The notes beneath the pieces are model-generated. The model ran no database searches, was not told where the DNA came from, and worked only from the letters and a program-made list of their open reading frames with translations. Positions 1-64,000 of a DNA stretch of 64,000 bases are shown here, in pieces (positions within the stretch are counted from its first letter, which is position 1; every line of letters begins with the position of its first letter). The translations under genes were made by a program, and so were the position numbers. The stretch lies in NCBI GenBank assembly GCA_963668095.1, contig OY764083.1, positions 1,201,085-1,265,084 of the forward strand. The letters are read 5' to 3'. The DNA is from Acidobacteriota bacterium (lineage in GTDB: Bacteria; Acidobacteriota; UBA6911; RPQK01; JAJDTT01).

Positions 1-1073
1 GCAGCGGCAATGGGCGGTCCCTGGCGGTCAACGCCCACACCGACACCGTCCCCACCGGCCCCCATGAGGAGTGGCGTTGGGGAGATCCGTTCAGCGCGCG
101 TCTCGAAGAGGGAAAGCTCTGGGGCCGCGGCTCCACCGATGACAAGGGTCCCCTGGCTTGCATGATCAAAGCGGTAGAGGTCATCCAGCGGGCCGGTTTT
201 CGTCTCCAGGGCGAGTTGCAACTTCACGCCACGGTGGGCGAAGAGACCATGGACGGGAAAACGCACGGCCCCGGATATTTCCTTCCCCGGAACCCCCGCT
301 GCGTCACCGACGCCTGTCTCGTCTGCGAGTCGTCGGCGCCGCCTCATCGCCACGGCATCTGTCTGGCCTCGGGCGGGGCGTCCTGGCTGCACATCGAGGT
401 CACGGGCAAGCCGGTTCATGCCGCCATGGGTTACCGCACCTACCGCATGGGCTACGAAGGGGGAGACGTGGGCATGGACGCCATCGGCAAGGCCCTGAAG
501 ATCTACCGGGGACTGGCCGAGCTGGACGAAGAGTGGGCTGCCAGCAAGCTCGACCCGCAGGGCCTCACACCCATGGGGTATCCATCCATCATTACGGCCT
601 GGATCCACGGCCATCCGAAGGGGATCGAGATCCCGTTCTTCGTGGCGGATCACTGCGAGTTGGGAGCGGCCGTCTGGCGGGACCCGCAGGACAGTTATGA
701 GCGCGTCCGGAAAGAGGTCGACGACCGGATTCAGAACATCTGCCGGATGGATCCCTGGCTCCGGGAGCATCCTCCCGACGTCCAATGGCGTCTGGACTGG
801 CCGCCCTTTCGGATCGAACGGGACCACCCGCTGGTCACCGCCGCCGGCCAGGCCTACGAAACGGTGTTGAGGCAGGAACCGCGCTACATGACCTGGCAAC
901 CGGTGAGCGACGCGCGTTTCTACCAGGAATGCGGGGTGCCCTCACTGCTCATGGGGCCGGGAGACTACCGGCGGGCCCACTGCTACGACGAGTACCTGGA
1001 GCTGGACCAGATCGTGGAAGGACTCACGATTTACGCACTGACCATCCTGGAGTGGTGCGGATACGACGGGTAG
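1..1073 (+). CDS. M20 family metallopeptidase (ArgE/DapE/acetylornithine deacetylase-like), 5' partial
   Basis: Frame-3 translation from position 3 reads ...GKLWGRGSTDDKGPLACMIKA..., the GxGxxDxKG motif of M20 peptidases. The ORF runs off the window start; stop at 1071-1073. Confidence 0.75.
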   Translation, partial: SGNGRSLAVNAHTDTVPTGPHEEWRWGDPFSARLEEGKLWGRGSTDDKGPLACMIKAVEVIQRAGFRLQGELQLHATVGEETMDGKTHGPGYFLPRNPRCVTDACLVCESSAPPHRHGICLASGGASWLHIEVTGKPVHAAMGYRTYRMGYEGGDVGMDAIGKALKIYRGLAELDEEWAASKLDPQGLTPMGYPSIITAWIHGHPKGIEIPFFVADHCELGAAVWRDPQDSYERVRKEVDDRIQNICRMDPWLREHPPDVQWRLDWPPFRIERDHPLVTAAGQAYETVLRQEPRYMTWQPVSDARFYQECGVPSLLMGPGDYRRAHCYDEYLELDQIVEGLTIYALTILEWCGYDG

Positions 1074-1074
1074 A

Positions 1075-2658
1075 GTGCTGTCCCAAGCTGTTGACGGTCC
1101 CATGCCTGAGATCTCGGAAATCGACTACAAGCTGGGTCAGGACAACGTCCGGTTCCTCGGCCTCGACATCCACAATCCGGTCTTCGTCGTCTCCAGCCTC
1201 ACCATCATTGCATTCGTCGCCGGAGTGCTGGCCTTCCAGGCCGAGGCGGCGGTCGCCTTCGAGGCGCTGCGCGCGTGGCTCATTTCGACCTTCGACTGGG
1301 TGTTGATGGGCACTGGCAACCTCTTCGTGCTCTTCTGCCTGCTATTGCTGGTGACCCCGCCTGGCCGCGTGCGCCTGGGCGGCGCGGATGCCCGGCCGGA
1401 CTACTCCCGAACGGCCTGGTTCGCCATGCTGTTCGCCGCCGGAACGGGCATCGGCCTGATGTTCTTCGGGGTGGCAGAACCGGTGGAGCATTTCCTGCAA
1501 CCTCCGCTCGGCCTCGATGCGGGCGACACGGCGGCGGCGGCGCGCCTCGGCATGGCCAGCGCCATCTACCACTGGGGAGTCCATGGATGGGCCATGTACG
1601 CGGTAGTGGCGGTGGCGATCGCCTTCGCGTCGTATAACCTCGGCCTTCCGATGGCGCTGCGGTCGGCGTTCTATCCGCTCATGGGGGAGGCTGTGTGGGG
1701 CCGGTTCGGCCACGGCCTCGACACCCTTGCCGTCTTCGCCACGCTCTTTGGGCTGGCCACATCGCTCGGCCTGGGCGCAGAGCAGTTGTCGGCTGGTCTG
1801 GCCCACCTGTGGGGCACGCCGGCGACCGACACCACCCAGGTGCTCCTGATCATCGGAATCACCGGTATCGCGTTGGCGTCGGTGATCAGCGGCATGGAGA
1901 AGGGGGTCAAGCGTCTGAGCGAGGCCAACCTGCTGCTCGCCCTGTTGCTGCTGGTGTTCGTGCTGACGGTTGGCCCGACGCGCGCCATCGCCACTGGCGC
2001 CGTCACCAGCCTCGGCCAGTATCTCGCGTCGATCGGACCGCTCAGCAACTGGGTGGGCCGCGAGGATCTCGACTTCATGCACGGCTGGACAACCTTCTTC
2101 TGGGCCTGGTGGCTCTCGTGGTCTCCCTTCGTCGGCCTCTTCATCGCCCGGGTCTCGCGTGGCCGGACGGTGCGCGAACTGGTCGCCTGCATGCTGGTCA
2201 TTCCGACGCTGACCGCTACGATCTGGATGAATGCCTTCGGCGGAACTGCGCTGTCGCAGTATGTCGACCGCGGCCATCCCGACGTGATCGCGGCAGTACA
2301 GGCGCAGCAGCCGGAGATGGCGCTGTTCGCATTGCTGGAGACGCTGCCATTTGCGACCGTCACGTCGTTCATCGGCCTCGTGCTGGTGGCGGTGTTCTTT
2401 GTCACCTCCTCCGACTCCGGGTCACTGGTCATCGACACCATCACCGCCGGCGGCAAGCTGGACGCTCCGGTTGTCCAGCGCGTGTTCTGGTGCGTCTTCG
2501 AGGGGCTGATCGCCATCGCGCTCCTGCTCGGCGGCGGTCTTGTGGCCGCGCAGGCGGCCACGCTCGCCACCGCCCTCCCATTCGCACTGGTGCTGGTCGC
2601 CATGTGCTACAGCGCCTGGAAAGGCCTGCGCGCGAGCACGGCGGGCGGAGTCCGTTAA
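1075..2658 (+). CDS. BCCT family betaine/carnitine/choline transporter
   Basis: BCCT signature WTTFFWAWWLSWSPFVGLFIARVSRGRTVRE and about 12 hydrophobic segments. GTG start sits 1 nt after the upstream stop. Confidence 0.85.
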   Translation: MLSQAVDGPMPEISEIDYKLGQDNVRFLGLDIHNPVFVVSSLTIIAFVAGVLAFQAEAAVAFEALRAWLISTFDWVLMGTGNLFVLFCLLLLVTPPGRVRLGGADARPDYSRTAWFAMLFAAGTGIGLMFFGVAEPVEHFLQPPLGLDAGDTAAAARLGMASAIYHWGVHGWAMYAVVAVAIAFASYNLGLPMALRSAFYPLMGEAVWGRFGHGLDTLAVFATLFGLATSLGLGAEQLSAGLAHLWGTPATDTTQVLLIIGITGIALASVISGMEKGVKRLSEANLLLALLLLVFVLTVGPTRAIATGAVTSLGQYLASIGPLSNWVGREDLDFMHGWTTFFWAWWLSWSPFVGLFIARVSRGRTVRELVACMLVIPTLTATIWMNAFGGTALSQYVDRGHPDVIAAVQAQQPEMALFALLETLPFATVTSFIGLVLVAVFFVTSSDSGSLVIDTITAGGKLDAPVVQRVFWCVFEGLIAIALLLGGGLVAAQAATLATALPFALVLVAMCYSAWKGLRASTAGGVR

Positions 2659-2812
2659 ACCGGAGCTGGTTCAGATGGTGGATGGAGTCACGATCTGCGC
2701 ACCAACCGACCTGGATTGGTGCGGATTCGACAGATAGGCAAACCTCCGCAGCACGAGCCGCCGCGGGTTGTCCGGCGTCAGATTTGCTCTCGCCCGGTCG
2801 ATTCCGGCCGAA

Positions 2813-4273
2813 CTATCCCCACAGATCCAGCAACGGGGTTCCCTTCACCAACTCACGAGGCTGTTCCAGGTGGTTGAGGACCTCCATGTGCGGATCGATG
2901 CCTAAGCTGAAGTAGACGGATGCCAGCAGATCGTTGGGATGCACCGGCTTCTCCCTGGGTGAGGACCCGGTCTCGTCCGACTCTCCGTAGAGCGCACCGC
3001 GAGCGACGCCCGCACCCGCCACCAGGGCCGTGTAGCAATAGGGCCAGTGGTCGCGGCCGTCGGGAGCGTTGGTGTTCCCCGAGGTGCTCACGCCCAGGCG
3101 CGGCGACCGGCCGAACTCTCCCACCGTCACCACCAAGGTTTCCTCCAACAGTCCCCGGTCGTCCATGTCCTCCAGGAGCGCGGAGAGCGCCTGATCCAGG
3201 ACCGGACAATGCAGGTTCTTGAGGGGACCGAAGTTGGCGGCGTGCGTGTCCCAGGCCGTAGTTTCCGGGTTCCCGTTGGCCACGGACGGCCAGTTGAGCT
3301 GCACGAAACGGGTTCCGGCCTCCACCAGACGCCGGGCCATGAGAGCCCCTTGGCCGAAGGTCGTCCGCCCGTAGCGCTCCCGGACGGCAACCGGCTCTTG
3401 CTCCAGGTCGAAGGCGCCCCGGGCCTTGCCCGAGAGGACCAAGTCGTAGGCCCGCTCGTAGTACTCGTCGAGTGCGTACTGGCCCACGGCCTTCTCCAGG
3501 TCGGGCATGGACTTGTTGATCCCCTTCAACAGGGTGAAACGATCCTTCAACCGCTGGGGCGGGACTTCCTGCCGCAGCGACAGATCGTCGAGGCGGATCG
3601 GCTTGTTGGGATCCTGGTAGAGCCGGTAGGGATCGTAGGCCTTGCCCAGGAACCCGGCGGCTCCTCCCTTGCCCACCACGTTGGATTCCTGCAACGGACG
3701 CGGCATCTCCACGAAGGGCAGTACCGGTTCATCCAGCGGAAGCATCTTGGAGATGTGAGATCCCGCGGTCGGAAAATCGGCGGGGGAGGGCGGCTCCAAC
3801 TGGCCCGACGGCGAGACCCGATCAGGAGGATATCCGGTCAGCATCTGATAAATGGCCGCCGTGTGGTTGAACAGCCCCTTGGGCGTGTAGCTCATGGAGC
3901 GGATCAAGGTGCACTTGTCCACCTGCTGGGCCAGCTTGGGCATGGTTTCGCTGAGCCAGATTCCGGGGACCTTGCTCTTGATGGGCTTGAATTCGCCCCG
4001 AATGTTGGCCGGAGCGTCCGGCTTGGGATCCCAGATGTCGATGTGGCTGGGTCCGCCCTGGAGAAAAAGGAGGATCACGCTCTTGGCGGAGCCGAAGCCT
4101 TTGCTGGCCACCAGGTCGCCGGCGACCGCCGGCGTGGAGGCGGCTTGGGCGGCCTGCCAGGAGAGGAAATTGGGAAGGCCGAGACCGAAAAGGCCGATGG
4201 AGCCGACCCGCAAGAATTCCCGGCGCGTCGGACCGTCACAAAGAAATGCGCGATGACCTGGTACGACTAGCAT
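2813..4273 (-). CDS. DUF1501 domain protein (sulfatase-like fold, TAT-secreted)
   Basis: N-terminal twin-arginine motif [15 protein letters not shown] followed by [16 protein letters not shown], characteristic of DUF1501. It is paired with the upstream DUF1553 gene. Confidence 0.85.
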
Positions 4274-4382
4274 TCGATACCTCCGTGTTCAATAAAACCC
4301 GCTGGCACGACCGGTAGGGAGCCGGCCGTTGCGCTCCATTTTCTATTTTCGGCCCCCATCTTGCAACCTCACGCCGGTCCAC

Positions 4383-6899
4383 TCACCGATTGAAAAGAAA
4401 GGCGTTGCTGTTCAGCAGGGCCCAGAGCAGATCCTGGGCCGTCCCGGCCCGGCTGTCCCGCTCTTCGAACAGACGCGCAGCCGAGGCGTATTCGGGAGCC
4501 GTGGGCGGCCGGCTCAGGGTGGACAGGTAGAGATCCTCGATCAGTTCGCGGTCCGAGGCGCCTTTCAGAATCAGGGATGCGACCCGCCCCTCGGGGTTCG
4601 CCACGGCGCTACCCACAGTAGGACCGTTGACCAAATTCAACGCCTGGGAAAGGCTCATGTCGCTCTTGCGCTCGCACTCGCAGGGCTCGTCCCGCTGAGG
4701 CCGCCCGAAGAGGTCCAGAAACTCGCCGTTCTCCACGTGTGGATCGGGCAACTGCGCCGCGCGCGAGTCGTCGGGAACCGTTTCGAACTCGACCCGCGAG
4801 CCGGTCGCCGCGGAGATGGCGTCGGCCAGTTGCTCAGCGCTCAGGCGCCGCGGAATCCGGCGGGAGAAGTTGATGCCGTCGTTCTCATTCCAGGAGTTGG
4901 TCTGGATCGACGCCTGGTAGGTCCGGGACTCGACAATGGTCCGCATGAGATGTTGAAGATCGTAGTCGTGTTCCTTCAGATCCTGCGCCAAGGCATCCAA
5001 CAGGGGAGCGTTGACCGCCGGATTGGAGGCCCGGATGTCATCCACCGGTTCGATGATGCCCCGGCCGAAAAAATAGCTCCAGACACGGTTGGCCACCGCC
5101 CGCGCGAAGAAGGGGTTCTCCTTGGAGGTCAACCACTCCACCAGGGCCGGACGCTGGTCTCCCGCACCCTTGAGCGCGGGCGCTCCGTCGACGGGAACCA
5201 GATACTCGGGCTCCACGACGCTCCCATCCTTGGGATGTTTGAGCTCGGCGTCCTTGCGTTTCTCGTAGACGATCTCTTCTCCGCTCTTGAACCCGGGCCG
5301 GATTCCGATGGCGGAAAAGAAGGCCGCCATCTGAAAGTACTGGTCCTGGGTCCATCTCTCGAAGGGATGGTCGTGACACTGGGCGCAGACCATGCGGACT
5401 CCCAGGAACAACTGGGTGGTGGTCTCCATGGCATCCTGGGGAGTCCTCGCAACACGGAAGTAGTTGACGGCGGGGTTCTCTCCCGTGCTCCCCTTGGAGG
5501 CCAGCAGTTCCCGGACCAGCTCGTCATAGGGCTTGTTCTCGGCCACCGACTGCCGGATCCACTCCTGAAAGGACCAGATGCCCTTGTGCCCCAGGAACTT
5601 CCGGTTGTTGCGCAGGAGATCGCCCCACTTCAGGGTCCAGTGGTCGACATAGGCGTCACTGCCCAGAAGCCGGCCGATGGCTCGGGTGCGCTTCTCCTGC
5701 CTGTCGGCCGGATCCTCCAGGAAGGTCCGCACTTCCTCGGGCCGGGGCAGTCGCCCCGTCAGGTCCAATGTGACACGGCGAAGGAAATCGCTGTCCGACG
5801 CCGGGTGCGAAGGTTGCACCCGGATCCGCTCCAGTTTCCCGTCCACCAGGCGGTCGATGTAGTTGTATTGAGGCAGCGGTCGCCACTCGAAACCGGAACC
5901 GGGATTCAGAACAGTGACCGGGACCGTCACGAACGTTCCTTCGTAGCGGACCAGCAGGGCCCCCTCTCCGACCCGCTCGCCCTCCACCACCGCTCCCTCC
6001 GTCACCGCGATGGCCTCGGTGTTGCTGCTGCCCAGATGGGCCTCCCGGGTGACGTCCCGGAGGCTGCCGTCCACATATTCGGCCAGAACCACGACGCTCT
6101 GTTTCTGGCCGGGTGCGGTCAGGAAGACCTCCTCCGGCAGGACCTCCAGCCGCCGTACACGATCCGTCGACTCTTCGCCGAAGGGCACTCCATCGGTGAT
6201 CCACTGGAGGAGGGTGTCGTAGTAGGCGGAGTCCGGTTGCAGCATCAGGCCGCCCCCATGGGCGACCTGCTGGGTGGGCTTGGCCAGCATCAGGCTGCTG
6301 GCCGGATCGGCGCGATTGAATCGGCGGCCCGACATGTCGTAGAGGAGCGACTGGTAATCGAAGTGGGGATCGTAGCCCCGCAACGAGAGCTTGAAGCCGT
6401 TCTTCCCCTTGGCCGCACCGTGGCAGACGCCCTGAGTGCACCCCACCTTGTTGATGACCGGCAGAACGTCCTTCAGGAAAGTCGTCGGTTGTTCCCGGGC
6501 CGGTTCGATCCGAACCGGCAGATCCACACTGAGAACTCCAGCCGTGACCCGAAGCATCGTTTCCCCCGAATCCTTCGGGTGAAGGAAGCCTTGACCCTCA
6601 ACCTCCACCAAACCGGCCGGGTCATCGTAGCGGGCCTCTGCCGTCAGGTCCCGTTTTTCGCCCGTTTCCATGATCCCCGTAACCAGAATCCGTCTGGCGG
6701 AATCCGGCCCGGAAAAGACCAGGGGAGAGGGCTCGACCCGAATCTCCCGGAACGCTTGACCGGCCGCCGCAGGAGTTCCAGCACCGGGCACCGTGGCCGC
6801 CATCATGGCCCAGAGCACCCCGGCGAACGCGGCTCTCATCGGGATCAACTGCATCGATACGCGCATCGTGACCATAGACGCCCCCGATCCATTCCTCAT
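4383..6899 (-). CDS. DUF1549/DUF1553 (PSD1) domain protein with N-terminal Big-like domain
   Basis: CAQCHDHPFERWTQDQYFQMAAFF (DUF1553) and LLQWITDGVPFG (DUF1549) motifs. Signal peptide MRAAFAGVLWAMMAATVPGAG suggests the true start may be near 6839; the ORF start at 6899 overlaps the upstream stop by 4 nt. Confidence 0.85.
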   Translation of the reverse strand: MRNGSGASMVTMRVSMQLIPMRAAFAGVLWAMMAATVPGAGTPAAAGQAFREIRVEPSPLVFSGPDSARRILVTGIMETGEKRDLTAEARYDDPAGLVEVEGQGFLHPKDSGETMLRVTAGVLSVDLPVRIEPAREQPTTFLKDVLPVINKVGCTQGVCHGAAKGKNGFKLSLRGYDPHFDYQSLLYDMSGRRFNRADPASSLMLAKPTQQVAHGGGLMLQPDSAYYDTLLQWITDGVPFGEESTDRVRRLEVLPEEVFLTAPGQKQSVVVLAEYVDGSLRDVTREAHLGSSNTEAIAVTEGAVVEGERVGEGALLVRYEGTFVTVPVTVLNPGSGFEWRPLPQYNYIDRLVDGKLERIRVQPSHPASDSDFLRRVTLDLTGRLPRPEEVRTFLEDPADRQEKRTRAIGRLLGSDAYVDHWTLKWGDLLRNNRKFLGHKGIWSFQEWIRQSVAENKPYDELVRELLASKGSTGENPAVNYFRVARTPQDAMETTTQLFLGVRMVCAQCHDHPFERWTQDQYFQMAAFFSAIGIRPGFKSGEEIVYEKRKDAELKHPKDGSVVEPEYLVPVDGAPALKGAGDQRPALVEWLTSKENPFFARAVANRVWSYFFGRGIIEPVDDIRASNPAVNAPLLDALAQDLKEHDYDLQHLMRTIVESRTYQASIQTNSWNENDGINFSRRIPRRLSAEQLADAISAATGSRVEFETVPDDSRAAQLPDPHVENGEFLDLFGRPQRDEPCECERKSDMSLSQALNLVNGPTVGSAVANPEGRVASLILKGASDRELIEDLYLSTLSRPPTAPEYASAARLFEERDSRAGTAQDLLWALLNSNAFLFNR

Positions 6900-9328
6900 T
6901 CCTTCGTCCGGAGAGATGCCACGCCCGTATCGTCCTCCTGCGGCACCTGGGCGGCGACGACCAGACGGGTGGCCACCGACGGAATTCGATAGGGAACCTG
7001 CGTTTCCGTCCGGGTGGCCAGAGTCGAGGACGAGGACAACTCCATGGCGTACTCACCCGGCTGAACCGATTCCCCGGCGGTGCAGGGGATCTGAAACTCC
7101 TCCTGATCCAGGCCCACCTGAACCGGCTCGCAAAGAACGCCGTTGGGGAAATTCTCGGGTTGAACGTTTACCGGCCGGTCGAATAGTGGATCGCGTTCGA
7201 CCCGGCCCCGCAAATGCCCGCTCCCCCCCGCCTGGAGCGTCAGACCTGTTTCCTCCACGCGGATGTGGTAGCCCTGCACCACGTCGAAGGTCAGGGCGCG
7301 GCTCCGGATCGTCTGCTTCCGTCCCCGGACCTCCACTTCCCCCTCCGCCAGAAAGTTGAACTTTCCATGGACCGTGCCCATTGTGGTGGCCACCACAATG
7401 GCGCCGGTGCCCGGTTCATCCTCCCCCTTCACGGCCCGAATCCGCAGTTCGCGGGTGATTGCCCTATTGGTCTTGAGCGTCCCCGGCAGAGTCACCGCGG
7501 GATCCGCGGCCACCATGCGCCAGGTCACGCGCTGGTCCATGCCCGGCAGCAGGCGCTCCGAAGTCACTCCGGCCAATTCCAGGCGACCGGGGACCTCCGG
7601 GCTCACGTTCACCGGCACTCCAAGACCCAGCCAAGGAGCCGTAAAAGGTTCTTCACGCATCCGCATGGAGGGTTCCGGCAAACCCGTTCCGGGCTTCACC
7701 GAGGTGATCAGGCCCGGCGCCCGGGCCCAACGTTCGATCCGGGTGCCGTCGGGCAAGACGGCCGTTCCCCGGACCGAGATCCGGCGTACTCCCAGGGAGG
7801 CTCCGCTCTTGGCCGTGACGGTCAGAATCCCGGGAGCGGAGCGGAAGGGACTCTCGGGAGCCACCAATTCGGGAGGCACCTCACCCCCCTCCACCAGCAG
7901 ATCGTCTCCCGCATCCGGGATCTCCAAACGGACGGCGCCGGCATACCCCCGTCGATCGATCCTGGCTTCGATCCATGCGGTTCCATTTCGAGGCACGTTC
8001 AGGTACGGAGTCGACACGGAGACGGTGAAATCGGCGGCACCCTTCCAGGCCGAAAGCCGGTAGGCGTAATCCGGCCCGCCACGGCCCACCAGGTCTTCCA
8101 CGGTGAGGATCACCTCTCGCGCCCCATCGGGGACCTTGAAATTCAGATGGGGGTCGCGGCTGACGGTGCCGTGAGTCCGGAACGAGTCGTTCCTCAAGGG
8201 GACCTGATCGCCTCCCGAGGCCAGGAGTTTCCCCTGGGAATCCAGGACCGAAATCCGGCCGAAGAGACGCGTCGTGCCCAATCGAGACCCGGCCAGGTGA
8301 ACCGACCATTCCTCTCCCGGTGCAACTTGGAGCCGGTAGCGATCCACTTCACCGGGCGCCGAGATCCGTCCGTTGACCACCGTGGAGGGCTCCAGCACTC
8401 CCAAAGGCTGGTCTTCCGGCTCCAGCCGCTCGGGAAGATCGCCCACCACGAAGGGCAGCGGAAGCGCGCCCGGCGATCCGGGGGCCTGCAGCATCACGAA
8501 TTCCCGGTCCACGCCCGACAGGTCCAAAGAAATCTCCCGGGCACCGGCGGGGCTTCCACCGACCACTTGGACCTTGATTTCTTCGCCTCTTTGCCAACCC
8601 AGGGGGAACAACCCCTGGGCGTAGTCGAAGGCGCCGATCTTGAGCCGATAGAAATTCTGATCCTGGCGGCTGAACCGGGCGTCGTGGACCACCGCATAGT
8701 AGTCGCCTTCGGCCAGCGAAAGATCGAGGCGCGAATCGACGCCGATCCCGGGGGCGTCATCGTTTCTGGCGACCTGTTTTCCCTGGGAATCGAGGACCAG
8801 AAGCACGGGGTCCAGAGCCGAGGCGACCCGGCGGCCCTCCACCTCCAGCACGACCCTCTCCCCTTCCCGCGTCCGGAACCGATAGACGTCCCGGTCCGGT
8901 CCCTCCAAAGTCCCGTTCACCGTCACCGGGACCGGGACTGGCTGGCTTCCCGCAGGAGTGTCGTTGGATCCTTCCTTCTCTTCGTTGACTTCGGGAAACT
9001 CACCCACGGAGAAGAGCAGAAGGTTGGAAATCCCCTGGTCGCTGTGGACGCGAATAGAGTAGAGGCCGGGGGCCGCGTCCTTCCGGACCTCCACCAGAAA
9101 GGCCGCCGATTCCACGTCCTGGGCCGGGGCGTCCGGGGCCTGGGCTGCCAGCGGGGTGAAACTTGCCGGAAGCGAAGAGAGGATCTTCAGATTCCCGCCC
9201 AGACTCTTGCCCGATAGGGTCAGAGTCACGGCCGACCCCTTTCGGGCGCCCGGGGGATGCAGCTGTTCCAACAACGGGGCTTCAGCCACCAAAAAAGATC
9301 CACAGAGCAGGCACAGCAACGCCGTCAT
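6896..9328 (-). CDS. large secreted protein with repeated pre-peptidase C-terminal (PPC)-like domains
   Basis: Repeated segments of the form DVYRFRTREGERVVLEVEG...DPVLLVLDSQGKQVARNDD and DVDRYRLQVAPGEEWSVHLAG...ISVLDSQGKLLAS. The signal peptide MTALLCLLCGSFLVAEA supports a start near 9328 (ORF maximum 9388). Confidence 0.55.
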   Translation of the reverse strand: MTALLCLLCGSFLVAEAPLLEQLHPPGARKGSAVTLTLSGKSLGGNLKILSSLPASFTPLAAQAPDAPAQDVESAAFLVEVRKDAAPGLYSIRVHSDQGISNLLLFSVGEFPEVNEEKEGSNDTPAGSQPVPVPVTVNGTLEGPDRDVYRFRTREGERVVLEVEGRRVASALDPVLLVLDSQGKQVARNDDAPGIGVDSRLDLSLAEGDYYAVVHDARFSRQDQNFYRLKIGAFDYAQGLFPLGWQRGEEIKVQVVGGSPAGAREISLDLSGVDREFVMLQAPGSPGALPLPFVVGDLPERLEPEDQPLGVLEPSTVVNGRISAPGEVDRYRLQVAPGEEWSVHLAGSRLGTTRLFGRISVLDSQGKLLASGGDQVPLRNDSFRTHGTVSRDPHLNFKVPDGAREVILTVEDLVGRGGPDYAYRLSAWKGAADFTVSVSTPYLNVPRNGTAWIEARIDRRGYAGAVRLEIPDAGDDLLVEGGEVPPELVAPESPFRSAPGILTVTAKSGASLGVRRISVRGTAVLPDGTRIERWARAPGLITSVKPGTGLPEPSMRMREEPFTAPWLGLGVPVNVSPEVPGRLELAGVTSERLLPGMDQRVTWRMVAADPAVTLPGTLKTNRAITRELRIRAVKGEDEPGTGAIVVATTMGTVHGKFNFLAEGEVEVRGRKQTIRSRALTFDVVQGYHIRVEETGLTLQAGGSGHLRGRVERDPLFDRPVNVQPENFPNGVLCEPVQVGLDQEEFQIPCTAGESVQPGEYAMELSSSSTLATRTETQVPYRIPSVATRLVVAAQVPQEDDTGVASLRTKE

Positions 9329-9448
9329 TCCGTGGGTTCGGAGTCCTGCTCGATGGAAGGGACCAGATTCGTTCATGACTGCGTCCACGAAATTGGCGTA
9401 CCGTTGGTTTGCGCTCAGTCTACACCCGCCCAGTGTCAGAATCCCGGG

Positions 9449-10828
9449 CTACCGGGACGAGACCAGCGTCTCCTGAATCGGCACCGGGATGAACTCGGAT
9501 ACGGTCCGGCCCGAATCCAACTCGCAGATTCTCACGGTACCGTCAAAGCCACCCATGGCCAGCCGGTCGCCATCCGGATGAAAAGCCACGGCGTAAACCC
9601 CTTGGTGGCCGGCGTCGCAGACTCCCGAGTCCGCACCGCTCTCCACGTCGTACAGGGGCACCCGGCTCGAGGCGCCGGACACGGCCAGCGTCCTGCCGTC
9701 CGGACTGAAGGCCAGATCGAAAATCTCGCCGTCCTGCTTCTCCAACTCATGGAGCAGGTTCGTGTTGTCCGCGATCAACATCTTGGCGGCCTTGTCCACC
9801 CGGTAGAGAAAGGGCGTCCGATCCTCGCCGCCGATGGCGACGGTCTCACGGCTAGGATGCCGGGCAATGGCGGTCAACTCTCCCTTCAGGAGATTGACGT
9901 TCTCGATAAAGGCTCCGCTGGTGGCATCCACCAGCTTGGCCGCCCGGTCCCGGCCCACTGAAATGACACGCTTGCCGTCCACCCCGAAAACGGTGCCCAG
10001 GACCCAGTTCTCGTGATGACTCATCTTGAGCAATTCTTTGCCCGTGGCGATTTCCATGATCCGGACCGTGTGATCGGCGCAGCCGAAGGCCACCCGGGTC
10101 CCGTCTGGAGAAAGCGACGCCCCGAAGAGCGTGTCGTGGCAACTCCGCACAGCCCTCAAGAGGCTTCCGGAGTCCACGTCCCAGAATTGGACCTCTCCGA
10201 AGCTGGCCGGCCGCCCCCCGGCCGCCATGAGGGTCTTGCCGTCTGCGGTAAAACCCAGGGACTGAATCCGGTCGGCGGTCCCCACCAGCCGGACATCGGG
10301 TTCCGAGTCCGAATCCGTGTGCAGCAGCACTTCGCGGTAGCCGGAAACCGCCAGCGTGCCGCCATCTGGAGAGTAGGCCAACGCGGTGATGACGGGCGGC
10401 TGCCGGTACACGGGCGGCTTGCCGCCGGCCAGGCGGGTGGCCATCTCCGAGGAGTCGTCCCGGGCCCCCGACGCGATCCATTTCCGGAAGAGTTCGATAT
10501 CGGAAGCATCCAGGGGCGGCTGACCCAACGGCATCCGCGGTTCCCGGTCCCCGGTAAGGTGGTCCAGGAGGAGGCTCGTGTCCGGTGCTCCCGCGGCGAA
10601 GGTAGCTCCATGCTGACCGCCGGTCCGGAGATTCTCGATATTGGTGACGTCCAGTCCGCCCTGACGGCTGGAAGGCTGGTGACACCCCTGGCAACTGCGT
10701 TGAAGCAGAGGCTGGATGTCCTGAGAGTAGCTGACAGCCTCAGCCGGATTCTCCCCTGCTTCGGTCCCTCCGAAGAGGCCGGTTGCCGACAGGACAGCAA
10801 TACTCAGAAAGGCAGATAAAAGAGTCAT
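9449..10828 (-). CDS. Planctomycete-type cytochrome c (PSCyt1) domain + WD40 repeat protein
   Basis: LLQRSCQGCHQPSSRQGGLDV heme-binding CxxCH motif in a PSCyt1-like context, followed by multiple WD40-like repeats. Signal peptide MTLLSAFLSIAVLSATG puts the start near 10828 (ORF maximum 10936). Confidence 0.7.
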   Translation of the reverse strand: MTLLSAFLSIAVLSATGLFGGTEAGENPAEAVSYSQDIQPLLQRSCQGCHQPSSRQGGLDVTNIENLRTGGQHGATFAAGAPDTSLLLDHLTGDREPRMPLGQPPLDASDIELFRKWIASGARDDSSEMATRLAGGKPPVYRQPPVITALAYSPDGGTLAVSGYREVLLHTDSDSEPDVRLVGTADRIQSLGFTADGKTLMAAGGRPASFGEVQFWDVDSGSLLRAVRSCHDTLFGASLSPDGTRVAFGCADHTVRIMEIATGKELLKMSHHENWVLGTVFGVDGKRVISVGRDRAAKLVDATSGAFIENVNLLKGELTAIARHPSRETVAIGGEDRTPFLYRVDKAAKMLIADNTNLLHELEKQDGEIFDLAFSPDGRTLAVSGASSRVPLYDVESGADSGVCDAGHQGVYAVAFHPDGDRLAMGGFDGTVRICELDSGRTVSEFIPVPIQETLVSSR

Positions 10829-11001
10829 TTCGCGCGTTCCGCCATCATAGGATGAGGGTTGCGCAGCGGTCAAGAATGGGCCGGTGTAAGAAAGAGGATA
10901 AGGAGGAAAGAGAAAAGAGTGAAGACAGGGGCACATTCTACGCGTAGCGGACGTGGCCGGGGAGAGACTCTCTTTTCTTTTTCCTCTTCTCCGTTTCCTC
11001 G

Positions 11002-13845
11002 CTACTCGGCGCTCGGAGCGTTTTTTTCAGGATTCAGCACGCCCATGACGTAGAGCTCGGGATTCAGGTATTCCCGTAGCGTTTCCCGCATGCGGTCGGA
11101 GGTGACGCTCTCGACCAGGGGTTGGTAGTCCAGGATGAGGCGGGGGTCGGTCCCGTAGCGATAATGGCCGGCCAGCCGGTTCAGCCAGAAGCCGTTGCGT
11201 TTCAGGGACACTTCCCGGGAACGGAGCTGGCCTTCCCGGACCTTGACCAGGATCTCGTCGTCCACACCGTGCTCCCGGATCTTCTCGATCTCGTCGAGGG
11301 CGGCCTTCACCAGCTGATCCACGTTCTCGGGAGCGCAGCCGAAGGAGATGGTGAAGGTGTACGACTCGGAGGGCCGGCGGCGCATTCGGCTCCGGACCCG
11401 GACGCCGTAGGTGCCTCCCAGATCCTCTCGGAGCACCTCCCGCAGGCGGATGCTCAAGACCCGCGCCAGGGACGTGACGTCGTGCTGGCTCTGGCGGCTC
11501 CACCCGGCTTCGCCCAGGAACTGGATATGGACCCGGCTCTTGGGCTCGAGCCCTTTCTTCACCTCGAAACGGACCACTTCCTTCGGCGATTGGACGCCCA
11601 CGTCCCGCCATTTCTCCTCACGCCGGCTGGAGGGCAACCCGCCAAGATAGGTGAGCAGAGGTCCCCGGAGAGTTTCCAGATCCAGATTTCCCACCAGGAC
11701 GAAGGTGAAATCGCCGGCGTCATGAAACCGCTCCCGGTAGATCTCCAGCGCCTTTTCCGGGTCCATCCGGCCCAGGCTCTCTTCCGTGGGTGGCCGCCGC
11801 CGGAGATGATTCCGGCTCAGCACTTCCTGGAGCCGGTCGCCGAAAACGGCCTGGGGCATGACCAGTCGGTTGCGCACCGATTCCAGGGCGTTGGCCTTCC
11901 ACGCGGCGATGGCATCCGGGTCCAGGCGCGGAGCGGTCAGACGAAGGTAGACCAGTTGGAGCATGGTCTCCAGGTCCTGGGGCGATGCCCGCCCCCGCAC
12001 CGTTTCCTCCAGTTCGAAGATAGAGGTGGAGACCCGGACCACCTTGCCGGCCAGGGCCTTTTCCAACTCCACGGCGCTGAAGCCTCCCGCTCCGCCCGCC
12101 CCGACCACCGAGTCGGCATACAGGGCCGACGGGTAGTCCTGGTCGGAGGCCAGGGAATGGCCTCCCGGGCTGAAACCGGAAAGCAAAATCTCGTCGTTCT
12201 TGAAGTCGGTTGGCTTCAGGATCACCCGAATCCCGTTGGAGAGCTTCCAGACCGTGACCCCCAGCTCCGGGACCCGGGATTCCTCGGCGATGCGACCGGC
12301 CGCGGGCGGCTTGGGCACCAGAGGCCCGGCCTTGGCCTGGTCCTCATAGGCCTCGACCTTCCGGTCGCCACGGTCCATCAGGGCCAGAAGCGCCTCTTGC
12401 TTGGGAACCTGCGTCCCCTCCAGGGCGGTGACCGTCACGACCCGGTTTCCCGGCCGGCCCCACTCCCCAGCCACGGCATTCAGATCGTCGGCGTCGATTC
12501 CGGGAAGCAGCTCCTTCAGCAACTTCAGCTCATAGTCGATCCCGGGCATTCCCTCACCGACCAGGAAGTGCCGCAGGATCTCCGAGGTGTAGCGCCGCGA
12601 CCGGACCTTGTCCTTCTCCCGGGCGCTGGTCTCGTAGCCGCGCAGCATCTCCCTCTTGACCCGGTCCAGCTCCGAGGGCTGGAAACCATGGACGGTGGCC
12701 CGCTCCACCTCGGTCAGGAGGGTCTCCATGCTCTCGGCGATCCGGTCCTGCTTGGCCATGGCCGCCTGGACCAGGATGTCGGCGGACCGGACCATGGAAC
12801 GAACGGTCTGAGACATGGAAAAGCGGAACGGAGCGGTGGCGGTGCGCCGTTTTTCCTCCAAGCGGGCGTTGAGCATGGCGTGGAACAAGCGTTCGATCAC
12901 CATCTGCCGGTAGGCGGCCCGGCTGTTCTGGGGCAACGTGGGCAGCTTCTTGAGTAGAGAGACGGAGGTGCCGGGAACCTCGGGGTCGGTGACGATGCTG
13001 ACCAGCGTCTCCTCATGAGGCGGAACCGGATGAACGACCCGGGAACGAGGATTTTCCGGCCCCTTCAGATCACTGAAACGCTCCCGAATCGCTGTTTCCA
13101 CCTGTTTGCCGTCGAAGTCTCCCACGGCGATGACCGCCATCAGGCCGGGCCGATACCAGTCTCGGTAAAAGCGCTTCAGGTCCTTCGGCTGGGCCGACTT
13201 CAGGACCTCCTCAGTGCCGATGGGAAGCCGATTTGCATACCGGGACCCCTTGAATATGACCGGAAACTGCTGGTCCCGGATCCGCGACTGCGCTCCCAGG
13301 CTGGCGCGCCTCTCCTCCAGGACCACACCCCGTTCCTTCTCCACCTCCTCCGGGTCCAGGACGATCCCTTGCGCCCATTCATGGAGAATCAAGAAGGCCT
13401 TCTCCATGTATTCGGGGTTGTCCGTGGGAACCTCCAACATGTAGACCGTCTCGTCGAACGAGGTGTAGGCGTTGATGTCGGGGCCGAACCGCATCCCGAT
13501 GGTCTCCAGATAGTCCACGATCTCCTGCTTCTCGAACCGGCGCGTGCCGTTGAAGGCCATGTGCTCCAGGAAGTGGGCCAGACCCTGCTGATCGTCGTCT
13601 TCCTGCATGGACCCGGCGTTGACCGCCAGCCAGAGGGCCATCCGCTTCTCCGGTTGCCGGTGGACCCGGACGAAGTAGCTGAGACCGTTTTCCAACCGCC
13701 CCTTGGTGATGGCCGGGTCCAGTGGCAGCGCGTCGGAGGCCGTTGACTGATGCGTTTCCAGAGCCAGAACGGGGGCGGACCCCAGACCGCCCGCCAGCAG
13801 CCAGAACGCCAGAATCCAGACGATGCGCCGCGACCTGCAGATCAT
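11002..13845 (-). CDS. M16 (pitrilysin/insulinase) family zinc peptidase, tandem two-unit form
   Basis: HxxEH zinc motif in LAHFLEHMAFNGT. The ~950-aa length fits fused active and inactive M16 halves. Signal peptide MICRSRRIVWILAFWLLAGG supports a start at ~13845 rather than the ORF maximum 13968, which removes the overlap with the upstream GNAT gene. Confidence 0.85.
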   Translation of the reverse strand: MICRSRRIVWILAFWLLAGGLGSAPVLALETHQSTASDALPLDPAITKGRLENGLSYFVRVHRQPEKRMALWLAVNAGSMQEDDDQQGLAHFLEHMAFNGTRRFEKQEIVDYLETIGMRFGPDINAYTSFDETVYMLEVPTDNPEYMEKAFLILHEWAQGIVLDPEEVEKERGVVLEERRASLGAQSRIRDQQFPVIFKGSRYANRLPIGTEEVLKSAQPKDLKRFYRDWYRPGLMAVIAVGDFDGKQVETAIRERFSDLKGPENPRSRVVHPVPPHEETLVSIVTDPEVPGTSVSLLKKLPTLPQNSRAAYRQMVIERLFHAMLNARLEEKRRTATAPFRFSMSQTVRSMVRSADILVQAAMAKQDRIAESMETLLTEVERATVHGFQPSELDRVKREMLRGYETSAREKDKVRSRRYTSEILRHFLVGEGMPGIDYELKLLKELLPGIDADDLNAVAGEWGRPGNRVVTVTALEGTQVPKQEALLALMDRGDRKVEAYEDQAKAGPLVPKPPAAGRIAEESRVPELGVTVWKLSNGIRVILKPTDFKNDEILLSGFSPGGHSLASDQDYPSALYADSVVGAGGAGGFSAVELEKALAGKVVRVSTSIFELEETVRGRASPQDLETMLQLVYLRLTAPRLDPDAIAAWKANALESVRNRLVMPQAVFGDRLQEVLSRNHLRRRPPTEESLGRMDPEKALEIYRERFHDAGDFTFVLVGNLDLETLRGPLLTYLGGLPSSRREEKWRDVGVQSPKEVVRFEVKKGLEPKSRVHIQFLGEAGWSRQSQHDVTSLARVLSIRLREVLREDLGGTYGVRVRSRMRRRPSESYTFTISFGCAPENVDQLVKAALDEIEKIREHGVDDEILVKVREGQLRSREVSLKRNGFWLNRLAGHYRYGTDPRLILDYQPLVESVTSDRMRETLREYLNPELYVMGVLNPEKNAPSAE

Positions 13846-13870
13846 GGAAATCCTCCTCCTCGGCAACCCT

Positions 13871-14926
13871 TCAAACTTCATTTGAGACGTAAAGTTCCAG
13901 ATCGGCACTCTCGGCGCCGATGCGGAACCGGTCCGGGAACCGGGCGGTCCTCCTGAATCCCGCTTCACGGGCCAACTTCACCTTGGCCTCGTCACAGGAG
14001 GCGAAGCGGGTTTCCACTATCCGGATGCCTCCTTGGCGGGCCTGGTTCAGAACGGCCGCCAACAACTCATGCCCCTGATCCAGAAACTCGGGCCGGATCA
14101 GGAAATCGAGACGCCCCACGTGCGCCTGGAAGGGAGCGGGTTCGGGCAGCAGCGCGGCCAGCCCCACGATGCGCTTGCGGCTCGTCTCCAGCACCAGCAC
14201 CGATCCCCCGGGACGCTCCGCCCGGAGCATGAGCGCGGGGAAAATGGAGAAATACCGGAGCTTCTTCAGGGAGGAATGGGTGATGAGGCCTTCCTGGTAG
14301 TCCTGGACGAGCCAGGGATGGGGGGCGGCGTACAGGGCCGCGACCCTCGAGACATCGCTCCAGACGGAAGGCCGGACGGCGGCGGGTCCGGTTCGCGCAA
14401 ACAGCCTCCGTTCGAATCCCTTCGCCTCGGCGCCGGGACTGAGGCGCCGCATCACGTGTCCATTGTAATCCCGAAACCCGTATTTCTCGTAGACATGATG
14501 GGCGATGGGATTGCCGGTTCCCAACAGCATGCAGACTCCGCCCCGGTCCTGGAACCACTGGACCGCCAGTTGGGTCAGGTGCGAGCTGATTCCCTTCCCC
14601 CGCTGGACCGGATCGGTGAAGACCCAGCCGAGGCTCCCCACCTCCGGGCTGTCCCGGGAGACCTGGCATCCCACGTCCCCGGCGATCCTCCCGTCGAGGC
14701 GCCCCAGGAAGAGGGGGTCCAAGCCCGTTTCGGCGAACCGTCCCTGGAGGCACCGCTTCAGGTAGAGGGACTCGGCCACCGAGGCCCACGAGTCCAGGGT
14801 CTCCACCTGGATCACGAATCGGGTGATCTCCTCCGCCAGGGAGGCAGGAACCTGGGGTCCCGGCTCGAAGTACTCGACCGAGAGCGTCTCACCGCTCTTC
14901 AGCTTGCAACTGCGGATGATCTTCAC
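13871..14926 (-). CDS. GNAT family N-acetyltransferase (two GNAT domains)
   Basis: Two acetyl-CoA-binding-like segments (VQRGKGISSHLTQLAVQWFQDRG; IRPEFLDQGHELLAAVLNQARQGG). Size is typical of tandem-GNAT enzymes. Confidence 0.65.
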   Translation of the reverse strand: MKIIRSCKLKSGETLSVEYFEPGPQVPASLAEEITRFVIQVETLDSWASVAESLYLKRCLQGRFAETGLDPLFLGRLDGRIAGDVGCQVSRDSPEVGSLGWVFTDPVQRGKGISSHLTQLAVQWFQDRGGVCMLLGTGNPIAHHVYEKYGFRDYNGHVMRRLSPGAEAKGFERRLFARTGPAAVRPSVWSDVSRVAALYAAPHPWLVQDYQEGLITHSSLKKLRYFSIFPALMLRAERPGGSVLVLETSRKRIVGLAALLPEPAPFQAHVGRLDFLIRPEFLDQGHELLAAVLNQARQGGIRIVETRFASCDEAKVKLAREAGFRRTARFPDRFRIGAESADLELYVSNEV

Positions 14927-14977
14927 GAATCCCTCCGGCCGGATCGACAGGCGTGAACGGGATTGGCCCCGGGACCC

Positions 14978-16051
14978 TCAGCGTTTCCTGGGCGGAAGCC
15001 AGCGGACGACCCCCATGTGGTAGCGCCGGTGCTCATGAACTCCGTCGCTGTAGTACGCCGTCACCAACATTTCATCCGCCAGTTGCACCGTGGCGGGATA
15101 ACCGCCGTCGCCGGTTCCGTCCAGATGGACCAGGTGTTCGGGGGGGCCCCAGGTCCTGCCGTCATCGGAGCTGATGCGGTAGCCGATTCTCTTGTGGCCG
15201 GCCTCCCGGATCCCGTAAGTCAGGACCACCCGCCCGTCGTAGAGCTGCACCAGGTGAGCCGGGTGGTAGCGCGGCGACGTCAGCATTCCCCCGGGAGTCC
15301 AACTCCTGGCCTCATCTTCCGAGCTGAACAGTTCCAGGTGGCCGTCTCCACGAGTCCGGATCGCCGCCAGCCAGCGGCCGCTCCTGAGGCGGATCAGGGC
15401 CGTCTCGTTGAAATCGTCCTTGGCGATGACGGCGTTTTCCGTCCAGGTTCGTCCGTCGTCACGGCTGAAGAGCACGTAGGCGGTGGAACCGGGCGGGTTA
15501 TTGGGCAGTTTCCAGGAGTAGCCGGGAGCGACCAGGACGTTCCCTGGAGCCTGGACGATGTCGCCAAAGGGGATGAGGTTTTGCACTCCCTCGGGCAGGG
15601 TGACGCCGGAACTCTGCTCCCAGGTCCTCCCACCGTCGCTGGAGCGGCAGACCAGAGATGGCAGAATCCGCTCCCGAAAGCCGGCACCGCCCCAGCCGGA
15701 AGCCAGCACCACCACCGACCCGTCGTGGGCCGCGCCGGCGGCCACGTTCATGCGGTTCGAGCCGTCCTTGCGGGGAGCCACGACACCTCCCAGTTCCCAC
15801 ATCCGGCCTCCGTCCGTGCTGACCCACGACTCCACGTCTCCCTCTCCCAGGCCGTGATGGGGCTGGTTGAAGATGGTGGCGGTCAGGGTGCCGTCCTTGA
15901 GCAGCGTCAGGTTGGGCCAGGCGCAGACGTTGTCCACGGCCACGTACCGCTCCAGAGGCTCGGCCGGCAGAAGGGCGGCCATGCTACCGGCCAGGATGCA
16001 GATCAGGGGAATTCGGCTCACGATGGACCTCGCTATCGTTTGAATGATCAT
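14978..16051 (-). CDS. BNR/Asp-box repeat sialidase-like glycoside hydrolase
   Basis: Four Asp-box motifs (STDGGRMW, SRDDGRTW, SEDEARSW, SSDDGRTW) and an N-terminal signal anchor. Confidence 0.75.
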   Translation of the reverse strand: MIIQTIARSIVSRIPLICILAGSMAALLPAEPLERYVAVDNVCAWPNLTLLKDGTLTATIFNQPHHGLGEGDVESWVSTDGGRMWELGGVVAPRKDGSNRMNVAAGAAHDGSVVVLASGWGGAGFRERILPSLVCRSSDGGRTWEQSSGVTLPEGVQNLIPFGDIVQAPGNVLVAPGYSWKLPNNPPGSTAYVLFSRDDGRTWTENAVIAKDDFNETALIRLRSGRWLAAIRTRGDGHLELFSSEDEARSWTPGGMLTSPRYHPAHLVQLYDGRVVLTYGIREAGHKRIGYRISSDDGRTWGPPEHLVHLDGTGDGGYPATVQLADEMLVTAYYSDGVHEHRRYHMGVVRWLPPRKR

Positions 16052-16108
16052 TGATTGAAATCGAACCCGTCTGACGGCGGATTCAAGGATATGCGCCCGA
16101 CACTGGTG

Positions 16109-17248
16109 TCATTGATAGGCGATGTTGCCGTCGGGGTCGACGACCAGGGGCCGACGCCAGCGCTTGAGGGGGTTCCCGGCGAAGGCCTTCTCGTTGAGTT
16201 CGATTCCCAGGCCCGGATCCTGCGGCAGTTCCAGGTAGCCGCCCACCCGCTTCATGGGCTCCAGCACCAGGTTGCGCATGGGACCCTGGCTGTCGTCCCG
16301 GTATTCCAGAATGATGAAGTTGGGCGTCGAGGCGGCAAAATGGGTCGACACGGCCGTGGAGACGGGGCCCAGCGGGCTGTGCGGAGCGATGGTCAGGTAT
16401 TCGGCCTCTGCCATGGCGGCGATCTTCTTGGACTCCATGAGCCCGCCGCACAGCACCAGGTCCGGTTGCAGAATATCGGCGGCTTCGGCCGCGATCACGT
16501 CCCGGAACTCGTACTTGGTGTAAAGCATCTCGCCCGTGGCGATGGGAACCGGGATCTTCCGGTGCAGCCTCCCCATGGCCTCGATGTTCTCGGGCCGGAG
16601 CGGCTCTTCGAAGAACATGGGGCTATAGGGCTCGACCGCTTGGGCCATCTGAAGCGCCCGGACCGGCTCGAAGATGCGGGCGTGGGGATCCAGCCCCACG
16701 TCCATGTCGTCGCCCACCGCCTTGCGCACCGCCGCCAGCCTCGCCGCCGTCCCCCGGAGCACCCGGTCCCAGGGCAGCTTCTCGGCGTTGGGCGGGTGCG
16801 GGGCCATCTTGACGGCAGTGAACCCCAGATCCTGAGCCCGCTTGGCCGAGTCGGCCACCTCACGGGGAGTGCTCCCGCTGACTCCCAGGTAGACCCGGAC
16901 CCGATCCCGGCAGCGACCGCCGATCAATTCATAGACGGGAACTCCCAGGGCCTTGCCCTTGAGGTCCCAACAGGCGATCTCGATGCCGCTGATCGCGGCA
17001 TTCAAAATGGAGCCGCCCGGGAACCGGGATCCGTTGTAGAGGAGCCGCCAGATATACTCGATCCGAGTCGGGTCCTGTCCCAGGATCCAGTCCTTGAAAT
17101 AGTGAACCGCTTCCTCCACCGCATGGTCCGGACCCACGCGGTAGGCTTCGCCGATCCCGTGCAGATGCTCGTCGGTGAGGATCTTGACGAAGACGTGGTT
17201 GCCGTCTCCCAGGTTCACGCCGAAGGTCTGGACATCGATGATTTTCAT
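16109..17248 (-). CDS. enolase superfamily sugar-acid dehydratase (mandelate racemase / galactonate-mannonate dehydratase family)
   Basis: MKIIDVQTF... N-terminus, conserved IACWDLKGKALGVPVYELIGG and metal-ligand regions typical of the MR/MLE family. Length 379 aa. Confidence 0.85.
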   Translation of the reverse strand: MKIIDVQTFGVNLGDGNHVFVKILTDEHLHGIGEAYRVGPDHAVEEAVHYFKDWILGQDPTRIEYIWRLLYNGSRFPGGSILNAAISGIEIACWDLKGKALGVPVYELIGGRCRDRVRVYLGVSGSTPREVADSAKRAQDLGFTAVKMAPHPPNAEKLPWDRVLRGTAARLAAVRKAVGDDMDVGLDPHARIFEPVRALQMAQAVEPYSPMFFEEPLRPENIEAMGRLHRKIPVPIATGEMLYTKYEFRDVIAAEAADILQPDLVLCGGLMESKKIAAMAEAEYLTIAPHSPLGPVSTAVSTHFAASTPNFIILEYRDDSQGPMRNLVLEPMKRVGGYLELPQDPGLGIELNEKAFAGNPLKRWRRPLVVDPDGNIAYQ

Positions 17249-17687
17249 GGTCTTCCTCGACTACCGGAAACAGATTCTCGGCGGGGAATTGTACATCATA
17301 TATTCCAAGGCCCGTTGAATCAGGGAAAGTCTGTCCGATTGAGATCGCGGTTTCATGCTATCGCAGCCCGTTGGAAAATGTCCGAGGCTGCGCGGCAGTT
17401 TCTCCGTCGTCAGGCACATCTTCCGTTGCCCCCTCCGGACGTTTGTTCCCCCATCGCCACAGCACAATTTTTCATCACCGGACCGACTCCCCCGGACTCT
17501 TGACACAGGCGGATAGGGAGCGCGGTAAAAACACTCGACAAATACAAATATTTGGTTTTTTGCCTTTTTTCGGCTCTTGGAAATTCAGTTTTTTGGATAC
17601 AGTGGGCTGATCGCGGGTGCTGCTCAGTTGAAATAAGTAAAGTAATGACTCCACTTAGCAAGCGTCTTGAGTAAAGTGGCACCATTC

Positions 17688-17716
17688 TTGCTACGGTTAC
17701 TGGCAATTATTAATAT
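17688..17716 (+). promoter_or_regulatory. sigma70-like promoter candidate (TTGCTA-17 nt-TAATAT) overlapping a palindrome, upstream of the TonB-receptor gene
   Basis: TTGCTA at 17688-17693 and TAATAT at 17711-17716 with a 17-nt spacer, inside a locally AT-rich intergenic island. The imperfect palindrome TTACTGGCAATTATTAATATTGCTAGTAA spans ~17697-17725. Confidence 0.3.
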
Positions 17717-18009
17717 TGCTAGTAACCTAGCAACTTCTTTTCCAACAGCCCGTGGTAAAAGTCGGCACGGCATTCGGCCGGGGTTGCATCCCGGCGCACT
17801 CCATTAGCTCCTTGATCGCATACGGTCGAGTATGCTGCCTCGTCGCGCCTCGTCCGGCCGGTGCAGCCCCCGTCTTGGTGCTACGCGGGACTATCACCAC
17901 AGACTGCAAAAACACGGCAATAATCGGCTCGTTGTCTGACTGAGTCTGTCAGGAGTGTGATTCTGCCGTCTGGGCGGACAATCCAATCCGCCAAAGGGAG
18001 GACGCAACG

Positions 18010-21000
18010 ATGTGGACCGCAAATCACAGGACCGTGATCGCAATCTGTGTATTTTGCCTGATGGGTGCCGGCTCGGCGTTGTTGGCTCAGGGACACCGGG
18101 CCATTATCTCGGGCCTAGTGGTCGACGCGAGTGGCGCCAGTGTCCCGGGAGCCGAGGTGAGGGTCATCCATCAATCCACCAACATTGCCCACAATACGAT
18201 TACCAGCGACAGCGGTTACTATGAGGCTCCGGGACTGCTGCCCGGCCAGTACCGGATTGAGGCCGCACTCGAGGGTTTCAAGACCACCGTGGTCGAGGAC
18301 ATACCCGTCGCCAGCAACGAGCGGGTGCGGGTTGACCTCAGTCTCGACGTAGGGGAGGTCGAAGACAGCGTGACTGTGACCTCCGATCCCACGCTTCTCC
18401 AGTCGGCGGATGCCGATCTGGGCGTCGCCTTTGGGCAGAAGCCGCTGACTTCCCTGCCCATCGGCCAGGGAAACCCCACTTATCTGTTCCTGCTTTCACC
18501 CTCGGCCGACTCGGCTGCAGGGTACGGCAACTTCAGTATGAACCAGGAGCCCTACCAGCGGGCTGGATCCGGTCTGGTCCGGTTCAACGGAATGCCGACG
18601 GGAACTGCCGAGTTCACGATGGACGGAACTCCCAACACGCAGCGGAACAACGCTGTCGACGGGGGCGCCGTTTCATTTAATGCGACCACGGAACTGGTGA
18701 AGGAAGTGCGCATCCAAACCACGACCTTCGATGCCAGTGTGGGGCATACCGGCAGCACCACCGTTGACGTCATCATGAAAACGGGCACCAATGACTATCA
18801 CGGTGAGGCCTTTTACTTCGGGCGCCATGACATGTTCAACGCGAACAGTTGGGTCCGTAACAGGGCGGGACAGGAGAGAAGCAGTTTTCCCTACAAGCGC
18901 TTCGGTTTTACCGGAGGAGGTCCGGTTTTCAAGGACAAGACCTTCTTTTTTCTGGGCTGGACCCATTGGGAACAGGTCAGGTTCGGTGATTCTCAGGCCA
19001 CCGTACCCAGCGCGGCAAACAAGTCCGGCGACTTTTCGGGCCTGCTGGCACTGGGCCCCGAGTATCAGCTCTACGACCCGATGACCGCGGTTCTGAACGA
19101 GGCGGGGCGAGTCGAGCGCCAACCCTTCCCCAACAACATCATTCCATCGAGTCGCATCCACCCGATTGCGGCACCCCTCCTCGGGTTCTTCCTGGCTCCC
19201 AACAATCCGAGTGGGGCGAGTCCGGACGGCTTTCGCAACTATCTTTACGACAAAGGCTATACCCCGCTTCCCAGAACGGACCGGCACACGGTTCTTCGAA
19301 TCGACCATGACTTGAACGAATCGCACACATTATTCGGCAGGTATCTCAATTCAGACGGTCCTTCCAGCGGGTGGACCATGTTTGACAACCACCCCGGAGG
19401 TCCGGGCTGCGAGTGCGTCGACGTGCACGGTACGCGACACCAGATTTGGAATTTCTCGGTCGGCGACGTCTGGACCATCAACCCGACTTTCGTGGCCGAC
19501 TTTCGCGCCACCAACAATCGGCATACCTCAAAGGCCCGGAACAACGCGGGCGGACTGAGCTGGGCGGATCTCCCCACCAACATGTCCCAGTTTGTTGATG
19601 TCGAGTTTACGGGTTTTCCCTATGTTTCAATCACCGGTTACCCCAAACTGAGTAACCTTCCCGGTGGCCACAACGGGTTTACCAATTTCGATCCGGGCCT
19701 GCAGGTCGATGAGATTCGAAGCGCCTCCGCCCACTTCACCCAGATTTCGGGGAACCACAGTTTCAGGTTCGGGGCCGACTGGAGGGGCTATGTCTACAAC
19801 TCGGTTCGAAGCGATCAAGCCCGAACTTTCTTCACGGGTCAATTTTCCAGTGGTCCCTTCGACAACTCCCCGTCCCCCCCGCGGGGCCACGGTCTGGCAG
19901 ACTTCCTGCTGGGCCTCCATTCCTCCACCAACCGGAACGTACGTGCGGATTATGCGAATTATTCCACCTATACAGGCATCTATCTCCAAGACGACTGGAA
20001 AGTCACACCCAGACTCACCTTGAACCTCGGGCTCCGGTGGGAGCGCGAAGGTCCCCCCACCGAGATGCATGACCAGGCACTGACACGATGGGCGGCCGAC
20101 GTGGAGAATCCTGTCTCGGCAGCGGTCCAGGCAAATTATGCCAAGAACCCGATTCAGGAAATCCCGGCGGATCAGTTTCGGCTGATGGGAGGCGTGCTCT
20201 TTGCCGGAGTTGATGGAGAACCCCGCACCGTCTACGACTCTGACAACAACAACTTTTCTCCGCGGACCGGCGCGGCCTACCGCTTGAACGACAACACGGT
20301 CCTGAAAGGCGGCTACTCGCGTACTTTCATCCCCCTCAACCAGCGTCACTTCGCTGCCCGTTTTCCGATTGCCGGATTCGACACGAGCACATTCGCCTTT
20401 TCCAGCACCGACGGAGGCTTGACCTTTCCAGGCTCTCTGGACGATCTCTTCCCGGGTGGCTTGAACCAACCCAGGGGGTCCAGCGATGGACTGATGACCA
20501 ATCTGGGCCAGCTCATCTGGATGAACCACGGGCTCGATCGAAGTACCACAAACCCCTATGCTCACCAGTTTCAGTTGGGCATCCAGCGCAGATTGTCGCC
20601 CAACGCCACCCTGGAAGTGCGCTATGTGGGGAACCGGACGAGGGACTTCGGCATTTCCAACAACGACCATAACCGGCTGCCGGGGCAGTACTTGACCAGA
20701 TCGATAGAGCGGGACCAGGCCCATATCGACTACCTGACGGAGCGGGTCCCGAATCCGTTCCAGGGAGTCGAGGGTGTGGGTGGCTCTCTGGGAGTGGCGT
20801 CGACCATCCAACGCCAGGCTTTGCTGCGACCCTATCCCCATATTACCGGGCTTCGCTCGTGGGCCGACAAGGTAGGCTCGACCGACTACGATGCCATGCA
20901 GGTAGAATTCCGGGCCCAGGACCTTGGGGGCTGGGACGTTCAGAGCAGTTACACCTGGGGTAAGACCATGGAGGAGCTGCAGTTTCTCAATGGTTTCGGA

Positions 21001-21576
21001 ATTGACCCGGGGCCGGAAAGGACGATCGGCATCAACGACCGTCCCCATGTCCTTCGCTTTGCGGGCACCTTCAGCTTCCCCTTCGGCAAGGGCCAGCGTT
21101 TTGGACCAAAGTCGGGCCTTGCCAGTCACCTGATCAGTGGGTGGAGTGCAACCTTCATTGGGTTCGCGCAGAGTGGAATCCCCATGAAATGGGGGAATAT
21201 TATTTTCCGGGGCAACATCAGGAACATCTCGGTTGGCCAGCATGAGGCGACCCGAATGTTCAACCAGAATGCCGGTTTTGAGAGGAGCTCCGCCAAACAG
21301 CCCGCCTACAATCTGCGCACCTTTCCCCTTCGTCTTTCCGGGGTCCGGGATCAGGCGCCCACGGACGTGGGTTTGACTCTTGTCAAGAACACTTACATCG
21401 GCGAGCGGTTTCAGGCCCAGTTTCGGTTGGAAGCCTACAATCTCCTCAATTCGCACTACTTCTGGGGCGCCCACCGCAACGCGGTCAATACGAACCCCAC
21501 GAGCAGCGGGTTTGGGACGCAAGGCTTCTCCTCGGGTCCGCGAATCGTCCAGTTTGGCGTGAAGTTCATTTTCTGA
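18010..21576 (+). CDS. TonB-dependent receptor-like outer-membrane protein with N-terminal carboxypeptidase-regulatory-like domain
   Basis: Signal peptide. The CarboxypepD_reg-like start (ISGLVVDASGASVPGAEVRVIHQSTNIAHNTITSDSGYYEAPGLLPGQYRIEA) and a ~1000-aa beta-rich body ending in a C-terminal aromatic residue (…GVKFIF) are typical of this family in Acidobacteria. Confidence 0.8.
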   Translation: MWTANHRTVIAICVFCLMGAGSALLAQGHRAIISGLVVDASGASVPGAEVRVIHQSTNIAHNTITSDSGYYEAPGLLPGQYRIEAALEGFKTTVVEDIPVASNERVRVDLSLDVGEVEDSVTVTSDPTLLQSADADLGVAFGQKPLTSLPIGQGNPTYLFLLSPSADSAAGYGNFSMNQEPYQRAGSGLVRFNGMPTGTAEFTMDGTPNTQRNNAVDGGAVSFNATTELVKEVRIQTTTFDASVGHTGSTTVDVIMKTGTNDYHGEAFYFGRHDMFNANSWVRNRAGQERSSFPYKRFGFTGGGPVFKDKTFFFLGWTHWEQVRFGDSQATVPSAANKSGDFSGLLALGPEYQLYDPMTAVLNEAGRVERQPFPNNIIPSSRIHPIAAPLLGFFLAPNNPSGASPDGFRNYLYDKGYTPLPRTDRHTVLRIDHDLNESHTLFGRYLNSDGPSSGWTMFDNHPGGPGCECVDVHGTRHQIWNFSVGDVWTINPTFVADFRATNNRHTSKARNNAGGLSWADLPTNMSQFVDVEFTGFPYVSITGYPKLSNLPGGHNGFTNFDPGLQVDEIRSASAHFTQISGNHSFRFGADWRGYVYNSVRSDQARTFFTGQFSSGPFDNSPSPPRGHGLADFLLGLHSSTNRNVRADYANYSTYTGIYLQDDWKVTPRLTLNLGLRWEREGPPTEMHDQALTRWAADVENPVSAAVQANYAKNPIQEIPADQFRLMGGVLFAGVDGEPRTVYDSDNNNFSPRTGAAYRLNDNTVLKGGYSRTFIPLNQRHFAARFPIAGFDTSTFAFSSTDGGLTFPGSLDDLFPGGLNQPRGSSDGLMTNLGQLIWMNHGLDRSTTNPYAHQFQLGIQRRLSPNATLEVRYVGNRTRDFGISNNDHNRLPGQYLTRSIERDQAHIDYLTERVPNPFQGVEGVGGSLGVASTIQRQALLRPYPHITGLRSWADKVGSTDYDAMQVEFRAQDLGGWDVQSSYTWGKTMEELQFLNGFGIDPGPERTIGINDRPHVLRFAGTFSFPFGKGQRFGPKSGLASHLISGWSATFIGFAQSGIPMKWGNIIFRGNIRNISVGQHEATRMFNQNAGFERSSAKQPAYNLRTFPLRLSGVRDQAPTDVGLTLVKNTYIGERFQAQFRLEAYNLLNSHYFWGAHRNAVNTNPTSSGFGTQGFSSGPRIVQFGVKFIF

Positions 21577-21609
21577 ACCGGGATCACAAGATTGTAACTG
21601 GCAAGACAA

Positions 21610-21645
21610 AAGCCGGCTATCAAATTTGACGGCCGGCTTTTTTGG
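21610..21645 (+). terminator. rho-independent terminator
   Basis: AGCCGGC…GCCGGCT stem followed by a TTTTTT tract, immediately after the receptor stop codon. Confidence 0.5.
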
Positions 21646-21736
21646 TGCGCCCAGCCGGGCCCGCTTCTGCGATTGAAGGACGGACGCGGGCCCTGCCTAC
21701 CCAGAGCCCGTACCTTGGATTGGAAGGAGACTTGGA

Positions 21737-23413
21737 ATGCGAACAATAGGGTTTGTCCTGCTGGCCATGCTGACGGGTCAGACGGCCCTGCCTGCCCAGA
21801 GCAACCCTCTGGACGTCTCCAGCCGAAGGCAGGTGTTCATCGACGAGCGTTTCCTGGAGGTTTCCGATGGCGTCGAGCTGGTCGTTCACCAGCCGACCAA
21901 GACGAACGAACTCACGATTGCGCCGGAACACCCCTGGGAAACCGTAATTTCCGGCTCCTCCACCGTCATCAAGGCAGGGGATGTCTACCACCTCTGGTAC
22001 AGCGCCAGGGCTCCCAAGAAGAGGGATCCCGACACCGGCGAACCGATGTGGAACAAAGGGAGGTTTCAGAGTCTGGCTTATGCACGCTCGCAGGACGGGA
22101 TTCACTGGGAAAAGCCCATGCTGGGTCTGGCTGAGATCTTCGGAAGCAAGGAGAACAACATCGTTCTTGGCTACGGTGCCGGAGGCGTCAAAGAGGGACT
22201 CATTGGCACCACTGTGTTTCTGGACCCCAACGCAGTTGCCGAAGAGAGATTTCGCCAGTTGGCTTACGTCAGAAACCCCCCTGCGCTCCCCGCTTCCGCC
22301 CTGCACCTGTTTTCTTCCCCAGACGGAATCCACTGGAGCCTCACCCGCAAATCCGTCATCGTTTTCGAGTCGAAAAAGCACCACCTGGATTCCCCAAATG
22401 TGATCTTTTGGGATGATCGCATCCACAAATATGCGGCCTACATCCGGCGAAATCTGCGTCCTCCCGGATCCCAGGGCAGGGCCGTGGCCCGCAGCGAATC
22501 GGACCATCTCGAACGGTTCATGAATGCCGAAGTCACGCCTGTCGTACTGGCTGTCGATCACTTGGATCCCCACCACTACGATTCGAGGGAAGACCGTAAT
22601 GTCCAGGTCATGGATTTGTATACGAACGCCACTGTGAAGTATCCCTGGGCCCAGGACGCCTACTACATGTTCCCCTCGGCCTATTACCACTACCACAGCC
22701 GGTTCCTCCGCGAATTCGAAAACGATCCGGTCTACGATTTCGAATCTTTCTGGGACAAGAAAGGAGAGACCATGCCTCGGGAAGGTCAGACGGCTGCCAA
22801 CACGGGACCACTGGACATCCGGTTCGCAGCAAGCCGGGATGGAATCGACTGGCACCGGTATGACCGCCGCGCCTTTGTGGACCTGGGCATGAAAGGCGAA
22901 TTCGATTCAAAGTCCAACTACATGATTCTCGGCCTGGTTCCCGCTCTCAACGGGCGCGAGATGTACATGTACTACAGCGGCAGCGATCAGATCCATGCCT
23001 GGGGCTTTCAGCCTCAGAGCGAAGCGGTTCGAAGGGAGGGGCTGGGTCCCATTCGGAATATTCGAGCCCTCAGCCGGCTGGTTCTGCGGAGGGACGGGTT
23101 TATCTCCGTTCGAGCATCGTACCCGGGAGGGGGGTTTACCACCCCCGTCCTGAAATTCGAGGGTCGGGAGCTGGTCTTGAACGTCGACACCTCAGCCTTG
23201 GGCACGCTGAGGGTAGAAATACTGGACGAGTTCGACAATCCCCTGGAAGGTTTTCGATTGGGGGACTGCGACCGCATTCACACCACCAACGAGCTGAACC
23301 GGATTGTCACCTGGCACCGGCAGTCGGACGTGAGTCGTCTCGCCGGGAAGCCGGTCAAACTCCGGTTCGTCATGAATGACACCGACTTGTACGCCTTCCA
23401 GTTCAGACGGTGA
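21737..23413 (+). CDS. secreted Asp-box beta-propeller protein, paralog family member 1 (putative glycosidase-like)
   Basis: Signal peptide. Shares conserved blocks with three other genes in the window: RRQVFIDERFLE, SQDGIHWEKP, SPDGIHWS, and a C-terminal …LRFVMNDTDLYAFQF. An AGGAG-like RBS precedes the ATG. Confidence 0.6.
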   Translation: MRTIGFVLLAMLTGQTALPAQSNPLDVSSRRQVFIDERFLEVSDGVELVVHQPTKTNELTIAPEHPWETVISGSSTVIKAGDVYHLWYSARAPKKRDPDTGEPMWNKGRFQSLAYARSQDGIHWEKPMLGLAEIFGSKENNIVLGYGAGGVKEGLIGTTVFLDPNAVAEERFRQLAYVRNPPALPASALHLFSSPDGIHWSLTRKSVIVFESKKHHLDSPNVIFWDDRIHKYAAYIRRNLRPPGSQGRAVARSESDHLERFMNAEVTPVVLAVDHLDPHHYDSREDRNVQVMDLYTNATVKYPWAQDAYYMFPSAYYHYHSRFLREFENDPVYDFESFWDKKGETMPREGQTAANTGPLDIRFAASRDGIDWHRYDRRAFVDLGMKGEFDSKSNYMILGLVPALNGREMYMYYSGSDQIHAWGFQPQSEAVRREGLGPIRNIRALSRLVLRRDGFISVRASYPGGGFTTPVLKFEGRELVLNVDTSALGTLRVEILDEFDNPLEGFRLGDCDRIHTTNELNRIVTWHRQSDVSRLAGKPVKLRFVMNDTDLYAFQFRR

Positions 23414-23473
23414 AAGGGCCTCCGGCAAGAAGTCCGGGCGGTAGGTGCGTTGCGTTCCAAGCCGCGAGCAGAG

Positions 23474-25117
23474 TCATTCCCGGCCCAGACGCGAAGCCAG
23501 ATGCTTCAGCGCAACTCTGGTTTCAATGATCTGCCGTTCCAGGTTCTGTTTGTGCCGGACGGCCTGGCTGTCGTTTCTTTCCCCTGGATGGGCCAGATCC
23601 TCTTCCAACTCACTCAGGTAGCTGCGGCACAGCTCGAGATTGTGATCAGCCGTTGCCGGATTGTGGAAGCCCGCTCCGTTCACTCTGACGTAGACGGGCG
23701 TCGTATGGGCGACCTGGGTGTGGGCGGCATCGGTCCGGGCGGCGACCCAGATCCCATGTTCCACCGGCAGCTCCATCTCGATAGAGAGCAACTCTTTACT
23801 CTGTCCCGGCTCCCCCGCAGAGACTTTCGTCAACGTCTTGGAATGTCCTACGATTTCCAGTTGACGCAAGGGGATTTGAGACGCCTTCCCGTAGGCTTTG
23901 GCTGATATCCGTATTACAGTGCCCGATTCGACCTCCAGCGTCGCGCCGGGAAGCCGGCCATTCACCGTAAACTCCAGCATCGGTCCGCTGGTAACGAAGG
24001 TCCGGCCTGCCTTGACGCCCTGCAGCCAGCGGTCAAACGAGAGGCTGTCGCCGGTATAGGTATAGAACCGGGCGTCGCCGATCTGCGAACACCCCTCTTC
24101 CAGGCCGAAGCGAGGTCCTCGCCCACACCAGGGAAAATCTGAGCCACCTAACGCCGTAAGCCGATATCCAAGATCCAGGAAATGATAATAGTGCTTCAGC
24201 GCCAGCGGCCCTTCCCGCGGACAGAACTGCATCACCTCGAGAAAGTCAAGCTTCCCTCGCAATACGTTGAGTGTCATTCCTCGATAACCGTGAAAAGTCA
24301 TCGCTTGATGGGCGAAGCCGGTAATGCCTCCCAGCTCGTGCACCTGGTCGAAAACACGGCCGTAGTTGTAGTAGTCGTCCCGAAATCGAACGAACTCTTC
24401 CGCACCGAGCGAAATCGTGTGGCCGATCTCGGGCGTCCGGGGGCCTTCCTGACCGGGCGAGAGGATGTAGTCCCCTTCGCGGTAACGGCCCCTGCCGCCC
24501 CAAGCATATTGAGAGTAATAGGTCGCCCAGAAATCCCCCATTTGGAGAAGATGCGCCACGTGCACATCCTCTGCCGCCGTCCAGCGAAGAATGGCCGGAT
24601 CGTCGCGCGGCGACCGCCGCAGGTGAATGTGATCGTCCCCCGAGTACCAGCCACGCCCGGGCATGTCGATCCATCGCTCCAGCTTGTACTCTCGGGAAAG
24701 GCTCTCGCCCGGGTCGAGATCGAGCTTCACGGTTTGCGCAACGAACTCATATCCCTTGGACAGCTTGAGCGAATACGACCCCGGGGGCAGTTGCGCCTCG
24801 AAGGACCCGTCGACATAGAAGGAGCCGTCGGGCTGAAGCAGATACCCTTCCGCGCGATCGTAGCGCCCGTACATGACCGGAATGGCGGCGTCCGGGATGG
24901 GGAGCGCAGATTCCGAGACCGCCAAGGCGCCCGTGACCCGGGGAACGTTGCCGTCCGAGTCCGTCAGCAAGACCCGCACCGGCGTGGGTTGACCGGTGCC
25001 GGCATCGAGGATGCGAACGAAGAGCGAGGCCTCGCGGCTCGAGTGTGCGCAATAAATGAGGCCGAGCACAAAAAACGCTGCGCAGACCAGCCGCCGACCC
25101 GGAAGAGACATGGAACT
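23474..25117 (-). CDS. CehA/McbA-like metallohydrolase with N-terminal carboxypeptidase-regulatory-like domain
   Basis: WYSGDDHIHLRRS motif (the DxHxH of CehA/McbA-type domains) and an N-terminal beta-sandwich segment. Signal peptide MSLPGRRLVCAAFFVLGLIYCAHS supports a start near 25117 (ORF maximum 25279). Confidence 0.5.
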   Translation of the reverse strand, partial: SSMSLPGRRLVCAAFFVLGLIYCAHSSREASLFVRILDAGTGQPTPVRVLLTDSDGNVPRVTGALAVSESALPIPDAAIPVMYGRYDRAEGYLLQPDGSFYVDGSFEAQLPPGSYSLKLSKGYEFVAQTVKLDLDPGESLSREYKLERWIDMPGRGWYSGDDHIHLRRSPRDDPAILRWTAAEDVHVAHLLQMGDFWATYYSQYAWGGRGRYREGDYILSPGQEGPRTPEIGHTISLGAEEFVRFRDDYYNYGRVFDQVHELGGITGFAHQAMTFHGYRGMTLNVLRGKLDFLEVMQFCPREGPLALKHYYHFLDLGYRLTALGGSDFPWCGRGPRFGLEEGCSQIGDARFYTYTGDSLSFDRWLQGVKAGRTFVTSGPMLEFTVNGRLPGATLEVESGTVIRISAKAYGKASQIPLRQLEIVGHSKTLTKVSAGEPGQSKELLSIEMELPVEHGIWVAARTDAAHTQVAHTTPVYVRVNGAGFHNPATADHNLELCRSYLSELEEDLAHPGERNDSQAVRHKQNLERQIIETRVALKHLASRLGRE

Positions 25118-25388
25118 TCGCGCGGCCTTCAACAGGATCTCCATTTCGACGGTTGGACCATCGACAGTATACCTCTCCACCCTGTCCGGTCCCGAACTCC
25201 GGATCAGAAGTTCCGTCGAAGCAGTTGCTCTTTCGACGGGGATATGAACCAGATGGTGACCGTCTGGTTTTGAAACCATTCCTCAGGTAGCTTGGTGGGG
25301 CCGCGTGACGGAAGGTTTCCTGCCATGCTGTACTCTTTTCCAATCCGCTCGATGAATTCACCTGCCAGAAACTACAAGGGAAACATCC

Positions 25389-26468
25389 ATGCCGACCCAT
25401 CGCTCATCCAAACTGCTGATTGCGCTGACCCTTATGGCGCTGGCCGGCGCCGGAACGCTGCTGGCTGAGCCGGCGGGCGAAGCGCCGTGGGCGCGCATTA
25501 CCGAGGACGACAACAGCATCAAGATCGAGACCGGCAAACTCGAAGCCGTCATCCCCAAGAAGAACCCCAAGCAGTGGATGACCGGCATCGAAAAGGGATC
25601 GTTTCTCGATAAGCGCACCGGCTTCCGCGAAGCCGGCGACGGGCTCTGCATTGTGGACTGGATCATGGAGCCCGGCAGCGACGCGGCCTGGCAGGAGCAA
25701 GGGACCAAGACCGTTCGTTATCTGTACAACAACGACAAACACGGTAAGCGGGCCAAGCGCATCATCGAGGGACCCCAGCTCTGCCACCGGATGAAGCCGG
25801 TCCAACCTCAGGTGATCCGGGGCCAGGATTTCGTCGCCGTAAAGACGACCTACCGCTACGAGTACGCCGCCCCCGGCTACAAGGCCGGATCGCAATGGAC
25901 TCAGCTACTGGTGTTCCCGAAGGGCAAGCGCTACTTCTTCTCGATGGACAGAATCGACAGCGTCAACGACTCGGACGAAATGTTCCTCCGCGTCGACATG
26001 CCGGGCTGTGTCCGCCACCGGCGTGGCGAGACGTTCAGCGAGATCTACCTCAGTTACCTGGGTGGTCCGGAAGGGCTGCGGATCCCGCCCAGCGAGTTCT
26101 ACGACGTCTTTCCGCCCGACGAGAAATTCAACTACCGGCGAGACACGCACGAAATGCCGGAGCATTTCATCCGCGCCTACCGCTTGCGCGACCCGGAAAC
26201 GGGCAAACAGGGTCCGTGGCTGGCAGGCATCACGCTCGAACCCTCCGTCGTCTACGAGGCGTGGTGCAACCAGCGGCCCGGGATCGTGATCTTCATCCAT
26301 GAGATTGGAGGCCGGCCGATCAAGGCCGGCGAATCCTTCAGCGCCGCCTTCATCGTCGGCTACTTTGACAGCATCGAGGAAATGCACGCCCTGAATGACC
26401 GCTACCGGGGCCACCGCGCCCTCAGCGTTGACGGGTCGGGATGGCGCCTGGAAAAACAAACGCCCTGA
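25389..26468 (+). CDS. hypothetical secreted protein
   Basis: Clean signal peptide (LLIALTLMALAGAGTLLAEPA). No recognisable family motif. Confidence 0.5.
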   Translation: MPTHRSSKLLIALTLMALAGAGTLLAEPAGEAPWARITEDDNSIKIETGKLEAVIPKKNPKQWMTGIEKGSFLDKRTGFREAGDGLCIVDWIMEPGSDAAWQEQGTKTVRYLYNNDKHGKRAKRIIEGPQLCHRMKPVQPQVIRGQDFVAVKTTYRYEYAAPGYKAGSQWTQLLVFPKGKRYFFSMDRIDSVNDSDEMFLRVDMPGCVRHRRGETFSEIYLSYLGGPEGLRIPPSEFYDVFPPDEKFNYRRDTHEMPEHFIRAYRLRDPETGKQGPWLAGITLEPSVVYEAWCNQRPGIVIFIHEIGGRPIKAGESFSAAFIVGYFDSIEEMHALNDRYRGHRALSVDGSGWRLEKQTP

Positions 26469-26648
26469 TCAAGCAGCCCGTGGTGAAAGTCTCGCGAGCA
26501 CCGAGACCGTTCCTGCGCCCGCCGGACAAGGCGCGATGAGGGAGCATACCGGGAGTATGTGACCGAGTCGCAACGCAGTCCGCCGGGATGCAGGGGCGGT
26601 CGAATGCCGTGACGACTTTTGCCACGGGCTGCAAGGGTATGGGACTCG

Positions 26649-28217
26649 TCAATTCACAAACTGAAACGCATATAGATCCGCATCCTGCAGTTGGAATTGC
26701 AGCCGGACCGGCTCTTCGGCCCACCTGCCGACATCCCTGCCGGATTTCCAGGTGACGGCACGGTCGTGCGTGTCACCGAAGACTTCATTGCAGTCCGCCA
26801 TCGAGAATCCCGGTAGCGGCGATCCATCGGGATGGCGCAGAGCGACGCGGATACTTCCAGCACCGGAGGTGGCGAAGTTCAGGTGAAGTTCTCTTCCTGA
26901 GAAGGTCAGCGGTTTCGTCACCAGTTGGCCGCCGCTCATGGGGGCACTCACCGAGACGAAGCCGTCGAGGCGAAGGGTGTAACGCCGCATCGCACTGCTG
27001 GTCCCGGTCCAGCCACCCTCCTTCGCGTACAGAGACAATTCATTCGGCGCTCCTTTGAGTGCCGACTTGGTTTCGACGACATGCCAAGCCGTGAATTGAT
27101 GACTGTAGTTCCAGGTGTCCTGCCGCTCGATTCCGGGACGCAGGAAGGCTTCGTTCCACCGTTTGAATCTGACGCCGTCCCGGCTGGCCATGAGCAGCGC
27201 TTCCGTGAGCGCCGTACCGTATCGCAGGTTGGCCTCGGCTCGCAGTTCGCGGTGTTCAAGCTCCGGCAAGGCACGCATCGAATCGGACCAGCCACGTTCG
27301 ATATAACGCACCGGAAAGCCAATCAGGATGTGCGGTGCCCGGTAATAGGGTTTGATCTGATTCGTGTAGAGATGCTCGTCGGGCGAGTCCTCGTAGGTCA
27401 GGTCGGCTTCGTCACCCCAGTTGAGGAAGTCGCTGGATGATCCCGTGCGGATGGCTCGGTGGCCGGCCGGCTTCCAGACCTTTTCAGTCGTGATCCCCTC
27501 CGTGAAAGTACGCCAGTAAGCCCGATACTTCCCCAGTGTCGGATCCCAGAAAGCCAGGTTCTGCGAATCGAACGCTCCGTTGGTAATGACCGGTTTGTCG
27601 CGAATCAGCGACCAGTGGATGCCGTCGGGCGACTTGAACGCAAACAGGCCGCCTTCGGCTCGGAGCCCGCCCAACGCCTTGTAGCGGGCCTCGGCCGGAC
27701 AGTTCGGGCGAAGGTCCTTGAACGGTGTGAAGTTGTGAATGCCCACACCGTCCCACACGATGTTGTTCTGTTTCGAACCGTTGAACTCGAACAGACCGAG
27801 GATCGGTTTCGTCCAACCGATTCCGTCCCGGCTTTCCGCATAGCAATAGACAGTCTTGTGGCGGTTCGTGATGAGCCGGCCGTCTTTCACTTCGAGTTGT
27901 GACCCGCGATAGTACATCCGGTAGAGGTCGCCATCCTGAAAAACGGTGTGGTACCCACTGCTGGTGCCTTCCCAAGGGGCATCGTGGACAAGTGCGATCT
28001 CACGCGGAATCGGGTGGTGCAGCCGCGGTTCGGCCTTCCCCTCCAATCGTTCAATCAGAAAATTATCGACAAACAGCTCGCGCCGCGAGCCGATGTCGAT
28101 CAAGGTTTCCTGCTGTCGCTTTCCGGCGAAGGAAGTCGAGGGAGCCAAGGCTGGGAGCCCCAGGGCCGTAGATTGTAGGAACTCTCTTCTTCTTATCTGG
28201 TTCATTGGCAACCCCAT
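26649..28217 (-). CDS. secreted Asp-box beta-propeller protein, paralog family member 2 (TAT signal)
   Basis: RRREFL twin-arginine motif. Shares SRRELFVDNFLIERLEG…LHHP, SRDGIGWTKP, SPDGIHWSLIRDKPVI and C-terminal …LQFQLQDADLYAFQFVN with paralogs 1 and 3. Confidence 0.6.
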   Translation of the reverse strand: MGLPMNQIRRREFLQSTALGLPALAPSTSFAGKRQQETLIDIGSRRELFVDNFLIERLEGKAEPRLHHPIPREIALVHDAPWEGTSSGYHTVFQDGDLYRMYYRGSQLEVKDGRLITNRHKTVYCYAESRDGIGWTKPILGLFEFNGSKQNNIVWDGVGIHNFTPFKDLRPNCPAEARYKALGGLRAEGGLFAFKSPDGIHWSLIRDKPVITNGAFDSQNLAFWDPTLGKYRAYWRTFTEGITTEKVWKPAGHRAIRTGSSSDFLNWGDEADLTYEDSPDEHLYTNQIKPYYRAPHILIGFPVRYIERGWSDSMRALPELEHRELRAEANLRYGTALTEALLMASRDGVRFKRWNEAFLRPGIERQDTWNYSHQFTAWHVVETKSALKGAPNELSLYAKEGGWTGTSSAMRRYTLRLDGFVSVSAPMSGGQLVTKPLTFSGRELHLNFATSGAGSIRVALRHPDGSPLPGFSMADCNEVFGDTHDRAVTWKSGRDVGRWAEEPVRLQFQLQDADLYAFQFVN

Positions 28218-28298
28218 TCAATTGAAATCCCATCTGGACAAGGCCAAGCTCTTCGCCTTCCAGTGGGTGGAGGGGTGAAGGCACGGCCCGTTTGACGA

Positions 28299-30431
28299 TC
28301 AATGAGCCAATTTCACTATTTCTTCCGCCGACAGGGCCCGGTCGAACACCGCCACTTCGTCGAGGCGGCCTTCCCAATTGGACTGATTGTCGCAACGGCC
28401 GCCAAAGAACAAGCGGTCCAACGGGACGGGAAAATCCGCGGGTACCTCGATCTCGATCTCGATCTCGGGCTGGCGGCTTCCATTCAAATAAACCCGCACT
28501 GTTTCATCGTCGCGTACGAACACAACCTGATTCCAACTCCAGCGCCGAATCTCCGTCCGACCCGCCACCAGCTTCCCTCCCTCGCCGTTCTCACCTCGGA
28601 GGAAGACAAGCTTACCCGGATGACTCGTGCCTCCCAGGCCGAGGTGGTCGCCTTCCAGACCATGGTCGCGGCCACGTGAGAACATCCAGCCGGCGATCTG
28701 GCGAGCATCTGCCGGCATGCCATTCCAGAACCAGAGGGCCACGGAATACCGATCGCCCAAGTCGGCAATTCGTGCCCGCAGCCGTCCTCCCGCAAAGTGG
28801 GCCGCTCGATTCTGCTCATCTTCCCTGCAGTAAGTCCCCGAGCGTGGACCCTCGAGGAAGAACGCCACACCCGGCTCGTACAGCGCGTCACGATCCTGAC
28901 CGGACGAATCCAGGGCCCGGGAACCAGTGAATTCATCGAGTCGCCAGTAGGCCGCCGGACCGGCTTTCAGGAGGGCCTCGAAGGCGGGACCACGGCTCTG
29001 TTGGTACGGACGCCGGGGCCGCGCGGCCACTTTTTCCAACAACTGGAGGGCGGCTTCGGTGATTTTCGGTTCGGCCTCGATCTCCAGTCCGGCCCCGCGT
29101 TTCGCCCAGGTGTTGTAGCCTCCGAGAAAATGCTGTTCGGGTGGCGGAATGTAGCCGTCCCCGCCGTTGGCCAGGTCCATCACCATGGTCTTCGGCAGCG
29201 GGCTCTGCAGCTTCAGCTTCAAGCCGGTGAGGGCATAGGTTTCGGTGGGAGTCGTTGCGACTGCGATGTCGCCGATGCGGAGGGCCTGAACCACGATTTC
29301 GGTCGACTGCCGTTCGTGCATGACGATTTGCTCACGGGCGTAGGCTTCCACGCTCACTTTGGGTATCCGATCTCCCATCGCTTCCACGATCCGGCGGGCC
29401 CACTCCAGGCGCTGTTCGTCCGGGACCCGATACTCGAGTTCCAGTCGCTTCTCCGCCATGGCCAAGTCCGGATCCTCGCGATATTCGATCGTGCCATAAG
29501 CGCCCAGGACGAGGTCCACCAGCTCCGCCGAGTAACCTTCGATCGTAGGCTCATACCTGGAGGGCGGGGACTTTGCGTAGTCGCGCCGCCAGATATCGCC
29601 GCTGCAGCCGTGTGACATGATCCCCACGAAGGGCGGGCCGCTGTCGTCGTGGTGGTCGCCAAGGCGGGACTTCAGCCCTTCGCAGAACAATCCGAAGTAG
29701 TCCGCGCTGAGGCCCTGCTCGCCCGAAAAGTAGTGCATGGAAAAGTTGGCCAGCACCGCGATCGGGCGGCCGTCGAGCGCTTGAAACGAAATCAGCGACA
29801 GCTCGGGATCCTCCGGCCCGGACGGGCCGGTGACATTGTCCCAGTTGCTGGCGGCGTGCATGGTCGCGCGTACGGTGGGGTTGCCGAACACGTCGTCGGC
29901 GATTCGGTCCGGCCGGCGAATCCAGCGCCGCGTGGCCGTGAATTTCTCGGCGTTCACGACGGCCCAGCCCACTTGAGCGGGTTCGAGGTTCGCTTCCGCC
30001 TCGGCCAGGGCTTGAGCGATCCTCCCCGGAAGATAGGCCAGATAAGTCGGCTCAGCGTGCACCATGCTATCCGCGACCGACGGCGCGGAGTGCGTATGCG
30101 TCGCCGAGATCAGCATTCGATCGGTTCGGATCTGCGTTCGCCGCGCCGCCAGTTGCTTCACCTCATCCAAGAACGGACGTTGCATCAAACAACTATCGAC
30201 CACCACAATCCCGAGACGCACTCGGCCGTCGTCGAGCACGATCGCCCGTGAATTCAATGGTGTCTTCACCTCTCCGACAGTACGGGCGACGAGGCCGCCG
30301 TTGACGACGACAGGCAGCTTCAGGGGTGTCACGTCCACCACCGCCGCCCCAGCCTTGAACTCAGCCGAAGCGTCTACCGTCGTCAAGACCGACAAGACGC
30401 AAAACAGAAAAGGTGCCGCATGCGACTTCAT
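28299..30431 (-). CDS. secreted protein: neutral/alkaline ceramidase-like N-terminal domain fused to C-terminal LamG (concanavalin-like) domain
   Basis: N-terminus AAVVDVTPLKLPVVVNGG…RAIVLDDGRVRLGIVVVD resembles the ceramidase N-terminal domain. C-terminus …GRLDEVAVFDRALSAEEIVKLAH matches the LamG signature. Confidence 0.55.
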   Translation of the reverse strand: MKSHAAPFLFCVLSVLTTVDASAEFKAGAAVVDVTPLKLPVVVNGGLVARTVGEVKTPLNSRAIVLDDGRVRLGIVVVDSCLMQRPFLDEVKQLAARRTQIRTDRMLISATHTHSAPSVADSMVHAEPTYLAYLPGRIAQALAEAEANLEPAQVGWAVVNAEKFTATRRWIRRPDRIADDVFGNPTVRATMHAASNWDNVTGPSGPEDPELSLISFQALDGRPIAVLANFSMHYFSGEQGLSADYFGLFCEGLKSRLGDHHDDSGPPFVGIMSHGCSGDIWRRDYAKSPPSRYEPTIEGYSAELVDLVLGAYGTIEYREDPDLAMAEKRLELEYRVPDEQRLEWARRIVEAMGDRIPKVSVEAYAREQIVMHERQSTEIVVQALRIGDIAVATTPTETYALTGLKLKLQSPLPKTMVMDLANGGDGYIPPPEQHFLGGYNTWAKRGAGLEIEAEPKITEAALQLLEKVAARPRRPYQQSRGPAFEALLKAGPAAYWRLDEFTGSRALDSSGQDRDALYEPGVAFFLEGPRSGTYCREDEQNRAAHFAGGRLRARIADLGDRYSVALWFWNGMPADARQIAGWMFSRGRDHGLEGDHLGLGGTSHPGKLVFLRGENGEGGKLVAGRTEIRRWSWNQVVFVRDDETVRVYLNGSRQPEIEIEIEVPADFPVPLDRLFFGGRCDNQSNWEGRLDEVAVFDRALSAEEIVKLAH

Positions 30432-30704
30432 GTGATGTTCCCTCCCGGTCGTGGAAGACGGCTACGCGATGTGGAACTGGACAACTTGCTGGTCGAACAA
30501 ATCGACAACACTGGCACTCCCCGAAATTGTGGCTAAATCGACCGCCACAGTTGTATGCTAGGTGAAAGCCGCGTGCGGTCGCGGGGATTTCAGCGCCAGC
30601 CTTCTGGATATTGTCAACATATGATGGGGGAAAACCCGTCCTTCGCGAGCGCTCTATTCTCGCCTTGGATTTCAGTCACTGGCAGCCTCGAACGAAAAGG
30701 GCTG

Positions 30705-32222
30705 ATGCGACGACGTCTGCAGAGCCGAAGATATTCGATACCGCCTGTAGTCGTGTCCAGCCTGTTGGTCTTCCTTTTTCAGGCTGGGGCCGGGGCCTGG
30801 TCTCAGGAGAATCGACCGGGCGATTCCTTCGCCATCCGCTCACCGGAAATCTGCGGCGCGGCGAACCGGACGCTCCCCAAGTGGGCGTTTGAGCAGGAAT
30901 CACCAGAGCAGTCTGTGCGGCTGTTGCAGGATCGTCTCCGCTCGAACCCTCAAGATCCCATGCTCAACTATCAACTGGGAATCCTCTACCAAGCCCGGAA
31001 TCAGTTCCAGAAAGCCATCGCCCAGTATTGGAAAAGCAGGAGCCTGGATCAGGACTCAGATCTTTATTCGTTGGCCCTGGCCTCGATTTTGTTTCACTGT
31101 AAGCAACGTCGAGAAGCCATTCAAGTGCTGCAGACCTTTCTGGAACGGCATCCGAAGTCTCTCCCCGGTATTCGCTTCCTGTGCCGGATATACATCCAGG
31201 AGAGCCAGTTTGATCAAGCACTGGCTTCAGCGCAGAAAGGCCTGGTGCTGGACCCCGGCGACAGCTACGGACATTACCTCTTGGGAATCAGCCATAAGGG
31301 ACTGATGCAATTCGAGGAAGCGAAAGCTGCATTGGAGCAGGCCGTTGCCCTGGCTCCCTCGTACGCCGAGGCCCGCTTGGAATTGGGTTTGCTTTACAGC
31401 GCCGATCACAAGACCTTCGGCCTGGCCGTCGAGAACCTGAAGCTGGCTCTCTCGTCAGGATTGGTTCGACCCGATGTTCACAAAAACCTGGGATTCGTGT
31501 TCCTCAAACTGGGAGAGTATGAGCAAGCGGTTGAACAGTTGGAGCTGGCTCTGCAAGGCAGGCCGGACTATGTGGAACCCCATTATCTGCTGGCTGATGC
31601 ATTCCGAAAACTGGGGATGAGGGAGAAAGCGGCTGCCGCTCTGAAACGATTCCAATCCCTGAGGACAGCAGCCCGGGAAAGGCTGGCTCTGGAAAACAGA
31701 GGCCCGAGGCTTTACGCGAAGGGAATGGACCTCTTGTCCAAGCAAGCTGCGCCGGAGCAGGCCTATGCGGCCTTTCTTCAATCCGTTGAGGCTTCCCCCG
31801 GCATGGATCTGGGTTTCTATCGCCTGGCCCAAATCGACTACAAGAGGGGCGACCGCCAACGCGCGGCCGATTGGATTCGGCAGGCGATTCAAGTGTATCC
31901 GCTTGATGCACGATACCACTTTGTACTGGCCAGACTCTTGGAGCAGACGCATGTAGCCGGTTCCCTCGACGCCGTCAGGACGGCCATCGAATTGAACCCG
32001 ACGAATGCGGACTACCACAACTTCCTGGGCAATCTGCTCTTCCAACGGGATGACTTTCAGGGTGCCGTCCAAGCTTATCGCCGGTCCGTAGAAATGGACC
32101 CGGACGACCCCATCCCGCACTTGAATCTGGCCACTACGCTGCCCAAGATCGGGGCCGCTCAGGAAGCCGAAAGAGAAAGAGAGATCTACTTCCGACTGAC
32201 CCGCGGAAGGAATCCCGAGTAG
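30705..32222 (+). CDS. tetratricopeptide (TPR) repeat protein
   Basis: Multiple TPR-like units (e.g. AIAQYWKSRSLDQDSDLYSLALA, AKAALEQAVALAPSYAEARLELGLLY). Signal-anchor MRRRLQSRRYSIPPVVVSSLLVFLF supports a start near 30705 (ORF maximum 30555). Confidence 0.75.
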   Translation: MRRRLQSRRYSIPPVVVSSLLVFLFQAGAGAWSQENRPGDSFAIRSPEICGAANRTLPKWAFEQESPEQSVRLLQDRLRSNPQDPMLNYQLGILYQARNQFQKAIAQYWKSRSLDQDSDLYSLALASILFHCKQRREAIQVLQTFLERHPKSLPGIRFLCRIYIQESQFDQALASAQKGLVLDPGDSYGHYLLGISHKGLMQFEEAKAALEQAVALAPSYAEARLELGLLYSADHKTFGLAVENLKLALSSGLVRPDVHKNLGFVFLKLGEYEQAVEQLELALQGRPDYVEPHYLLADAFRKLGMREKAAAALKRFQSLRTAARERLALENRGPRLYAKGMDLLSKQAAPEQAYAAFLQSVEASPGMDLGFYRLAQIDYKRGDRQRAADWIRQAIQVYPLDARYHFVLARLLEQTHVAGSLDAVRTAIELNPTNADYHNFLGNLLFQRDDFQGAVQAYRRSVEMDPDDPIPHLNLATTLPKIGAAQEAEREREIYFRLTRGRNPE

Positions 32223-33935
32223 ATGCGGCGTCGACTCTCGACCGCGGTGCTTTTCCCGCTGCTTGCCGTCGAAGCTTGGGCCCTCGTTGAATCTCCCAAT
32301 CCCGGCTCCTCGGTAACCTTTCAGGATGTGACCGAACAAGCCGGTATCCGTTTCTCGCACCGGAATTCGCCTACTCCCAAGAGATATGCCGTGGCAACGG
32401 TGGGATCAGGATGCGGATTTATCGACTTTGACAAAGATGGCTACCAGGACATTTTGCTCATCAACGGCGGCTGGACTCCGGGTACCGACAAGAATCTCCC
32501 CTTCGATCACTCCCTTTATCGAAACCGGGGAGACGGCACCTTCCAGGAGGTGACTACCCAGGCCGGAATTGAAGCCAATCAGTACTACGGAATGGGCGTC
32601 GCCGTCGGCGATTACGACAATGACGGATTCGACGATTTCTTCATAACCAATTTTGCCGGTCCCGATCTCCTCTATCGCAATAATGGAGACGGAACCTTTC
32701 GCAACAGGTCGATGGCGGCGGGTGTGGGAGGCGATGGCCGATGGAGTTCGAGTGCAGCCTTCTTCGATTTTGACAATGACGGTTTCCTGGATCTCTATGT
32801 GGTCGGTTACACAGATCATTCACTTGATAAAAATAATCCGATCTGTAAACACGGACCCATCGTGGCCACGTGTGGTCCCGAGGCCTTCAACGGTGTCCCT
32901 GACGTCCTCTTTCGAAACCATGGCGACGGCACCTTTGCCGAGGTGGGTCAAAAAGCCCGCGTCGCTCAGTTTGCAGGAAAGGGTCTGGGGGTGGCGCCAC
33001 TCGATTATGACCGGGACGGCCTGGTCGACATTTACGTGGCCAACGACGGAGTCGACAATTTTCTCTTCAGGAACCAGGGGGATGGATCTTTTTCCGAGGT
33101 GGGGCTGTTGACCGGAACCGCTCTTGACGAGAACGGGGAGCCGCAGGCAGGCATGGGAGTCGTCGCTGGAGACTACGACGGGGACGGGCTTCTCGATCTG
33201 GCGGTGACCAATCTGGACTTGGAATACCTGGCCCTTTACAAGAACATGGGTGACGGCTTTTTTGAAGACATGAGCTCCCGTGCCGGTGTTCTGGCTCCCA
33301 GCCGGCCCTTTGTGGGTTTTGGCCTGGGTTTGATCGATGTGGACAATGATTCGGATCCGGACCTGGTCGTCGCTAATGGCCACATTATGGACAACGCGGC
33401 CCAACTGAGAGCAGGGGCATCCTACCGGCAACCCAAACTTCTGCTGGAGAACGTCGGCGGCCTGTACGAGGACGTCACCTCCGAGCGTGGCGAAGTATTG
33501 ACGGTTCCTCAGGTCAGCCGGGGCCTGGCCTGGGCCGATTACGACAATGACGGCGACCTCGACGTGCTGGTCAGCAATTGCGGCGGAAGCCCGGTGCTGT
33601 TGCGCAACGAGGGAGGCAACGAAAATGCCTGGCTGCAATTGAAACTGGTCGGTAAAAAATCCAACCGAAACGGTTTCGGGGCTCTTGTGGAGCTCAAATT
33701 TGGCGAGAAACGCCTGGTCTCCCAGGTCACCTCGGCCGGCAGCTATCTTTCGGCCAGCGACTATCGAGTTCATTTCGGCCTGGGAGAATACCAGGGCAAC
33801 GTCGAGATCACGGTCTACTGGCCAAGTGGAATCCGAGATCATCTCCGAGAGCTGCAACCTCGGCAGATCGTCGTGGTGGAGGAAGGAAGCACCAACCATC
33901 CAGCGACAGCAGCCGAGGCAAGAGTTCCGGGCTAA
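32223..33935 (+). CDS. CRTAC1 family protein (FG-GAP/VCBS repeats + ASPIC/UnbV C-terminal domain)
   Basis: Repeated FDxDNDGxxD(L/I)(F/Y)(V/I) motifs and the C-terminal NRNGFGALVELKFGEKRLVSQVTSAGSYLSASDYRVHFGLGEY (ASPIC/UnbV). ATG directly follows the TPR stop, suggesting coupling. Confidence 0.8.
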   Translation: MRRRLSTAVLFPLLAVEAWALVESPNPGSSVTFQDVTEQAGIRFSHRNSPTPKRYAVATVGSGCGFIDFDKDGYQDILLINGGWTPGTDKNLPFDHSLYRNRGDGTFQEVTTQAGIEANQYYGMGVAVGDYDNDGFDDFFITNFAGPDLLYRNNGDGTFRNRSMAAGVGGDGRWSSSAAFFDFDNDGFLDLYVVGYTDHSLDKNNPICKHGPIVATCGPEAFNGVPDVLFRNHGDGTFAEVGQKARVAQFAGKGLGVAPLDYDRDGLVDIYVANDGVDNFLFRNQGDGSFSEVGLLTGTALDENGEPQAGMGVVAGDYDGDGLLDLAVTNLDLEYLALYKNMGDGFFEDMSSRAGVLAPSRPFVGFGLGLIDVDNDSDPDLVVANGHIMDNAAQLRAGASYRQPKLLLENVGGLYEDVTSERGEVLTVPQVSRGLAWADYDNDGDLDVLVSNCGGSPVLLRNEGGNENAWLQLKLVGKKSNRNGFGALVELKFGEKRLVSQVTSAGSYLSASDYRVHFGLGEYQGNVEITVYWPSGIRDHLRELQPRQIVVVEEGSTNHPATAAEARVPG

Positions 33936-33966
33936 GAATGGGTGAGATCAACGTTGGATCCGGAAC

Positions 33967-35568
33967 TCATTCCACAAACTGAAACGCATACAGGTCCGCA
34001 TCCTGCAAGGTAAAGCGCAGACGTATCGCCTGACCCGCAATCCTGCTCACATCCGTGGAACCGTTCCAGGAAACCGTTCGGTCGATCTCATTCCCGAAGG
34101 TCTCATTCGCTTCCGGCAACGAGAAGCCGGGGATCGGACGGCCCTCGGCGTCCTGTATTTCAACCTTGAGTGTGCCCGCCGCCGAGGTGGCGAAATTCAC
34201 CTTCAGCTCGCTTCCTTCAAACTTCAAGATTCGGGTCAGCAACTCGCCGCCCTGCATCGGCGCCGAGGCTGAGACGAATCCATCCAAACGCAGGGTGTAG
34301 CGGCTCATCTTTCCACCTTTGCCGTGCCAATAGGCCGAGGAGGCATAGAAGGACAATTCATTGGGAGCTCCGGCTCGGGCCGCTTTGGTTTCCAGCATCT
34401 TCCAGGCCACTGTCTGGTGAGCGTAATACCACGAGTCGTCACGTTGAATGCCAGGTCGAATGAACCCTTCATTCCAGCGCTTGAACTTCACACCGTCACG
34501 GCTTGCCATGATCAGGGTTTCGGTCAAAGCCGTTCCAAAGCGTTGATGCGAGCTGGCTCTCAATTCCCGTTTCTCGAGGTCCGGAAGAGCTTTCATCGAA
34601 GCTGACCAACCTCGCTCGATATATCGTTGCGGTGTTCCCACCAGGATGTGGGGCGCCCGGTGATAGGGCGCCACGTTGTTTATGTACATATGCTCTTCGG
34701 GAGAATCGACGTAGGTCAAATCGGCGTAGTGGTCCCAGTCCAGAAAATTTCCGGAAGTGGCGGTTCGAATGGCTCGGTATCCAGCCGGTTTCCAATTGTC
34801 CTTTTCGGTGACTCCGCCGGTGAAGGTTCGCCAGTAGGCACGGTACCGGCCGATGGTCGGATCCCAGAAGCCAAGGTTGGCAGAATCAAACGCACCGTTG
34901 GTGATTACGGGTTCTTCCTGCATCAGGGACCAGTGGATGCCGTCCGGGGACTTGTAGGCGAACAGTCCGCCCTCTCTCTTGATGCCGGCCAATGCCTTGT
35001 ACCGTTCCTCCCGGGGGCAGGCGGGGTTCTCGTCGATCACGGGCATGAAATTATGAGTGCCGATTCCATCCAAAATGATGTTGTTCTGTTTCGATCCCTC
35101 GTATTCGACGATGCCGAGGTCGGGCTTGACCCAGTGGATTCCATCCTGGCTCCGGGCAACACAGGTGACCGGTTTGCCGTCGAATACAAGCTTGCCCGGG
35201 AGGGTGTTGAAGTTCCAACCGCGATAGTACATGCGGTAGCCGTCGCCATCCTGGATTACGGTGTGGCTTCCGCTGGCGTTTCCTTCCCAGGGTGCATCAT
35301 GTTCGATCACGACCTCGCGAAAGACCGGATGATGAAGTCGAAGCCGGGCAGTGCCTGAGAACTGCTCGATCATGAAGTCGTCCAGAAACAACTCGCGGCG
35401 CGACCCCATGGGAACGGCCTCATCGGTGCTCTTCCGGCCCGCGCCAGCGGGTACGACCGGTCGCATGGCAGTTGCTACCGCTATCAAGGGAATATGATTC
35501 AAAAAGGTGCGACGATTGGTTGTCCCGTTCACTCTCCATCTCCTCTGCGATGGTGACTCTTCGGCCAT
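33967..35568 (-). CDS. secreted Asp-box beta-propeller protein, paralog family member 3
   Basis: GSRRELFLDDFMIEQF…LHHP, SQDGIHWVKP, SPDGIHWSLMQEEPVI, C-terminal …LRFTLQDADLYAFQFVE. TAT-like NRRTFL motif. Confidence 0.6.
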   Translation of the reverse strand: MAEESPSQRRWRVNGTTNRRTFLNHIPLIAVATAMRPVVPAGAGRKSTDEAVPMGSRRELFLDDFMIEQFSGTARLRLHHPVFREVVIEHDAPWEGNASGSHTVIQDGDGYRMYYRGWNFNTLPGKLVFDGKPVTCVARSQDGIHWVKPDLGIVEYEGSKQNNIILDGIGTHNFMPVIDENPACPREERYKALAGIKREGGLFAYKSPDGIHWSLMQEEPVITNGAFDSANLGFWDPTIGRYRAYWRTFTGGVTEKDNWKPAGYRAIRTATSGNFLDWDHYADLTYVDSPEEHMYINNVAPYHRAPHILVGTPQRYIERGWSASMKALPDLEKRELRASSHQRFGTALTETLIMASRDGVKFKRWNEGFIRPGIQRDDSWYYAHQTVAWKMLETKAARAGAPNELSFYASSAYWHGKGGKMSRYTLRLDGFVSASAPMQGGELLTRILKFEGSELKVNFATSAAGTLKVEIQDAEGRPIPGFSLPEANETFGNEIDRTVSWNGSTDVSRIAGQAIRLRFTLQDADLYAFQFVE

Positions 35569-35865
35569 GGGATCCTCATCAGACCGTCGAGACGGCCGCC
35601 TGACCCGAATTTCTCAACGGAACGATAGATAAAGACCGGGTTCTGTGCTATAAGTGTATTTAAGAGAACCACTTACGGCACCAACAGGTCTCGCAGGCCC
35701 CGCGCCCATCTCGTGGGGCAACGACCGTTTCCGCTTTCTCGCAGCCGTTCTGGTCTTTTCGATGGGAACTGAAGTCAATATAACAATAATACCATCAATA
35801 TATTGCATTGCAGTATTCCTGGCCGCGCTGTCCGGGAGGGAACAGGCTGCCAAGAGGAGGATCAA

Positions 35866-38592
35866 ATGGACAGGAACCTGACATTTTCCAGGCCGAAGGT
35901 CTGCTGCCTATTGCTCCTCACCATTCCGGCTCTCCTACACGTATGTTCTCCCCTTCTCGCCGGCCCCAGCAGGCTGTTGCTTCGAGAGTTCGATCGGGCC
36001 ATCAGCAGGTGGGTGGTCCGAGACGGCGAGGGGATCCGCTACCTCCTGACGGCCAGGAGGGGACCCGAGGGACGGGCCGGCTTCGCCCTTCGAATCTCAA
36101 AAAACACCCGACCTCGATCCCTGGAGGATTTTCTTCCCCCGGTCGACCTCGTCCCTCCCCGGAGCGCCCGTGAATCGATCGAATGCGCCGGCATGGCCCT
36201 GGATGGCGCCGGCCGTCTGCATTTCGTCTGGAGCACTAAAAAGGGCCATTCCGGTTACAGCTTGATGAGCCTGGATCGACTCAAGAGGCGTCCGGAGGCC
36301 GGAGAGGAGCCACTCTGGGTGAATCCAGCCGACGGGACGCGGGGAGCGCTGATTCTGGCTGAGGCGGCTTCGCTCGTGGGTGACGTCAGGCAGGCGCCCA
36401 ACGGAGACGTCTGGCTGGCATGGACGGCCGGGACGGGCAACGACGTCTCCCTGCATCTAGGGACCGTAAGGGGCGGAAAATGGCAATCCTTCGAAGTCGC
36501 CGCCGGAGACAGCCACGCTCCACCCGCTCTCCTCATTGACGGCGGCGGGCGCTTTCACCTGGCGTGGCACAACCGCGAAGGGCGTGGTTTCTATCTCAGC
36601 AAAGAGCCTTCGGATCTGCAAGAGACGCTCAAAGGGTCTGCTCTTGAAACCCGGGCCTCCTCTTCCCTGCCCGCCGGACCCTGGAGGCTCTGGGCCTATC
36701 GGCCGGCCCTGGTGGAGACACCCGCCGGAATACTGGCTGTCCATGAGTCCGGAACGTCGGAGTTGAGATCCGTGTTCCCAGGGGGCGAAAAAAAGAAAAA
36801 CTTTCCGCTTACCGGTGAGGACGAAAGGTTCGCGTGGGATTTCTGTCACTCGCCCCGGTTTGCCGTCGACCGCTACGGCATCCCCTGGGTTTTCTTCATC
36901 AACGGCACCCGCCAGCACGTGTTTTACGCCCGCTGGCTGGAAAAGCAGTGGAGTCCGATCTTGAACGCCTACTGGCTCACGCTCAATACGCCCAGAATGG
37001 ATGAAAATCATCTCTCCATCGACCGGTTGGCGGTGGAGGAGAGAATGTCCGGGGATGCTGAGGGGATCGGCGTCTCCATCACCCACGAAAGCCGGTTTCC
37101 CCAGACGGCCTATCACACGATGCCGGTCCCGTCTCTGACAGCCACTCCCGGAACCACCGTCTTGTTTTTGGACCTGAAGGAGTTGAAAGCACTGGACGGT
37201 CTGCAACTGAAGGTCAACGAGGCCGTGAAATACCAGGGAAACCCGGTGATCGCGAGGGGAACCGCCGGGGATTTCGATGCCGGCGGGGCCTCACAATTGG
37301 GCGTCCTGAAAGAGAATGGCGTGTACCGCATGTGGTATTCTGGGGTCTTCCGCGAACCCGGGTCCAAGTGGCCCGAGTCGGGCCCCGTGCCCATGCGCCG
37401 AATCGGTTATGCGGAGAGCAGGGACGGTTACCACTTCAGGAAAGTCGATCTGGGGATGGTTCCCTTTGGAGGCCGGGAGCGTACGAATCTGGTTCCGGGA
37501 CTTCCCCCCGCTCCGGTTTACAAGCCCATCTTCGCGGGGGGCATCCATCGTGACGCCCATGAGGCGGACCCGGCGAAAAGGTACAAACTGCTGAAGTGGG
37601 ACCGGGATCCCGTCGAAGATTCGAATGCGCCGCACCTGCCGGAGAGACAGCGCTGGACCCTGTTCACTTCACCTGACGGAATCCGGTGGAGGGAGCAGGT
37701 GGCAGGGAACATTTCCTTTCCTGCCGGCCAGCCCGGTTCTTTCGTGCCCATGTCGCTTTTTTTCGATGGGGCGGAAAAGGATCCGGGAAAGAGGTACAAG
37801 GCTTACGGTTTTACTTCTCTGAACATCAGCCGCCGCGGGGGAGCCTACGGCTACAGCCCGGATGCCGTTCACTGGACGGGGCATCCACAGAACCCCATTT
37901 TTGACCCCTTTGCCCGAAGCATACCCGTCGTGAGAAGCGGCAAGGTGGAACAGATCCATGATGCGGTGGTGTGGAAGCGCCACGGCTACTACCTGGCCCT
38001 CTATCAATACCAGCACAGCAGTACGAACATGGATGTGGAACTGGCCGCGAGCCGTGACGGAGAGTACTTCGCATTCATCCAACCCGGCGAGAAGGTGATC
38101 ACTCGCGGCGCTCCGGACGCCTGGGACTCGGACATGGTCGCACCGTCCGTGCCCCTGGTGGATGGCGAAGATATCAAGTTGTACTACGGAGGCTGGCGCA
38201 GTTCGCCCTGGGCGGAAGGACAGCCCTCAGGGGGCGTGGCTACGCTGAGACTCGACGGCTTTACCCATCTGGAGTTGGTGAAGGACCGGGCTCGAGGGAG
38301 TCTCACCACCATTCCCATCGGTCCCGGCGCGGCTTCTGAACTCTATGTGAACGCCGACTGCAGCGAGGGCGGCTTCCTGCAGGTCGAGCTGATCGATCCC
38401 GCCACCGGACGGCCCCTGCCGGGGTATTCCAGAGAGGAGAGTCCCCGGTTCGAGGGGGACTCGTTGGCTTGGAGAGTCGAATGGGAGCATGGAAGGGGCC
38501 TCCACGGGCTGAAGGTGGTTTCGTTCCAGATCAAGTTCCACCTGGCCGCCACCGGGGGATCCCCCAAACTCTATTCATTCAGTCTGAAGTAG
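35866..38592 (+). CDS. large secreted protein: novel N-terminal region + C-terminal beta-propeller glycosidase-like domain related to the paralog family
   Basis: AGGAGG RBS before the ATG at 35866 and a signal peptide. N-terminal half carries repeated …HFVWS/…LAWT/…HLAWH blades. C-terminal half reads NPVIARGTAGDFDAGGAS…YRMWYSG and ends …KLYSFSLK. Confidence 0.55.
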   Translation: MDRNLTFSRPKVCCLLLLTIPALLHVCSPLLAGPSRLLLREFDRAISRWVVRDGEGIRYLLTARRGPEGRAGFALRISKNTRPRSLEDFLPPVDLVPPRSARESIECAGMALDGAGRLHFVWSTKKGHSGYSLMSLDRLKRRPEAGEEPLWVNPADGTRGALILAEAASLVGDVRQAPNGDVWLAWTAGTGNDVSLHLGTVRGGKWQSFEVAAGDSHAPPALLIDGGGRFHLAWHNREGRGFYLSKEPSDLQETLKGSALETRASSSLPAGPWRLWAYRPALVETPAGILAVHESGTSELRSVFPGGEKKKNFPLTGEDERFAWDFCHSPRFAVDRYGIPWVFFINGTRQHVFYARWLEKQWSPILNAYWLTLNTPRMDENHLSIDRLAVEERMSGDAEGIGVSITHESRFPQTAYHTMPVPSLTATPGTTVLFLDLKELKALDGLQLKVNEAVKYQGNPVIARGTAGDFDAGGASQLGVLKENGVYRMWYSGVFREPGSKWPESGPVPMRRIGYAESRDGYHFRKVDLGMVPFGGRERTNLVPGLPPAPVYKPIFAGGIHRDAHEADPAKRYKLLKWDRDPVEDSNAPHLPERQRWTLFTSPDGIRWREQVAGNISFPAGQPGSFVPMSLFFDGAEKDPGKRYKAYGFTSLNISRRGGAYGYSPDAVHWTGHPQNPIFDPFARSIPVVRSGKVEQIHDAVVWKRHGYYLALYQYQHSSTNMDVELAASRDGEYFAFIQPGEKVITRGAPDAWDSDMVAPSVPLVDGEDIKLYYGGWRSSPWAEGQPSGGVATLRLDGFTHLELVKDRARGSLTTIPIGPGAASELYVNADCSEGGFLQVELIDPATGRPLPGYSREESPRFEGDSLAWRVEWEHGRGLHGLKVVSFQIKFHLAATGGSPKLYSFSLK

Positions 38593-38605
38593 AACAACGA
38601 TTCCG

Positions 38606-40276
38606 GTGTCTTCAGGGTTCTTGTATAATCAGGATGTGAACCCGCCCATTCTTTCTTTTGAAAGAATTCTCCGTCGATTGCTGATTGCTCTTCTCCTGTC
38701 TTGTCTGCCGAAGGTTCCGATCCTGGCTGGAGCCCAGGAGAACAAGTCCAGGAAGTCCCCGCCTCAAGCCCAGCTCAAAGAGGAAGCGGAAGACTACTTT
38801 CAACGCTGGTTGGAGCAGGACGTCGTCTACGTGATCTCCAAGGCAGAACGCGCAGTCTTCGAGAGTCTGACCGCCCCGGAAGAAAAGGAACAGTTCATCG
38901 AACAGTTCTGGTTTCAAAGAGATCCGGATCCGCGCAGTGCCGCCAACGAGTTCAAGGAGGAACACTATCGCCGGATCGCCTATGCCAATGAGAGATTCGC
39001 CAGCGGCTTTCCCGGATGGATGAATGATCGAGGCCGCATCTACATCATTCACGGGCCACCCGACGAGATCGAAGCGCACCCTTCCGGCGGGAGGTATGAG
39101 CGGCCCCTTGAAGAGGGAGGAGGAACGACCGTAGCTCATCCGTTCGAAGTCTGGAGGTACCGCTTCGTAGAAGGCCTTGGCTCCGATGTCATCCTGGAGT
39201 TCGTAGACCCTTCTTGGAGTGGGGAATACAGGCTCGCCCTCAACCCCGACGAGAAGGATGCCCTGCTCAATGTGGCCGGCGCAGGCAATACGATCGCTGA
39301 AATGATTCAGCGCGACGAATCCCTGGAAGGGACGACCTTCACGTCGCCCGGAAACGCCAATCTCCGAAGCTTTCGAGCCCGGGACACCGCCTTCGACCGC
39401 TATGAAACGTTTACTAAAATCCGGCACGCCAAGCCCCTCAAGCATCGTGATCTGAAACGCCTCGTGGAGATCGACGTCACCTACCAGGACCTTCCCTTTT
39501 CTCACCGGGTCGATTATTTCGGCCTCGACGAGACGCGCTCACTCGTACCCGTAAGTGTCGAAATCCACGATCGTGAACTCACCTTCGGTGAGGAAGAGCA
39601 TGGAAGGCGGGCCCGCATGGCGGTCTATGGAATCGTAACCAATTTGTCGAATCGGATTGTGGACGAATTCGAAGCGGATCTGGTGAGCGATTATCGAGCC
39701 CGGACCGCCCGCTCCGTCTATCAAAAGGTTTTGGTGCTGGAACGAAAGGGCCGCTACAAGCTGGACCTGATCATCAAGGATCTCATCAGTGGGCGTGTGG
39801 GTGTACGCCGTCTGGTATTGATTCCACCGCCTCACCGGTCCGAGCTATCAGTCAGCTCGATTCTGCTCTCGAATCGAATCACACGACTGGAGAGTGCCCC
39901 GGAGCGCCATGCGATGTTCGTTCTGGGGGACTTTCACATCCGACCGAGCTTGGACAAAGTCTTCCGGCCCTCAGAAAATCTCAACTTTTATCTCCAAGTG
40001 TACAACGTTGCCCTGGATCAGACCGCAATGAGGCCCTCGCTGAGGGTCGCGTACCGGGTGGCAAAAGATGGACACCCGGTCGCGCAGTTCATCGACATCA
40101 TGGGTAGGTCGATACAATATCTCTCCGAGCAGAGAATCGTGCTGGTCCTGCCCATCTCCCTTCAGAGCTTTGAGCCGGGAAGCTATGAGATCACAGTGAC
40201 GGTGAAGGATCTGATCCAGGAAAGAGAGGTTCGAGCCTCCGAGGCCTTTGACGTGGCAGCAGAGGCCGCCGGCTGA
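38606..40276 (+). CDS. GWxTD domain-containing protein
   Basis: FWFQRDPDPRSAANEFKEEHYRRIAYANERFASGFPGWMNDRGRIYIIHGPPDEI matches the GWxTD domain consensus. N-terminal signal peptide. Confidence 0.7.
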   Translation: MSSGFLYNQDVNPPILSFERILRRLLIALLLSCLPKVPILAGAQENKSRKSPPQAQLKEEAEDYFQRWLEQDVVYVISKAERAVFESLTAPEEKEQFIEQFWFQRDPDPRSAANEFKEEHYRRIAYANERFASGFPGWMNDRGRIYIIHGPPDEIEAHPSGGRYERPLEEGGGTTVAHPFEVWRYRFVEGLGSDVILEFVDPSWSGEYRLALNPDEKDALLNVAGAGNTIAEMIQRDESLEGTTFTSPGNANLRSFRARDTAFDRYETFTKIRHAKPLKHRDLKRLVEIDVTYQDLPFSHRVDYFGLDETRSLVPVSVEIHDRELTFGEEEHGRRARMAVYGIVTNLSNRIVDEFEADLVSDYRARTARSVYQKVLVLERKGRYKLDLIIKDLISGRVGVRRLVLIPPPHRSELSVSSILLSNRITRLESAPERHAMFVLGDFHIRPSLDKVFRPSENLNFYLQVYNVALDQTAMRPSLRVAYRVAKDGHPVAQFIDIMGRSIQYLSEQRIVLVLPISLQSFEPGSYEITVTVKDLIQEREVRASEAFDVAAEAAG

Positions 40277-40421
40277 GAGGCCTCCCGGATCCGTTCTTAA
40301 GCCAGTCCCTTGCCTGACCCGACTGAATAATCAAGGACGGCCCGATTCCTGAGCTACTTTCACGGTCAGGACGACTTCCGGATGACTTCCACTTCTACGC
40401 ATCCGCTCGATGAGTCTCTCT

Positions 40422-41432
40422 TCAACCCACCAACTCCGCCACCCCGATTCCAGCAAAGCGATTGCCGTCATAGAACATGTAGGTATGTTCCGCAGAGTGC
40501 CAAATGCAAGGGTAGCAGGTCATTTCGCTGTCCCAGCCCGACTCGCTGACCTCGAGAACCGGTTCGGGCCACCACTTCCACCGTATTCCGTCCGGGCTCT
40601 CGGCGTAGTGAACGCGGTAGAGACGGCGCTGGTCTTCGACGACGCTGAACCACATTCGAAAGCCGTTCCGGGTCTTCTCCACGAAGGGCTTGGAACAGGT
40701 TGAAAAGTAGGAGTCAAGCCGGGGCGGAATACTGATCAGCGCCCCCGCGGGATGTGGCCTGAAAGTATGGCCCCCGTCGTTCGAAACGGCGAGGGCAATG
40801 GAAATCTTGCTGTGCGTCTCAGGCCAGCGCACGACGGCCGTATACCACATCCAATACTGCGAACCGACCTTCAGGACGGCGCAGGAACCAGTGCCGTGCT
40901 CGTCGCAGGAAAAGGGCCTTCCCAATTCCAACAGGGCCCGGCCGCTGCGTTTCCAGGTCAGGCCGGCGTCGTCGCTCTCGGCCAAAGTGGTCCGATAGGC
41001 TTTGAACCTGCCGAAGGGGTGATAGTCTCCGCCCCAGCCACAGTAATACAGGTGCCAGTGTTTCTCGGTGACGGGCACCACCCAGGGATAACTCACCCAG
41101 TGGGAATCGATCGACCCGGGCGCACCGAAGTCCAAAAGCGGCTGGTTCGAAGCTTTCCTCCAACTCAAGGGATCGGAAATGTCAGCTTCCGCAAGGCCGA
41201 TTCGCCTCCGCTGATCCTCGATGCTCATGTAGTACATTCGCAGTTGATCGCCGGACTGGACGACGTGAGGAGCGGACGGGCGCCGGTCCCAGCCACCTTC
41301 ATCTCCGTCGGGAAAAATGAGCTTCAGTTTCCTCCACCTCTGGCCCTGAAAGTGGGTTGACAGACTCATCCCGGTCCTCGCCCCCAGCAGAGGCGGCAAC
41401 GTCGTTGCATAGAGGAACTTACGCCGGTTCAT
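40422..41432 (-). CDS. TAT-secreted beta-propeller glycosidase-like protein (Asp-box containing)
   Basis: MNRRKFLYATTLPPLLGA TAT signal. Asp-box-like SNDGGHTF, SPDGIRWK and ESDDAGLTWK, with repeated W/Y-rich blades. Start taken at the ATG for MNRRKF (41432); ORF maximum is 41483. Confidence 0.55.
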   Translation of the reverse strand: MNRRKFLYATTLPPLLGARTGMSLSTHFQGQRWRKLKLIFPDGDEGGWDRRPSAPHVVQSGDQLRMYYMSIEDQRRRIGLAEADISDPLSWRKASNQPLLDFGAPGSIDSHWVSYPWVVPVTEKHWHLYYCGWGGDYHPFGRFKAYRTTLAESDDAGLTWKRSGRALLELGRPFSCDEHGTGSCAVLKVGSQYWMWYTAVVRWPETHSKISIALAVSNDGGHTFRPHPAGALISIPPRLDSYFSTCSKPFVEKTRNGFRMWFSVVEDQRRLYRVHYAESPDGIRWKWWPEPVLEVSESGWDSEMTCYPCIWHSAEHTYMFYDGNRFAGIGVAELVG

Positions 41433-41730
41433 GTCGATTATTGGTGACCTCCATCGCCTCGATCCCCTTCCTTGCTTCCGCAAGCCGCCGCTGAGCCTCG
41501 GGGGCAGCGCACGCCCCCGAATTTCTCACCCAATCCCTGAGTGTCTGAAGAAAACGTCAGTTTTTTCAGGCACTTACGGCTATTTGGCGGCAGCTCCCCG
41601 GCGACAGCCAGCACTGGGCGCACCCTCGCCGGTCTTTTCGCCCTCAGCGTGCACGTGCTCGCTCGAACGTAGCAGCCGCCGAGGAGGAAAATCCTGCGCG
41701 ATCATCGCGCCCACTGGTGAGAGATTCGGA

Positions 41731-42285
41731 CTACAGCTTCCGGATGGAGTCGCCGACGCGGACCTGTCCGGCCTCCACTACGAAGACGTAGCATCCGCGC
41801 AGACGGAGGTCCTTCGTACCGGGTCCGTTGACGAATTTCAGGGCGTCGACGCCGTAACGGCTCGAGAATTTCTTGCAGCCCGTGTGCGGCAACTCCGAGA
41901 CCTCCACCAACGCCTCGCCGATCCGGAACCGGGTGCCGACGGGGAGATTCTCAGCGGTGAGGTTCATATCCACCGCCAGATTGTCTCCCGACAGGGACCA
42001 GCGATCGCGGCTTCCGGCGATCAGGGAGAGCAGGCGCGAGTTGATGAGGGTCAACTGCACCTTGGGATCGGAGCTGCCGTCGGGAAGCTTGCGCCAGCAG
42101 GTCTCTTGCCAGCGGTCCCCCTCCAAGCCGCCCTCGGGTGAGAGCCGGGCCTCGTTTTTGGACTTCCGGACGTTGGTGGCCGGACAGGCGGTGATGGCCT
42201 CCACCCGTCCTTCATGGCGGGGAGAAGCCAGAATGGAATCCAGCGCCTCCTCCAGTTGGTCCAGAGAGATGAATCGTTGCGTCAT
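41731..42285 (-). CDS. MOSC domain-containing protein
   Basis: FRIGEALVEVSELPHTGCKKF…LRLRGCYVFVVEAGQVRVGDSI matches the MOSC beta-barrel with its conserved Cys. ORF maximum is 42306. Confidence 0.7.
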   Translation of the reverse strand: MTQRFISLDQLEEALDSILASPRHEGRVEAITACPATNVRKSKNEARLSPEGGLEGDRWQETCWRKLPDGSSDPKVQLTLINSRLLSLIAGSRDRWSLSGDNLAVDMNLTAENLPVGTRFRIGEALVEVSELPHTGCKKFSSRYGVDALKFVNGPGTKDLRLRGCYVFVVEAGQVRVGDSIRKL

Positions 42286-42357
42286 CGATTTCCTCCGCTC
42301 CGCCACCGACCGGTTCAGGTCCGCCCGGAAAGGGCTGAATGCAGTGCCAAGGCGGCG

Positions 42358-43866
42358 TTATTGGATCTGGAAGGAGTAGAGCCGGGCGCGGCTGTAGACG
42401 AACTTCAGCCGGACCGGACCCGTCACACTACTCAGGTCGCCCCCTTCCCAACTCACCGTCCGGTAGACGCCCTCTTCCTCGCTCAACTTCGAATCCGCGG
42501 CGGCGTATCCCGGAATCGTTTGGCCGTTCCGGTCCTGCAGCTCGACCCGCAGGTAGCCATTGTTGTCCGGATCGTCGTTGAAGATGTCCTTCCACGGCGC
42601 GTCCGCTCCCCCCTTGCCCCCGGACAGCAATTCCACGTTGACTCTCAGGGTGCTCCCCTCGAAGCGGAGCGGGTGCGTGGTGACATGACCCTCGGCGGTG
42701 GCGTCCAGGGCGGCCCAGCCGTCCTGCCGGATCTTCATCAATCCGATCTGTCCCTTGTGTTCGGCCGCGGGGGCATTGTGGAGATTGTCGAACCCGGAGT
42801 AGTAGATCCAGACCTCTCCGTCGTGGACCACGGGCGTCGAGATGGGGAACACCATCCCGCTGTCGAAGCTGCTTCCGCCGTAGCCGTTGACCTGGTAGCC
42901 CAGGACGATGAAGGGCCGGCGGTAAACGGACCGCTCCCAGTTCACGCCGTCCCGGCTCGAAGCCAACTGGGCGTCCATGGTCTGGATGTCGGTATGGAAG
43001 ACCCAGATCAACCCCAGATAGTGAGAGCCGTAGGGAAAGGCCGAGACTCCGTAGAACTCGGTGTGGGGCGGGTCGAACTCGTCCGGCTCCAGGACGAAGC
43101 GGCTGTCGCGCCAATGGATGAAATCGTCGCTCACCAGCCGCGAGACCTTGCGCGGTCCGCCGGGACTGGTCTTGTGGTAGAGCCAGTACTGTTTCGTCCC
43201 GGGATCCCGCATCAGGCCGAAGGTGTCGCCGCTGCCCCAGATGGGCACCACCGGATTCTTCTCGTAATCGGTCCAATTCAGACCGTCGGGCGAGAAGGCG
43301 ACCCAGATGCCGTGCCGAGGCCGGTCATGGTGCTGCCAGTAGGCCATTTTGTAACGGCGGTTGGGGTCGGGGTCGTCGGGCTCCTTGAGGACCACGTGGT
43401 TCCAACTGACCCAATCGAGGACGATGTTGTTGGCCTTGGAACCGCGGAACTCCACGATGCCCAGCTCGGGCTTCTCCCAGTGGATCCCGTCCTTGGAGGT
43501 GGCGTAGCAGAGGAATTCGCGAACGTCGGTGTTCCTCGATTTGCCGAAGGTGTTGTACCACAGCTTGAAGACCTGCTCTTCTTCGTCGTAGATCGCGCTT
43601 CCCGGCTGCAGCACCAGGTAGCCTTCCCAGGGACGGTCCGGCTTGATGATGGGGTTTTCGGCGACTTTCCGGGGCCGGGTGTTATAGGCCCCGGTCAGGG
43701 AGCGCCAGACCCGGTCGCTGTCGGCGATCAGGTGGTCGTCCACGAAGAGCTGCACCCTGGAGTCGATCTCCCGAACCGGGTTCGGCTCGGCCGATGAACC
43801 TGGCTGGCACGACGGTAGCAGGAGCAAGGTAAGCCCCAAGAGCAGCAAACGCTGGGGATTCCGCAT
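42358..43866 (-). CDS. secreted Asp-box beta-propeller protein, paralog family member 4 (divergent)
   Basis: Signal peptide. DSRVQLFVDDHLIADSD, SKDGIHWEKPELGIVEFRGSKANNIVLD, SPDGLNWTDYEKNPVV, C-terminal …LKFVYSRARLYSFQIQ. Confidence 0.6.
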   Translation of the reverse strand: MRNPQRLLLLGLTLLLLPSCQPGSSAEPNPVREIDSRVQLFVDDHLIADSDRVWRSLTGAYNTRPRKVAENPIIKPDRPWEGYLVLQPGSAIYDEEEQVFKLWYNTFGKSRNTDVREFLCYATSKDGIHWEKPELGIVEFRGSKANNIVLDWVSWNHVVLKEPDDPDPNRRYKMAYWQHHDRPRHGIWVAFSPDGLNWTDYEKNPVVPIWGSGDTFGLMRDPGTKQYWLYHKTSPGGPRKVSRLVSDDFIHWRDSRFVLEPDEFDPPHTEFYGVSAFPYGSHYLGLIWVFHTDIQTMDAQLASSRDGVNWERSVYRRPFIVLGYQVNGYGGSSFDSGMVFPISTPVVHDGEVWIYYSGFDNLHNAPAAEHKGQIGLMKIRQDGWAALDATAEGHVTTHPLRFEGSTLRVNVELLSGGKGGADAPWKDIFNDDPDNNGYLRVELQDRNGQTIPGYAAADSKLSEEEGVYRTVSWEGGDLSSVTGPVRLKFVYSRARLYSFQIQ

Positions 43867-44142
43867 AAAACACCCTCCTCAAGGTTCTCGGTTTCCGCCC
43901 GAATTCTTGGGTCCGACCCAGTAAAAGTCAAGGAATGGAGCGGCGGTTTCCAGCCGCCGACCAGGAGAGGTTGGGGGGGACGGCAGTCCCCCCTCCGCAT
44001 CGTGTCTTCGAGAGGGCGACTAGAAATCGCTCCAAGGCACCCTCACATTTTCCTTCGAAACGATAGATGTAGAGGTGTTCGGCGACGGGGTCATGGTCTA
44101 GCATAGGCCCTTCGACCCACGCGGAGCGGATACGAAGAGCAG

Positions 44143-45408
44143 ATGACAAGCGAGGCACCGAACCCCGAGGCGGTCACCCGGGACATGGACCGGCACAACT
44201 CCTGGGTCTTCGCCATCTCGCATCTCCTGATCTATTTCGCCTCGCCCGTGGTCTACGTGGGGATCGTTCAGGCGGCTCTGTGCGACAAGCTGGGCGCCAG
44301 CGCCACGGTGGCCAACCTTCCCAATTCCGCCTACTTCCTGGGATTCTTCTTTCCGGTCATCCTCTCCTGGACCCTGGCCTACCGCTTCGAACGGACCGTG
44401 GTGGTGGCGGCCAACCTGGTGACCTCCTCTTCCCTGATCCTGGTGGCGCTGTCTCTGTTCCTTCCGGTGGCGGACTCGGTCCGCCTGGGGGTGGTCATCG
44501 GTCAGGGGCTGGTCCTGGGGCTGGCGGACTCCTCCTCCATCGTCTACATGTACCAGTGCCTGAAGCGGGGCACGAGCCTGAAGGGCCGGGCCCGCTGCCT
44601 GAAATGGACCTTCGCCTTCACGCCCATCCTGGCGGTGGTGGGGAACCTGCTGGCCCAGTTCATCCTGGACGGGGGGATTCCTTTCCTCTCCCATCCCCAA
44701 GACTTCGGACTTCTCTACCTGATGGCGGCCGCCTGCACGGGAGGCGTCGCCTTCCTGGCCACGCGTTTCCGCCTGGCGGATATCCGGGAGAAGAAACCTC
44801 CGTTCGCCGAGACCATGAGAACCACGTTCCGGTCCTATCTCCAGGTGCGGACGCTCTTCCTGATCTGGATCGCTTACCTGCTCCTGTTCCTGGCCTGGAA
44901 TTCCACCACCAACCTCTCCCTCTACAGCCGGGAGGCCCTGGGAGCCGATCCCAAGGACTACGCCGGCTACATGAACGCCCTCCGCTTCGGATTCAAGGCC
45001 GTCACCGGTTTCGCTCTGGGCGTGATCATGATCCGTTGGGGGATCCGGGCGCCCTTGGTGACGACGGTTCTGCTGACGGCCGCAGGGATCCTTTGGGCCT
45101 GGGTGGTCCCGGGCCACGCCTTCCTGATGGCCTTCGCCTTCATGGGCGGTGGCGAGTTGGCGGGCGCCTACTTTCCCAACTATGTCATCAGCGTCTCCGC
45201 CGCGGCCGCGGCGGCCCGGAACAACGCTTTCCTTTCATTGGTGCTTCCCGTCAGTTCCTTCGCGCCGGCGCTCCACGGCGCCCTCGCCGACGCCTTCGGC
45301 TTTCCCGCCAGCTTCGGTTTCGGTTTGGCCATGGCGGCCCTGGCGCTGACGCTGGTGTTGTGCTTGCCGAAGCAGGCGGAGACAATCGCTGCCAAAGCTC
45401 ATGACTGA
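44143..45408 (+). CDS. MFS transporter
   Basis: About 12 predicted TM helices and MFS-like loop motifs. First gene of a plus-strand four-gene cassette. Confidence 0.7.
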   Translation: MTSEAPNPEAVTRDMDRHNSWVFAISHLLIYFASPVVYVGIVQAALCDKLGASATVANLPNSAYFLGFFFPVILSWTLAYRFERTVVVAANLVTSSSLILVALSLFLPVADSVRLGVVIGQGLVLGLADSSSIVYMYQCLKRGTSLKGRARCLKWTFAFTPILAVVGNLLAQFILDGGIPFLSHPQDFGLLYLMAAACTGGVAFLATRFRLADIREKKPPFAETMRTTFRSYLQVRTLFLIWIAYLLLFLAWNSTTNLSLYSREALGADPKDYAGYMNALRFGFKAVTGFALGVIMIRWGIRAPLVTTVLLTAAGILWAWVVPGHAFLMAFAFMGGGELAGAYFPNYVISVSAAAAAARNNAFLSLVLPVSSFAPALHGALADAFGFPASFGFGLAMAALALTLVLCLPKQAETIAAKAHD

Positions 45409-46171
45409 TCAGGCCACGCGCATCGGAATCCTCTATCCGTTCCATTCAGCCGAAGACGACTACCCTCGCATGGCCCCCTTGGTCCGTCCCGAGCTGTGTA
45501 TGGAGGTCGTGCACACCACCATTGCGGAGGACGCCCACCGCGAGGACGCCTGCCTGGCCACGGGAGACGTTAAGCGGCTTCTGGAGGGCGCGCGGGAATT
45601 GGCTCCCAAGAAGGTGGACGCCGCCATGTGGGCCTGCACCAGCGGCAGTTTCGTCTACGGATTGGAAGGGGCCGGCGATCAGGTCCGGCCGGTGGCCGAC
45701 TTCCTGGGAGTCCCGGTCTCCAGCACTTCCCTGGCCTTCGTCTCGGCCCTTCATTTTCTGGGCATACGGCGCGTGGCGGTGGCCGCCAGCTATCCCCGGG
45801 ACGTGACCCTGCTGCTGAAACGATTCCTAGCCGATGCCGGTGTCGAGACGGTCTATCTGGATTGTCTGGGCATCGTCACGGGGGTGGAAGTGGCCCTGTT
45901 GAACCAGAAACAGGTGACCCGTTTCGTCGCCAGCAACGATCACGCCGATGCGGAAGCCATCGTGGTTCCGGATACGGCCATGCACTCGGCCGGCTGGGTC
46001 GCCGGCCTGGAGGAAGCGGTCGGTGGCAAGCCGGTCCTGACGGCGAACCAGGTGACGCTCTGGCAGGCGCTTCAACTCGTCGGTGGAGGATCTTTCCAAG
46101 TGGACGAGTCCATGGGTTCGCTGTTCCGAGCCGGATCCGCCCAACCGCCCTCGAGCAGCGGCGGAGATTGA
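45401..46171 (+). CDS. Asp/Glu/hydantoin racemase superfamily protein (maleate isomerase / arylmalonate decarboxylase-like)
   Basis: IGILYPFHSAEDDYP…AAMWACTSGSF…VAVAASYP. The two Cys/Ser-containing half-site pattern is typical of this superfamily. ATG overlaps the MFS stop (ATGA). Confidence 0.55.
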   Translation: MTDQATRIGILYPFHSAEDDYPRMAPLVRPELCMEVVHTTIAEDAHREDACLATGDVKRLLEGARELAPKKVDAAMWACTSGSFVYGLEGAGDQVRPVADFLGVPVSSTSLAFVSALHFLGIRRVAVAASYPRDVTLLLKRFLADAGVETVYLDCLGIVTGVEVALLNQKQVTRFVASNDHADAEAIVVPDTAMHSAGWVAGLEEAVGGKPVLTANQVTLWQALQLVGGGSFQVDESMGSLFRAGSAQPPSSSGGD

Positions 46172-46198
46172 TTCCGCACCCCGAAGGAGACGACGCAC

Positions 46199-47362
46199 AT
46201 GCCGATTCCCCGAGAGCCCGCCTTCGACGTCGCCGAGTACCGGCGCCGCCTGGAACGGGTCCACAAATCCATGGCATCGCGATCCCTGGACGTTCTGGTC
46301 CTGTTCAGTCCCCACAACGTCTTCTACCTCTCGGGGATGGACACGGAGAACCTCTCCGACTACCAGTGCCTTCTGGTCCCGGCTGGCGGCGATCCGATTT
46401 TGGTCACGTCCCATTTCGAAGAGGCCCGGGCCGCGAACTCCTGCTGGCACCGGGGTCCGGTGTTCTACGGACCGTTCGAAGACCCGCTTCAAGTCACTCT
46501 GGACGCGGTGCACCGGTTGAAGGTCCGGAAACTGGGCCTGGAGCGGCGTAACCGGGCGGTTTCACCAGACCACTACGGGCGTTTGGCAGGGGAATTGTCC
46601 GACTTGCGGGTCGAGGATCCCTTCGGCGTGGTGGAACAGACCCGGCTGGTCAAGTCGCCGTCCGAGATCGCCTGCATGCGCCGGGCCGCCATCCTCACCG
46701 ATCTGGGGGTGGAGGCGGCCTACGCCGCCATGCAGGAGGGCCATCGGGATTCGGACGTGGCCGCGGCCATCATGGAGGCCATGTACGGGAACGGCAGCGA
46801 CACCGTCTGCTGGGGGCCCATCGTGGCCGCCGGCTACCGGGCGGGCAGCGCCCACAGCACCTTCATGGGACTGCCGCTGCGGTGCGGGCAAACCGTCTTC
46901 CTCGAGGTGACGGCCCAGGTGCGGCGTTACGTGGCGCCCCTCATGCGCACCGCGGTTCTGGGACCGCCGTCGGACGATATGAAACGCGTGGAGGCGGCCG
47001 GCCGCGCGGCGCTCGCCTGCATACGGGAGGAGGCGCGCCCCGGCGTCGAAGCCGCTCACGTAGCCCGAACGGCCCTGGCGATCCTGGAACCGATCCTTCC
47101 CGGCCACGTCTTCCACTACAACTTCGGCTATCCGGTCGGAGTCGGTTATCCGCCAAGCTGGATCGAAGAACTGGACTTTCTTATGCGCACCGACAATCCG
47201 AGGCCGCTGGAAGCCGGCATGACCTTTCACCTCCCCATGTCGGTCCGCAAGTACGGCGAATACGGTGTGAATCTGAGTCAAACCATCCTGATCGGAGAGG
47301 ACGAGACCGAGGCCCTGGCCCGGACTCCGGCACGGCTGCACCAAGTCAGATTCGGAAACTAG
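46199..47362 (+). CDS. M24 family metallopeptidase (creatinase / Xaa-Pro dipeptidase / ectoine-hydrolase-like)
   Basis: N-terminal creatinase-like domain (LDVLVLFSPHNVFYLSG) and a C-terminal pita-bread fold with metal ligands (…GHVFHYNFGYPVG…). Confidence 0.75.
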   Translation: MPIPREPAFDVAEYRRRLERVHKSMASRSLDVLVLFSPHNVFYLSGMDTENLSDYQCLLVPAGGDPILVTSHFEEARAANSCWHRGPVFYGPFEDPLQVTLDAVHRLKVRKLGLERRNRAVSPDHYGRLAGELSDLRVEDPFGVVEQTRLVKSPSEIACMRRAAILTDLGVEAAYAAMQEGHRDSDVAAAIMEAMYGNGSDTVCWGPIVAAGYRAGSAHSTFMGLPLRCGQTVFLEVTAQVRRYVAPLMRTAVLGPPSDDMKRVEAAGRAALACIREEARPGVEAAHVARTALAILEPILPGHVFHYNFGYPVGVGYPPSWIEELDFLMRTDNPRPLEAGMTFHLPMSVRKYGEYGVNLSQTILIGEDETEALARTPARLHQVRFGN

Positions 47363-47438
47363 AAGCTAAGGATCCGGGACTCGGCGGCTGGAGACTGCCA
47401 GAACCAAACCAAGAATCACCACAACCGGAGAAAAAAGC

Positions 47439-48500
47439 ATGATCGAATCGCTTCGAGGCAAGATTCAGACGGTGACCGGTCCCATCGAACCGGAGGACCT
47501 GGGGGTGACCCTGATTCACGAGCACCTCTATTTCGACCTGACCTGCTACTACGTGGATCCCCAGGATGAGAAGGGAAAACGCCTGACGGACCAGGAACTG
47601 AGCCTGTCGACTCTGGGTTGGGTCCGGAACAACACCATGAGTTCCCTGCCCAACCTCCGGTCCTACGACGATGACGTCATCGCCTCGGAGGTCGAGCTCT
47701 ACATGGACCTGGGCGGACGCGCCATGGTGGACTGCACCATCAACGGCATCGAACCCAATCCGGCCGGTCTCAGGAGGATCTCCGAGAGAACCGGATTGCA
47801 CGTGATCGCCGGGAGCGGATACTACATCTATCCCTCCCATCCCCCCGACATGGACTCCAAGACCATCGAGGACATCCAGGAAGAGATCGTTGGCGACCTC
47901 ACCCGGGGAGGCCACGGGACCGACGTCCTCTCGGGCCTCATCGGCGAACTGGGAGCCTCCTGGCCCTTGCACCCCAACGAGGAGAAGACCTTCCGGGCGG
48001 GAGCCCGGGCGCACCTGGAGACCGGCGCCCCCATCTCGGTCCACCCCGGACACGACCCCGACTCTCCCCTCTCCCTCATCGAGCTGCTGAAGGAAGAGGG
48101 TGTGCAACCCGACCGCGTCATCATGAGCCACGTCGAGAACCGCTTTCGCGAGGACCTGGACCGCTACAAGCGCCTGGCCGACACCGGTTGCACGCTGGGA
48201 TTCGACACTTACGGACGGGACATGTACTTCGCCGGAGCCGGCCGCCAGCACCCGCCCGACGACCTCCGAAACCACATCATCGCCACCCTGGTGGCCGACG
48301 GCTACGTCGAGTCGGTCACGGCGGCTCAGGACTGCTGCTTCCAATGCGACCTGGTCACCTACGGGGGGAACGGCTACGGGCACATCCTGGAAAACATCGT
48401 TCCCCGCCTGAAGAACCTGGGCGTGAGCGAGAAGGCCCTCCACCAAATCTTCGTGGAGAACCCCAAGCGGGTCCTGATGTTCCGCGACCCCGCAAGTTAA
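47439..48500 (+). CDS. phosphotriesterase-family (PTE/Php-like) amidohydrolase, lactonase-like
   Basis: GPIEPEDLGVTLIHEHL N-terminal metal-binding His pair, ~350 aa, TIM-barrel hydrolase pattern. GGAGAAAAAAGC RBS before the ATG. Confidence 0.8.
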   Translation: MIESLRGKIQTVTGPIEPEDLGVTLIHEHLYFDLTCYYVDPQDEKGKRLTDQELSLSTLGWVRNNTMSSLPNLRSYDDDVIASEVELYMDLGGRAMVDCTINGIEPNPAGLRRISERTGLHVIAGSGYYIYPSHPPDMDSKTIEDIQEEIVGDLTRGGHGTDVLSGLIGELGASWPLHPNEEKTFRAGARAHLETGAPISVHPGHDPDSPLSLIELLKEEGVQPDRVIMSHVENRFREDLDRYKRLADTGCTLGFDTYGRDMYFAGAGRQHPPDDLRNHIIATLVADGYVESVTAAQDCCFQCDLVTYGGNGYGHILENIVPRLKNLGVSEKALHQIFVENPKRVLMFRDPAS

Positions 48501-48507
48501 GGAGCAG

Positions 48508-49008
48508 GAGCGGCGGCATCCCTGCCGCCGACAGGGGGGCCTTGGGGGGACGGAGTCCCCACTCCACACCCCCTCCCTTCTCCAAAAAAAGAGGGCGCCC
48601 ACCCGGGACGCCCCCATTTTCATCGACCGCACCGCCGGTCAAATCCCCGCGACCTCTATTGCGTGGCCCCAGCCTCGGTGAGAATCTTCACGATGTTGCT
48701 GTATCCCTGCTGAACCGCCAGCTTCAACGCGCTCCGGCCATCGTTCCCCTTGACGTTGGGAGCGGCGGCATCCCTGCCGCCGACAGGGGGGCCTTGGGGG
48801 GACGGAGTCCCCACTCCACACCCCCTCCCCTTCTCCAAAAAAAGAGGGCGCCCACCCGGGACGCCCCCATTTTCATCGACCGCACCGCCGGTCAAATCCC
48901 CGCGACCTCTATTGCGTGGCCCCAGCCTCGGTGAGAATCTTCACGATGTTGCTGTATCCCTGCTGAACCGCCAGCTTCAACGCGCTCCGGCCATCGTTCC
49001 CCTTGACG
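48508..49008. repeat. tandem direct duplication, 2 copies of ~250 bp (copy 1 ~48508-48755, copy 2 ~48760-49008)
   Basis: The two copies are near-identical by eye, differing by a single inserted C. Each holds hairpins GGCGGCATCCCTGCCGCC and GGGGACGGAGTCCCC, a terminator-like GGGCGCCCACCCGGGACGCCC + T7 (minus-strand sense), and the last ~100 nt of the ankyrin gene. Copy 1 therefore carries a 3' gene-fragment copy (ORF 48656..48895). Confidence 0.85.
48833..48875 (-). terminator. rho-independent terminator of the ankyrin-repeat gene (duplicated again at ~48578-48620)
   Basis: Minus-strand sense GGGGGCGTCCCGGGTGGGCGCCCTCTTTTTTTGG: GC stem followed by a T7 run, ~35 nt downstream of the stop at 48909. 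Confidence 0.55.
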
Positions 49009-50486
49009 CTGACGTCGGCACCCCCCTCGACCAACGCCTGGACGCATTCCGGTTCTTTCTCGGCGACCGCCAGCATGAGTGCGGTCCAGCCGTTGTAGTT
49101 TGTGGCCTTGACGTCGGCGCCTCCCGCCAACAGCGCCCGCACAATCTTATCCCTACCCTCCGAGGCCGCATGCATCAGTGGCGTCCAATCGGCGTTGAGC
49201 CGGAAGTTGACCCGGGCCCCACCTTGAATCAGAGCCTCTACCGTGTCGGCATGCCCTTCATTGACAGCCAGCATCAGACACGGAAGCCCATCCTTGGTCT
49301 TGGCGTTCACGTTGGCCCCCTTGGCCATCAAGAGCTTGGCCACCTCCGTCTGTCCCTGGTTGGCAGCGATGAGAAGGGCCGTCCATCCGGTCCGGGGGGC
49401 ACGGGTATTGATCCTGGACCCGGCGTCGATGAGCAGATTCATGCTCCCGACATGCCCTCCTTCCGCCGCTGCCATAAGGGGAGTCTGTCCCCGCCTGTCG
49501 CCGGCATCCCGGAAGTATCGCAGGGACCGCGGCCACTTCTTCCGGCCTCTCTCCAGCAATAGCGCCAACGTCTCGTCGTGACCATGGCTGGCAGCGAGCC
49601 AGACGCCGTTTCGACCGTCGCCGTCCTTGCCATCCAACTGGGCGCCCTTATCCGCGAGCACCTCGACTATGGCGGTCTGTCCCCGGCCCGCGGCCCAGAG
49701 CAAGGCGGTACGCTTGTCCGCGTCCTTGTAGTCCACGCGAGCCCCCTGCTCCAACAGGATCTTCGCCGTCTCCATATGCCCTTCACCGGACACCACCATC
49801 AGGGGAGTCCAACCCATCTTGGTGTAGGCATTGACGTCAGCCTTCTTGGAAAGAAAATCGGAGACCATCTCGGCATGACCGCCGGTTGCGGCGAAAAGTA
49901 GAGGCGTCCGGCCCGAGTTGTCCGCTTCCTTGACATTGGCGCCGGCGTCTTCCAAAGCCCGGACCACCGCCATATGCCCCCCTTCGGCGGCTCGCATTAT
50001 GGCCGTCCGTCCTGCGGCGTCCTTGGCGCCGACCTCAGCCCCCTTCTCCAGCAAGAATTCAACCATCGCCATCTGTCCCTCGGCGGCTGCCAAAGCCAGT
50101 GGCTTCTCTCCCCGGCGGCTCTCGCTATTGACCGGGACTCCCAAGCCCAAAAGGGCGTCCACGGATTCGACGTGCCCTTTTTCGACCGCATACATCACAG
50201 CGGTTTTGCCGTTCGGGTCTTCCCAGTTCATATCGGCGCCACCCGCCACCAAGGACTGGATCACGCCGGTGTGGCCCTCCTCGGCCGCCCTCACCAGGAG
50301 AGACTTGCCGCCATAGACACGGTTGGGATCGGCGCCCTGTCCGATGAGGTCTTCCACATCGGAAGCCTCGCCGGCCGCCACGGCATCCTCCATTTCCCGT
50401 CGGACGTTGGAGGAGCAGCTCACCGAAACCAGTAACAGGAGTAGAAGAAAACAAGCCCTATTCGATTGACGCAGTGCCCGATTCAT
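48909..50486 (-). CDS. secreted ankyrin-repeat protein (about 14 ANK repeats)
   Basis: Signal peptide MNRALRQSNRACFLLLLLLVSVSCSS, then regular 33-aa ANK repeats (…G(K/R)TALM.AA..GH..(V/I)V..L…GA(D/N)VN…). Confidence 0.85.
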   Translation of the reverse strand: MNRALRQSNRACFLLLLLLVSVSCSSNVRREMEDAVAAGEASDVEDLIGQGADPNRVYGGKSLLVRAAEEGHTGVIQSLVAGGADMNWEDPNGKTAVMYAVEKGHVESVDALLGLGVPVNSESRRGEKPLALAAAEGQMAMVEFLLEKGAEVGAKDAAGRTAIMRAAEGGHMAVVRALEDAGANVKEADNSGRTPLLFAATGGHAEMVSDFLSKKADVNAYTKMGWTPLMVVSGEGHMETAKILLEQGARVDYKDADKRTALLWAAGRGQTAIVEVLADKGAQLDGKDGDGRNGVWLAASHGHDETLALLLERGRKKWPRSLRYFRDAGDRRGQTPLMAAAEGGHVGSMNLLIDAGSRINTRAPRTGWTALLIAANQGQTEVAKLLMAKGANVNAKTKDGLPCLMLAVNEGHADTVEALIQGGARVNFRLNADWTPLMHAASEGRDKIVRALLAGGADVKATNYNGWTALMLAVAEKEPECVQALVEGGADVSVKGNDGRSALKLAVQQGYSNIVKILTEAGATQ

Positions 50487-50676
50487 TCGAATTCACCTCC
50501 AAGATTCACCTGCGCTATTCCGCTGAGGTGCGCGCATATCTTAGCCGGACGGGCTGTCATGAGACAACCTGAGGACCGCGCCCATCCGATCGCCGGCGTA
50601 CACTCGAACCGGCAGGTTCTAAGCGACGCCACAAGTTGGATTCCATTCGGAGTTGAAACGATCAACAGCGAGGGAA

Positions 50677-51732
50677 TCACGCGACGAAGATGGGCGGCGC
50701 GGGGTCAGTGAGCTTTACGGCGACGGTCGCGCCGACGTCCAGTGATGAGGCATCGGTCCGCAGGGTTCGGAAACTCGCAAGCTCCGTTCCCGATGGCAGC
50801 CGCACTCGGTAGCGTTCGTGGGAACCGCGAAACGCACGCTCGACAACGACGCCTGGTCCGCCGCGACTCGGCGTGACCTCGAGTTCATGGGGTCTGACGG
50901 CAACCATCACCTTTGTCCCCACCGCGAACGAGCCCGGACCTCGAGCCGGCCCCAGCTCCGTCTCGACCCCCACCCTCGTGACGACACCGGGCAGGAACGT
51001 GGCGTCCAGCACGAATTCCGAAACGAACCGGCTGCCCGGACGATCATGAAGGTCGTGGGCCGAGCCCACTTGCTCGATCCTTGCATTGCGCATCACTGCC
51101 ACCCGGTCCGCGATCTGAAAGGCCTCCTCCCGATCGTGCGTGACGACGATGGCGGCACGTCCGCCATGTTTCAAGATCCGCCGAAGCTCTTTGCCCAAGC
51201 TCGTGCGAAGCGCCGCGTCCAGGTTCGATAGCGGCTCGTCCAACAGCAGCAGCTCGCAGCCTGGAGCGAGAGCCCGCGCGAGCGCGGTTCGCTGCTGTTG
51301 GCCGCCGGAAAGCTCGTGCGGAAAACGCGAATCCATTCCCTCCAACCCGCACAAATCCATCGCCTCGCGAGCGCGCCGCTTGCGAGCACCGGGAGCGAGC
51401 CCGGACAGTCCGAACTCGACATTTCTTCGGACATCCAAGTGTGGAAACAACGCGTAGTCCTGGAAGACGAAACCGATGCGACGTTCTTCAGGCGGGAGAT
51501 CGACGCCGTCACTCTGTACGATTCGATTCCCGATGCGAATCGTGCCGCGGTCCGGTGTCTCGAATCCCGCGATCAGGCGAAGGGTCGTCGTCTTGCCGCA
51601 ACCACTCGGACCGAGAAGCGCCAGGATTTCACCCTTCGGCATCGAGAACGACAGGTCCGACACGGCCGGGGACGGCGAGCCTTCGAAAGTCTTGTCGAGG
51701 CCGTCGAGGGAAAGGAAGACGTCTGTCATCAC
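50677..51732 (-). CDS. ABC transporter ATP-binding protein, Fe(3+)/polyamine importer type (FbpC/PotA-like)
   Basis: Walker A GPSGCGKTT, ABC signature LSGGQQQR, Walker B LLLLDEPLSNLD, and a C-terminal TOBE-like domain. Confidence 0.85.
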   Translation of the reverse strand: MMTDVFLSLDGLDKTFEGSPSPAVSDLSFSMPKGEILALLGPSGCGKTTTLRLIAGFETPDRGTIRIGNRIVQSDGVDLPPEERRIGFVFQDYALFPHLDVRRNVEFGLSGLAPGARKRRAREAMDLCGLEGMDSRFPHELSGGQQQRTALARALAPGCELLLLDEPLSNLDAALRTSLGKELRRILKHGGRAAIVVTHDREEAFQIADRVAVMRNARIEQVGSAHDLHDRPGSRFVSEFVLDATFLPGVVTRVGVETELGPARGPGSFAVGTKVMVAVRPHELEVTPSRGGPGVVVERAFRGSHERYRVRLPSGTELASFRTLRTDASSLDVGATVAVKLTDPAPPIFVA

Positions 51733-53361
51733 TTACAGCCGCGCCTCGTTCGCGCCCCGAAGTCTGGTCAGCACGATAACCGGCAAGATCCCGGCTGCGA
51801 CGATCGAAAGCGCCGGGGCAGATGCTTCGGTCCACATCGACTCGGCCGTTCGCTGCCACACTTCCACGGCGAGTGTATCGACACCGAACGGGCGGACCAG
51901 CATGGTTGCCGGCATTTCCTTCATCACCTCGACGAATACGAGAATGAGAGCGGTCAACAGGGAGCCTCGAAGAAGCGGGAAATGAACGCGGCCAAGTACT
52001 CGACCCGGACCCGCGCCGAGACCGCGCGCACTCTCGTCCATACTACCCGAGATCCGGGTGAGCCCGGACTCCACCGAGTAGAACGCCACGGAAATAAAAC
52101 GCACGAGATAGGCGAACAGCAGCCCGAATGCCGAGCCGGTCAGAATCAAGCCGGCATCGAAGCCCCCGAACCAACCGATTGCGGCGTTGATGATGCCGTC
52201 GGCGCGGGCGAGCGTCAACAGGACGCCGACGGCGATGACGGAGCCTGGTATGGCGTAGCCGAGACTCGCAACACGAGCCGCGAACGACAGAGCGCGCGAA
52301 CGAGTGGAGCGGATCGAATAAGCGAGGACGACTGCCGCCAAGACCGCGAGCAGGCAGGCGGACGCCGCGAGTGTCAGCGTGTTGCGCAAAAGCTCCGGAA
52401 AATTTCTCGGAAGCAGCGACGATTCCGCCGCGCGTAGGCTCCAGCGGACGAGAACAGCGGTCGGAACCACAAAGCCGGCCGCGAGCACGCTCGAAACGAA
52501 CGCCGTCGCCGCCCAGCCTCTTATTCCCGCAAGCGGCGGAAGCGTGCGCGCGACATTTCGTCCATGAGCTTGAACGAATCGCATCCGACCCCGTGCCCGT
52601 TGCTCCAGTACAACGAGTATCAATGCGAACAGCATGAGTATCACCGCGAGCTGGCCCGCCGCGACCCGGTCGAACATCCCGAACCAGACGCGATAGATGC
52701 CCGTCGTAAGCGTTGGATAGCCGAACACGGATACGGTTCCAAAGTCCGCAAGCGTCTCCATGAGCGCGAGTGCGACGCCGGTGGCAATTGCCGGTCGCGC
52801 CAGAGGCAGACCAACTCTCCGGAATACGGCTGTCGAACGGCATCCCAGGCTTCGCGCTACTTCGGTGAGGTTCGCCCCGAGCTCGCGAAACGCCGTCAGG
52901 GCGAGCAGATAGACGTACGGATAAACGACCAGGCTCATTGCGAGAACGACGCCTCCGTAAGAACGCACGTTCGGAAATCGCCAACTGAGGTTCAGGGTCT
53001 CGCGAAAAAATGTGGGGACGGGTCCTGCAAACTCGAAGAGCGCCACAAACACGAAGCCGATGACGTACGTCGGAACGGCGAGCGGCAAGACGAGCGCCCA
53101 CTCGAAAACATCGCGGCCCGGAAACCGCCGGGTCGCGACGAGCCACGCGGAAACCGTCCCCATGAAGCCTGCGAGCGCGCCGACGCCCAGCAGGAGCCAG
53201 AGGGTGTTCGACAGAAGCTCCCAGAGAATCGTATCCGCGAGGTGACGCCACATGTCACCTCGTGGAGAGGTCAGATTGAACGCGACGGCAAGGACCGGGA
53301 GCGCGACGAGCGCGGACGTAAGCCACGCTCCGGCGGAGAGCGCTCGCGAGCTTCGAGCCAT
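51733..53361 (-). CDS. iron(III) ABC transporter permease (fused double-domain FbpB type)
   Basis: 542 aa with two repeated six-helix permease units and EAA-like loops. Immediately upstream of and coupled to the ATPase gene. Confidence 0.8.
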   Translation of the reverse strand: MARSSRALSAGAWLTSALVALPVLAVAFNLTSPRGDMWRHLADTILWELLSNTLWLLLGVGALAGFMGTVSAWLVATRRFPGRDVFEWALVLPLAVPTYVIGFVFVALFEFAGPVPTFFRETLNLSWRFPNVRSYGGVVLAMSLVVYPYVYLLALTAFRELGANLTEVARSLGCRSTAVFRRVGLPLARPAIATGVALALMETLADFGTVSVFGYPTLTTGIYRVWFGMFDRVAAGQLAVILMLFALILVVLEQRARGRMRFVQAHGRNVARTLPPLAGIRGWAATAFVSSVLAAGFVVPTAVLVRWSLRAAESSLLPRNFPELLRNTLTLAASACLLAVLAAVVLAYSIRSTRSRALSFAARVASLGYAIPGSVIAVGVLLTLARADGIINAAIGWFGGFDAGLILTGSAFGLLFAYLVRFISVAFYSVESGLTRISGSMDESARGLGAGPGRVLGRVHFPLLRGSLLTALILVFVEVMKEMPATMLVRPFGVDTLAVEVWQRTAESMWTEASAPALSIVAAGILPVIVLTRLRGANEARL

Positions 53362-53367
53362 GAGAAA

Positions 53368-54369
53368 CTACCGGTAGCCGGCGCGGTCGGCGAGCCTGAT
53401 CGCGGCCGCCTGATTCTCACCGGCCGCAGAGACCCCCACCTGCTCCGGTTTGAAGACGCCCCAGCCTTTCAGGATCGGGTGCGGCTCCGCAACAGGGTTT
53501 GCCGGATACTCGAAACTGCTGGCGGCAAGTGTTTCTTGAGCCTCGGCGGAGGTAATGAACTCAAGGAGTCGAACTGCGTTTTCCTTGTTCTTTGCGTACT
53601 TGGTGACACCCGCTCCCGAGATGTTCACGTGGGTCCCGGTCGTCTCCTGATTGGCCCAGAATGGCGCGACCGGCAGATCCGGCTCTTTGACCAGGATGCG
53701 CGCGAGGTAGTAGCTGTTGGTGATACCGACGTCGCACTGCCCCGCCGCGATCGCACGGAGGACGGGCCGATCCGAATTTACGATCTCCGGCTCGTTCGCG
53801 ACCCAGCCTCCAATCATCTTCTCCACAGCCGTTTCGCCATGAACTCCGATCGCCGAGGCAAGCAGAGACTGATTGTAGATGCTGTTCGACGTGCGCAAAC
53901 AGATGCGGCCCTTCCATTTCGGATCCGCCAGCGCCGCGTACGTCGCGAGCTCCGAAGGCTTCACGCGCTCGGTGCTGTACATGATGGTGCGCGCGCGGAC
54001 GGCGAGTCCGAACCACCGGTTCTGCGGATCACGGAGGTGCACTGGCACGTTCTTCTTCAGAATGTCGGATTCAACGGACATGAGGAGCCCCTGGCGGGCT
54101 GCGTTCCACAGATTCCCCGCGTCGACCGTCACCATGACGTCGGCCTGGGTGTTGGCGCCCTCGGCCCGCAACCGTTCGAAGACCTCGCTGTTGTTGCCCA
54201 TGAAGAAGTTGACCTTGATTCCGGTCTTCTCAGTGAACAGCTCGAAGGCGGGCTCGGACCCATAGTGCGAGCGCGCGGAATAGACGTTGACCTCTTGTGC
54301 ATTCGCTATCCCCAACCATATCCACGAGATAGCGGCCAGGATGACAAACCTGCGACAGTTCGGGTTCAT
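53368..54369 (-). CDS. Fe(3+) ABC transporter periplasmic substrate-binding protein (FbpA/AfuA family)
   Basis: Signal peptide, EVNVYSARSHYGSEPAFELFTEKTGIKVNF typical of the FbpA/SBP_bac_1 family, 333 aa. Confidence 0.8.
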   Translation of the reverse strand: MNPNCRRFVILAAISWIWLGIANAQEVNVYSARSHYGSEPAFELFTEKTGIKVNFFMGNNSEVFERLRAEGANTQADVMVTVDAGNLWNAARQGLLMSVESDILKKNVPVHLRDPQNRWFGLAVRARTIMYSTERVKPSELATYAALADPKWKGRICLRTSNSIYNQSLLASAIGVHGETAVEKMIGGWVANEPEIVNSDRPVLRAIAAGQCDVGITNSYYLARILVKEPDLPVAPFWANQETTGTHVNISGAGVTKYAKNKENAVRLLEFITSAEAQETLAASSFEYPANPVAEPHPILKGWGVFKPEQVGVSAAGENQAAAIRLADRAGYR

Positions 54370-54612
54370 GATGCTGTATCTCCTTATCGAGCGTGCCTGT
54401 ATATGAAAATGAAATTCGTTTTCAAAATCAACCGTGGCTTGCCCGTAGGGAGAGCTTTGATATGGCTAACGTCAAAGTGACCCATCCCAATCAGACCTTG
54501 GATCCACCGCGTTGGTGAGCAGTGAACCATAAGAAACTACGTCGGAAGCTGATTGGGATGATCTCTGACTGCCCGCAGACCGTTTACAGACCGGGAAACA
54601 GCGCCACCTGCG

Positions 54613-55212
54613 CTAATGGTCAAGAACAAGACCGATGCCATGTTTCTCCAGCACATCCGGCAGTTCCGGGTGATCCGGCAGCAATCCCGAACCGCTCAGT
54701 TCAAGCTTTCCTATTGCGCGGTCGAACATAGCGTAGACGTCACCACCGGTCAGACGGGACGGGTAGACCAAGCCGTCGATGTCCTCATGATCGGAATGAA
54801 TCGCCTTCCCAAAGGCGCGGCCGGCGGCATGATTGCGGGCATTCACCGTGTCCGTCTGTGCACCAATCAAGGCGCACCCATCTTGACGAAGATCAAGCAA
54901 CGTCAGTTTTTTTCTCGGTTGCGTCACAATCGAGGCCCAAACCCGCTCGGTCACTTCCTTGAGCAAGATCTCACGCCTTCGCCGTCGGACGAATCGATCC
55001 CGCACAACCGTTTCGATGAACGAGGTAGTAAAGTCGGGCGAGGCATAGAGCATCGTATAGACACCCGCCTTGGAGCAGAAGCGGGAGTCAGCCGGTGCGG
55101 TGCCCAATAGTGACGCCACATAGCGACCAGGCACGATTCGATAGCAGCGTGGAAGCTCCGTACTGACAAGTACAGCTTCGATCCGTTCGCGTGGATAGGC
55201 GGGTCGGTTCAA
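54613..55212 (-). CDS. RES domain toxin (RES-Xre TA system)
   Basis: RES-domain signature residues in RFCSKAGVYTMLYASPDFTTSFIETVV. ~200 aa. Overlaps the upstream antitoxin gene by 4 nt. Confidence 0.7.
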   Translation of the reverse strand: MNRPAYPRERIEAVLVSTELPRCYRIVPGRYVASLLGTAPADSRFCSKAGVYTMLYASPDFTTSFIETVVRDRFVRRRRREILLKEVTERVWASIVTQPRKKLTLLDLRQDGCALIGAQTDTVNARNHAAGRAFGKAIHSDHEDIDGLVYPSRLTGGDVYAMFDRAIGKLELSGSGLLPDHPELPDVLEKHGIGLVLDH

Positions 55213-55772
55213 GTGAAGTCCGCACCGAAGCCGGGAGCTGCGTCTACGACATCCTCGATCCGCCCTGCCATCAATTCCTCAAGGGGACATGCGACATGGT
55301 CGGAAAAAGGCCATTTCTGGGTTAGAAATTCCCAAGCTAATTCGGGGTCTTCAATGATACTCATCACCCTGGCGAGTCCCGGAACCACTTTCCCTGGGCC
55401 AAGGATCTGCGCGGCAGGAATCATCAGACCGCGTTTGGTCGACTTCCAGGCGAGCAGTGTTTTGCGTCCCACCCACGCATAGACCGTAGTGCGCGAAACC
55501 TCCAGTCGTTTGGCGGCTGCGGAAACCCCGATCGTGTTCGGGCTCTTCGGTCGCTGAACGATGAATGACTGAAGCTGGCCGGGCACTTCAGCGACGGTCC
55601 TACGCCCATATTCCTCGTGATGGGCGGCGGCAGTTTCCAGGGCTACACTCACTGCCATACGAGCTTCCCGTGGGTGCCCGCGAAGAAAGTTTTCCGCGGT
55701 CTTGGAAAGGCCCGCAAGACCCTCAATGCGGAATCGGTCAACCTGCCTCGTCGATCCGGTCGTTCTACTCAT
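55209..55772 (-). CDS. Xre-family antitoxin with C-terminal DUF2384 toxin-binding domain (MbcA/ParS-like)
   Basis: HTH segment IGVSAAAKRLEVSRTTVYAWV and DUF2384-like C-terminus ELAWEFLTQKWPFSDHVACPLEELMAGRIEDV. Antitoxin-first order with a 4-nt overlap onto the RES gene. Confidence 0.7.
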   Translation of the reverse strand: MSRTTGSTRQVDRFRIEGLAGLSKTAENFLRGHPREARMAVSVALETAAAHHEEYGRRTVAEVPGQLQSFIVQRPKSPNTIGVSAAAKRLEVSRTTVYAWVGRKTLLAWKSTKRGLMIPAAQILGPGKVVPGLARVMSIIEDPELAWEFLTQKWPFSDHVACPLEELMAGRIEDVVDAAPGFGADFT

Positions 55773-55814
55773 CGGTTACCTTCCCCCTCTATCGGAGAGA
55801 ATTCTATTGCAAAA

Positions 55815-55846
55815 ATGTTCATTATGTCTAGTATGTTCATTATGTC
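55815..55846. promoter_or_regulatory. two 14-bp direct repeats ATGTTCATTATGTC (period 18 bp) in the TA operon promoter: candidate antitoxin operator
   Basis: Exact repeats at 55815-55828 and 55833-55846, 40-70 nt upstream of the antitoxin start, in a locally AT-rich stretch. Confidence 0.45.
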
Positions 55847-56017
55847 AGCCGTTCCCGGCACTCGATACCGTCGGGATCGCTCGTGGCCAAAAAAGGCAGG
55901 AGATGCACTTTTCGCGATGGGCGACCTATTCCTCACAGGCCGTGAGAATCGTCTGAGGAACCCACCCGCAAACCCACGGGCTCGGAACTGGTATCGCCGG
56001 GATTTGGTGGAGACGCC

Positions 56018-57778
56018 TCAATCCCCCGACTTCGCCGGGGCATCCGCTTCGACGCGCACGGTGACCACGTCGGTGTCGTGGTACTGCCGGTGGCGCACGG
56101 AGCTGGCGTAGTGGCGGAGCAGCCGGAGGGAGAACTCGCGGTCGACGGACCGTCTCGCCCATTGCCCCAGGAGCGCCAGCCGGTCCTCCAGATTCCCGTC
56201 CACGGCCGAGGCGATGAACTCCAGTTCCACTCCCCGGCCGTCCCCCCGAACCAGGAGCAGCAGGTGCCGGGCTTCTTCGTCCTCCGACGCCTCCTCATCC
56301 GGAATCAGGCTCAGGACCGATTCCTCCGCTGCGGCCCGGAGCCGCTCCGTCGACGCCTCGTTCCAACCCTTTTCGTCGGCGAATTTGCAGAGGAAACCGT
56401 CGATCTCCGGCAGCGAATCGACGCTCAGCATGACCTTGACTCGCCGCCTCCGCGGTTTGGCCAGATCCAGGGCCACCGTCATCAAGATCGCGGCCAACCC
56501 GCCGGCCGCCATGCCGTTCCCCAGGATTGTGGACAACGTGCCGCCCATGTAGTCCGCGAAGATCTGCTGGTTCTGAAAACCGACTCCCAGCCAGAAGGAC
56601 AGGCCGACCACCACGCTCTTGCGGCTGTCGATGCCGTCCTGCGCCACGATCCTCATGCCCAGGACGAACAGGACGGCCATCAGCACCAGGATGTAGGCCG
56701 CGACGACCGGGTCCGGAATCGCCAGGATCGCCGCCGTCACCTTGGGAAGGAAGGCGAAGGAGAAGAAAAGGATTCCGATGCAGACCCCGACGGAGCGTGC
56801 GGCGACGCCGGTGAGCTCGGTGACGGCGACGCTGGAAGAGTAGGTCGTGTTGGGGACGGTCCCCATCAGGCCCGAAAGGAGATTACCCACGCCGTCCGCC
56901 CCAACGGCGCCCTGCACGGCGCGAAAGTCCGTCGCCCTGGGGCGGCGCCAGGAGACCTGCTGGATCCCGATGGCATCGCCGACGGTCTCGATGGCGCCCA
57001 CCACCGTCACCAGAACGAAGACCGGGAGCAAGGCCCAGAATGAGGCCCCGAACGTCAGGTCGAGACCGGGCCAGCCGCTTGTTGGTATTCCGAACCAAGG
57101 AGCGTCGGCGACTCGAGCCACGTCGTAAAGACCGTAAAACGACGCCACGATACATCCTCCGGCAACACCCAGGACGGGTGCCCAGAGGCGCAGACTGCCC
57201 CTGGCGAATAGAGCGAGACCCGCTGTGAAAACGAGAGTCGCTGCAGCGCTGGCGGGCGCGCCGGTGGAGGCCGCCCCTTCAGCCGCGTTGGCCACCAGGT
57301 TGAACGCAATGGGCATGATGGTCACCGAAATCAGCATGATCACGGTCCCGGCCACCAAGGGAGTGATCACCCGGCGGAGCAACGACAGATGGGACGACAG
57401 GACGAATTGAAACAGGGAGGAGATGACCACCAGCGTCGCCAGGAGTCCGGGCCCGCCTTCCGTCAGCGCGGTCACCGACACGGCGATAAAGACGCCGGAG
57501 GTTCCCATCAGGAGGACGTAGCCGGAACCCAACCTTCCGACGCGGACGGCCTGGAGGACCGTGGACAGGCCGCAGACGCAGAGCGCCGCGAAGACCGCCC
57601 AGGTCATGTAGGCCTCCTCGCCGCCGGCCGCGCGGATGATGATCGCCGGTGTGAGGACGATTCCGCCGATACTGAGCAGAACGAGCTGAAATCCGAGTCC
57701 CAGGGAGAGCAGGTTCGGGGGCCGCTCGTCGGGTTCGTAACGAAGTTCTTTCCGAAGGGCTGGAGCGGATGATTTCAT
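56018..57778 (-). CDS. NCS2 (nucleobase:cation symporter-2 / xanthine-uracil permease) family transporter with extra C-terminal cytoplasmic domain
   Basis: NCS2-like motifs RVITPLVAGTVIMLISVTIMP and GTVPNTTYSSSVAVTELTGVAARSVGV. The last ~150 aa are soluble and non-membrane (…RHLLLLVRGDGRGVELEFIASAVDG…). Confidence 0.65.
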   Translation of the reverse strand: MKSSAPALRKELRYEPDERPPNLLSLGLGFQLVLLSIGGIVLTPAIIIRAAGGEEAYMTWAVFAALCVCGLSTVLQAVRVGRLGSGYVLLMGTSGVFIAVSVTALTEGGPGLLATLVVISSLFQFVLSSHLSLLRRVITPLVAGTVIMLISVTIMPIAFNLVANAAEGAASTGAPASAAATLVFTAGLALFARGSLRLWAPVLGVAGGCIVASFYGLYDVARVADAPWFGIPTSGWPGLDLTFGASFWALLPVFVLVTVVGAIETVGDAIGIQQVSWRRPRATDFRAVQGAVGADGVGNLLSGLMGTVPNTTYSSSVAVTELTGVAARSVGVCIGILFFSFAFLPKVTAAILAIPDPVVAAYILVLMAVLFVLGMRIVAQDGIDSRKSVVVGLSFWLGVGFQNQQIFADYMGGTLSTILGNGMAAGGLAAILMTVALDLAKPRRRRVKVMLSVDSLPEIDGFLCKFADEKGWNEASTERLRAAAEESVLSLIPDEEASEDEEARHLLLLVRGDGRGVELEFIASAVDGNLEDRLALLGQWARRSVDREFSLRLLRHYASSVRHRQYHDTDVVTVRVEADAPAKSGD

Positions 57779-57869
57779 AGTTTAATCCCTGTTGTTCGCA
57801 TCATGGCATTGCCGGTCCGTTTCCGAATCGGGAGCTGACCGAGTCTCTGGGCACCCGTCGTAATGCTTG

Positions 57870-59618
57870 TCATGCCGCCGTGTCCGCGTCCACACGGACC
57901 GTGACCACGTCAGTTTCGTGATACTGGCGATGGCTCACGGACGTGGCGAAGTGGCGCAGCAGCCGGAGGGAGACCTCGCGATCGCTCGACTGATCCGCCC
58001 ACTGCCCCAACAGCGCCAAGCGATCCTCAAGGTTACCCTCCCCCGCAACGGCGATAAACTCCAACTCCGCTTTCCGGCCATCTCCTCCCAACGACAAAAC
58101 CAGGTTCCACGCAGCTTCCGGTTCCAAACTGGTCTCCTCCGGAACCAGGCTCAATATGGCTTCCTCCGTCGCTGCCCGAAGCCGTTCCGTCGAAGTCGCG
58201 TTCCATCGCTTGTTCTTGGCGAATCGCCGAACGAACTCGTCGATCTCCGGCAATGACTCTACGCCCAGTTTCGTCTTGATCTTCCGCCGCCGCGGCTTGG
58301 ACAGTTCCAGTCCGACCGCCATCACGATCGCGGCCAGTCCACCGGCTGCGATCCCGTTTTCCAGGATCGACGCCACCGCGTCTCCGAGGTGTTCCGAGAA
58401 GATCTGCCGGTTCTGGAAACCGACCCCCAACCAGAATGCGACGCCGACCACGATGCTCTTCCGGCTGTCCAGACCGTCCCGGACCACGATCCGCGTTCCC
58501 ACCACGAACAGGAGCGAGATGAGCACGACGATGTAGCCCGCAACCACCGGATTGGGAATCGCAAGGATCACCGCCGTCGCTTTGGGGAAGAAGGAGAAGA
58601 CGATGATCAAAATCCCGACGCAGACCCCCACGTTGCGGGCGGCCACACCCGTGAGCGCGGCCACCGAGATGCTGGAGGAATAGGTCGTATTGGGCAACGT
58701 TCCCACGAGGCCGGAGAGAAGGTTGGCCAGGCCGCTTGCCCCGATGGTGCCCTGCACCGATCGAAAATCGGTGGCCCGCGGCTGCCGCCAGGAAACCTGC
58801 TGGATGCTGATGGAACCGCCGATGGTCCGCACGGTATCGATGGCCACTACCAGCACGAAAACCGGCAGCAACACCCAGAAGGACGAGCCGAACGTCAGAT
58901 CGAATCCGGGCCAGCCGATTTCGGGCAGCCCGAACCAAGGGGCGGCGGCGACTCGGGCGGTGTCGTAGATCCCGTAGAACCCGGCTACAGCGCAACCCGC
59001 GAGCACGCCCAGAACCGGACCCCAGAGCCGCCAGGCGCCCGTCGCGAAGAGCGCAAGGCCCGCCATGGAGACGAGCGTCACGCCGAAACTGGCCGGGGCG
59101 GCGGCCGGCGAGGCGCCTTCCGCCGGCCTCGCCAACAGGTTGAAGGCGATGGGCATGATGGTGACCGCCACCAGCATGATGACCGTCCCCGCCACCAACG
59201 GCGTGACCACCCGGCGCAGCAGCACGAGACGCGAGCCCAGCAGGAACTGAAACAGGGACGAGACCACGATCAAGGTGGCCAACAGAGCAGGCCCCCCCTC
59301 CGTCAACGCCGTAATCGACACGGCGACGAAGGTGCCGGAGGTCCCCATCAGGAGAATGTAGCCGGCTCCCATGGTCCCGATTCGAATCGACTGGAGGATG
59401 GTGATCAATCCGCAGACGCAGAGTCCGGCGAACACGGCCCAGGAGAGGTAGATCTCGCCGGCGCCCGCAGCCTCGATGATGATCTTCGGAATCAGCACGA
59501 TTCCGCTGATATTCAGCATCACGAGCTGTAGGCCGAGTCCCAGGGAAAGCAGGTGCGGAGGCTTCTCGGGAGGTTCGTAGCGAACGCCCCTCCGAGGAGG
59601 CGATCCGGAGCGTTTCAT
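57870..59618 (-). CDS. NCS2 family transporter paralog (tandem duplicate) with the same C-terminal domain
   Basis: Collinear with the downstream paralog over the full length: same TM motifs and C-terminal domain (…VVTVRVDADTAA). Separated by a 92-nt spacer. Confidence 0.65.
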   Translation of the reverse strand: MKRSGSPPRRGVRYEPPEKPPHLLSLGLGLQLVMLNISGIVLIPKIIIEAAGAGEIYLSWAVFAGLCVCGLITILQSIRIGTMGAGYILLMGTSGTFVAVSITALTEGGPALLATLIVVSSLFQFLLGSRLVLLRRVVTPLVAGTVIMLVAVTIMPIAFNLLARPAEGASPAAAPASFGVTLVSMAGLALFATGAWRLWGPVLGVLAGCAVAGFYGIYDTARVAAAPWFGLPEIGWPGFDLTFGSSFWVLLPVFVLVVAIDTVRTIGGSISIQQVSWRQPRATDFRSVQGTIGASGLANLLSGLVGTLPNTTYSSSISVAALTGVAARNVGVCVGILIIVFSFFPKATAVILAIPNPVVAGYIVVLISLLFVVGTRIVVRDGLDSRKSIVVGVAFWLGVGFQNRQIFSEHLGDAVASILENGIAAGGLAAIVMAVGLELSKPRRRKIKTKLGVESLPEIDEFVRRFAKNKRWNATSTERLRAATEEAILSLVPEETSLEPEAAWNLVLSLGGDGRKAELEFIAVAGEGNLEDRLALLGQWADQSSDREVSLRLLRHFATSVSHRQYHETDVVTVRVDADTAA

Positions 59619-59820
59619 CTGGCGGTTCTTATACCCCAGGCAGGTCAGAGCCGCCAGCCTGTTTCCAGAAAACGCGCGAACTTCGAATAGTCTCGCCTGA
59701 TCGACCGCAAACTCTTCGTGTTAGCGGTGGCACTCCCTGACGTTCAATGCCACAAGCCGCAATTCCACGCTGGTCGAGTCCCGGTGCGGCTTGGGCCACG
59801 CACCGGCGGAACCGATTTCC

Positions 59821-61011
59821 TCAAGGAGCCGTTGTCGAAACCATTCCGGAAATCGAATCGGAACTGGCCCGAACCCACTCCCCGCCCCAAAGCCGGTCCA
59901 GAAAGTCGAACCAGGGGAGGATCGAAATCCCGTCCACGACCCTGGGAGCCGGTTCCATCGCTACCAGGAGGTAGTGTGTGAACAGGTTCTCTTCTCTCAG
60001 CGCACGCAGTCCCCGCAGGTCTCGTGCGCTCACATTCTTCTTCGCCTTCGTCTCGACCGCGAGATCCTCGAAAACGAAATCCACCTCGAATTGCGATTTC
60101 GAACGCCAGTAGCGGGGCGAATCGAGCCGATGATAGTCACAGAATGCCTTGATCTCCTGGAAGATATAGCTTTCGAACGCACTGCCGTACTCAGCCGTAC
60201 CCGGCGCCAAACCCCGCCGCCCCTGCAAGTGACGGGCGAGCCCGATATCGAACAGGTAGTACTTCGAGGTGGAAATCGCCTTGCGTTTCCGGCTCTCCGT
60301 CAACGCCGGAACCTCATGGGCAATGAACGTGTCCTTCAGGATCTCATAGTACTCCCGCACGGTGGATCTGGGCACCTGAGAATCGTTTGCCACGGCCGAG
60401 AAATTAATCATCTCTCCATGTGCATGTCCCGCAGTTTCGAGAAATCGGCTGAAGGCGCCGATGTTCCTGACGATCGCCTCCGCCGCGACTTCCTCCCTCA
60501 GATAGTCGCCCGCATAAGCGGCCAGGTCCTCGGCGGGAGAATCGGAAAAATAGACCGGCGGCAGCAGACCATACTCCAGCGTCCGGTCCAGATCGAACCG
60601 CTCACCGAGTTCGATTCGGACGAACGGATGTAAAGCGCGCGACCGGGCGCGGCCGCCCAACAGATTGACCCCCTTTCGGCGCAGACTCCGGGCACTGGAT
60701 CCGGTGAGGAGGAACCGAACACCGGATTCCTGGATCATGAGCTGCACCTCGTTGAGCAACTGGGGCATCTTCTGGATCTCGTCGATGACGACGATGGACG
60801 AGTCCTCAGCGAGCTCCTGCCGGATCAACGCGGGATTGCGGGAGAGACGGACGAACAGAATCTGGTCGAGTAGGTTGTAGGTGGGATAGCCGGCGAACTG
60901 CTGATGAATCAGCGTGGTCTTGCCGGTCTGGCGTGGACCGAACAGAAAGCACGAGCGGTGCAGCAGAATATCCTTCAAGTTCAGGTAACGAGGAATCAGG
61001 GGATGGGTCAT
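59821..61011 (-). CDS. AAA+ ATPase of the AAA_14/DUF4143 family
   Basis: Walker A GPRQTGKTT, Walker B VVIDEIQK, and a C-terminal DUF4143-like region. Start taken at MTHPLIPRY (61011). The 21 codons upstream in the ORF lie in AT-rich repeat DNA and are probably not coding. Confidence 0.75.
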   Translation of the reverse strand: MTHPLIPRYLNLKDILLHRSCFLFGPRQTGKTTLIHQQFAGYPTYNLLDQILFVRLSRNPALIRQELAEDSSIVVIDEIQKMPQLLNEVQLMIQESGVRFLLTGSSARSLRRKGVNLLGGRARSRALHPFVRIELGERFDLDRTLEYGLLPPVYFSDSPAEDLAAYAGDYLREEVAAEAIVRNIGAFSRFLETAGHAHGEMINFSAVANDSQVPRSTVREYYEILKDTFIAHEVPALTESRKRKAISTSKYYLFDIGLARHLQGRRGLAPGTAEYGSAFESYIFQEIKAFCDYHRLDSPRYWRSKSQFEVDFVFEDLAVETKAKKNVSARDLRGLRALREENLFTHYLLVAMEPAPRVVDGISILPWFDFLDRLWGGEWVRASSDSISGMVSTTAP

Positions 61012-61014
61012 ATT

Positions 61015-61085
61015 TTCCGGACAATTGACAATTATTTCGCCAATTATCATGACAATTAACGGTAGATACGTCAATTGTCACAATT
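61015..61085. promoter_or_regulatory. AT-rich leader with six (A/C/T)CAATT(G/A/T) motifs including palindromic CAATTG cores
   Basis: gACAATTGACAATTatttcgCCAATTatcatgACAATTaacggtagatacgTCAATTGTCACAATTttc, immediately upstream of the DUF4143 ATPase start, in a divergent intergenic region. Confidence 0.4.
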
Positions 61086-61203
61086 TTCTCGGCCCACGAC
61101 AGGAGACCAGAACGCTGACTCCATACTGCCGGAACGCAGTAAACAATAAGTCTTGGCTTGTGTTTTCTTGACTTCCCTCTCTGCCCGCTGCTATGAGGAA
61201 CGG

Positions 61204-63090
61204 ATGTTGACGGCACGATATCTTCCCACTTTCCAGCTTGGCCTTTTCGTCATCCTGACGGCTCCTGGAATCCTCTCCGCCCAGGATCGGGAGTGGGTCT
61301 CCTACGGTGGGGACCGGGGCGGGATGCAGTATTCCTCCCTGGATCAGATCAACCGCGACAACGTAACCCGCCTGAAGGAAGCCTGGATCTACGACACGGG
61401 TGATTTCAGCGACGGATCCGAATTGCCCACCTTCTCCTCCTTCCAGACCACGCCCTTGATGATCGACGGCGTCCTCTACGTCTCCACCGTCTTTCATCGC
61501 CTCCTGGCCCTCGATCCCGACACCGGAGAGAAGCTCTGGGAGTTCGATCCCAAGTTCGACCGCAACGAGCGGGTGAACATGTACAAGAGCCGCGGCGTCT
61601 CCTACTGGACCGACGGGAAGGCGAAGCGGATCTTTCTCGGGGACCAGTTGGGGCGCCTCTTCTCCATCGACGCCACCACCGGGAAAGCCGATCCGGCCTT
61701 CGGCACCGCAGGAATGGTGGACCTGAAAGATGGGATGATGGGCGATTACGGCCATCTCCGGTTCGGACTGGGCTCACCGGTGGCCCCCTGCGGCAACGTG
61801 GTGGTGGCCGGAAGCTGGGTCACCGACGGCGAACCCCAGGGACCGAGCGGCGACATCCAGGCCGTCGACGCCCGCACCGGGCGCCGGGTGTGGCGTTTTC
61901 ACACCGTTCCCCGTCCGGGAGAATTCGGCCACGACACCTGGGAGGGAGACTCGTGGAAGGACCGTTCGGGGGTCAACGCCTGGTCCAATCTGAGCGTGGA
62001 CGAAGAACGGCAGATGGTCTTCATCCCCCTTACCTCCCCCGGAACCGATTTCTACGGAGGGGACCGCAGAGGGGACAACCTCTTCAGCGACGCCATCGTG
62101 GCCCTGGACTGCCGCACCGGAAAACGCGTCTGGCATTTCCAGACCATCCACCACGACCTCTGGGACTGGGACCTCCCCTCACAACCTTCACTGGTTACTG
62201 TGCGCCGCGACGGCAAGGCGGTTCCGGCCGTGGCCCAGACCACCAAGACCGGATTCGTCTTCCTGCTCCACCGGGAGACGGGAAAGCCGCTCTTTGAAGT
62301 CGAAGAACGGCCGGTGCCCCAAGGGGACATTCCCGGCGAGTACTACTCCCCGACCCAGCCCGTCCCGGTCAAGCCGCCGCCCTTCGTCCGGCAGTCCATG
62401 ACCCGGGACGAGATCACCGACGTCACTCCCGAGTCCCGCGCCGAGTGCCTGGAGATGGTCAAGGACGCCTACGTGGAGGGCCCCCTCTTCCGGCCCATCG
62501 GCCGCAAGCTGACCGTCATGTTCCCGGGGACCAACGGCGGCTCCAACTGGGGCGGGGCGGCGTTCGACCCCGAGTCCCACGTCCTCTACATCAACTCCAT
62601 GGACGTGGGCGCCTTCGTCCGGATGGTCGAGCGGCCCGAGGGATCAAAGGTCCCCTTCCGGGCCCGGGGCACCAAATACGGGCGCTTCTGGGATTCCAAC
62701 CAGTACCCCTGCCAGAAGCCTCCGTGGGGTTCGTTGACCGCCATCGACCTGAACACGGGCGAGTTCCGCTGGCAGTCCATCCTGGGCGAGTTCGACGAGC
62801 TGACGCGGCGGGGCGTCCCCAAGACCGGGACCCCCAGCCTGGGCGGCCCCATCGTGACGGCCGGCGGACTGGTCTTTATCGCCGCCACCAACGACAGCCG
62901 CATCCGCGCCTTCGACAAGACATCGGGAGAGGAAGTCTGGGTCCGGCGGCTGCCAGCCAGCGGCCACGCCACTCCCATGAGCTATCTGGGACCCAAGACC
63001 GGCAAGCAGTTCGTGGTCATCGCGGCGGGCGGGGGAAACAAGTACAACAAGGTCTTCGGCGGCAAGCTCGTGGCGTTCGCGCTTCCGTGA
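61204..63090 (+). CDS. PQQ-dependent dehydrogenase (quinoprotein, glucose/alcohol dehydrogenase family)
   Basis: Signal peptide. DREWVSYGGDRGGMQYSSLDQINRDNVTRLKEAWIY and repeated W-containing propeller blades, ~630 aa. GAGGAA RBS before the ATG at 61204. Confidence 0.8.
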   Translation: MLTARYLPTFQLGLFVILTAPGILSAQDREWVSYGGDRGGMQYSSLDQINRDNVTRLKEAWIYDTGDFSDGSELPTFSSFQTTPLMIDGVLYVSTVFHRLLALDPDTGEKLWEFDPKFDRNERVNMYKSRGVSYWTDGKAKRIFLGDQLGRLFSIDATTGKADPAFGTAGMVDLKDGMMGDYGHLRFGLGSPVAPCGNVVVAGSWVTDGEPQGPSGDIQAVDARTGRRVWRFHTVPRPGEFGHDTWEGDSWKDRSGVNAWSNLSVDEERQMVFIPLTSPGTDFYGGDRRGDNLFSDAIVALDCRTGKRVWHFQTIHHDLWDWDLPSQPSLVTVRRDGKAVPAVAQTTKTGFVFLLHRETGKPLFEVEERPVPQGDIPGEYYSPTQPVPVKPPPFVRQSMTRDEITDVTPESRAECLEMVKDAYVEGPLFRPIGRKLTVMFPGTNGGSNWGGAAFDPESHVLYINSMDVGAFVRMVERPEGSKVPFRARGTKYGRFWDSNQYPCQKPPWGSLTAIDLNTGEFRWQSILGEFDELTRRGVPKTGTPSLGGPIVTAGGLVFIAATNDSRIRAFDKTSGEEVWVRRLPASGHATPMSYLGPKTGKQFVVIAAGGGNKYNKVFGGKLVAFALP

Positions 63091-63206
63091 TTGGGGATTC
63101 GGGGCTTTGACGAAGTCCCATCGCGTTCTCTGGATCCCACGATCCGGAGTTCCAATACGGCAGGCGAGTGGGACAAAAGAGTCGGCGCCTGAAAGACGCC
63201 GCTCCG

Positions 63207-64000
63207 TCACGCCGAGATTGTTGCGCGCGCGACCGTGCACTCCTCCAGCATCTCCGGGTCGGGCTCGGTTCCGTGGCCCGGCTCCTCCGAGAGGCTCATG
63301 ACGGGTTCGCCGGAAGGCCCCTCATCCAGGAACACCTCGGGCCTCGCCAGATCCTTCCGGTAGAACCGGCTGGTGGGGAAGAGGTCGGCCGGATAGGTGA
63401 AGTTCTCCAATGTGGCCAGGGACAGGTTGATCCGGGCGCCCACAGCGCTCTCCAACATGGACCCGATCCAACAGGGGATCCCGTTGTCACGGCACCGGTC
63501 GTGGATCCGGAGGGACGGTGTCAGTCCTCCGACCCGGCAGGGCTTGATGTTGACGATTTGGCAACTCCCCATCTCTATGGCCTTCCGGGCCTTGTCGGGG
63601 GAGGTCACGCTCTCATCCAGGCAGACGGGCGTTCGAATTTCCTCTTGGAGCCGGGCGTGGTCCGCCAGGTCATTGTACTGCAGCGGCTGCTCGATCATGG
63701 CCAGGCCCAGCTCGTCGATTTCCCGGAACATCTCCAGGTCGGACAGCCGGTAGCCGCTGTTGCAGTCGATGTGGAAGGTGTGATCGGGAAAGTTCTTCCG
63801 GACTTCCTTCAGGACGGGCAGATCCCATCCCGGGCCGTACTTGAGCTTGGTCCGCTTGAAACCCGCCTCCACGCCCCGGCCGACGGCCTCCAGCAGATCG
63901 TCCACCGAGTCCATGATTCCGAAATCGGCTCCCACGTCGACCTGGGACCTCCGCCCCCCCAGAAGCCGGTAGAGAGGAATCTCCTGGCGCATGGCTTCCA
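63207..64000 (-). CDS. enolase superfamily, MenC-like (o-succinylbenzoate synthase / N-acylamino-acid racemase / dipeptide epimerase family), 5' partial
   Basis: C-terminal TIM-barrel part with metal/catalytic motifs (…KLKYGPGWDL…IMIEQP…VCLDESV…NIKPCRVGG…). The ORF runs past the window end, so the N-terminus is missing. Confidence 0.7.
   Translation of the reverse strand, partial: EAMRQEIPLYRLLGGRRSQVDVGADFGIMDSVDDLLEAVGRGVEAGFKRTKLKYGPGWDLPVLKEVRKNFPDHTFHIDCNSGYRLSDLEMFREIDELGLAMIEQPLQYNDLADHARLQEEIRTPVCLDESVTSPDKARKAIEMGSCQIVNIKPCRVGGLTPSLRIHDRCRDNGIPCWIGSMLESAVGARINLSLATLENFTYPADLFPTSRFYRKDLARPEVFLDEGPSGEPVMSLSEEPGHGTEPDPEMLEECTVARATISA

Follow-up and report, generated by a model that had tools for sequence, protein, structure and literature searches.

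The four adjacent minus-strand genes at positions 2813-10828 of the window (the whole 64,000-nucleotide stretch analysed here, from an Acidobacteriota metagenome-assembled genome) are the already published four-gene DUF1501/PSCyt module, whose architecture and proposed role in electron transport both date from 2012 (Kamneva et al., 2012; Genome Biol Evol 4:1375, PMC3542564). The preliminary description had presented the arrangement as an unusual extension of the DUF1553/DUF1501 pair, a view superseded by the earlier report of the same four architectures. We are highly confident that the cluster, designated g1 to g4, is this known module and that it constitutes a functional unit. The best overall explanation, which we consider somewhat probable, is a co-transcribed module whose products form a heme-linked metallo-hydrolase complex in the periplasm; a central role of redox chemistry is proposed only tentatively.

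The maximal open reading frames of the four genes all lie on the minus strand (g1, 9449..10936; g2, 6896..9388; g3, 4383..6899; g4, 2813..4273), in agreement with the co-directional, adjacent genes described initially. Long plus-strand frames oppose them (e.g., 4329..6992 and 7214..9217) and are taken as antisense shadows, typical at 65% GC, the minus-strand reading being preferred because of its Pfam matches and homologs, both checked for minus-strand frames. The cluster had been drawn up to 10936, but g1 most likely starts at the ATG at 10828, because the 36 codons upstream are unconserved among 43 homologs, the signal peptide begins at this position, and the only promoter-like site of the region sits at 10873..10844. 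This minus-strand element (TTGACC-18-TATGAT, 10844..10873, 10/12 positions matched) lies just upstream of the g1 start and is the sole sigma-70-like match in 2500..11300; as 0.8 such matches are expected by chance, the count carries no weight, and it is the position alone that is suggestive. The g1-g2 spacing is 60 nt from a GTG start of g2 or 120 nt from its ATG start, and g2 and g3 overlap by 4 nt or lie some 56 nt apart if g3 starts at M21. The overlap, pointed out in the preliminary description, can be read directly in the ATGA at 6896..6899 on the minus strand, where the g2 stop meets the longest-ORF start of g3, and it recurs at that start in 5/7 close relatives. The start itself is less certain, since translation could begin at any of the in-frame ATGs M9, M12, M16 or M21, the last of which immediately precedes the hydrophobic core; distant relatives have the g3 start 7-12 nt past the g2 stop. 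The largest gap of the cluster (109 nt) separates g3 from g4 and contains a conserved block and a hairpin that shows no covariation, and an Rfam scan of the whole window returned no RNA family. No terminator-like site was found on the coding strand within the cluster. The four genes most likely form a single transcription unit with its promoter just upstream of g1, a reading based on spacing and synteny, and the g3-g4 gap could harbor an internal promoter. Each of the four genes is present only once in the window, and NCBIfam gave no useful match. The M16 peptidase gene upstream (11002-13968) was rejected as a member of the module, for none but the seven closest relatives have it next to the cluster.

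The most conserved of the four proteins is the product of g4 (2813..4273, minus strand), a 486-aa DUF1501 protein (Pfam, E = 4.9e-103) whose ATG is preceded by a GGAGG ribosome-binding site and which carries the twin-arginine motif TRREFL (4211-4228), with [ST]RRx[FL][LM] present in 148/153 homologs. Across distant Acidobacteriota, g4 is about 81% identical, far above g3, which is followed by g1 (about 56%) and g2 (44%), and the distance between the two extremes fits a catalytic core served by a more freely evolving scaffold; the gradient thus points to DUF1501 as that core. Paralogous DUF1501/PSD1 pairs occur in the same fetched loci, and g4 shares only about 30-38% identity with its paralogs. 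A search of the PDB by sequence found no homolog of g4 even at E <= 1. The 50 best Foldseek matches listed for its predicted structure all belong to the alkaline-phosphatase superfamily, mostly sulfatases but also sulfamidase, LtaS and phosphonate monoester hydrolase, at TM scores of 0.27-0.38 and from a model of low confidence (pLDDT 57). The model is poor because the underlying alignment, made of homologs at least 74% identical, lacked diversity; it therefore allows a statement of fold class, with catalytic residues left unmapped, and from these weak matches g4 would be assigned an alkaline-phosphatase-superfamily fold. Sub-threshold profile matches cover the strand that holds the metal-binding Asp-His/Asn pair of sulfatases, with "EFG" in g4 in place of "DHG/DNG", and the predicted first strand ends in "GG" at the position where sulfatases presumably have "DD". 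The formylglycine motif [CS]x[PA]xR is absent from g4 and has no conserved match across the 153 homologs, and a classical (type I, formylglycine) sulfatase identity was rejected on this ground. The alkaline-phosphatase superfamily groups hydrolases with transferases and contains no redox enzymes. The only enzyme-like component of the module would have a hydrolase rather than an oxidoreductase fold, a point against the redox reading.

The putative partner of g4 is the 838-aa exported protein encoded by g3 (4383..6899, minus strand), in which searches of Pfam and the PDB and profile comparison with hhalign delineate a Big_2/PSCyt1-like/Big_2/PSCyt2 (DUF1549)/PSD1 (DUF1553) architecture. The mature protein contains exactly six cysteines, all of them within three invariant motifs. 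The first lies in the PSCyt1-like domain (6156..6506), which carries GCxxGxCHG (CX4CH at 6420-6440, in 120/120 homologs); Pfam gives this domain no match, but comparison with the g1 PSCyt1 profile (hhalign probability 92%, E = 6.6e-7) identifies it as a homolog of PSCyt1. One g3 paralog has a canonical CLSCH toward the N-terminus where the others have CX4CH, this position being inferred from unaligned sequences. The second motif is CAQCHDHPFE in PSCyt2 (5307..5858, Pfam E = 1.4e-51; CxxCH at 5373-5387), and its CxxCH is kept by every ortholog (120/120) and by each of the five paralogs examined. The third is CECER (4674-4682) in PSD1 (4473..5153, Pfam E = 3.4e-45), which is found in 120/120 orthologs and missing from most paralogs, so that CxxCH is retained even where the CxC motif has been lost. 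The Big_2 domains were recognized by sequence and fold searches against the PDB; they were the only matches of the sequence search and gave no functional lead, and the fold search returned no solved structural relative for the helical PSCyt2-PSD1 domain. The AlphaFold2 model of g3 (pLDDT 78, pTM 0.81) reaches its lowest confidence precisely at the Cys motifs.

A further heme-type motif, which brings the number in the module to three, is contributed by g1 (9449..10828, minus strand; 459 aa), and the fusion of a CxxCH heme domain to a WD40 propeller noted at the outset is borne out by Pfam, with PSCyt1 at 35.8 bits (gathering score 22) and many WD40 propeller families. The CQGCH motif at the start of the PSCyt1 match (10679..10693) is kept as CxxCH in 43/43 homologs (CQGCH 41, CQACH 1, CAGCH 1), as is the methionine of a downstream "P.MP.G". 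With this distal axial ligand candidate and an N-terminal signal peptide that lacks a twin-arginine and is its only hydrophobic segment, g1 has the sequence attributes of an exported class I, monoheme cytochrome c. Its best match among solved structures is the WD40 protein 2ymu (E = 1.5e-69), and the 25 best Pfam matches listed include WD40 families and no PQQ family. A PQQ or heme d1 cofactor propeller was accordingly discarded for g1; WD40 repeats form a scaffold type of propeller for which we know of no cofactor site.

The remaining gene, g2 (6896..9328, minus strand, from the ATG), encodes an exported β-sandwich protein with an N-terminal hydrophobic segment. The "giant" protein of PPC repeats originally announced is in fact 810-830 aa long (810 aa from the ATG), with two PPC-like domains, each preceded by a short, β-rich Ig-like module, and about 380 C-terminal residues outside any assigned family. 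The first PPC-like domain (aa 116-240, 8609..8983) scores 26.7 bits in a scan restricted to the N-terminal third, and 23.1 bits, below the gathering score of 25.9, in the full-length protein. The second (aa 301-432, 8033..8428) has no Pfam match of its own and is recognized by hhalign against the first (probability 88-92%), which supports an internal duplication (92% between the PPC domains, 64% between the Ig-like modules). Searched against the PDB, the g2 profile yields sub-threshold matches to collagenase collagen-binding (PPC) domains only, with no functional lead. The mature protein has two cysteines, C733 and C749, both invariant, and the family counts 3,236 representatives at E <= 1e-30. 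Paralogs of g2 directly follow genes for a cytochrome c and a PQQ dehydrogenase, which constitutes a second periplasmic redox context for the family.

In the metallo-hydrolase model that we favor, the four proteins would assemble in the periplasm. Sec-type signal peptides on g1, g2 and g3, a twin-arginine signal on g4 and the lack of internal membrane segments in any of the four predict soluble, exported proteins; for g1 and g3, the Sec route agrees with heme attachment in the periplasm. The catalytic subunit would be g4, an alkaline-phosphatase-superfamily metalloenzyme that may fold, probably metal-loaded, in the cytoplasm, and the PSCyt2-PSD1 domain of g3 would act as its obligate helical partner. 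Judging from the motifs, the module could bind heme at up to three c-type sites (CxxCH/Met of g1, and CX4CH of the PSCyt1-like domain and CxxCH of PSCyt2 in g3), which might form a short electron relay from the g4/PSCyt2-PSD1 unit to the respiratory chain, while scaffolds for docking or substrate binding may be provided by the g1 WD40 propeller, the g3 Big_2 domains and the g2 Ig/PPC modules. The preliminary description had argued for redox chemistry from the presence of an additional heme protein gene; the suggestion is plausible, but it had been published in 2012 and does not need the extra cytochrome, because PSCyt2 of the pair itself carries CxxCH (120/120) and g3 has the CX4CH domain as well. 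A bolder version, possible though doubtful in our view, takes the module as a new type of periplasmic redox enzyme, in which DUF1501 and PSCyt2-PSD1 would provide a catalytic site connected with the respiratory chain by a relay of three hemes, one of them at an unusual, invariant CX4CH site, the four-gene form being ancestral or housekeeping and the paralogous pairs, dozens per genome, specialized derivatives.

The sole enzyme-like fold of the cluster is also compatible with a purely hydrolytic nutrient-acquisition module, in which DUF1501 would be a sulfatase/phosphatase-type periplasmic esterase, g1 to g3 would do no more than bind and present its substrate, a polymer or a complex organic compound, and the CxxCH and CX4CH motifs would hold structural metals or form disulfides. 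PSCyt genes often carry carbohydrate-binding modules, lie near sulfatases and mirror glycoside hydrolase genes (He et al., 2017; PMC5615132). Secreted hydrolases typically use PPC and Big_2 as binding modules, and a PhoD-like phosphatase adjoins one distant g2 relative. Furthermore, the literature searched holds no experiment demonstrating heme in PSCyt domains or any activity of DUF1501. We nonetheless regard this alternative as unlikely. The PSCyt1 domain of g1 scores above the Pfam gathering threshold, its CxxCH and distal methionine are conserved without exception, and the histidine of every Cys motif is invariant, which disulfides would not need. Moreover, Pfam detects no carbohydrate-binding module here, the sulfatase formylglycine motif is missing from g4, and the identity of g4 over distant lineages argues for one fixed substrate and not for diverse polymers.

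A scan of genomes recovered 285 stretches encoding g2 relatives, and the 78 best loci were fetched, all labelled Acidobacteriota except two from a single MAG labelled Acidimicrobiia. The extended operon first described is supported, and the refuting condition set with it, a gene order confined to this genome, is contradicted, by conservation of the g1-g2-g3-g4 order in 32 of the 78, 25 of them from distant Acidobacteriota, with short median gaps of 23, 2 and 80 nt over the colinear loci (longest-ORF calls). No gene outside the four is a conserved neighbor across the fetched loci. In one locus (L079) independent gene calls and Pfam annotation return the same arrangement. It is highly unlikely that the cluster is not one unit and that g3-g4 (PSD1/DUF1501) and g2-g1 (PPC/cytochrome-WD40) are independent systems lying side by side in Acidobacteriota, even though a Planctomycetota contig has g2-g1 without g3-g4, g2 occurs alone or with other partners in some loci, and the widest gap of the cluster falls between g3 and g4. 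In a remote locus (L081) all four families are found together in another order and at only 27-40% identity, with the CxxCH, CX4CH, CECER and Tat motifs retained, and in other lineages g3, or g3-g4, directly follows g2. This rejoining of the families in other arrangements in remote lineages indicates that their linkage is functional, not merely inherited. In addition, g1, g2 and g3 are tied together by lying 2 to 23 nt apart or overlapping at start and stop, and the four-gene cluster has also been reported from PVC genomes (Kamneva et al., 2012; PMC3542564).

The distribution of the module also bears on a structural role, since the best loci with g2 relatives lie almost entirely in Acidobacteriota, to our knowledge a phylum not known for intracellular compartments. 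That the module builds or serves intracellular membranes or another envelope structure, as its richness in interaction domains (WD40, Ig, PPC) and the link proposed from a correlation of the cluster with compartmentalized PVC species (r = 0.852) might suggest (Kamneva et al., 2012; PMC3542564), is the least probable alternative, given four predicted soluble, exported proteins without membrane anchors and a highly conserved enzyme-like fold that, together with the heme motifs, points to catalysis. The abundance of the module in Acidobacteriota thus weakens the proposed tie to PVC cell compartmentalization.

Planctomycete genomes each encode tens of copies of DUF1501 and DUF1549/DUF1553 proteins, and these are frequent as well in Verrucomicrobia and Acidobacteria, both major degraders in soils and waters. 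In Rhodopirellula baltica, 41 copies of each of the PSD1 and PSCyt2 domains have been counted (PMC2754498). Among the forms of these gene families, the four-gene version shows the highest conservation and is the best defined, which makes it a sensible target for biochemistry. If the redox-enzyme reading were true, this single-copy module with its highly conserved g4 would offer the best way into the function of a gene-pair family that ranks among the largest unannotated ones in soil and aquatic bacteria.

Several known systems resemble parts of the module. Cytochrome c domains are fused to propellers in cytochrome cd1 nitrite reductase and in quinohemoprotein alcohol dehydrogenases. Exported g1 likewise joins a small class I cytochrome c domain to a β-propeller, and g2 paralogs adjoin separate genes for a cytochrome c and a PQQ-propeller dehydrogenase, but the g1 propeller consists of true WD40 repeats. 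Type I sulfatases and other hydrolases of the alkaline-phosphatase superfamily provide the only fold matches among those listed for the g4 model, from which g4 departs in its motifs and in having no sequence homolog in the PDB. In Proteobacteria, genes for a Tat-exported DUF1501 protein and a functionally uncharacterized DUF1800 partner stand side by side in a predicted operon (PMC5122149). The Tat-exported g4 beside its partner gene in a predicted operon recalls this arrangement, but the partner families differ (comparison of the PSD1 region with DUF1800 is non-significant, E = 0.06, leaving homology unsupported) and no cytochrome motifs are reported for DUF1800 (PMC5122149), so that the resemblance may serve as a lead. 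The generic PSCyt2-PSD1 and DUF1501 pair is closer, with adjacent, co-directional genes and a Tat signal on DUF1501; the module in the window differs from it in its two extra partners, g1 and g2, its lack of carbohydrate-binding modules and its far higher conservation.

The closest system is the one described in the PVC superphylum as the "most complex four-gene cluster" of DUF1501/PSCyt, for which membrane-targeted electron transport was hypothesized (Kamneva et al., 2012; PMC3542564). Its members are a DUF1501 protein that often bears a twin-arginine signal, a protein that has a signal peptide, one or more weakly supported PPC domains and conserved stretches without characterization, a protein of PSCyt1/Big_2/PSCyt2/PSD1 architecture and one that combines PSCyt1 with WD40 (Kamneva et al., 2012; PMC3542564). 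Each has its counterpart among the four genes clustered on one strand of the window: g4, with DUF1501 and TRREFL; g2, with one PPC domain at 23-27 bits, near the gathering score, a second found by hhalign and a C-terminus without an assigned family; g3, with PSCyt2 and PSD1 from Pfam, Big_2 from the PDB and the PSCyt1-like domain from hhalign only; and g1, with PSCyt1/WD40. On the one hand, then, the window adds no new kind of system and is a correct rediscovery. On the other hand, the host is here an acidobacterium, whereas the 2012 report centered on Planctomycetes, Verrucomicrobia and Lentisphaerae, and its intracellular-membrane tie finds no support in the Acidobacteriota distribution; what the window contributes is strict synteny in Acidobacteriota and, in the PSCyt1-like domain of g3 that the Pfam model misses, an invariant CX4CH variant of the heme-type motif.

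The four co-directional genes that the preliminary description placed at window positions 2813-10936 are confirmed by their open reading frames (ORFs), Pfam matches and homologs; all lie on the minus strand and are transcribed in the order g1 to g4. The maximal ORF of g1 (9449..10936) encodes a PSCyt1 domain (35.8 bits, Pfam gathering score 22) and a WD40 propeller, that of g2 (6896..9388) yields only a weak Pfam PPC match (23.1 bits, gathering score 25.9), g3 (4383..6899) encodes PSCyt2/DUF1549 (E=1.4e-51) and PSD1/DUF1553 (E=3.4e-45) domains, and g4 (2813..4273) a DUF1501 protein (E=4.9e-103). In the Pfam annotation, the cluster is flanked upstream by a gene for a 988-aa M16 peptidase on the same strand, and downstream by a convergent BCCT transporter gene. 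Long antisense ORFs on the plus strand over g1-g4 are attributable to the G+C content of the DNA (~65%), and the minus-strand set, to which the scan was confined, shows family matches and homologs. Elsewhere in the window, four long ORFs (21737..23413, plus; 23474..25279, minus; 25389..26468, plus; 26649..28217, minus) gave no Pfam hit at E<=1e-5 and adjoin genes for a 1188-aa outer-membrane beta-barrel protein with CarboxypepD_reg (18010..21576) and a Laminin_G_3 protein (28299..30431).

While the gene count stands, some limits and contents required revision. The start of g1 is most likely the ATG at 10828, giving 459 aa, since the 36 codons upstream are unconserved among 43 homologs and a predicted signal peptide begins there. 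Just upstream lies the sole sigma-70-like site of the region (TTGACC-18-TATGAT, 10873..10844), a count of one being the chance expectation. For g2, the start is probably the ATG at 9328, and the product, described earlier as a giant protein of PPC repeats, becomes an 810-aa protein with two PPC-like domains. The reported 4-nt overlap of the PSD1 gene start with the upstream stop is present in the sequence (ATGA, 6896-6899) and in five of seven close relatives at the longest-ORF start; the true start of g3 is less certain, as in-frame ATGs further downstream could also serve, and 7-12 nt separate the g2 stop from the g3 start in distant relatives. The spacing from g3 to g4 is 109 nt, with a GGAGG ribosome-binding site ahead of g4, and no terminator-like sites were found within the cluster on the coding strand. 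This spacer (4274-4382) contains a 12-nt block, GAGGTTGCAAGA, identical in the seven close relatives, together with a hairpin kept across all seven without compensatory changes, and has no Rfam match.

Conservation of the arrangement, the check proposed for the operon claim, was borne out in related genomes. A scan of one genome per species returned 285 stretches with a g2 relative, and the best 78 loci were fetched; these 78 are all labelled Acidobacteriota, except for two from a single MAG labelled Acidimicrobiia. The latter (L027 and L073, contigs of MFD00962.bin.1.329, 'uncultured Acidimicrobiia bacterium') are Acidobacteriota-typical loci with g4 74-81% identical, and the MAG is probably mislabelled or contaminated. 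The chromosome of an Acidobacteriota MAG (L001, OZ246889.1) carries a g2 99% identical to that of the window. ORF clustering, independent of the chosen window coordinates, recovers the pair g1-g2 in that order in 50 loci (median gap 23 nt), g2-g3 in 46 (2 nt) and g3-g4 in 36 (80 nt). Strict g1-g2-g3-g4 colinearity was seen in 32 loci, of which 25 are distant, and for L079 the arrangement is confirmed by third-party gene calls and Pfam annotation. The same clustering of fetched loci revealed no conserved neighbours beyond g1-g4, the M16 peptidase adjoining the cluster in the seven closest relatives only. Median identities to the window in distant syntenic loci (g4 81%, g3 63%, g1 56%, g2 44%) trace a steep gradient inside the cluster, with DUF1501 at the level one would expect of core housekeeping proteins.

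The same families also occur in other arrangements. In L081 all four genes are present in strongly diverged form (27-40% identity), as two divergent pairs, [DUF1501, cytochrome-WD40] and [PSD1 protein, g2-like], and retain the CxxCH, CX4CH, CECER and Tat motifs. A Planctomycetota contig has only a g2-like gene followed by PSCyt1-WD40, and further contigs carry g2-PSD1-DUF1501 or g2-PSD1. Such regrouping of these families in varying order is good evidence that the four function together, and g1-g4 very probably constitute a known module and functional unit. A second, deeply diverged module type, with DUF1501 ~36-38% identical to g4, is present at L079:14431-18481, convergent to the canonical module, and at L081:2157-10298. 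In Bryobacterales (L059-L064 and L076) a variant g1-g2-g3-g2' places a second PPC protein at the usual position of DUF1501, and no orthologous DUF1501 gene adjoins the cluster in these loci. At L009:7097-12394, L010, L011 and L013, g2 paralogs directly follow genes for a cytochrome c (two CxxCH) and a PQQ-dependent dehydrogenase, a grouping also seen in L059-L064 about 0.4-0.9 kb downstream of g2'; these cytochrome c and dehydrogenase genes are a split form of the fused 'cytochrome + propeller' theme of g1. At L084:5285-9718, a distant g2-family member precedes a PhoD-like phosphatase gene in place of the PSD1/DUF1501 pair, which suggests that the PPC scaffold is able to partner other exported metallo-hydrolases.

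Hydrophobic segments in the four products are confined to the N-termini, indicating soluble exported proteins. The single CxxCH of g1 is present in 43/43 homologs and a downstream 'P.MP.G' methionine is also conserved, as is typical of class I c-type cytochromes; the g1 propeller is of genuine WD40 type (2ymu being the best solved-structure match, E=1.5e-69). The g2 product consists of a short beta-rich, Ig-like module plus a PPC-like domain, twice over, as seen in its internal hhalign repeats (92% for the PPC-like segments, 64% for the two preceding modules), and ~380 additional residues without assignable family; its family comprises 3,236 representatives (50% clustering, E<=1e-30).

The g3 product carries Big_2 Ig domains, and these enclose a domain that goes unrecognized by Pfam, whose PSCyt1 model misses it entirely; hhalign shows its homology to the g1 PSCyt1 domain (92%, E=6.6e-7). 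The cysteines of mature g3 number exactly six and all fall within three invariant motifs: CX4CH, the PSCyt2 motif CxQCHDHPFE and the PSD1 motif CECER. The first (GCxxGxCHG, window 6420-6440, residues 154-160) recurs in 120/120 homologs and also among distant paralogs, one of the paralogs carrying CLSCH, of canonical form, at the N-terminal place that CX4CH occupies in the others, and a conserved 'VAHGGG' at approximately the PSCyt1 Met-ligand position hints at bis-His ligation. A joint four-cysteine site is disfavoured, because paralogs always retain the PSCyt2 CxxCH yet often lose CECER. In a usable AlphaFold2 model (pLDDT 78, pTM 0.81), confidence falls below 50 exactly at the three Cys motifs and a conserved His-Gly-Gly loop (residues 134-155, 184-196, 485-491 and 697-727, numbered from M21) within confident surrounding domains, as would fit sites needing a cofactor for order. 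Foldseek searches of the PDB matched Ig domains only and returned no solved relative of the ~490-residue helical PSCyt2-PSD1 domain.

The twin-arginine motif of g4 (TRREFL) is conserved in 148/153 homologs. The g4 model, based on an alignment of homologs at least 74% identical, is poor (pLDDT 57); the fold matches listed all belong to the alkaline-phosphatase superfamily, including sulfatases, sulfamidase, LtaS, phosphonate monoester hydrolase and related proteins, but are weak (TM <0.4). A profile search matched sulfatases and LtaS below threshold, along the strand that in sulfatases bears the metal-binding Asp-His/Asn pair and in DUF1501 has EFG; neither a formylglycine motif nor any PDB sequence homolog was found for g4. 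Thirteen polar residues invariant even in 28-39% identical paralogs (S76, D79, D82, K84, R125, H137, D342, H344, E386, R389, R407, D408 and H409) look like a metal-hydrolase site. Tat-exported g4, with its predicted alkaline-phosphatase fold, is under very strong constraint.

The main rival reading of these features is a purely hydrolytic nutrient-acquisition module in which the Cys-His motifs are structural. What is conserved in the module, besides g4, is the export of all four products, the three invariant motifs of heme type and the domains of scaffold type (WD40, Big_2, Ig/PPC). In the reading preferred here, the four proteins would assemble into a periplasmic complex in which DUF1501 and PSCyt2-PSD1 may form the catalytic unit, heme domains could relay electrons, and g2 and the g1 propeller might dock partners or substrates. 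That redox chemistry is central to the module is a tentative proposal, somewhat less likely than its opposite. The periplasmic redox role suggested in the preliminary description finds partial support and is not original, electron transport having already been proposed (PMC3542564).

No report of experimental function, heme detection or structure was found in the literature for the proteins of the module, and a four-gene feature of this kind is already on record. DUF1501 has been found paired with DUF1800 in Proteobacteria (PMC5122149), and the PSCyt architectures of Verrucomicrobia have been catalogued, with conserved neighbouring unknown genes and a suggested carbohydrate-related role (He et al., 2017; PMC5615132). 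Among the DUF1501 clusters described by Kamneva et al. (2012; PMC3542564), those called 'the most complex' consist of four genes: one for a DUF1501 protein bearing a twin-arginine signal, one for a protein with a signal peptide, weakly supported PPC and conserved but uncharacterised regions, one with PSCyt1/Big_2/PSCyt2/PSD1 architecture and one combining PSCyt1 with WD40. Membrane targeting was proposed alongside electron transport, and a correlation with intracellular membranes was reported; since the module is abundant in Acidobacteriota, this link to compartmentalisation is weakened. Item by item, the architecture of that cluster is identical to that of g1-g4.

Follow-up and report, generated by a model that had tools for sequence, protein, structure and literature searches.

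A candidate SusD-less glycan utilisation locus around an Oar-type transporter in sponge-associated Acidobacteriota

Does an outer-membrane transporter gene surrounded by exported, enzyme-like proteins mark a glycan utilisation locus outside the Bacteroidota, or are the genes simply neighbours? We addressed this in a 64-kb stretch of DNA (the window) from a sponge-associated Acidobacteriota MAG lineage. A cluster of ~29 kb contains a TonB-type outer-membrane transporter amid about a dozen exported enzyme-like proteins with sugar-enzyme folds, and most of the exported proteins are supplied by large uncharacterised families. A sequence-only reading had described this cluster as PUL-like. ORF calls, Pfam and NCBIfam placed its gene inventory at the positions given, the genome is non-Bacteroidota as it stated, and none of the ORFs had a SusD/RagB match (0 ORFs), in agreement with its claim that SusD is absent. 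Its "six propellers" were five true paralogs, which we call family P, and one separate small propeller (40422-41483). Two genes had escaped its list, that for the exported 359-aa protein and a probable small MOSC/YiiM-like gene, which probably has nothing to do with the locus. By direct reading of the translations, every enzyme-like protein but the dehydratase carries an N-terminal signal of the Sec, twin-arginine (RRxFL) or lipobox-like type (Table 1).

Table 1. Features of the cluster, with positions in the window
Position	Strand	Feature	Evidence or remark
14978-16051	-	Exported BNR_2 six-bladed propeller, sialidase superfamily, 357 aa	Pfam BNR_2 71.6 bits
16109-17248	-	Cytoplasmic enolase-superfamily sugar-acid dehydratase, galactonate dehydratase type	MR_MLE_N and MR_MLE_C
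17249-18009	.	Intergenic region, 760 bp, between divergent dehydratase and transporter genes	Holds imperfect palindrome
18010-21576	+	Oar-subclass TonB-dependent-transporter-like outer-membrane protein, 1188 aa	Signal peptide, CarboxypepD_reg N-terminal extension, large barrel
21737-23413	+	P1, 558 aa, Sec signal	32% identical to P2 and P3; family invariants kept
23474-25279	-	CehA/McbA-family (PHP-type) metallohydrolase, accessory gene	NF038032 203 bits, cut-off 80
25389-26468	+	Exported 359-aa protein, galactose-mutarotase-like beta-supersandwich fold	AF2 model pLDDT 82
26649-28217	-	P2, 522 aa, twin-arginine signal	Family-P paralog; AF2 model pLDDT 82
28299-30431	-	Neutral-ceramidase-like zinc amidase domain and C-terminal Laminin_G_3, 710 aa, exported	Pfam
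30555-32222	+	TPR-repeat protein	Start uncertain: homolog in L001 called at 489 aa
32223-33935	+	FG-GAP/UnbV_ASPIC (CRTAC1-like) exported protein	FG-GAP_3 167 bits, UnbV_ASPIC 59.8 bits
33967-35568	-	P3, 533 aa, twin-arginine signal	59.5% identical to P2; family invariants kept
35803-38592	+	P4 fusion: weakly BNR_4-like N-terminal half, then divergent family-P domain (residues ~454-929)	
38606-40276	+	GWxTD-domain protein	PF20094 58 bits; TIGR04514 113.6 bits
40422-41483	-	Small exported propeller, twin-arginine-like signal, non-family-P	Sub-threshold GH32N, GH130, DUF4185 and BNR matches only
41731-42306	-	Possible MOSC/YiiM-like gene, 191 aa	NF008577 E 0.006; PDB 5yhi, 1o65 E 0.012-0.013
42358-43866	-	P5, 502 aa, lipobox-like signal (LLPSC)	26-32% identical to other paralogs

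The genes of the cluster run in about nine alternating directions, and these alternating strands make co-transcription impossible. No regulator, including any hybrid two-component or ECF/anti-sigma regulator, was found for the cluster, and no inner-membrane transporter was found inside it, an MFS gene only adjoining. The imperfect palindrome in the intergenic region, GGTTACTGGCAAT-N7-ATTGCTAGTAACC at 17695-17727, occurs once in the window and is weakly kept in two of ten relatives; no Rfam family matched in this region, and no shared regulator or operator for the cluster genes was found. GC3 was lower over the block from 18.0 to 41.5 kb. The dehydratase, BNR_2 (GC3 0.82) and P5 (GC3 0.86) genes differ from this block, the latter two being similar to the flanks, so that the functional unit could extend less far than proposed.

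Gene order was conserved in eight close relatives, and one syntenic relative is the MAG COS4_bin_49, which comes from the sponge Coscinoderma matthewsi. Since the flanking M16 peptidase, GNAT and WD40 genes were equally conserved, this near-relative synteny is functionally uninformative, and we gave no weight to co-conservation in these eight, a comparison of the kind that the sequence-only reading had proposed as a check. The CehA gene was missing in four relatives. Links among the transporter type, family P, the ceramidase-like protein and BNR_2 come from three independent contexts. In L014 and L016, a sister transporter, 81% identical to that of the cluster, belongs to another sugar-enzyme locus, where its neighbourhood is completely different: genes for an esterase and a 3-keto-disaccharide hydrolase, one of ceramidase type (66 bits in L014), SSF symporters and one GH123-like gene. 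In L014 there are also DHDPS, PIG-L and, 8 kb downstream of the transporter, a P1 copy (92% identical). On the unrelated metagenome contig L094, a P2 homolog, an Oar-type transporter with only 25% identity and, after the transporter, an FG-GAP protein stand in a row. In the planctomycete-type contigs L006 and L065, P is accompanied by ceramidase-like and BNR_2 genes together with GH38, DHDPS and a sulfatase. Elsewhere, FG-GAP/UnbV_ASPIC homologs adjoin distant Oar-type transporters in two loci and lie near a partial transporter match in a third, ceramidase/LamG adjoins an MR_MLE dehydratase in one locus, and the order P, BNR_2, P occurs in two. Genes with a link to sugar metabolism recurred beside P, namely those for sulfatase, GFO_IDH_MocA, HpcH aldolase and SSF symporter; no partner was seen in more than 8 of the 84 family-P loci surveyed, so that the associations are loose. 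An Oar-type barrel was adjacent in 1 of 79 metagenome P loci, and three loci (L097, L099 and L137) had tandem arrays of family P without any transporter.

These observations could also be accommodated by a patchwork with no functional unit: families akin to planctomycetal ones, acquired horizontally and duplicating in tandem, would form a compositional island that happens to lie beside one of many Oar-type barrels, and each gene would act singly. Synteny that reaches unrelated flanks equally, a dispensable CehA gene, P arrays lacking a transporter in many lineages, the rarity of an adjacent barrel, the lower GC3, the alternating directions and the failure to find a common regulator or operator would all suit such an arrangement. 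We nevertheless regard it as unlikely, if deserving of serious attention, because the sister transporter is again found with ceramidase-like and other carbohydrate genes and, in L014, with a P1 copy in an otherwise different neighbourhood, L094 repeats P, transporter and FG-GAP around a highly divergent transporter, and P is tied to BNR_2 and LamG by fusions as well as adjacencies. The description of the locus as PUL-like is supported in part, by an Oar-type transporter gene amid exported proteins with predicted sugar-enzyme folds and by the three independent contexts; it is weakened by the failure to detect a regulator, an inner-membrane transporter inside the cluster or a Plug, and by the direction switches.

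Family P has no Pfam model and matched 17,283 of the 50%-identity representatives. P1 to P5, with P4 contributing its C-terminal half, are the only copies in the window (BLASTP E 1e-10 to 0). The family occurs in tandem arrays, including paralog arrays in Planctomycetota, many of its members carry twin-arginine signals, and single-protein fusions (BNR_2+P, P+Laminin_G_3 and P+Dockerin) are found. A Foldseek search with the AF2 model of P2 listed GH32 invertases first, over the full length, followed by GH130 and GH43, at 9-14% identity; GH137 and GH183 propellers were also in the list, and GH130 and GH32 were the sole matches of the family profile among PDB sequences. The model predicts a GH32-like architecture, with a five-bladed propeller and, after it, a beta-sandwich. 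The invariant acidic residues are kept in P1, P2, P3 and P5, and P4 deviates from the family invariants at six positions (R45T, W82F, E83D, D217V, Y305Q and E393D). Mapping of the catalytic residues onto glycosidases gave no assignment of a triad. The sequence-only reading had called the propellers glycosidase-like; on the Pfam side, no propeller protein clearly reached a curated glycosidase family threshold. P1 to P4 and the small propeller fell below, as did 29 of the 30 aligned family-P members scanned, the exception being P5, whose whole-protein GH32N score of 25.3 bits is borderline, with no single stretch passing.

The 359-aa protein had no Pfam or NCBIfam match, and Foldseek with its model retrieved the GH38 C-terminal domain, GalM, PL26 and the YidC P1 domain (E ~5e-7). 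The N-terminal region of the ceramidase/LamG protein scored 29.2 bits, just under the Ceramidase_alk cut-off of 32.1; its profile matched the PDB ceramidases 4wgk (E 2e-8) and 2zws (E 8e-8) with the THTH motif aligned, the significant alignment covering the first ~140 residues only, and H112, H114, H233, E397 and Y427 were invariant. No activity is known for any member of family P, the 359-aa family or the ceramidase/LamG family. Homologs were found for P2 (>8,000 at 64-75% identity; named ones Planctomycetota), for the 359-aa protein (3,597 at 66-83%; named ones Planctomycetota or Verrucomicrobia) and for ceramidase/LamG (65-72%; named ones Planctomycetota plus one Verrucomicrobiales), and the 65-83% identity of the three to mostly Planctomycetota-named proteins suggests that they were probably acquired by horizontal transfer. 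Given its glycan-enzyme partners, the amide substrate of ceramidase/LamG may be an N-acylated sugar and not ceramide. The BNR_2 protein has four Asp-boxes and lacks the FRIP motif; among solved structures the uncharacterised Dfer_1899 (5hx0, E 9e-17) comes nearest to it, with GH33 sialidases behind (E ~1e-8). The dehydratase scored 335 bits against the NF010624 galactonate dehydratase cut-off of 311. The true start of the CehA gene may be internal, near 25111, and the FG-GAP/UnbV_ASPIC gene starts where the TPR gene ends.

Low identity to any glycosidase, unmapped catalytic residues and curated thresholds that are not clearly reached could mean that family P and its partners process lipids, peptides or secondary metabolites among sponge compounds, or only bind. 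Characterised relatives of the ceramidase-like and CehA-like enzymes cleave amide or ester bonds, and a penicillin amidase and an Amidase are among the neighbours of the 359-aa family in one locus. We consider such a role improbable, as all fold matches are carbohydrate-processing domains, the domains found in fusions are Laminin_G_3, Dockerin and BNR_2, and genes for sulfatases, sugar oxidoreductases, aldolases and dehydratases of sugar acids, SSF symporters, GH38 and a GH123-like protein recur nearby.

The transporter, named "TonB-dependent receptor" by PGAP, matched OMP_b-brl_4 (518 bits) and CarboxypepD_reg (70.6 bits), and TonB_dep_Rec_b-barrel at only 19 bits; no Plug domain was matched in residues 101-267, and no TonB box was identified. 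Its extension and barrel are those of the Oar subclass, whose sole studied member is needed to secrete PopC, a protease (PMC6434023), and the cluster enzymes carry inner-membrane export signals only, so that an outer-membrane route is required if they act extracellularly; that the barrel is a TonB-dependent secretion channel for at least one neighbouring Sec/Tat-exported enzyme, and not an importer of glycan fragments, is nevertheless very improbable, since this is the single known case of secretion by a TonB-dependent transporter, the only similarity to Oar demonstrated is that of domain architecture, Oar needs both the Plug and the TonB box (PMC6434023), and the enzymes might just as well work in the periplasm.

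On balance, and with moderate confidence, we favour a locus for the use of a glycan or glycoconjugate that lacks SusD and is linked to a TonB-dependent transporter, in which enzymes would trim, the barrel would import and the dehydratase would catabolise. The predicted folds point in this direction, P being GH32/GH130/GH43-like, the 359-aa protein galactose-mutarotase-like and BNR_2 a member of the sialidase superfamily. The full enzyme set would be exported by Sec, Tat or lipoprotein signals, and would comprise the apparently intact P1, P2, P3 and P5, the P4 BNR-like/P fusion, the small and BNR_2 propellers, the mutarotase-like beta-sandwich protein, the ceramidase-like zinc amidase with its LamG binding module and, in some strains, the CehA-type metallohydrolase. 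Their target would be a chemically complex glycoconjugate outside the cell, which they would trim probably at the cell surface or in the periplasm, the Oar-type transporter would carry fragments across the outer membrane, and the galactonate-type dehydratase would feed a released sugar acid into central metabolism. The number of paralogs may reflect a range of linkage specificities, and P2, the 359-aa protein and ceramidase/LamG may form a toolkit, with planctomycetal named closest relatives, set beside an acidobacterial transporter. A host-derived or marine glycoconjugate, acidic or amino-sugar-rich, is a more likely substrate than plant cell-wall polysaccharide. The earlier proposal of a sialoglycan or glycosphingolipid is speculative: the intact zinc-amidase motifs, the GH123-like, DHDPS and PIG-L genes of the sister locus and the sponge host are in its favour, and the absence of FRIP from BNR_2, of a ceramidase C-terminal domain and of sialic-acid catabolism genes in the 64-kb window speaks against it.

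The cluster probably serves glycan harvesting in a manner already known in general outline, and parts of it resemble several described systems. With neutral/alkaline ceramidases (4wgk, 2zws) the ceramidase-like protein shares the THTH zinc motif in the N-terminal catalytic domain and invariant His, Glu and Tyr at the expected places; it differs in the Laminin_G_3 module that replaces the C-terminal domain, in the short stretch that aligns and in its glycan-enzyme partners. Family P shares its predicted architecture with GH32 and the blade-1 "WE" and "S-x-DG-x-x-W" motifs with GH130, but is set apart from GH32, GH43 and GH130 by its low identity, sub-threshold scores, unassignable triad, frequent twin-arginine signals and planctomycetal tandem arrays. 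Myxococcus xanthus Oar likewise has a CarboxypepD_reg extension followed by a very large barrel, ~1,100-1,200 aa in total, but has a recognisable Plug and TonB box and exports a protease (PMC6434023); the 1188-aa transporter has glycosidase-like neighbours and no detected Plug. As in the SusC/SusD PULs of Bacteroidota, an N-terminally extended TonB-dependent barrel lies by numerous hydrolases, secreted or lipoprotein, that include multiple paralogs, and surface trimming followed by import would be the shared logic; the acidobacterial locus differs in its host, its alternating gene orientation and its lack of SusD/RagB and of a hybrid two-component or ECF/anti-sigma regulator. Carbohydrate-utilisation (CUT) loci anchored by TonB-dependent transporters are reportedly found in Xanthomonas and other Proteobacteria (Blanvillain et al. 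2007). A regulator and an inner-membrane transporter are normally part of CUT loci, and neither was found inside the acidobacterial cluster, whose barrel is of the Oar subclass with no Plug detected and whose enzymes mostly come from families without a Pfam model or known activity. With an outer-membrane TonB-type barrel that has no SusD partner, and with exported enzymes for glycan degradation and a cytoplasmic enzyme of sugar catabolism in the same cluster, the locus is closer to the CUT loci of Proteobacteria than to the PULs of Bacteroidota.

Open reading frame (ORF) listing together with Pfam and NCBIfam scans recovered every gene listed for the locus by the sequence-only reading, along with an exported 359-residue protein that it had overlooked. 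The six propeller genes it described resolved into five true paralogs (family P, with P4 part of a larger fusion protein) and an unrelated small propeller. Export signals (Sec-type, RRxFL twin-arginine or lipobox-like), read from the translations, were found at the N-termini of all enzymes except the dehydratase. The reported absence of a SusD homolog held, as none of the ORFs scanned with Pfam from 14978 to 43866 matched SusD/RagB. The Pfam and NCBIfam scans detected neither a DNA-binding nor a sensor domain in any locus ORF, and hence no dedicated regulator. No inner-membrane transporter was present inside the cluster, and an MFS_1 gene (44143-45408, 35.8 bits) sits directly outside it. An ORF of 191 codons between the small propeller and P5 (41731-42306, minus strand), also overlooked earlier, showed weak YiiM/MOSC-like similarity (NF008577, E 0.006; PDB 5yhi, E 0.012) and is probably a real cytoplasmic gene unrelated to the cluster around it. 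The ORF at 41431-42141 (plus strand), overlapping the beginning of the gene for the small propeller, had no matches and is probably spurious.

Genes of the locus, with coordinates and the evidence for their annotation
Feature	Coordinates	Strand	Evidence
Exported BNR_2 protein	14978-16051	-	Pfam BNR_2, 71.6 bits
Enolase-superfamily dehydratase	16109-17248	-	NF010624 galactonate dehydratase, 335.1 bits (cut-off 311), end-to-end alignment
CarboxypepD_reg + OMP_b-brl_4 barrel, 1188 aa	18010-21576	+	Pfam
P1, family P	21737-23413		BLASTP among paralogs
CehA/McbA metallohydrolase	23474-25279	-	NF038032, 203.1 bits (cut-off 80), residues 210-531
359-aa exported protein	25389-26468	+	
P2, family P	26649-28217		BLASTP among paralogs
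Ceramidase_alk-N + Laminin_G_3 fusion	28299-30431	-	Ceramidase 29.2 bits, just below cut-off 32.1
TPR protein, then FG-GAP/UnbV_ASPIC protein	30555-33935	+	Pfam
P3, family P	33967-35568		BLASTP among paralogs
P4 domain (C-terminal half)	35803-38592		BLASTP among paralogs
GWxTD protein	38606-40276	+	Pfam/NCBIfam
Small propeller, outside family P	40422-41483		
P5, family P	42358-43866		BLASTP among paralogs

Members of family P matched one another with BLASTP E values from 1e-10 to 0 (P2 and P3 are 59.5% identical), and the 64-kb window holds no copies beyond these five. The family is very large. P2 was matched by more than 8,000 clusters at 90% identity, with 64-97% identity among the matches listed, where those named beyond the close relatives were all Planctomycetota. 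A family profile searched against 1.84 billion representatives at 50% identity retrieved 17,283 at E<=1e-3 and 3,209 at E<=1e-30. No Pfam model describes the family: GH32N was touched by zero to two of the 30 aligned members scanned, P1 to P4 had no Pfam family, and P5 scored 25.3 bits against GH32N, although none of its individual stretches passed. The glycosidase-like character ascribed to the propellers found no backing in Pfam for P1 to P4, and it is the predicted fold that speaks for it. The AlphaFold model of P2 (pLDDT 82, pTM 0.82) matched GH32 invertases and inulinases over its full length in a Foldseek search of the PDB (E 7e-10 to 3e-8), and also GH130, GH43, GH137 and GH183 propellers, at 9-14% identity; target-normalised TM-scores against the GH130 structures 7fip and 7fir were 0.60-0.66. 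When PDB sequences were searched with the family profile, only GH130 and GH32 were found, through the first blade. On the strength of these model and profile matches, family P is predicted to belong, as a remote relative, to the superfamily of five-bladed propeller glycosidases and phosphorylases and to have a GH32-like architecture, while being assignable to no defined family. The five-bladed propeller and C-terminal beta-sandwich of GH32 both appear in the P2 model, but family P falls short of the curated HMM threshold.

The alignment showed that P1, P2, P3 and P5 retain the family invariants, including E83, D217, D225, E393, R416 and D418, whereas several are missing from the P4 domain. The acidic residues E83, D217, D225, E393 and D418 are candidates for a catalytic role. 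Tandem arrays are common in the family, with up to seven copies, some of them interspersed with homologs of the window's BNR_2 protein (40-46% identity), and single-protein fusions of the types BNR_2+P, P+LamG and P+Dockerin occur. Among family representatives, P0375, P0461, P0374, P0402 and P0363 are fused to BNR_2, Sortilin/BNR, Laminin_G_3 (twice) or a type I dockerin, and the long members P0362, P0366, P0367, P0373 and P0378 carry 230-800 additional residues, none with a Pfam match. A 504-aa gene convergent with a 359-aa homolog on one further contig (L070) was considered and is not a member.

The 359-aa protein had 3,597 homologs at 66-83% identity, those named being Planctomycetota or Verrucomicrobia. 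Its predicted fold is a galactose-mutarotase-like beta-supersandwich, matching the GH38 C-terminal domain, GalM, PL26 and the P1 domain of YidC. Relatives of the ceramidase/LamG protein outside the clade were 65-74% identical, and the named ones among the matches listed were Planctomycetota and one Verrucomicrobiales. The profile of this family matched the neutral ceramidases 4wgk and 2zws (E 2e-8 and 8e-8); the THTH zinc motif fell within the alignment, and downstream stretches aligned weakly; H112, H114, H233, E397 and Y427 are invariant and at the expected places. Unlike neutral ceramidase, the protein lacks that enzyme's own C-terminal domain and carries Laminin_G_3 (residues 559-705) instead. 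The BNR_2 protein contains four S-x-D-x-G-x-x-W Asp-boxes and shares the six-bladed BNR propeller with GH33 sialidases, but lacks their FRIP motif: no F/Y-R-I-P, which carries an arginine of the triad, was found in it, the sole 'RIP' lying within the signal peptide at residue 13. Among solved structures its nearest relative was the uncharacterised Dfer_1899, with true sialidases more distant.

In the transporter, CarboxypepD_reg (PF13620) occupies residues 33-112 (70.6 bits) and OMP_b-brl_4 residues 255-1181 (518 bits); PF00593 scored 19.2 bits, below its cut-off of 27. Plug (PF07715) was found neither in the whole protein at E<=0.01 nor in residues 101-267 at E<=1, and a PDB sequence search found no relative. 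In the PGAP annotation the barrel is called a TonB-dependent receptor, and P1 and P5 are hypothetical proteins. The AT-rich centre of the 760-bp transporter leader contains an imperfect 13-nt inverted repeat (17695-17727, GGTTACTGGCAAT-N7-ATTGCTAGTAACC), which occurs once in the window and may be an operator. As an operator shared by the locus it was rejected, because near-matches were at chance level (6 against 2.2 expected) and the repeat is barely kept in relatives. No Rfam family, riboswitch or other, reached its gathering score anywhere in the window, the leader included.

Orthologs of the transporter, 93-99% identical, were found in eight species-level genomes labelled Acidobacteriota, and two further genomes carry copies 81% identical; the next matches, at 32% or less, were all Acidobacteriota, in agreement with the non-Bacteroidota host proposed earlier. 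The window is part of a 5.5-Mb contig. Sponges are discussed as hosts that supply small nitrogenous compounds as nutrients, and the flanks encode functions for uptake and catabolism of such compounds: a BCCT betaine/carnitine/choline transporter (1075-2658), a creatinase/prolidase-type M24 peptidase (46199-47362) and two tandem Xan_ur permeases (56018-59618). One syntenic relative is the MAG COS4_bin_49 (p__Acidobacteriota, no class; 61.2% GC) from the sponge Coscinoderma matthewsi (supplement, PMC8163846). A 525-aa protein consisting almost entirely of ankyrin repeats (48909-50486, minus strand; Ank_2, 343 bits) belongs to a eukaryote-like class reported to be enriched in sponge symbionts (PMC8163846), and is consistent with a sponge origin of the lineage. 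A low-GC patch (54500-55800; 0.566 against about 0.64) contains two adjacent minus-strand ORFs with a 4-bp overlap, 54613-55212 (199 aa) and 55209-55772 (187 aa), the latter with a helix-turn-helix-like 'VSRTTVYAWV'. The pair looks like a toxin-antitoxin arrangement; a PDB sequence search with the 199-aa ORF gave no match.

Third-position GC (GC3) was 0.64-0.75 for the genes between 18010 and 41483, with one exception, and 0.76-0.86 for the BNR_2 gene, the dehydratase gene, P5 and the upstream flank. Three locus proteins were 65-83% identical to proteins whose sources, where named, are planctomycetal, most database matches having no taxon name. As the more distant relatives of the transporter are, by contrast, acidobacterial, the data fit horizontal acquisition of the enzyme set, which would have come to lie next to a barrel of native type. 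Just upstream of the locus lies a planctomycete-type run of DUF1501, PSCyt2/PSD1/PSD2 and PSCyt1+WD40 genes (2813-10936, minus strand).

We lean towards reading the locus as one for glycoconjugate utilisation that lacks SusD and is coupled to a TonB-dependent transporter: exported enzymes would trim a complex substrate, the fragments would pass inward via the barrel, and a sugar acid would be dehydrated in the cytoplasm. Near relatives could not inform this reading: in the eight close relatives the gene order is conserved, but so is the unrelated upstream flank (M16 peptidase, GNAT, WD40), and we therefore rejected near synteny as a sign of selection. The CehA gene is absent from four of them. 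More distant loci were informative, bringing together varying combinations of Oar-type transporter, family P, ceramidase-like and BNR_2 genes. The 81% identical sister transporter (contigs L014 and L016) lies among wholly different genes that are again glycan-flavoured, namely an esterase, a 3-keto-disaccharide hydrolase, a 505-aa ceramidase-like gene (66 bits in L014), SSF symporters and a GH123-like protein (GH123_cat in L014, 42 bits against a cut-off of 23), and L014 adds an aminotransferase, DHDPS, a PIG-L deacetylase and a P1 copy 92% identical to that of the window. A Mutator-family transposase in L016 (20905-22131, 354 bits), about 7 kb downstream of the sister transporter, stands at about the distance of the P1 copy in L014, which suggests that the L016 locus was recently rearranged. 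On the metagenome contig L094, three genes in a row encode a homolog of P2, a barrel of the Oar type that shares only 25% identity, and an FG-GAP protein. Among planctomycete-type loci, L006 combines two P copies with a ceramidase-like gene, BNR_2 and a GFO_IDH_MocA oxidoreductase; L065 has P, ceramidase/LamG and BNR_2 with GH38, DHDPS and a sulfatase; and in L067 ceramidase/LamG adjoins an MR_MLE dehydratase.

The locus could instead be a patchwork of acquired, duplicating genes that does not function as a unit, which we consider unlikely in view of these re-associations but worth weighing. Family P had no strong conserved genomic partner, its commonest neighbour in metagenome loci, DUF1501, occurring in 8 of 84. 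The case for a tight unit is weakened by this ceiling and by the lack of a regulator and an inner-membrane transporter in the cluster, as well as by the alternating gene orientation, the undetected Plug and the failure to find a shared operator or RNA element. It is improbable that the chemistry of the locus is not carbohydrate-directed, a reading to be set against the glycosidase-like fold predicted for P2 and beside the Pfam record of P1 to P4. That the barrel would secrete outward, by analogy to secretion of PopC by Myxococcus Oar (PMC6434023), is slightly more improbable.

For the utilisation locus that we favour, the glycosphingolipid or sialoglycan substrate suggested earlier stands as a hint. 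It gains from the apparently intact ceramidase-type zinc site, from the GH123-like, DHDPS and PIG-L genes of the sister locus, and from the sialylated glycoconjugates of the sponge host; it loses from the missing FRIP motif and ceramidase C-terminal domain and from the lack of genes for sialate catabolism in the window.

Acidobacteriota and Planctomycetota play a major but poorly understood part in degrading complex organic matter, and host glycoconjugates are thought to feed sponge symbionts. A further possibility, less likely than not, is that family P is an unrecognised glycoside hydrolase/phosphorylase family which, with its BNR_2, 359-aa and ceramidase/LamG partners, forms a conserved toolkit for dismantling animal or marine glycoconjugates; this toolkit, most abundant in Planctomycetota, may have been horizontally acquired by a sponge-symbiont acidobacterium and coupled to an Oar-type TonB-dependent barrel, giving a new kind of PUL. 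At least three families represented in the locus (P, the mutarotase-like 359-aa family and ceramidase-like/LamG) are very large and well conserved, yet lack a Pfam model or a known activity. Since they adjoin a transporter and are recurrently linked to each other, they are prioritised targets for enzyme discovery, and three mutually associated uncharacterised families are a more valuable outcome than the locus itself. Should family P prove to be a new family of glycosidases, it would make sense of thousands of marine and soil metagenome proteins labelled "hypothetical"; should glycans turn out to be imported by the Oar-type barrel, this would define polysaccharide-fragment uptake in SusD-less Acidobacteriota.

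Apart from one paper on Oar and one on sponge MAGs, literature searches yielded nothing relevant on Acidobacteria PULs, glycan-importing Oar-type transporters or characterised family-P members. Oar is a little-studied subclass of barrel; the transporter has the CarboxypepD_reg extension of Oar-type TonB-dependent transporters, but a Plug was not detected. The SusD and regulator that define a Bacteroidota PUL were absent from the locus scans, and, compared with a CUT locus, the enzymes beside the barrel match carbohydrate enzymes by fold only. In its logic, however, the locus is like both the Bacteroidota PULs and the proteobacterial CUT loci.
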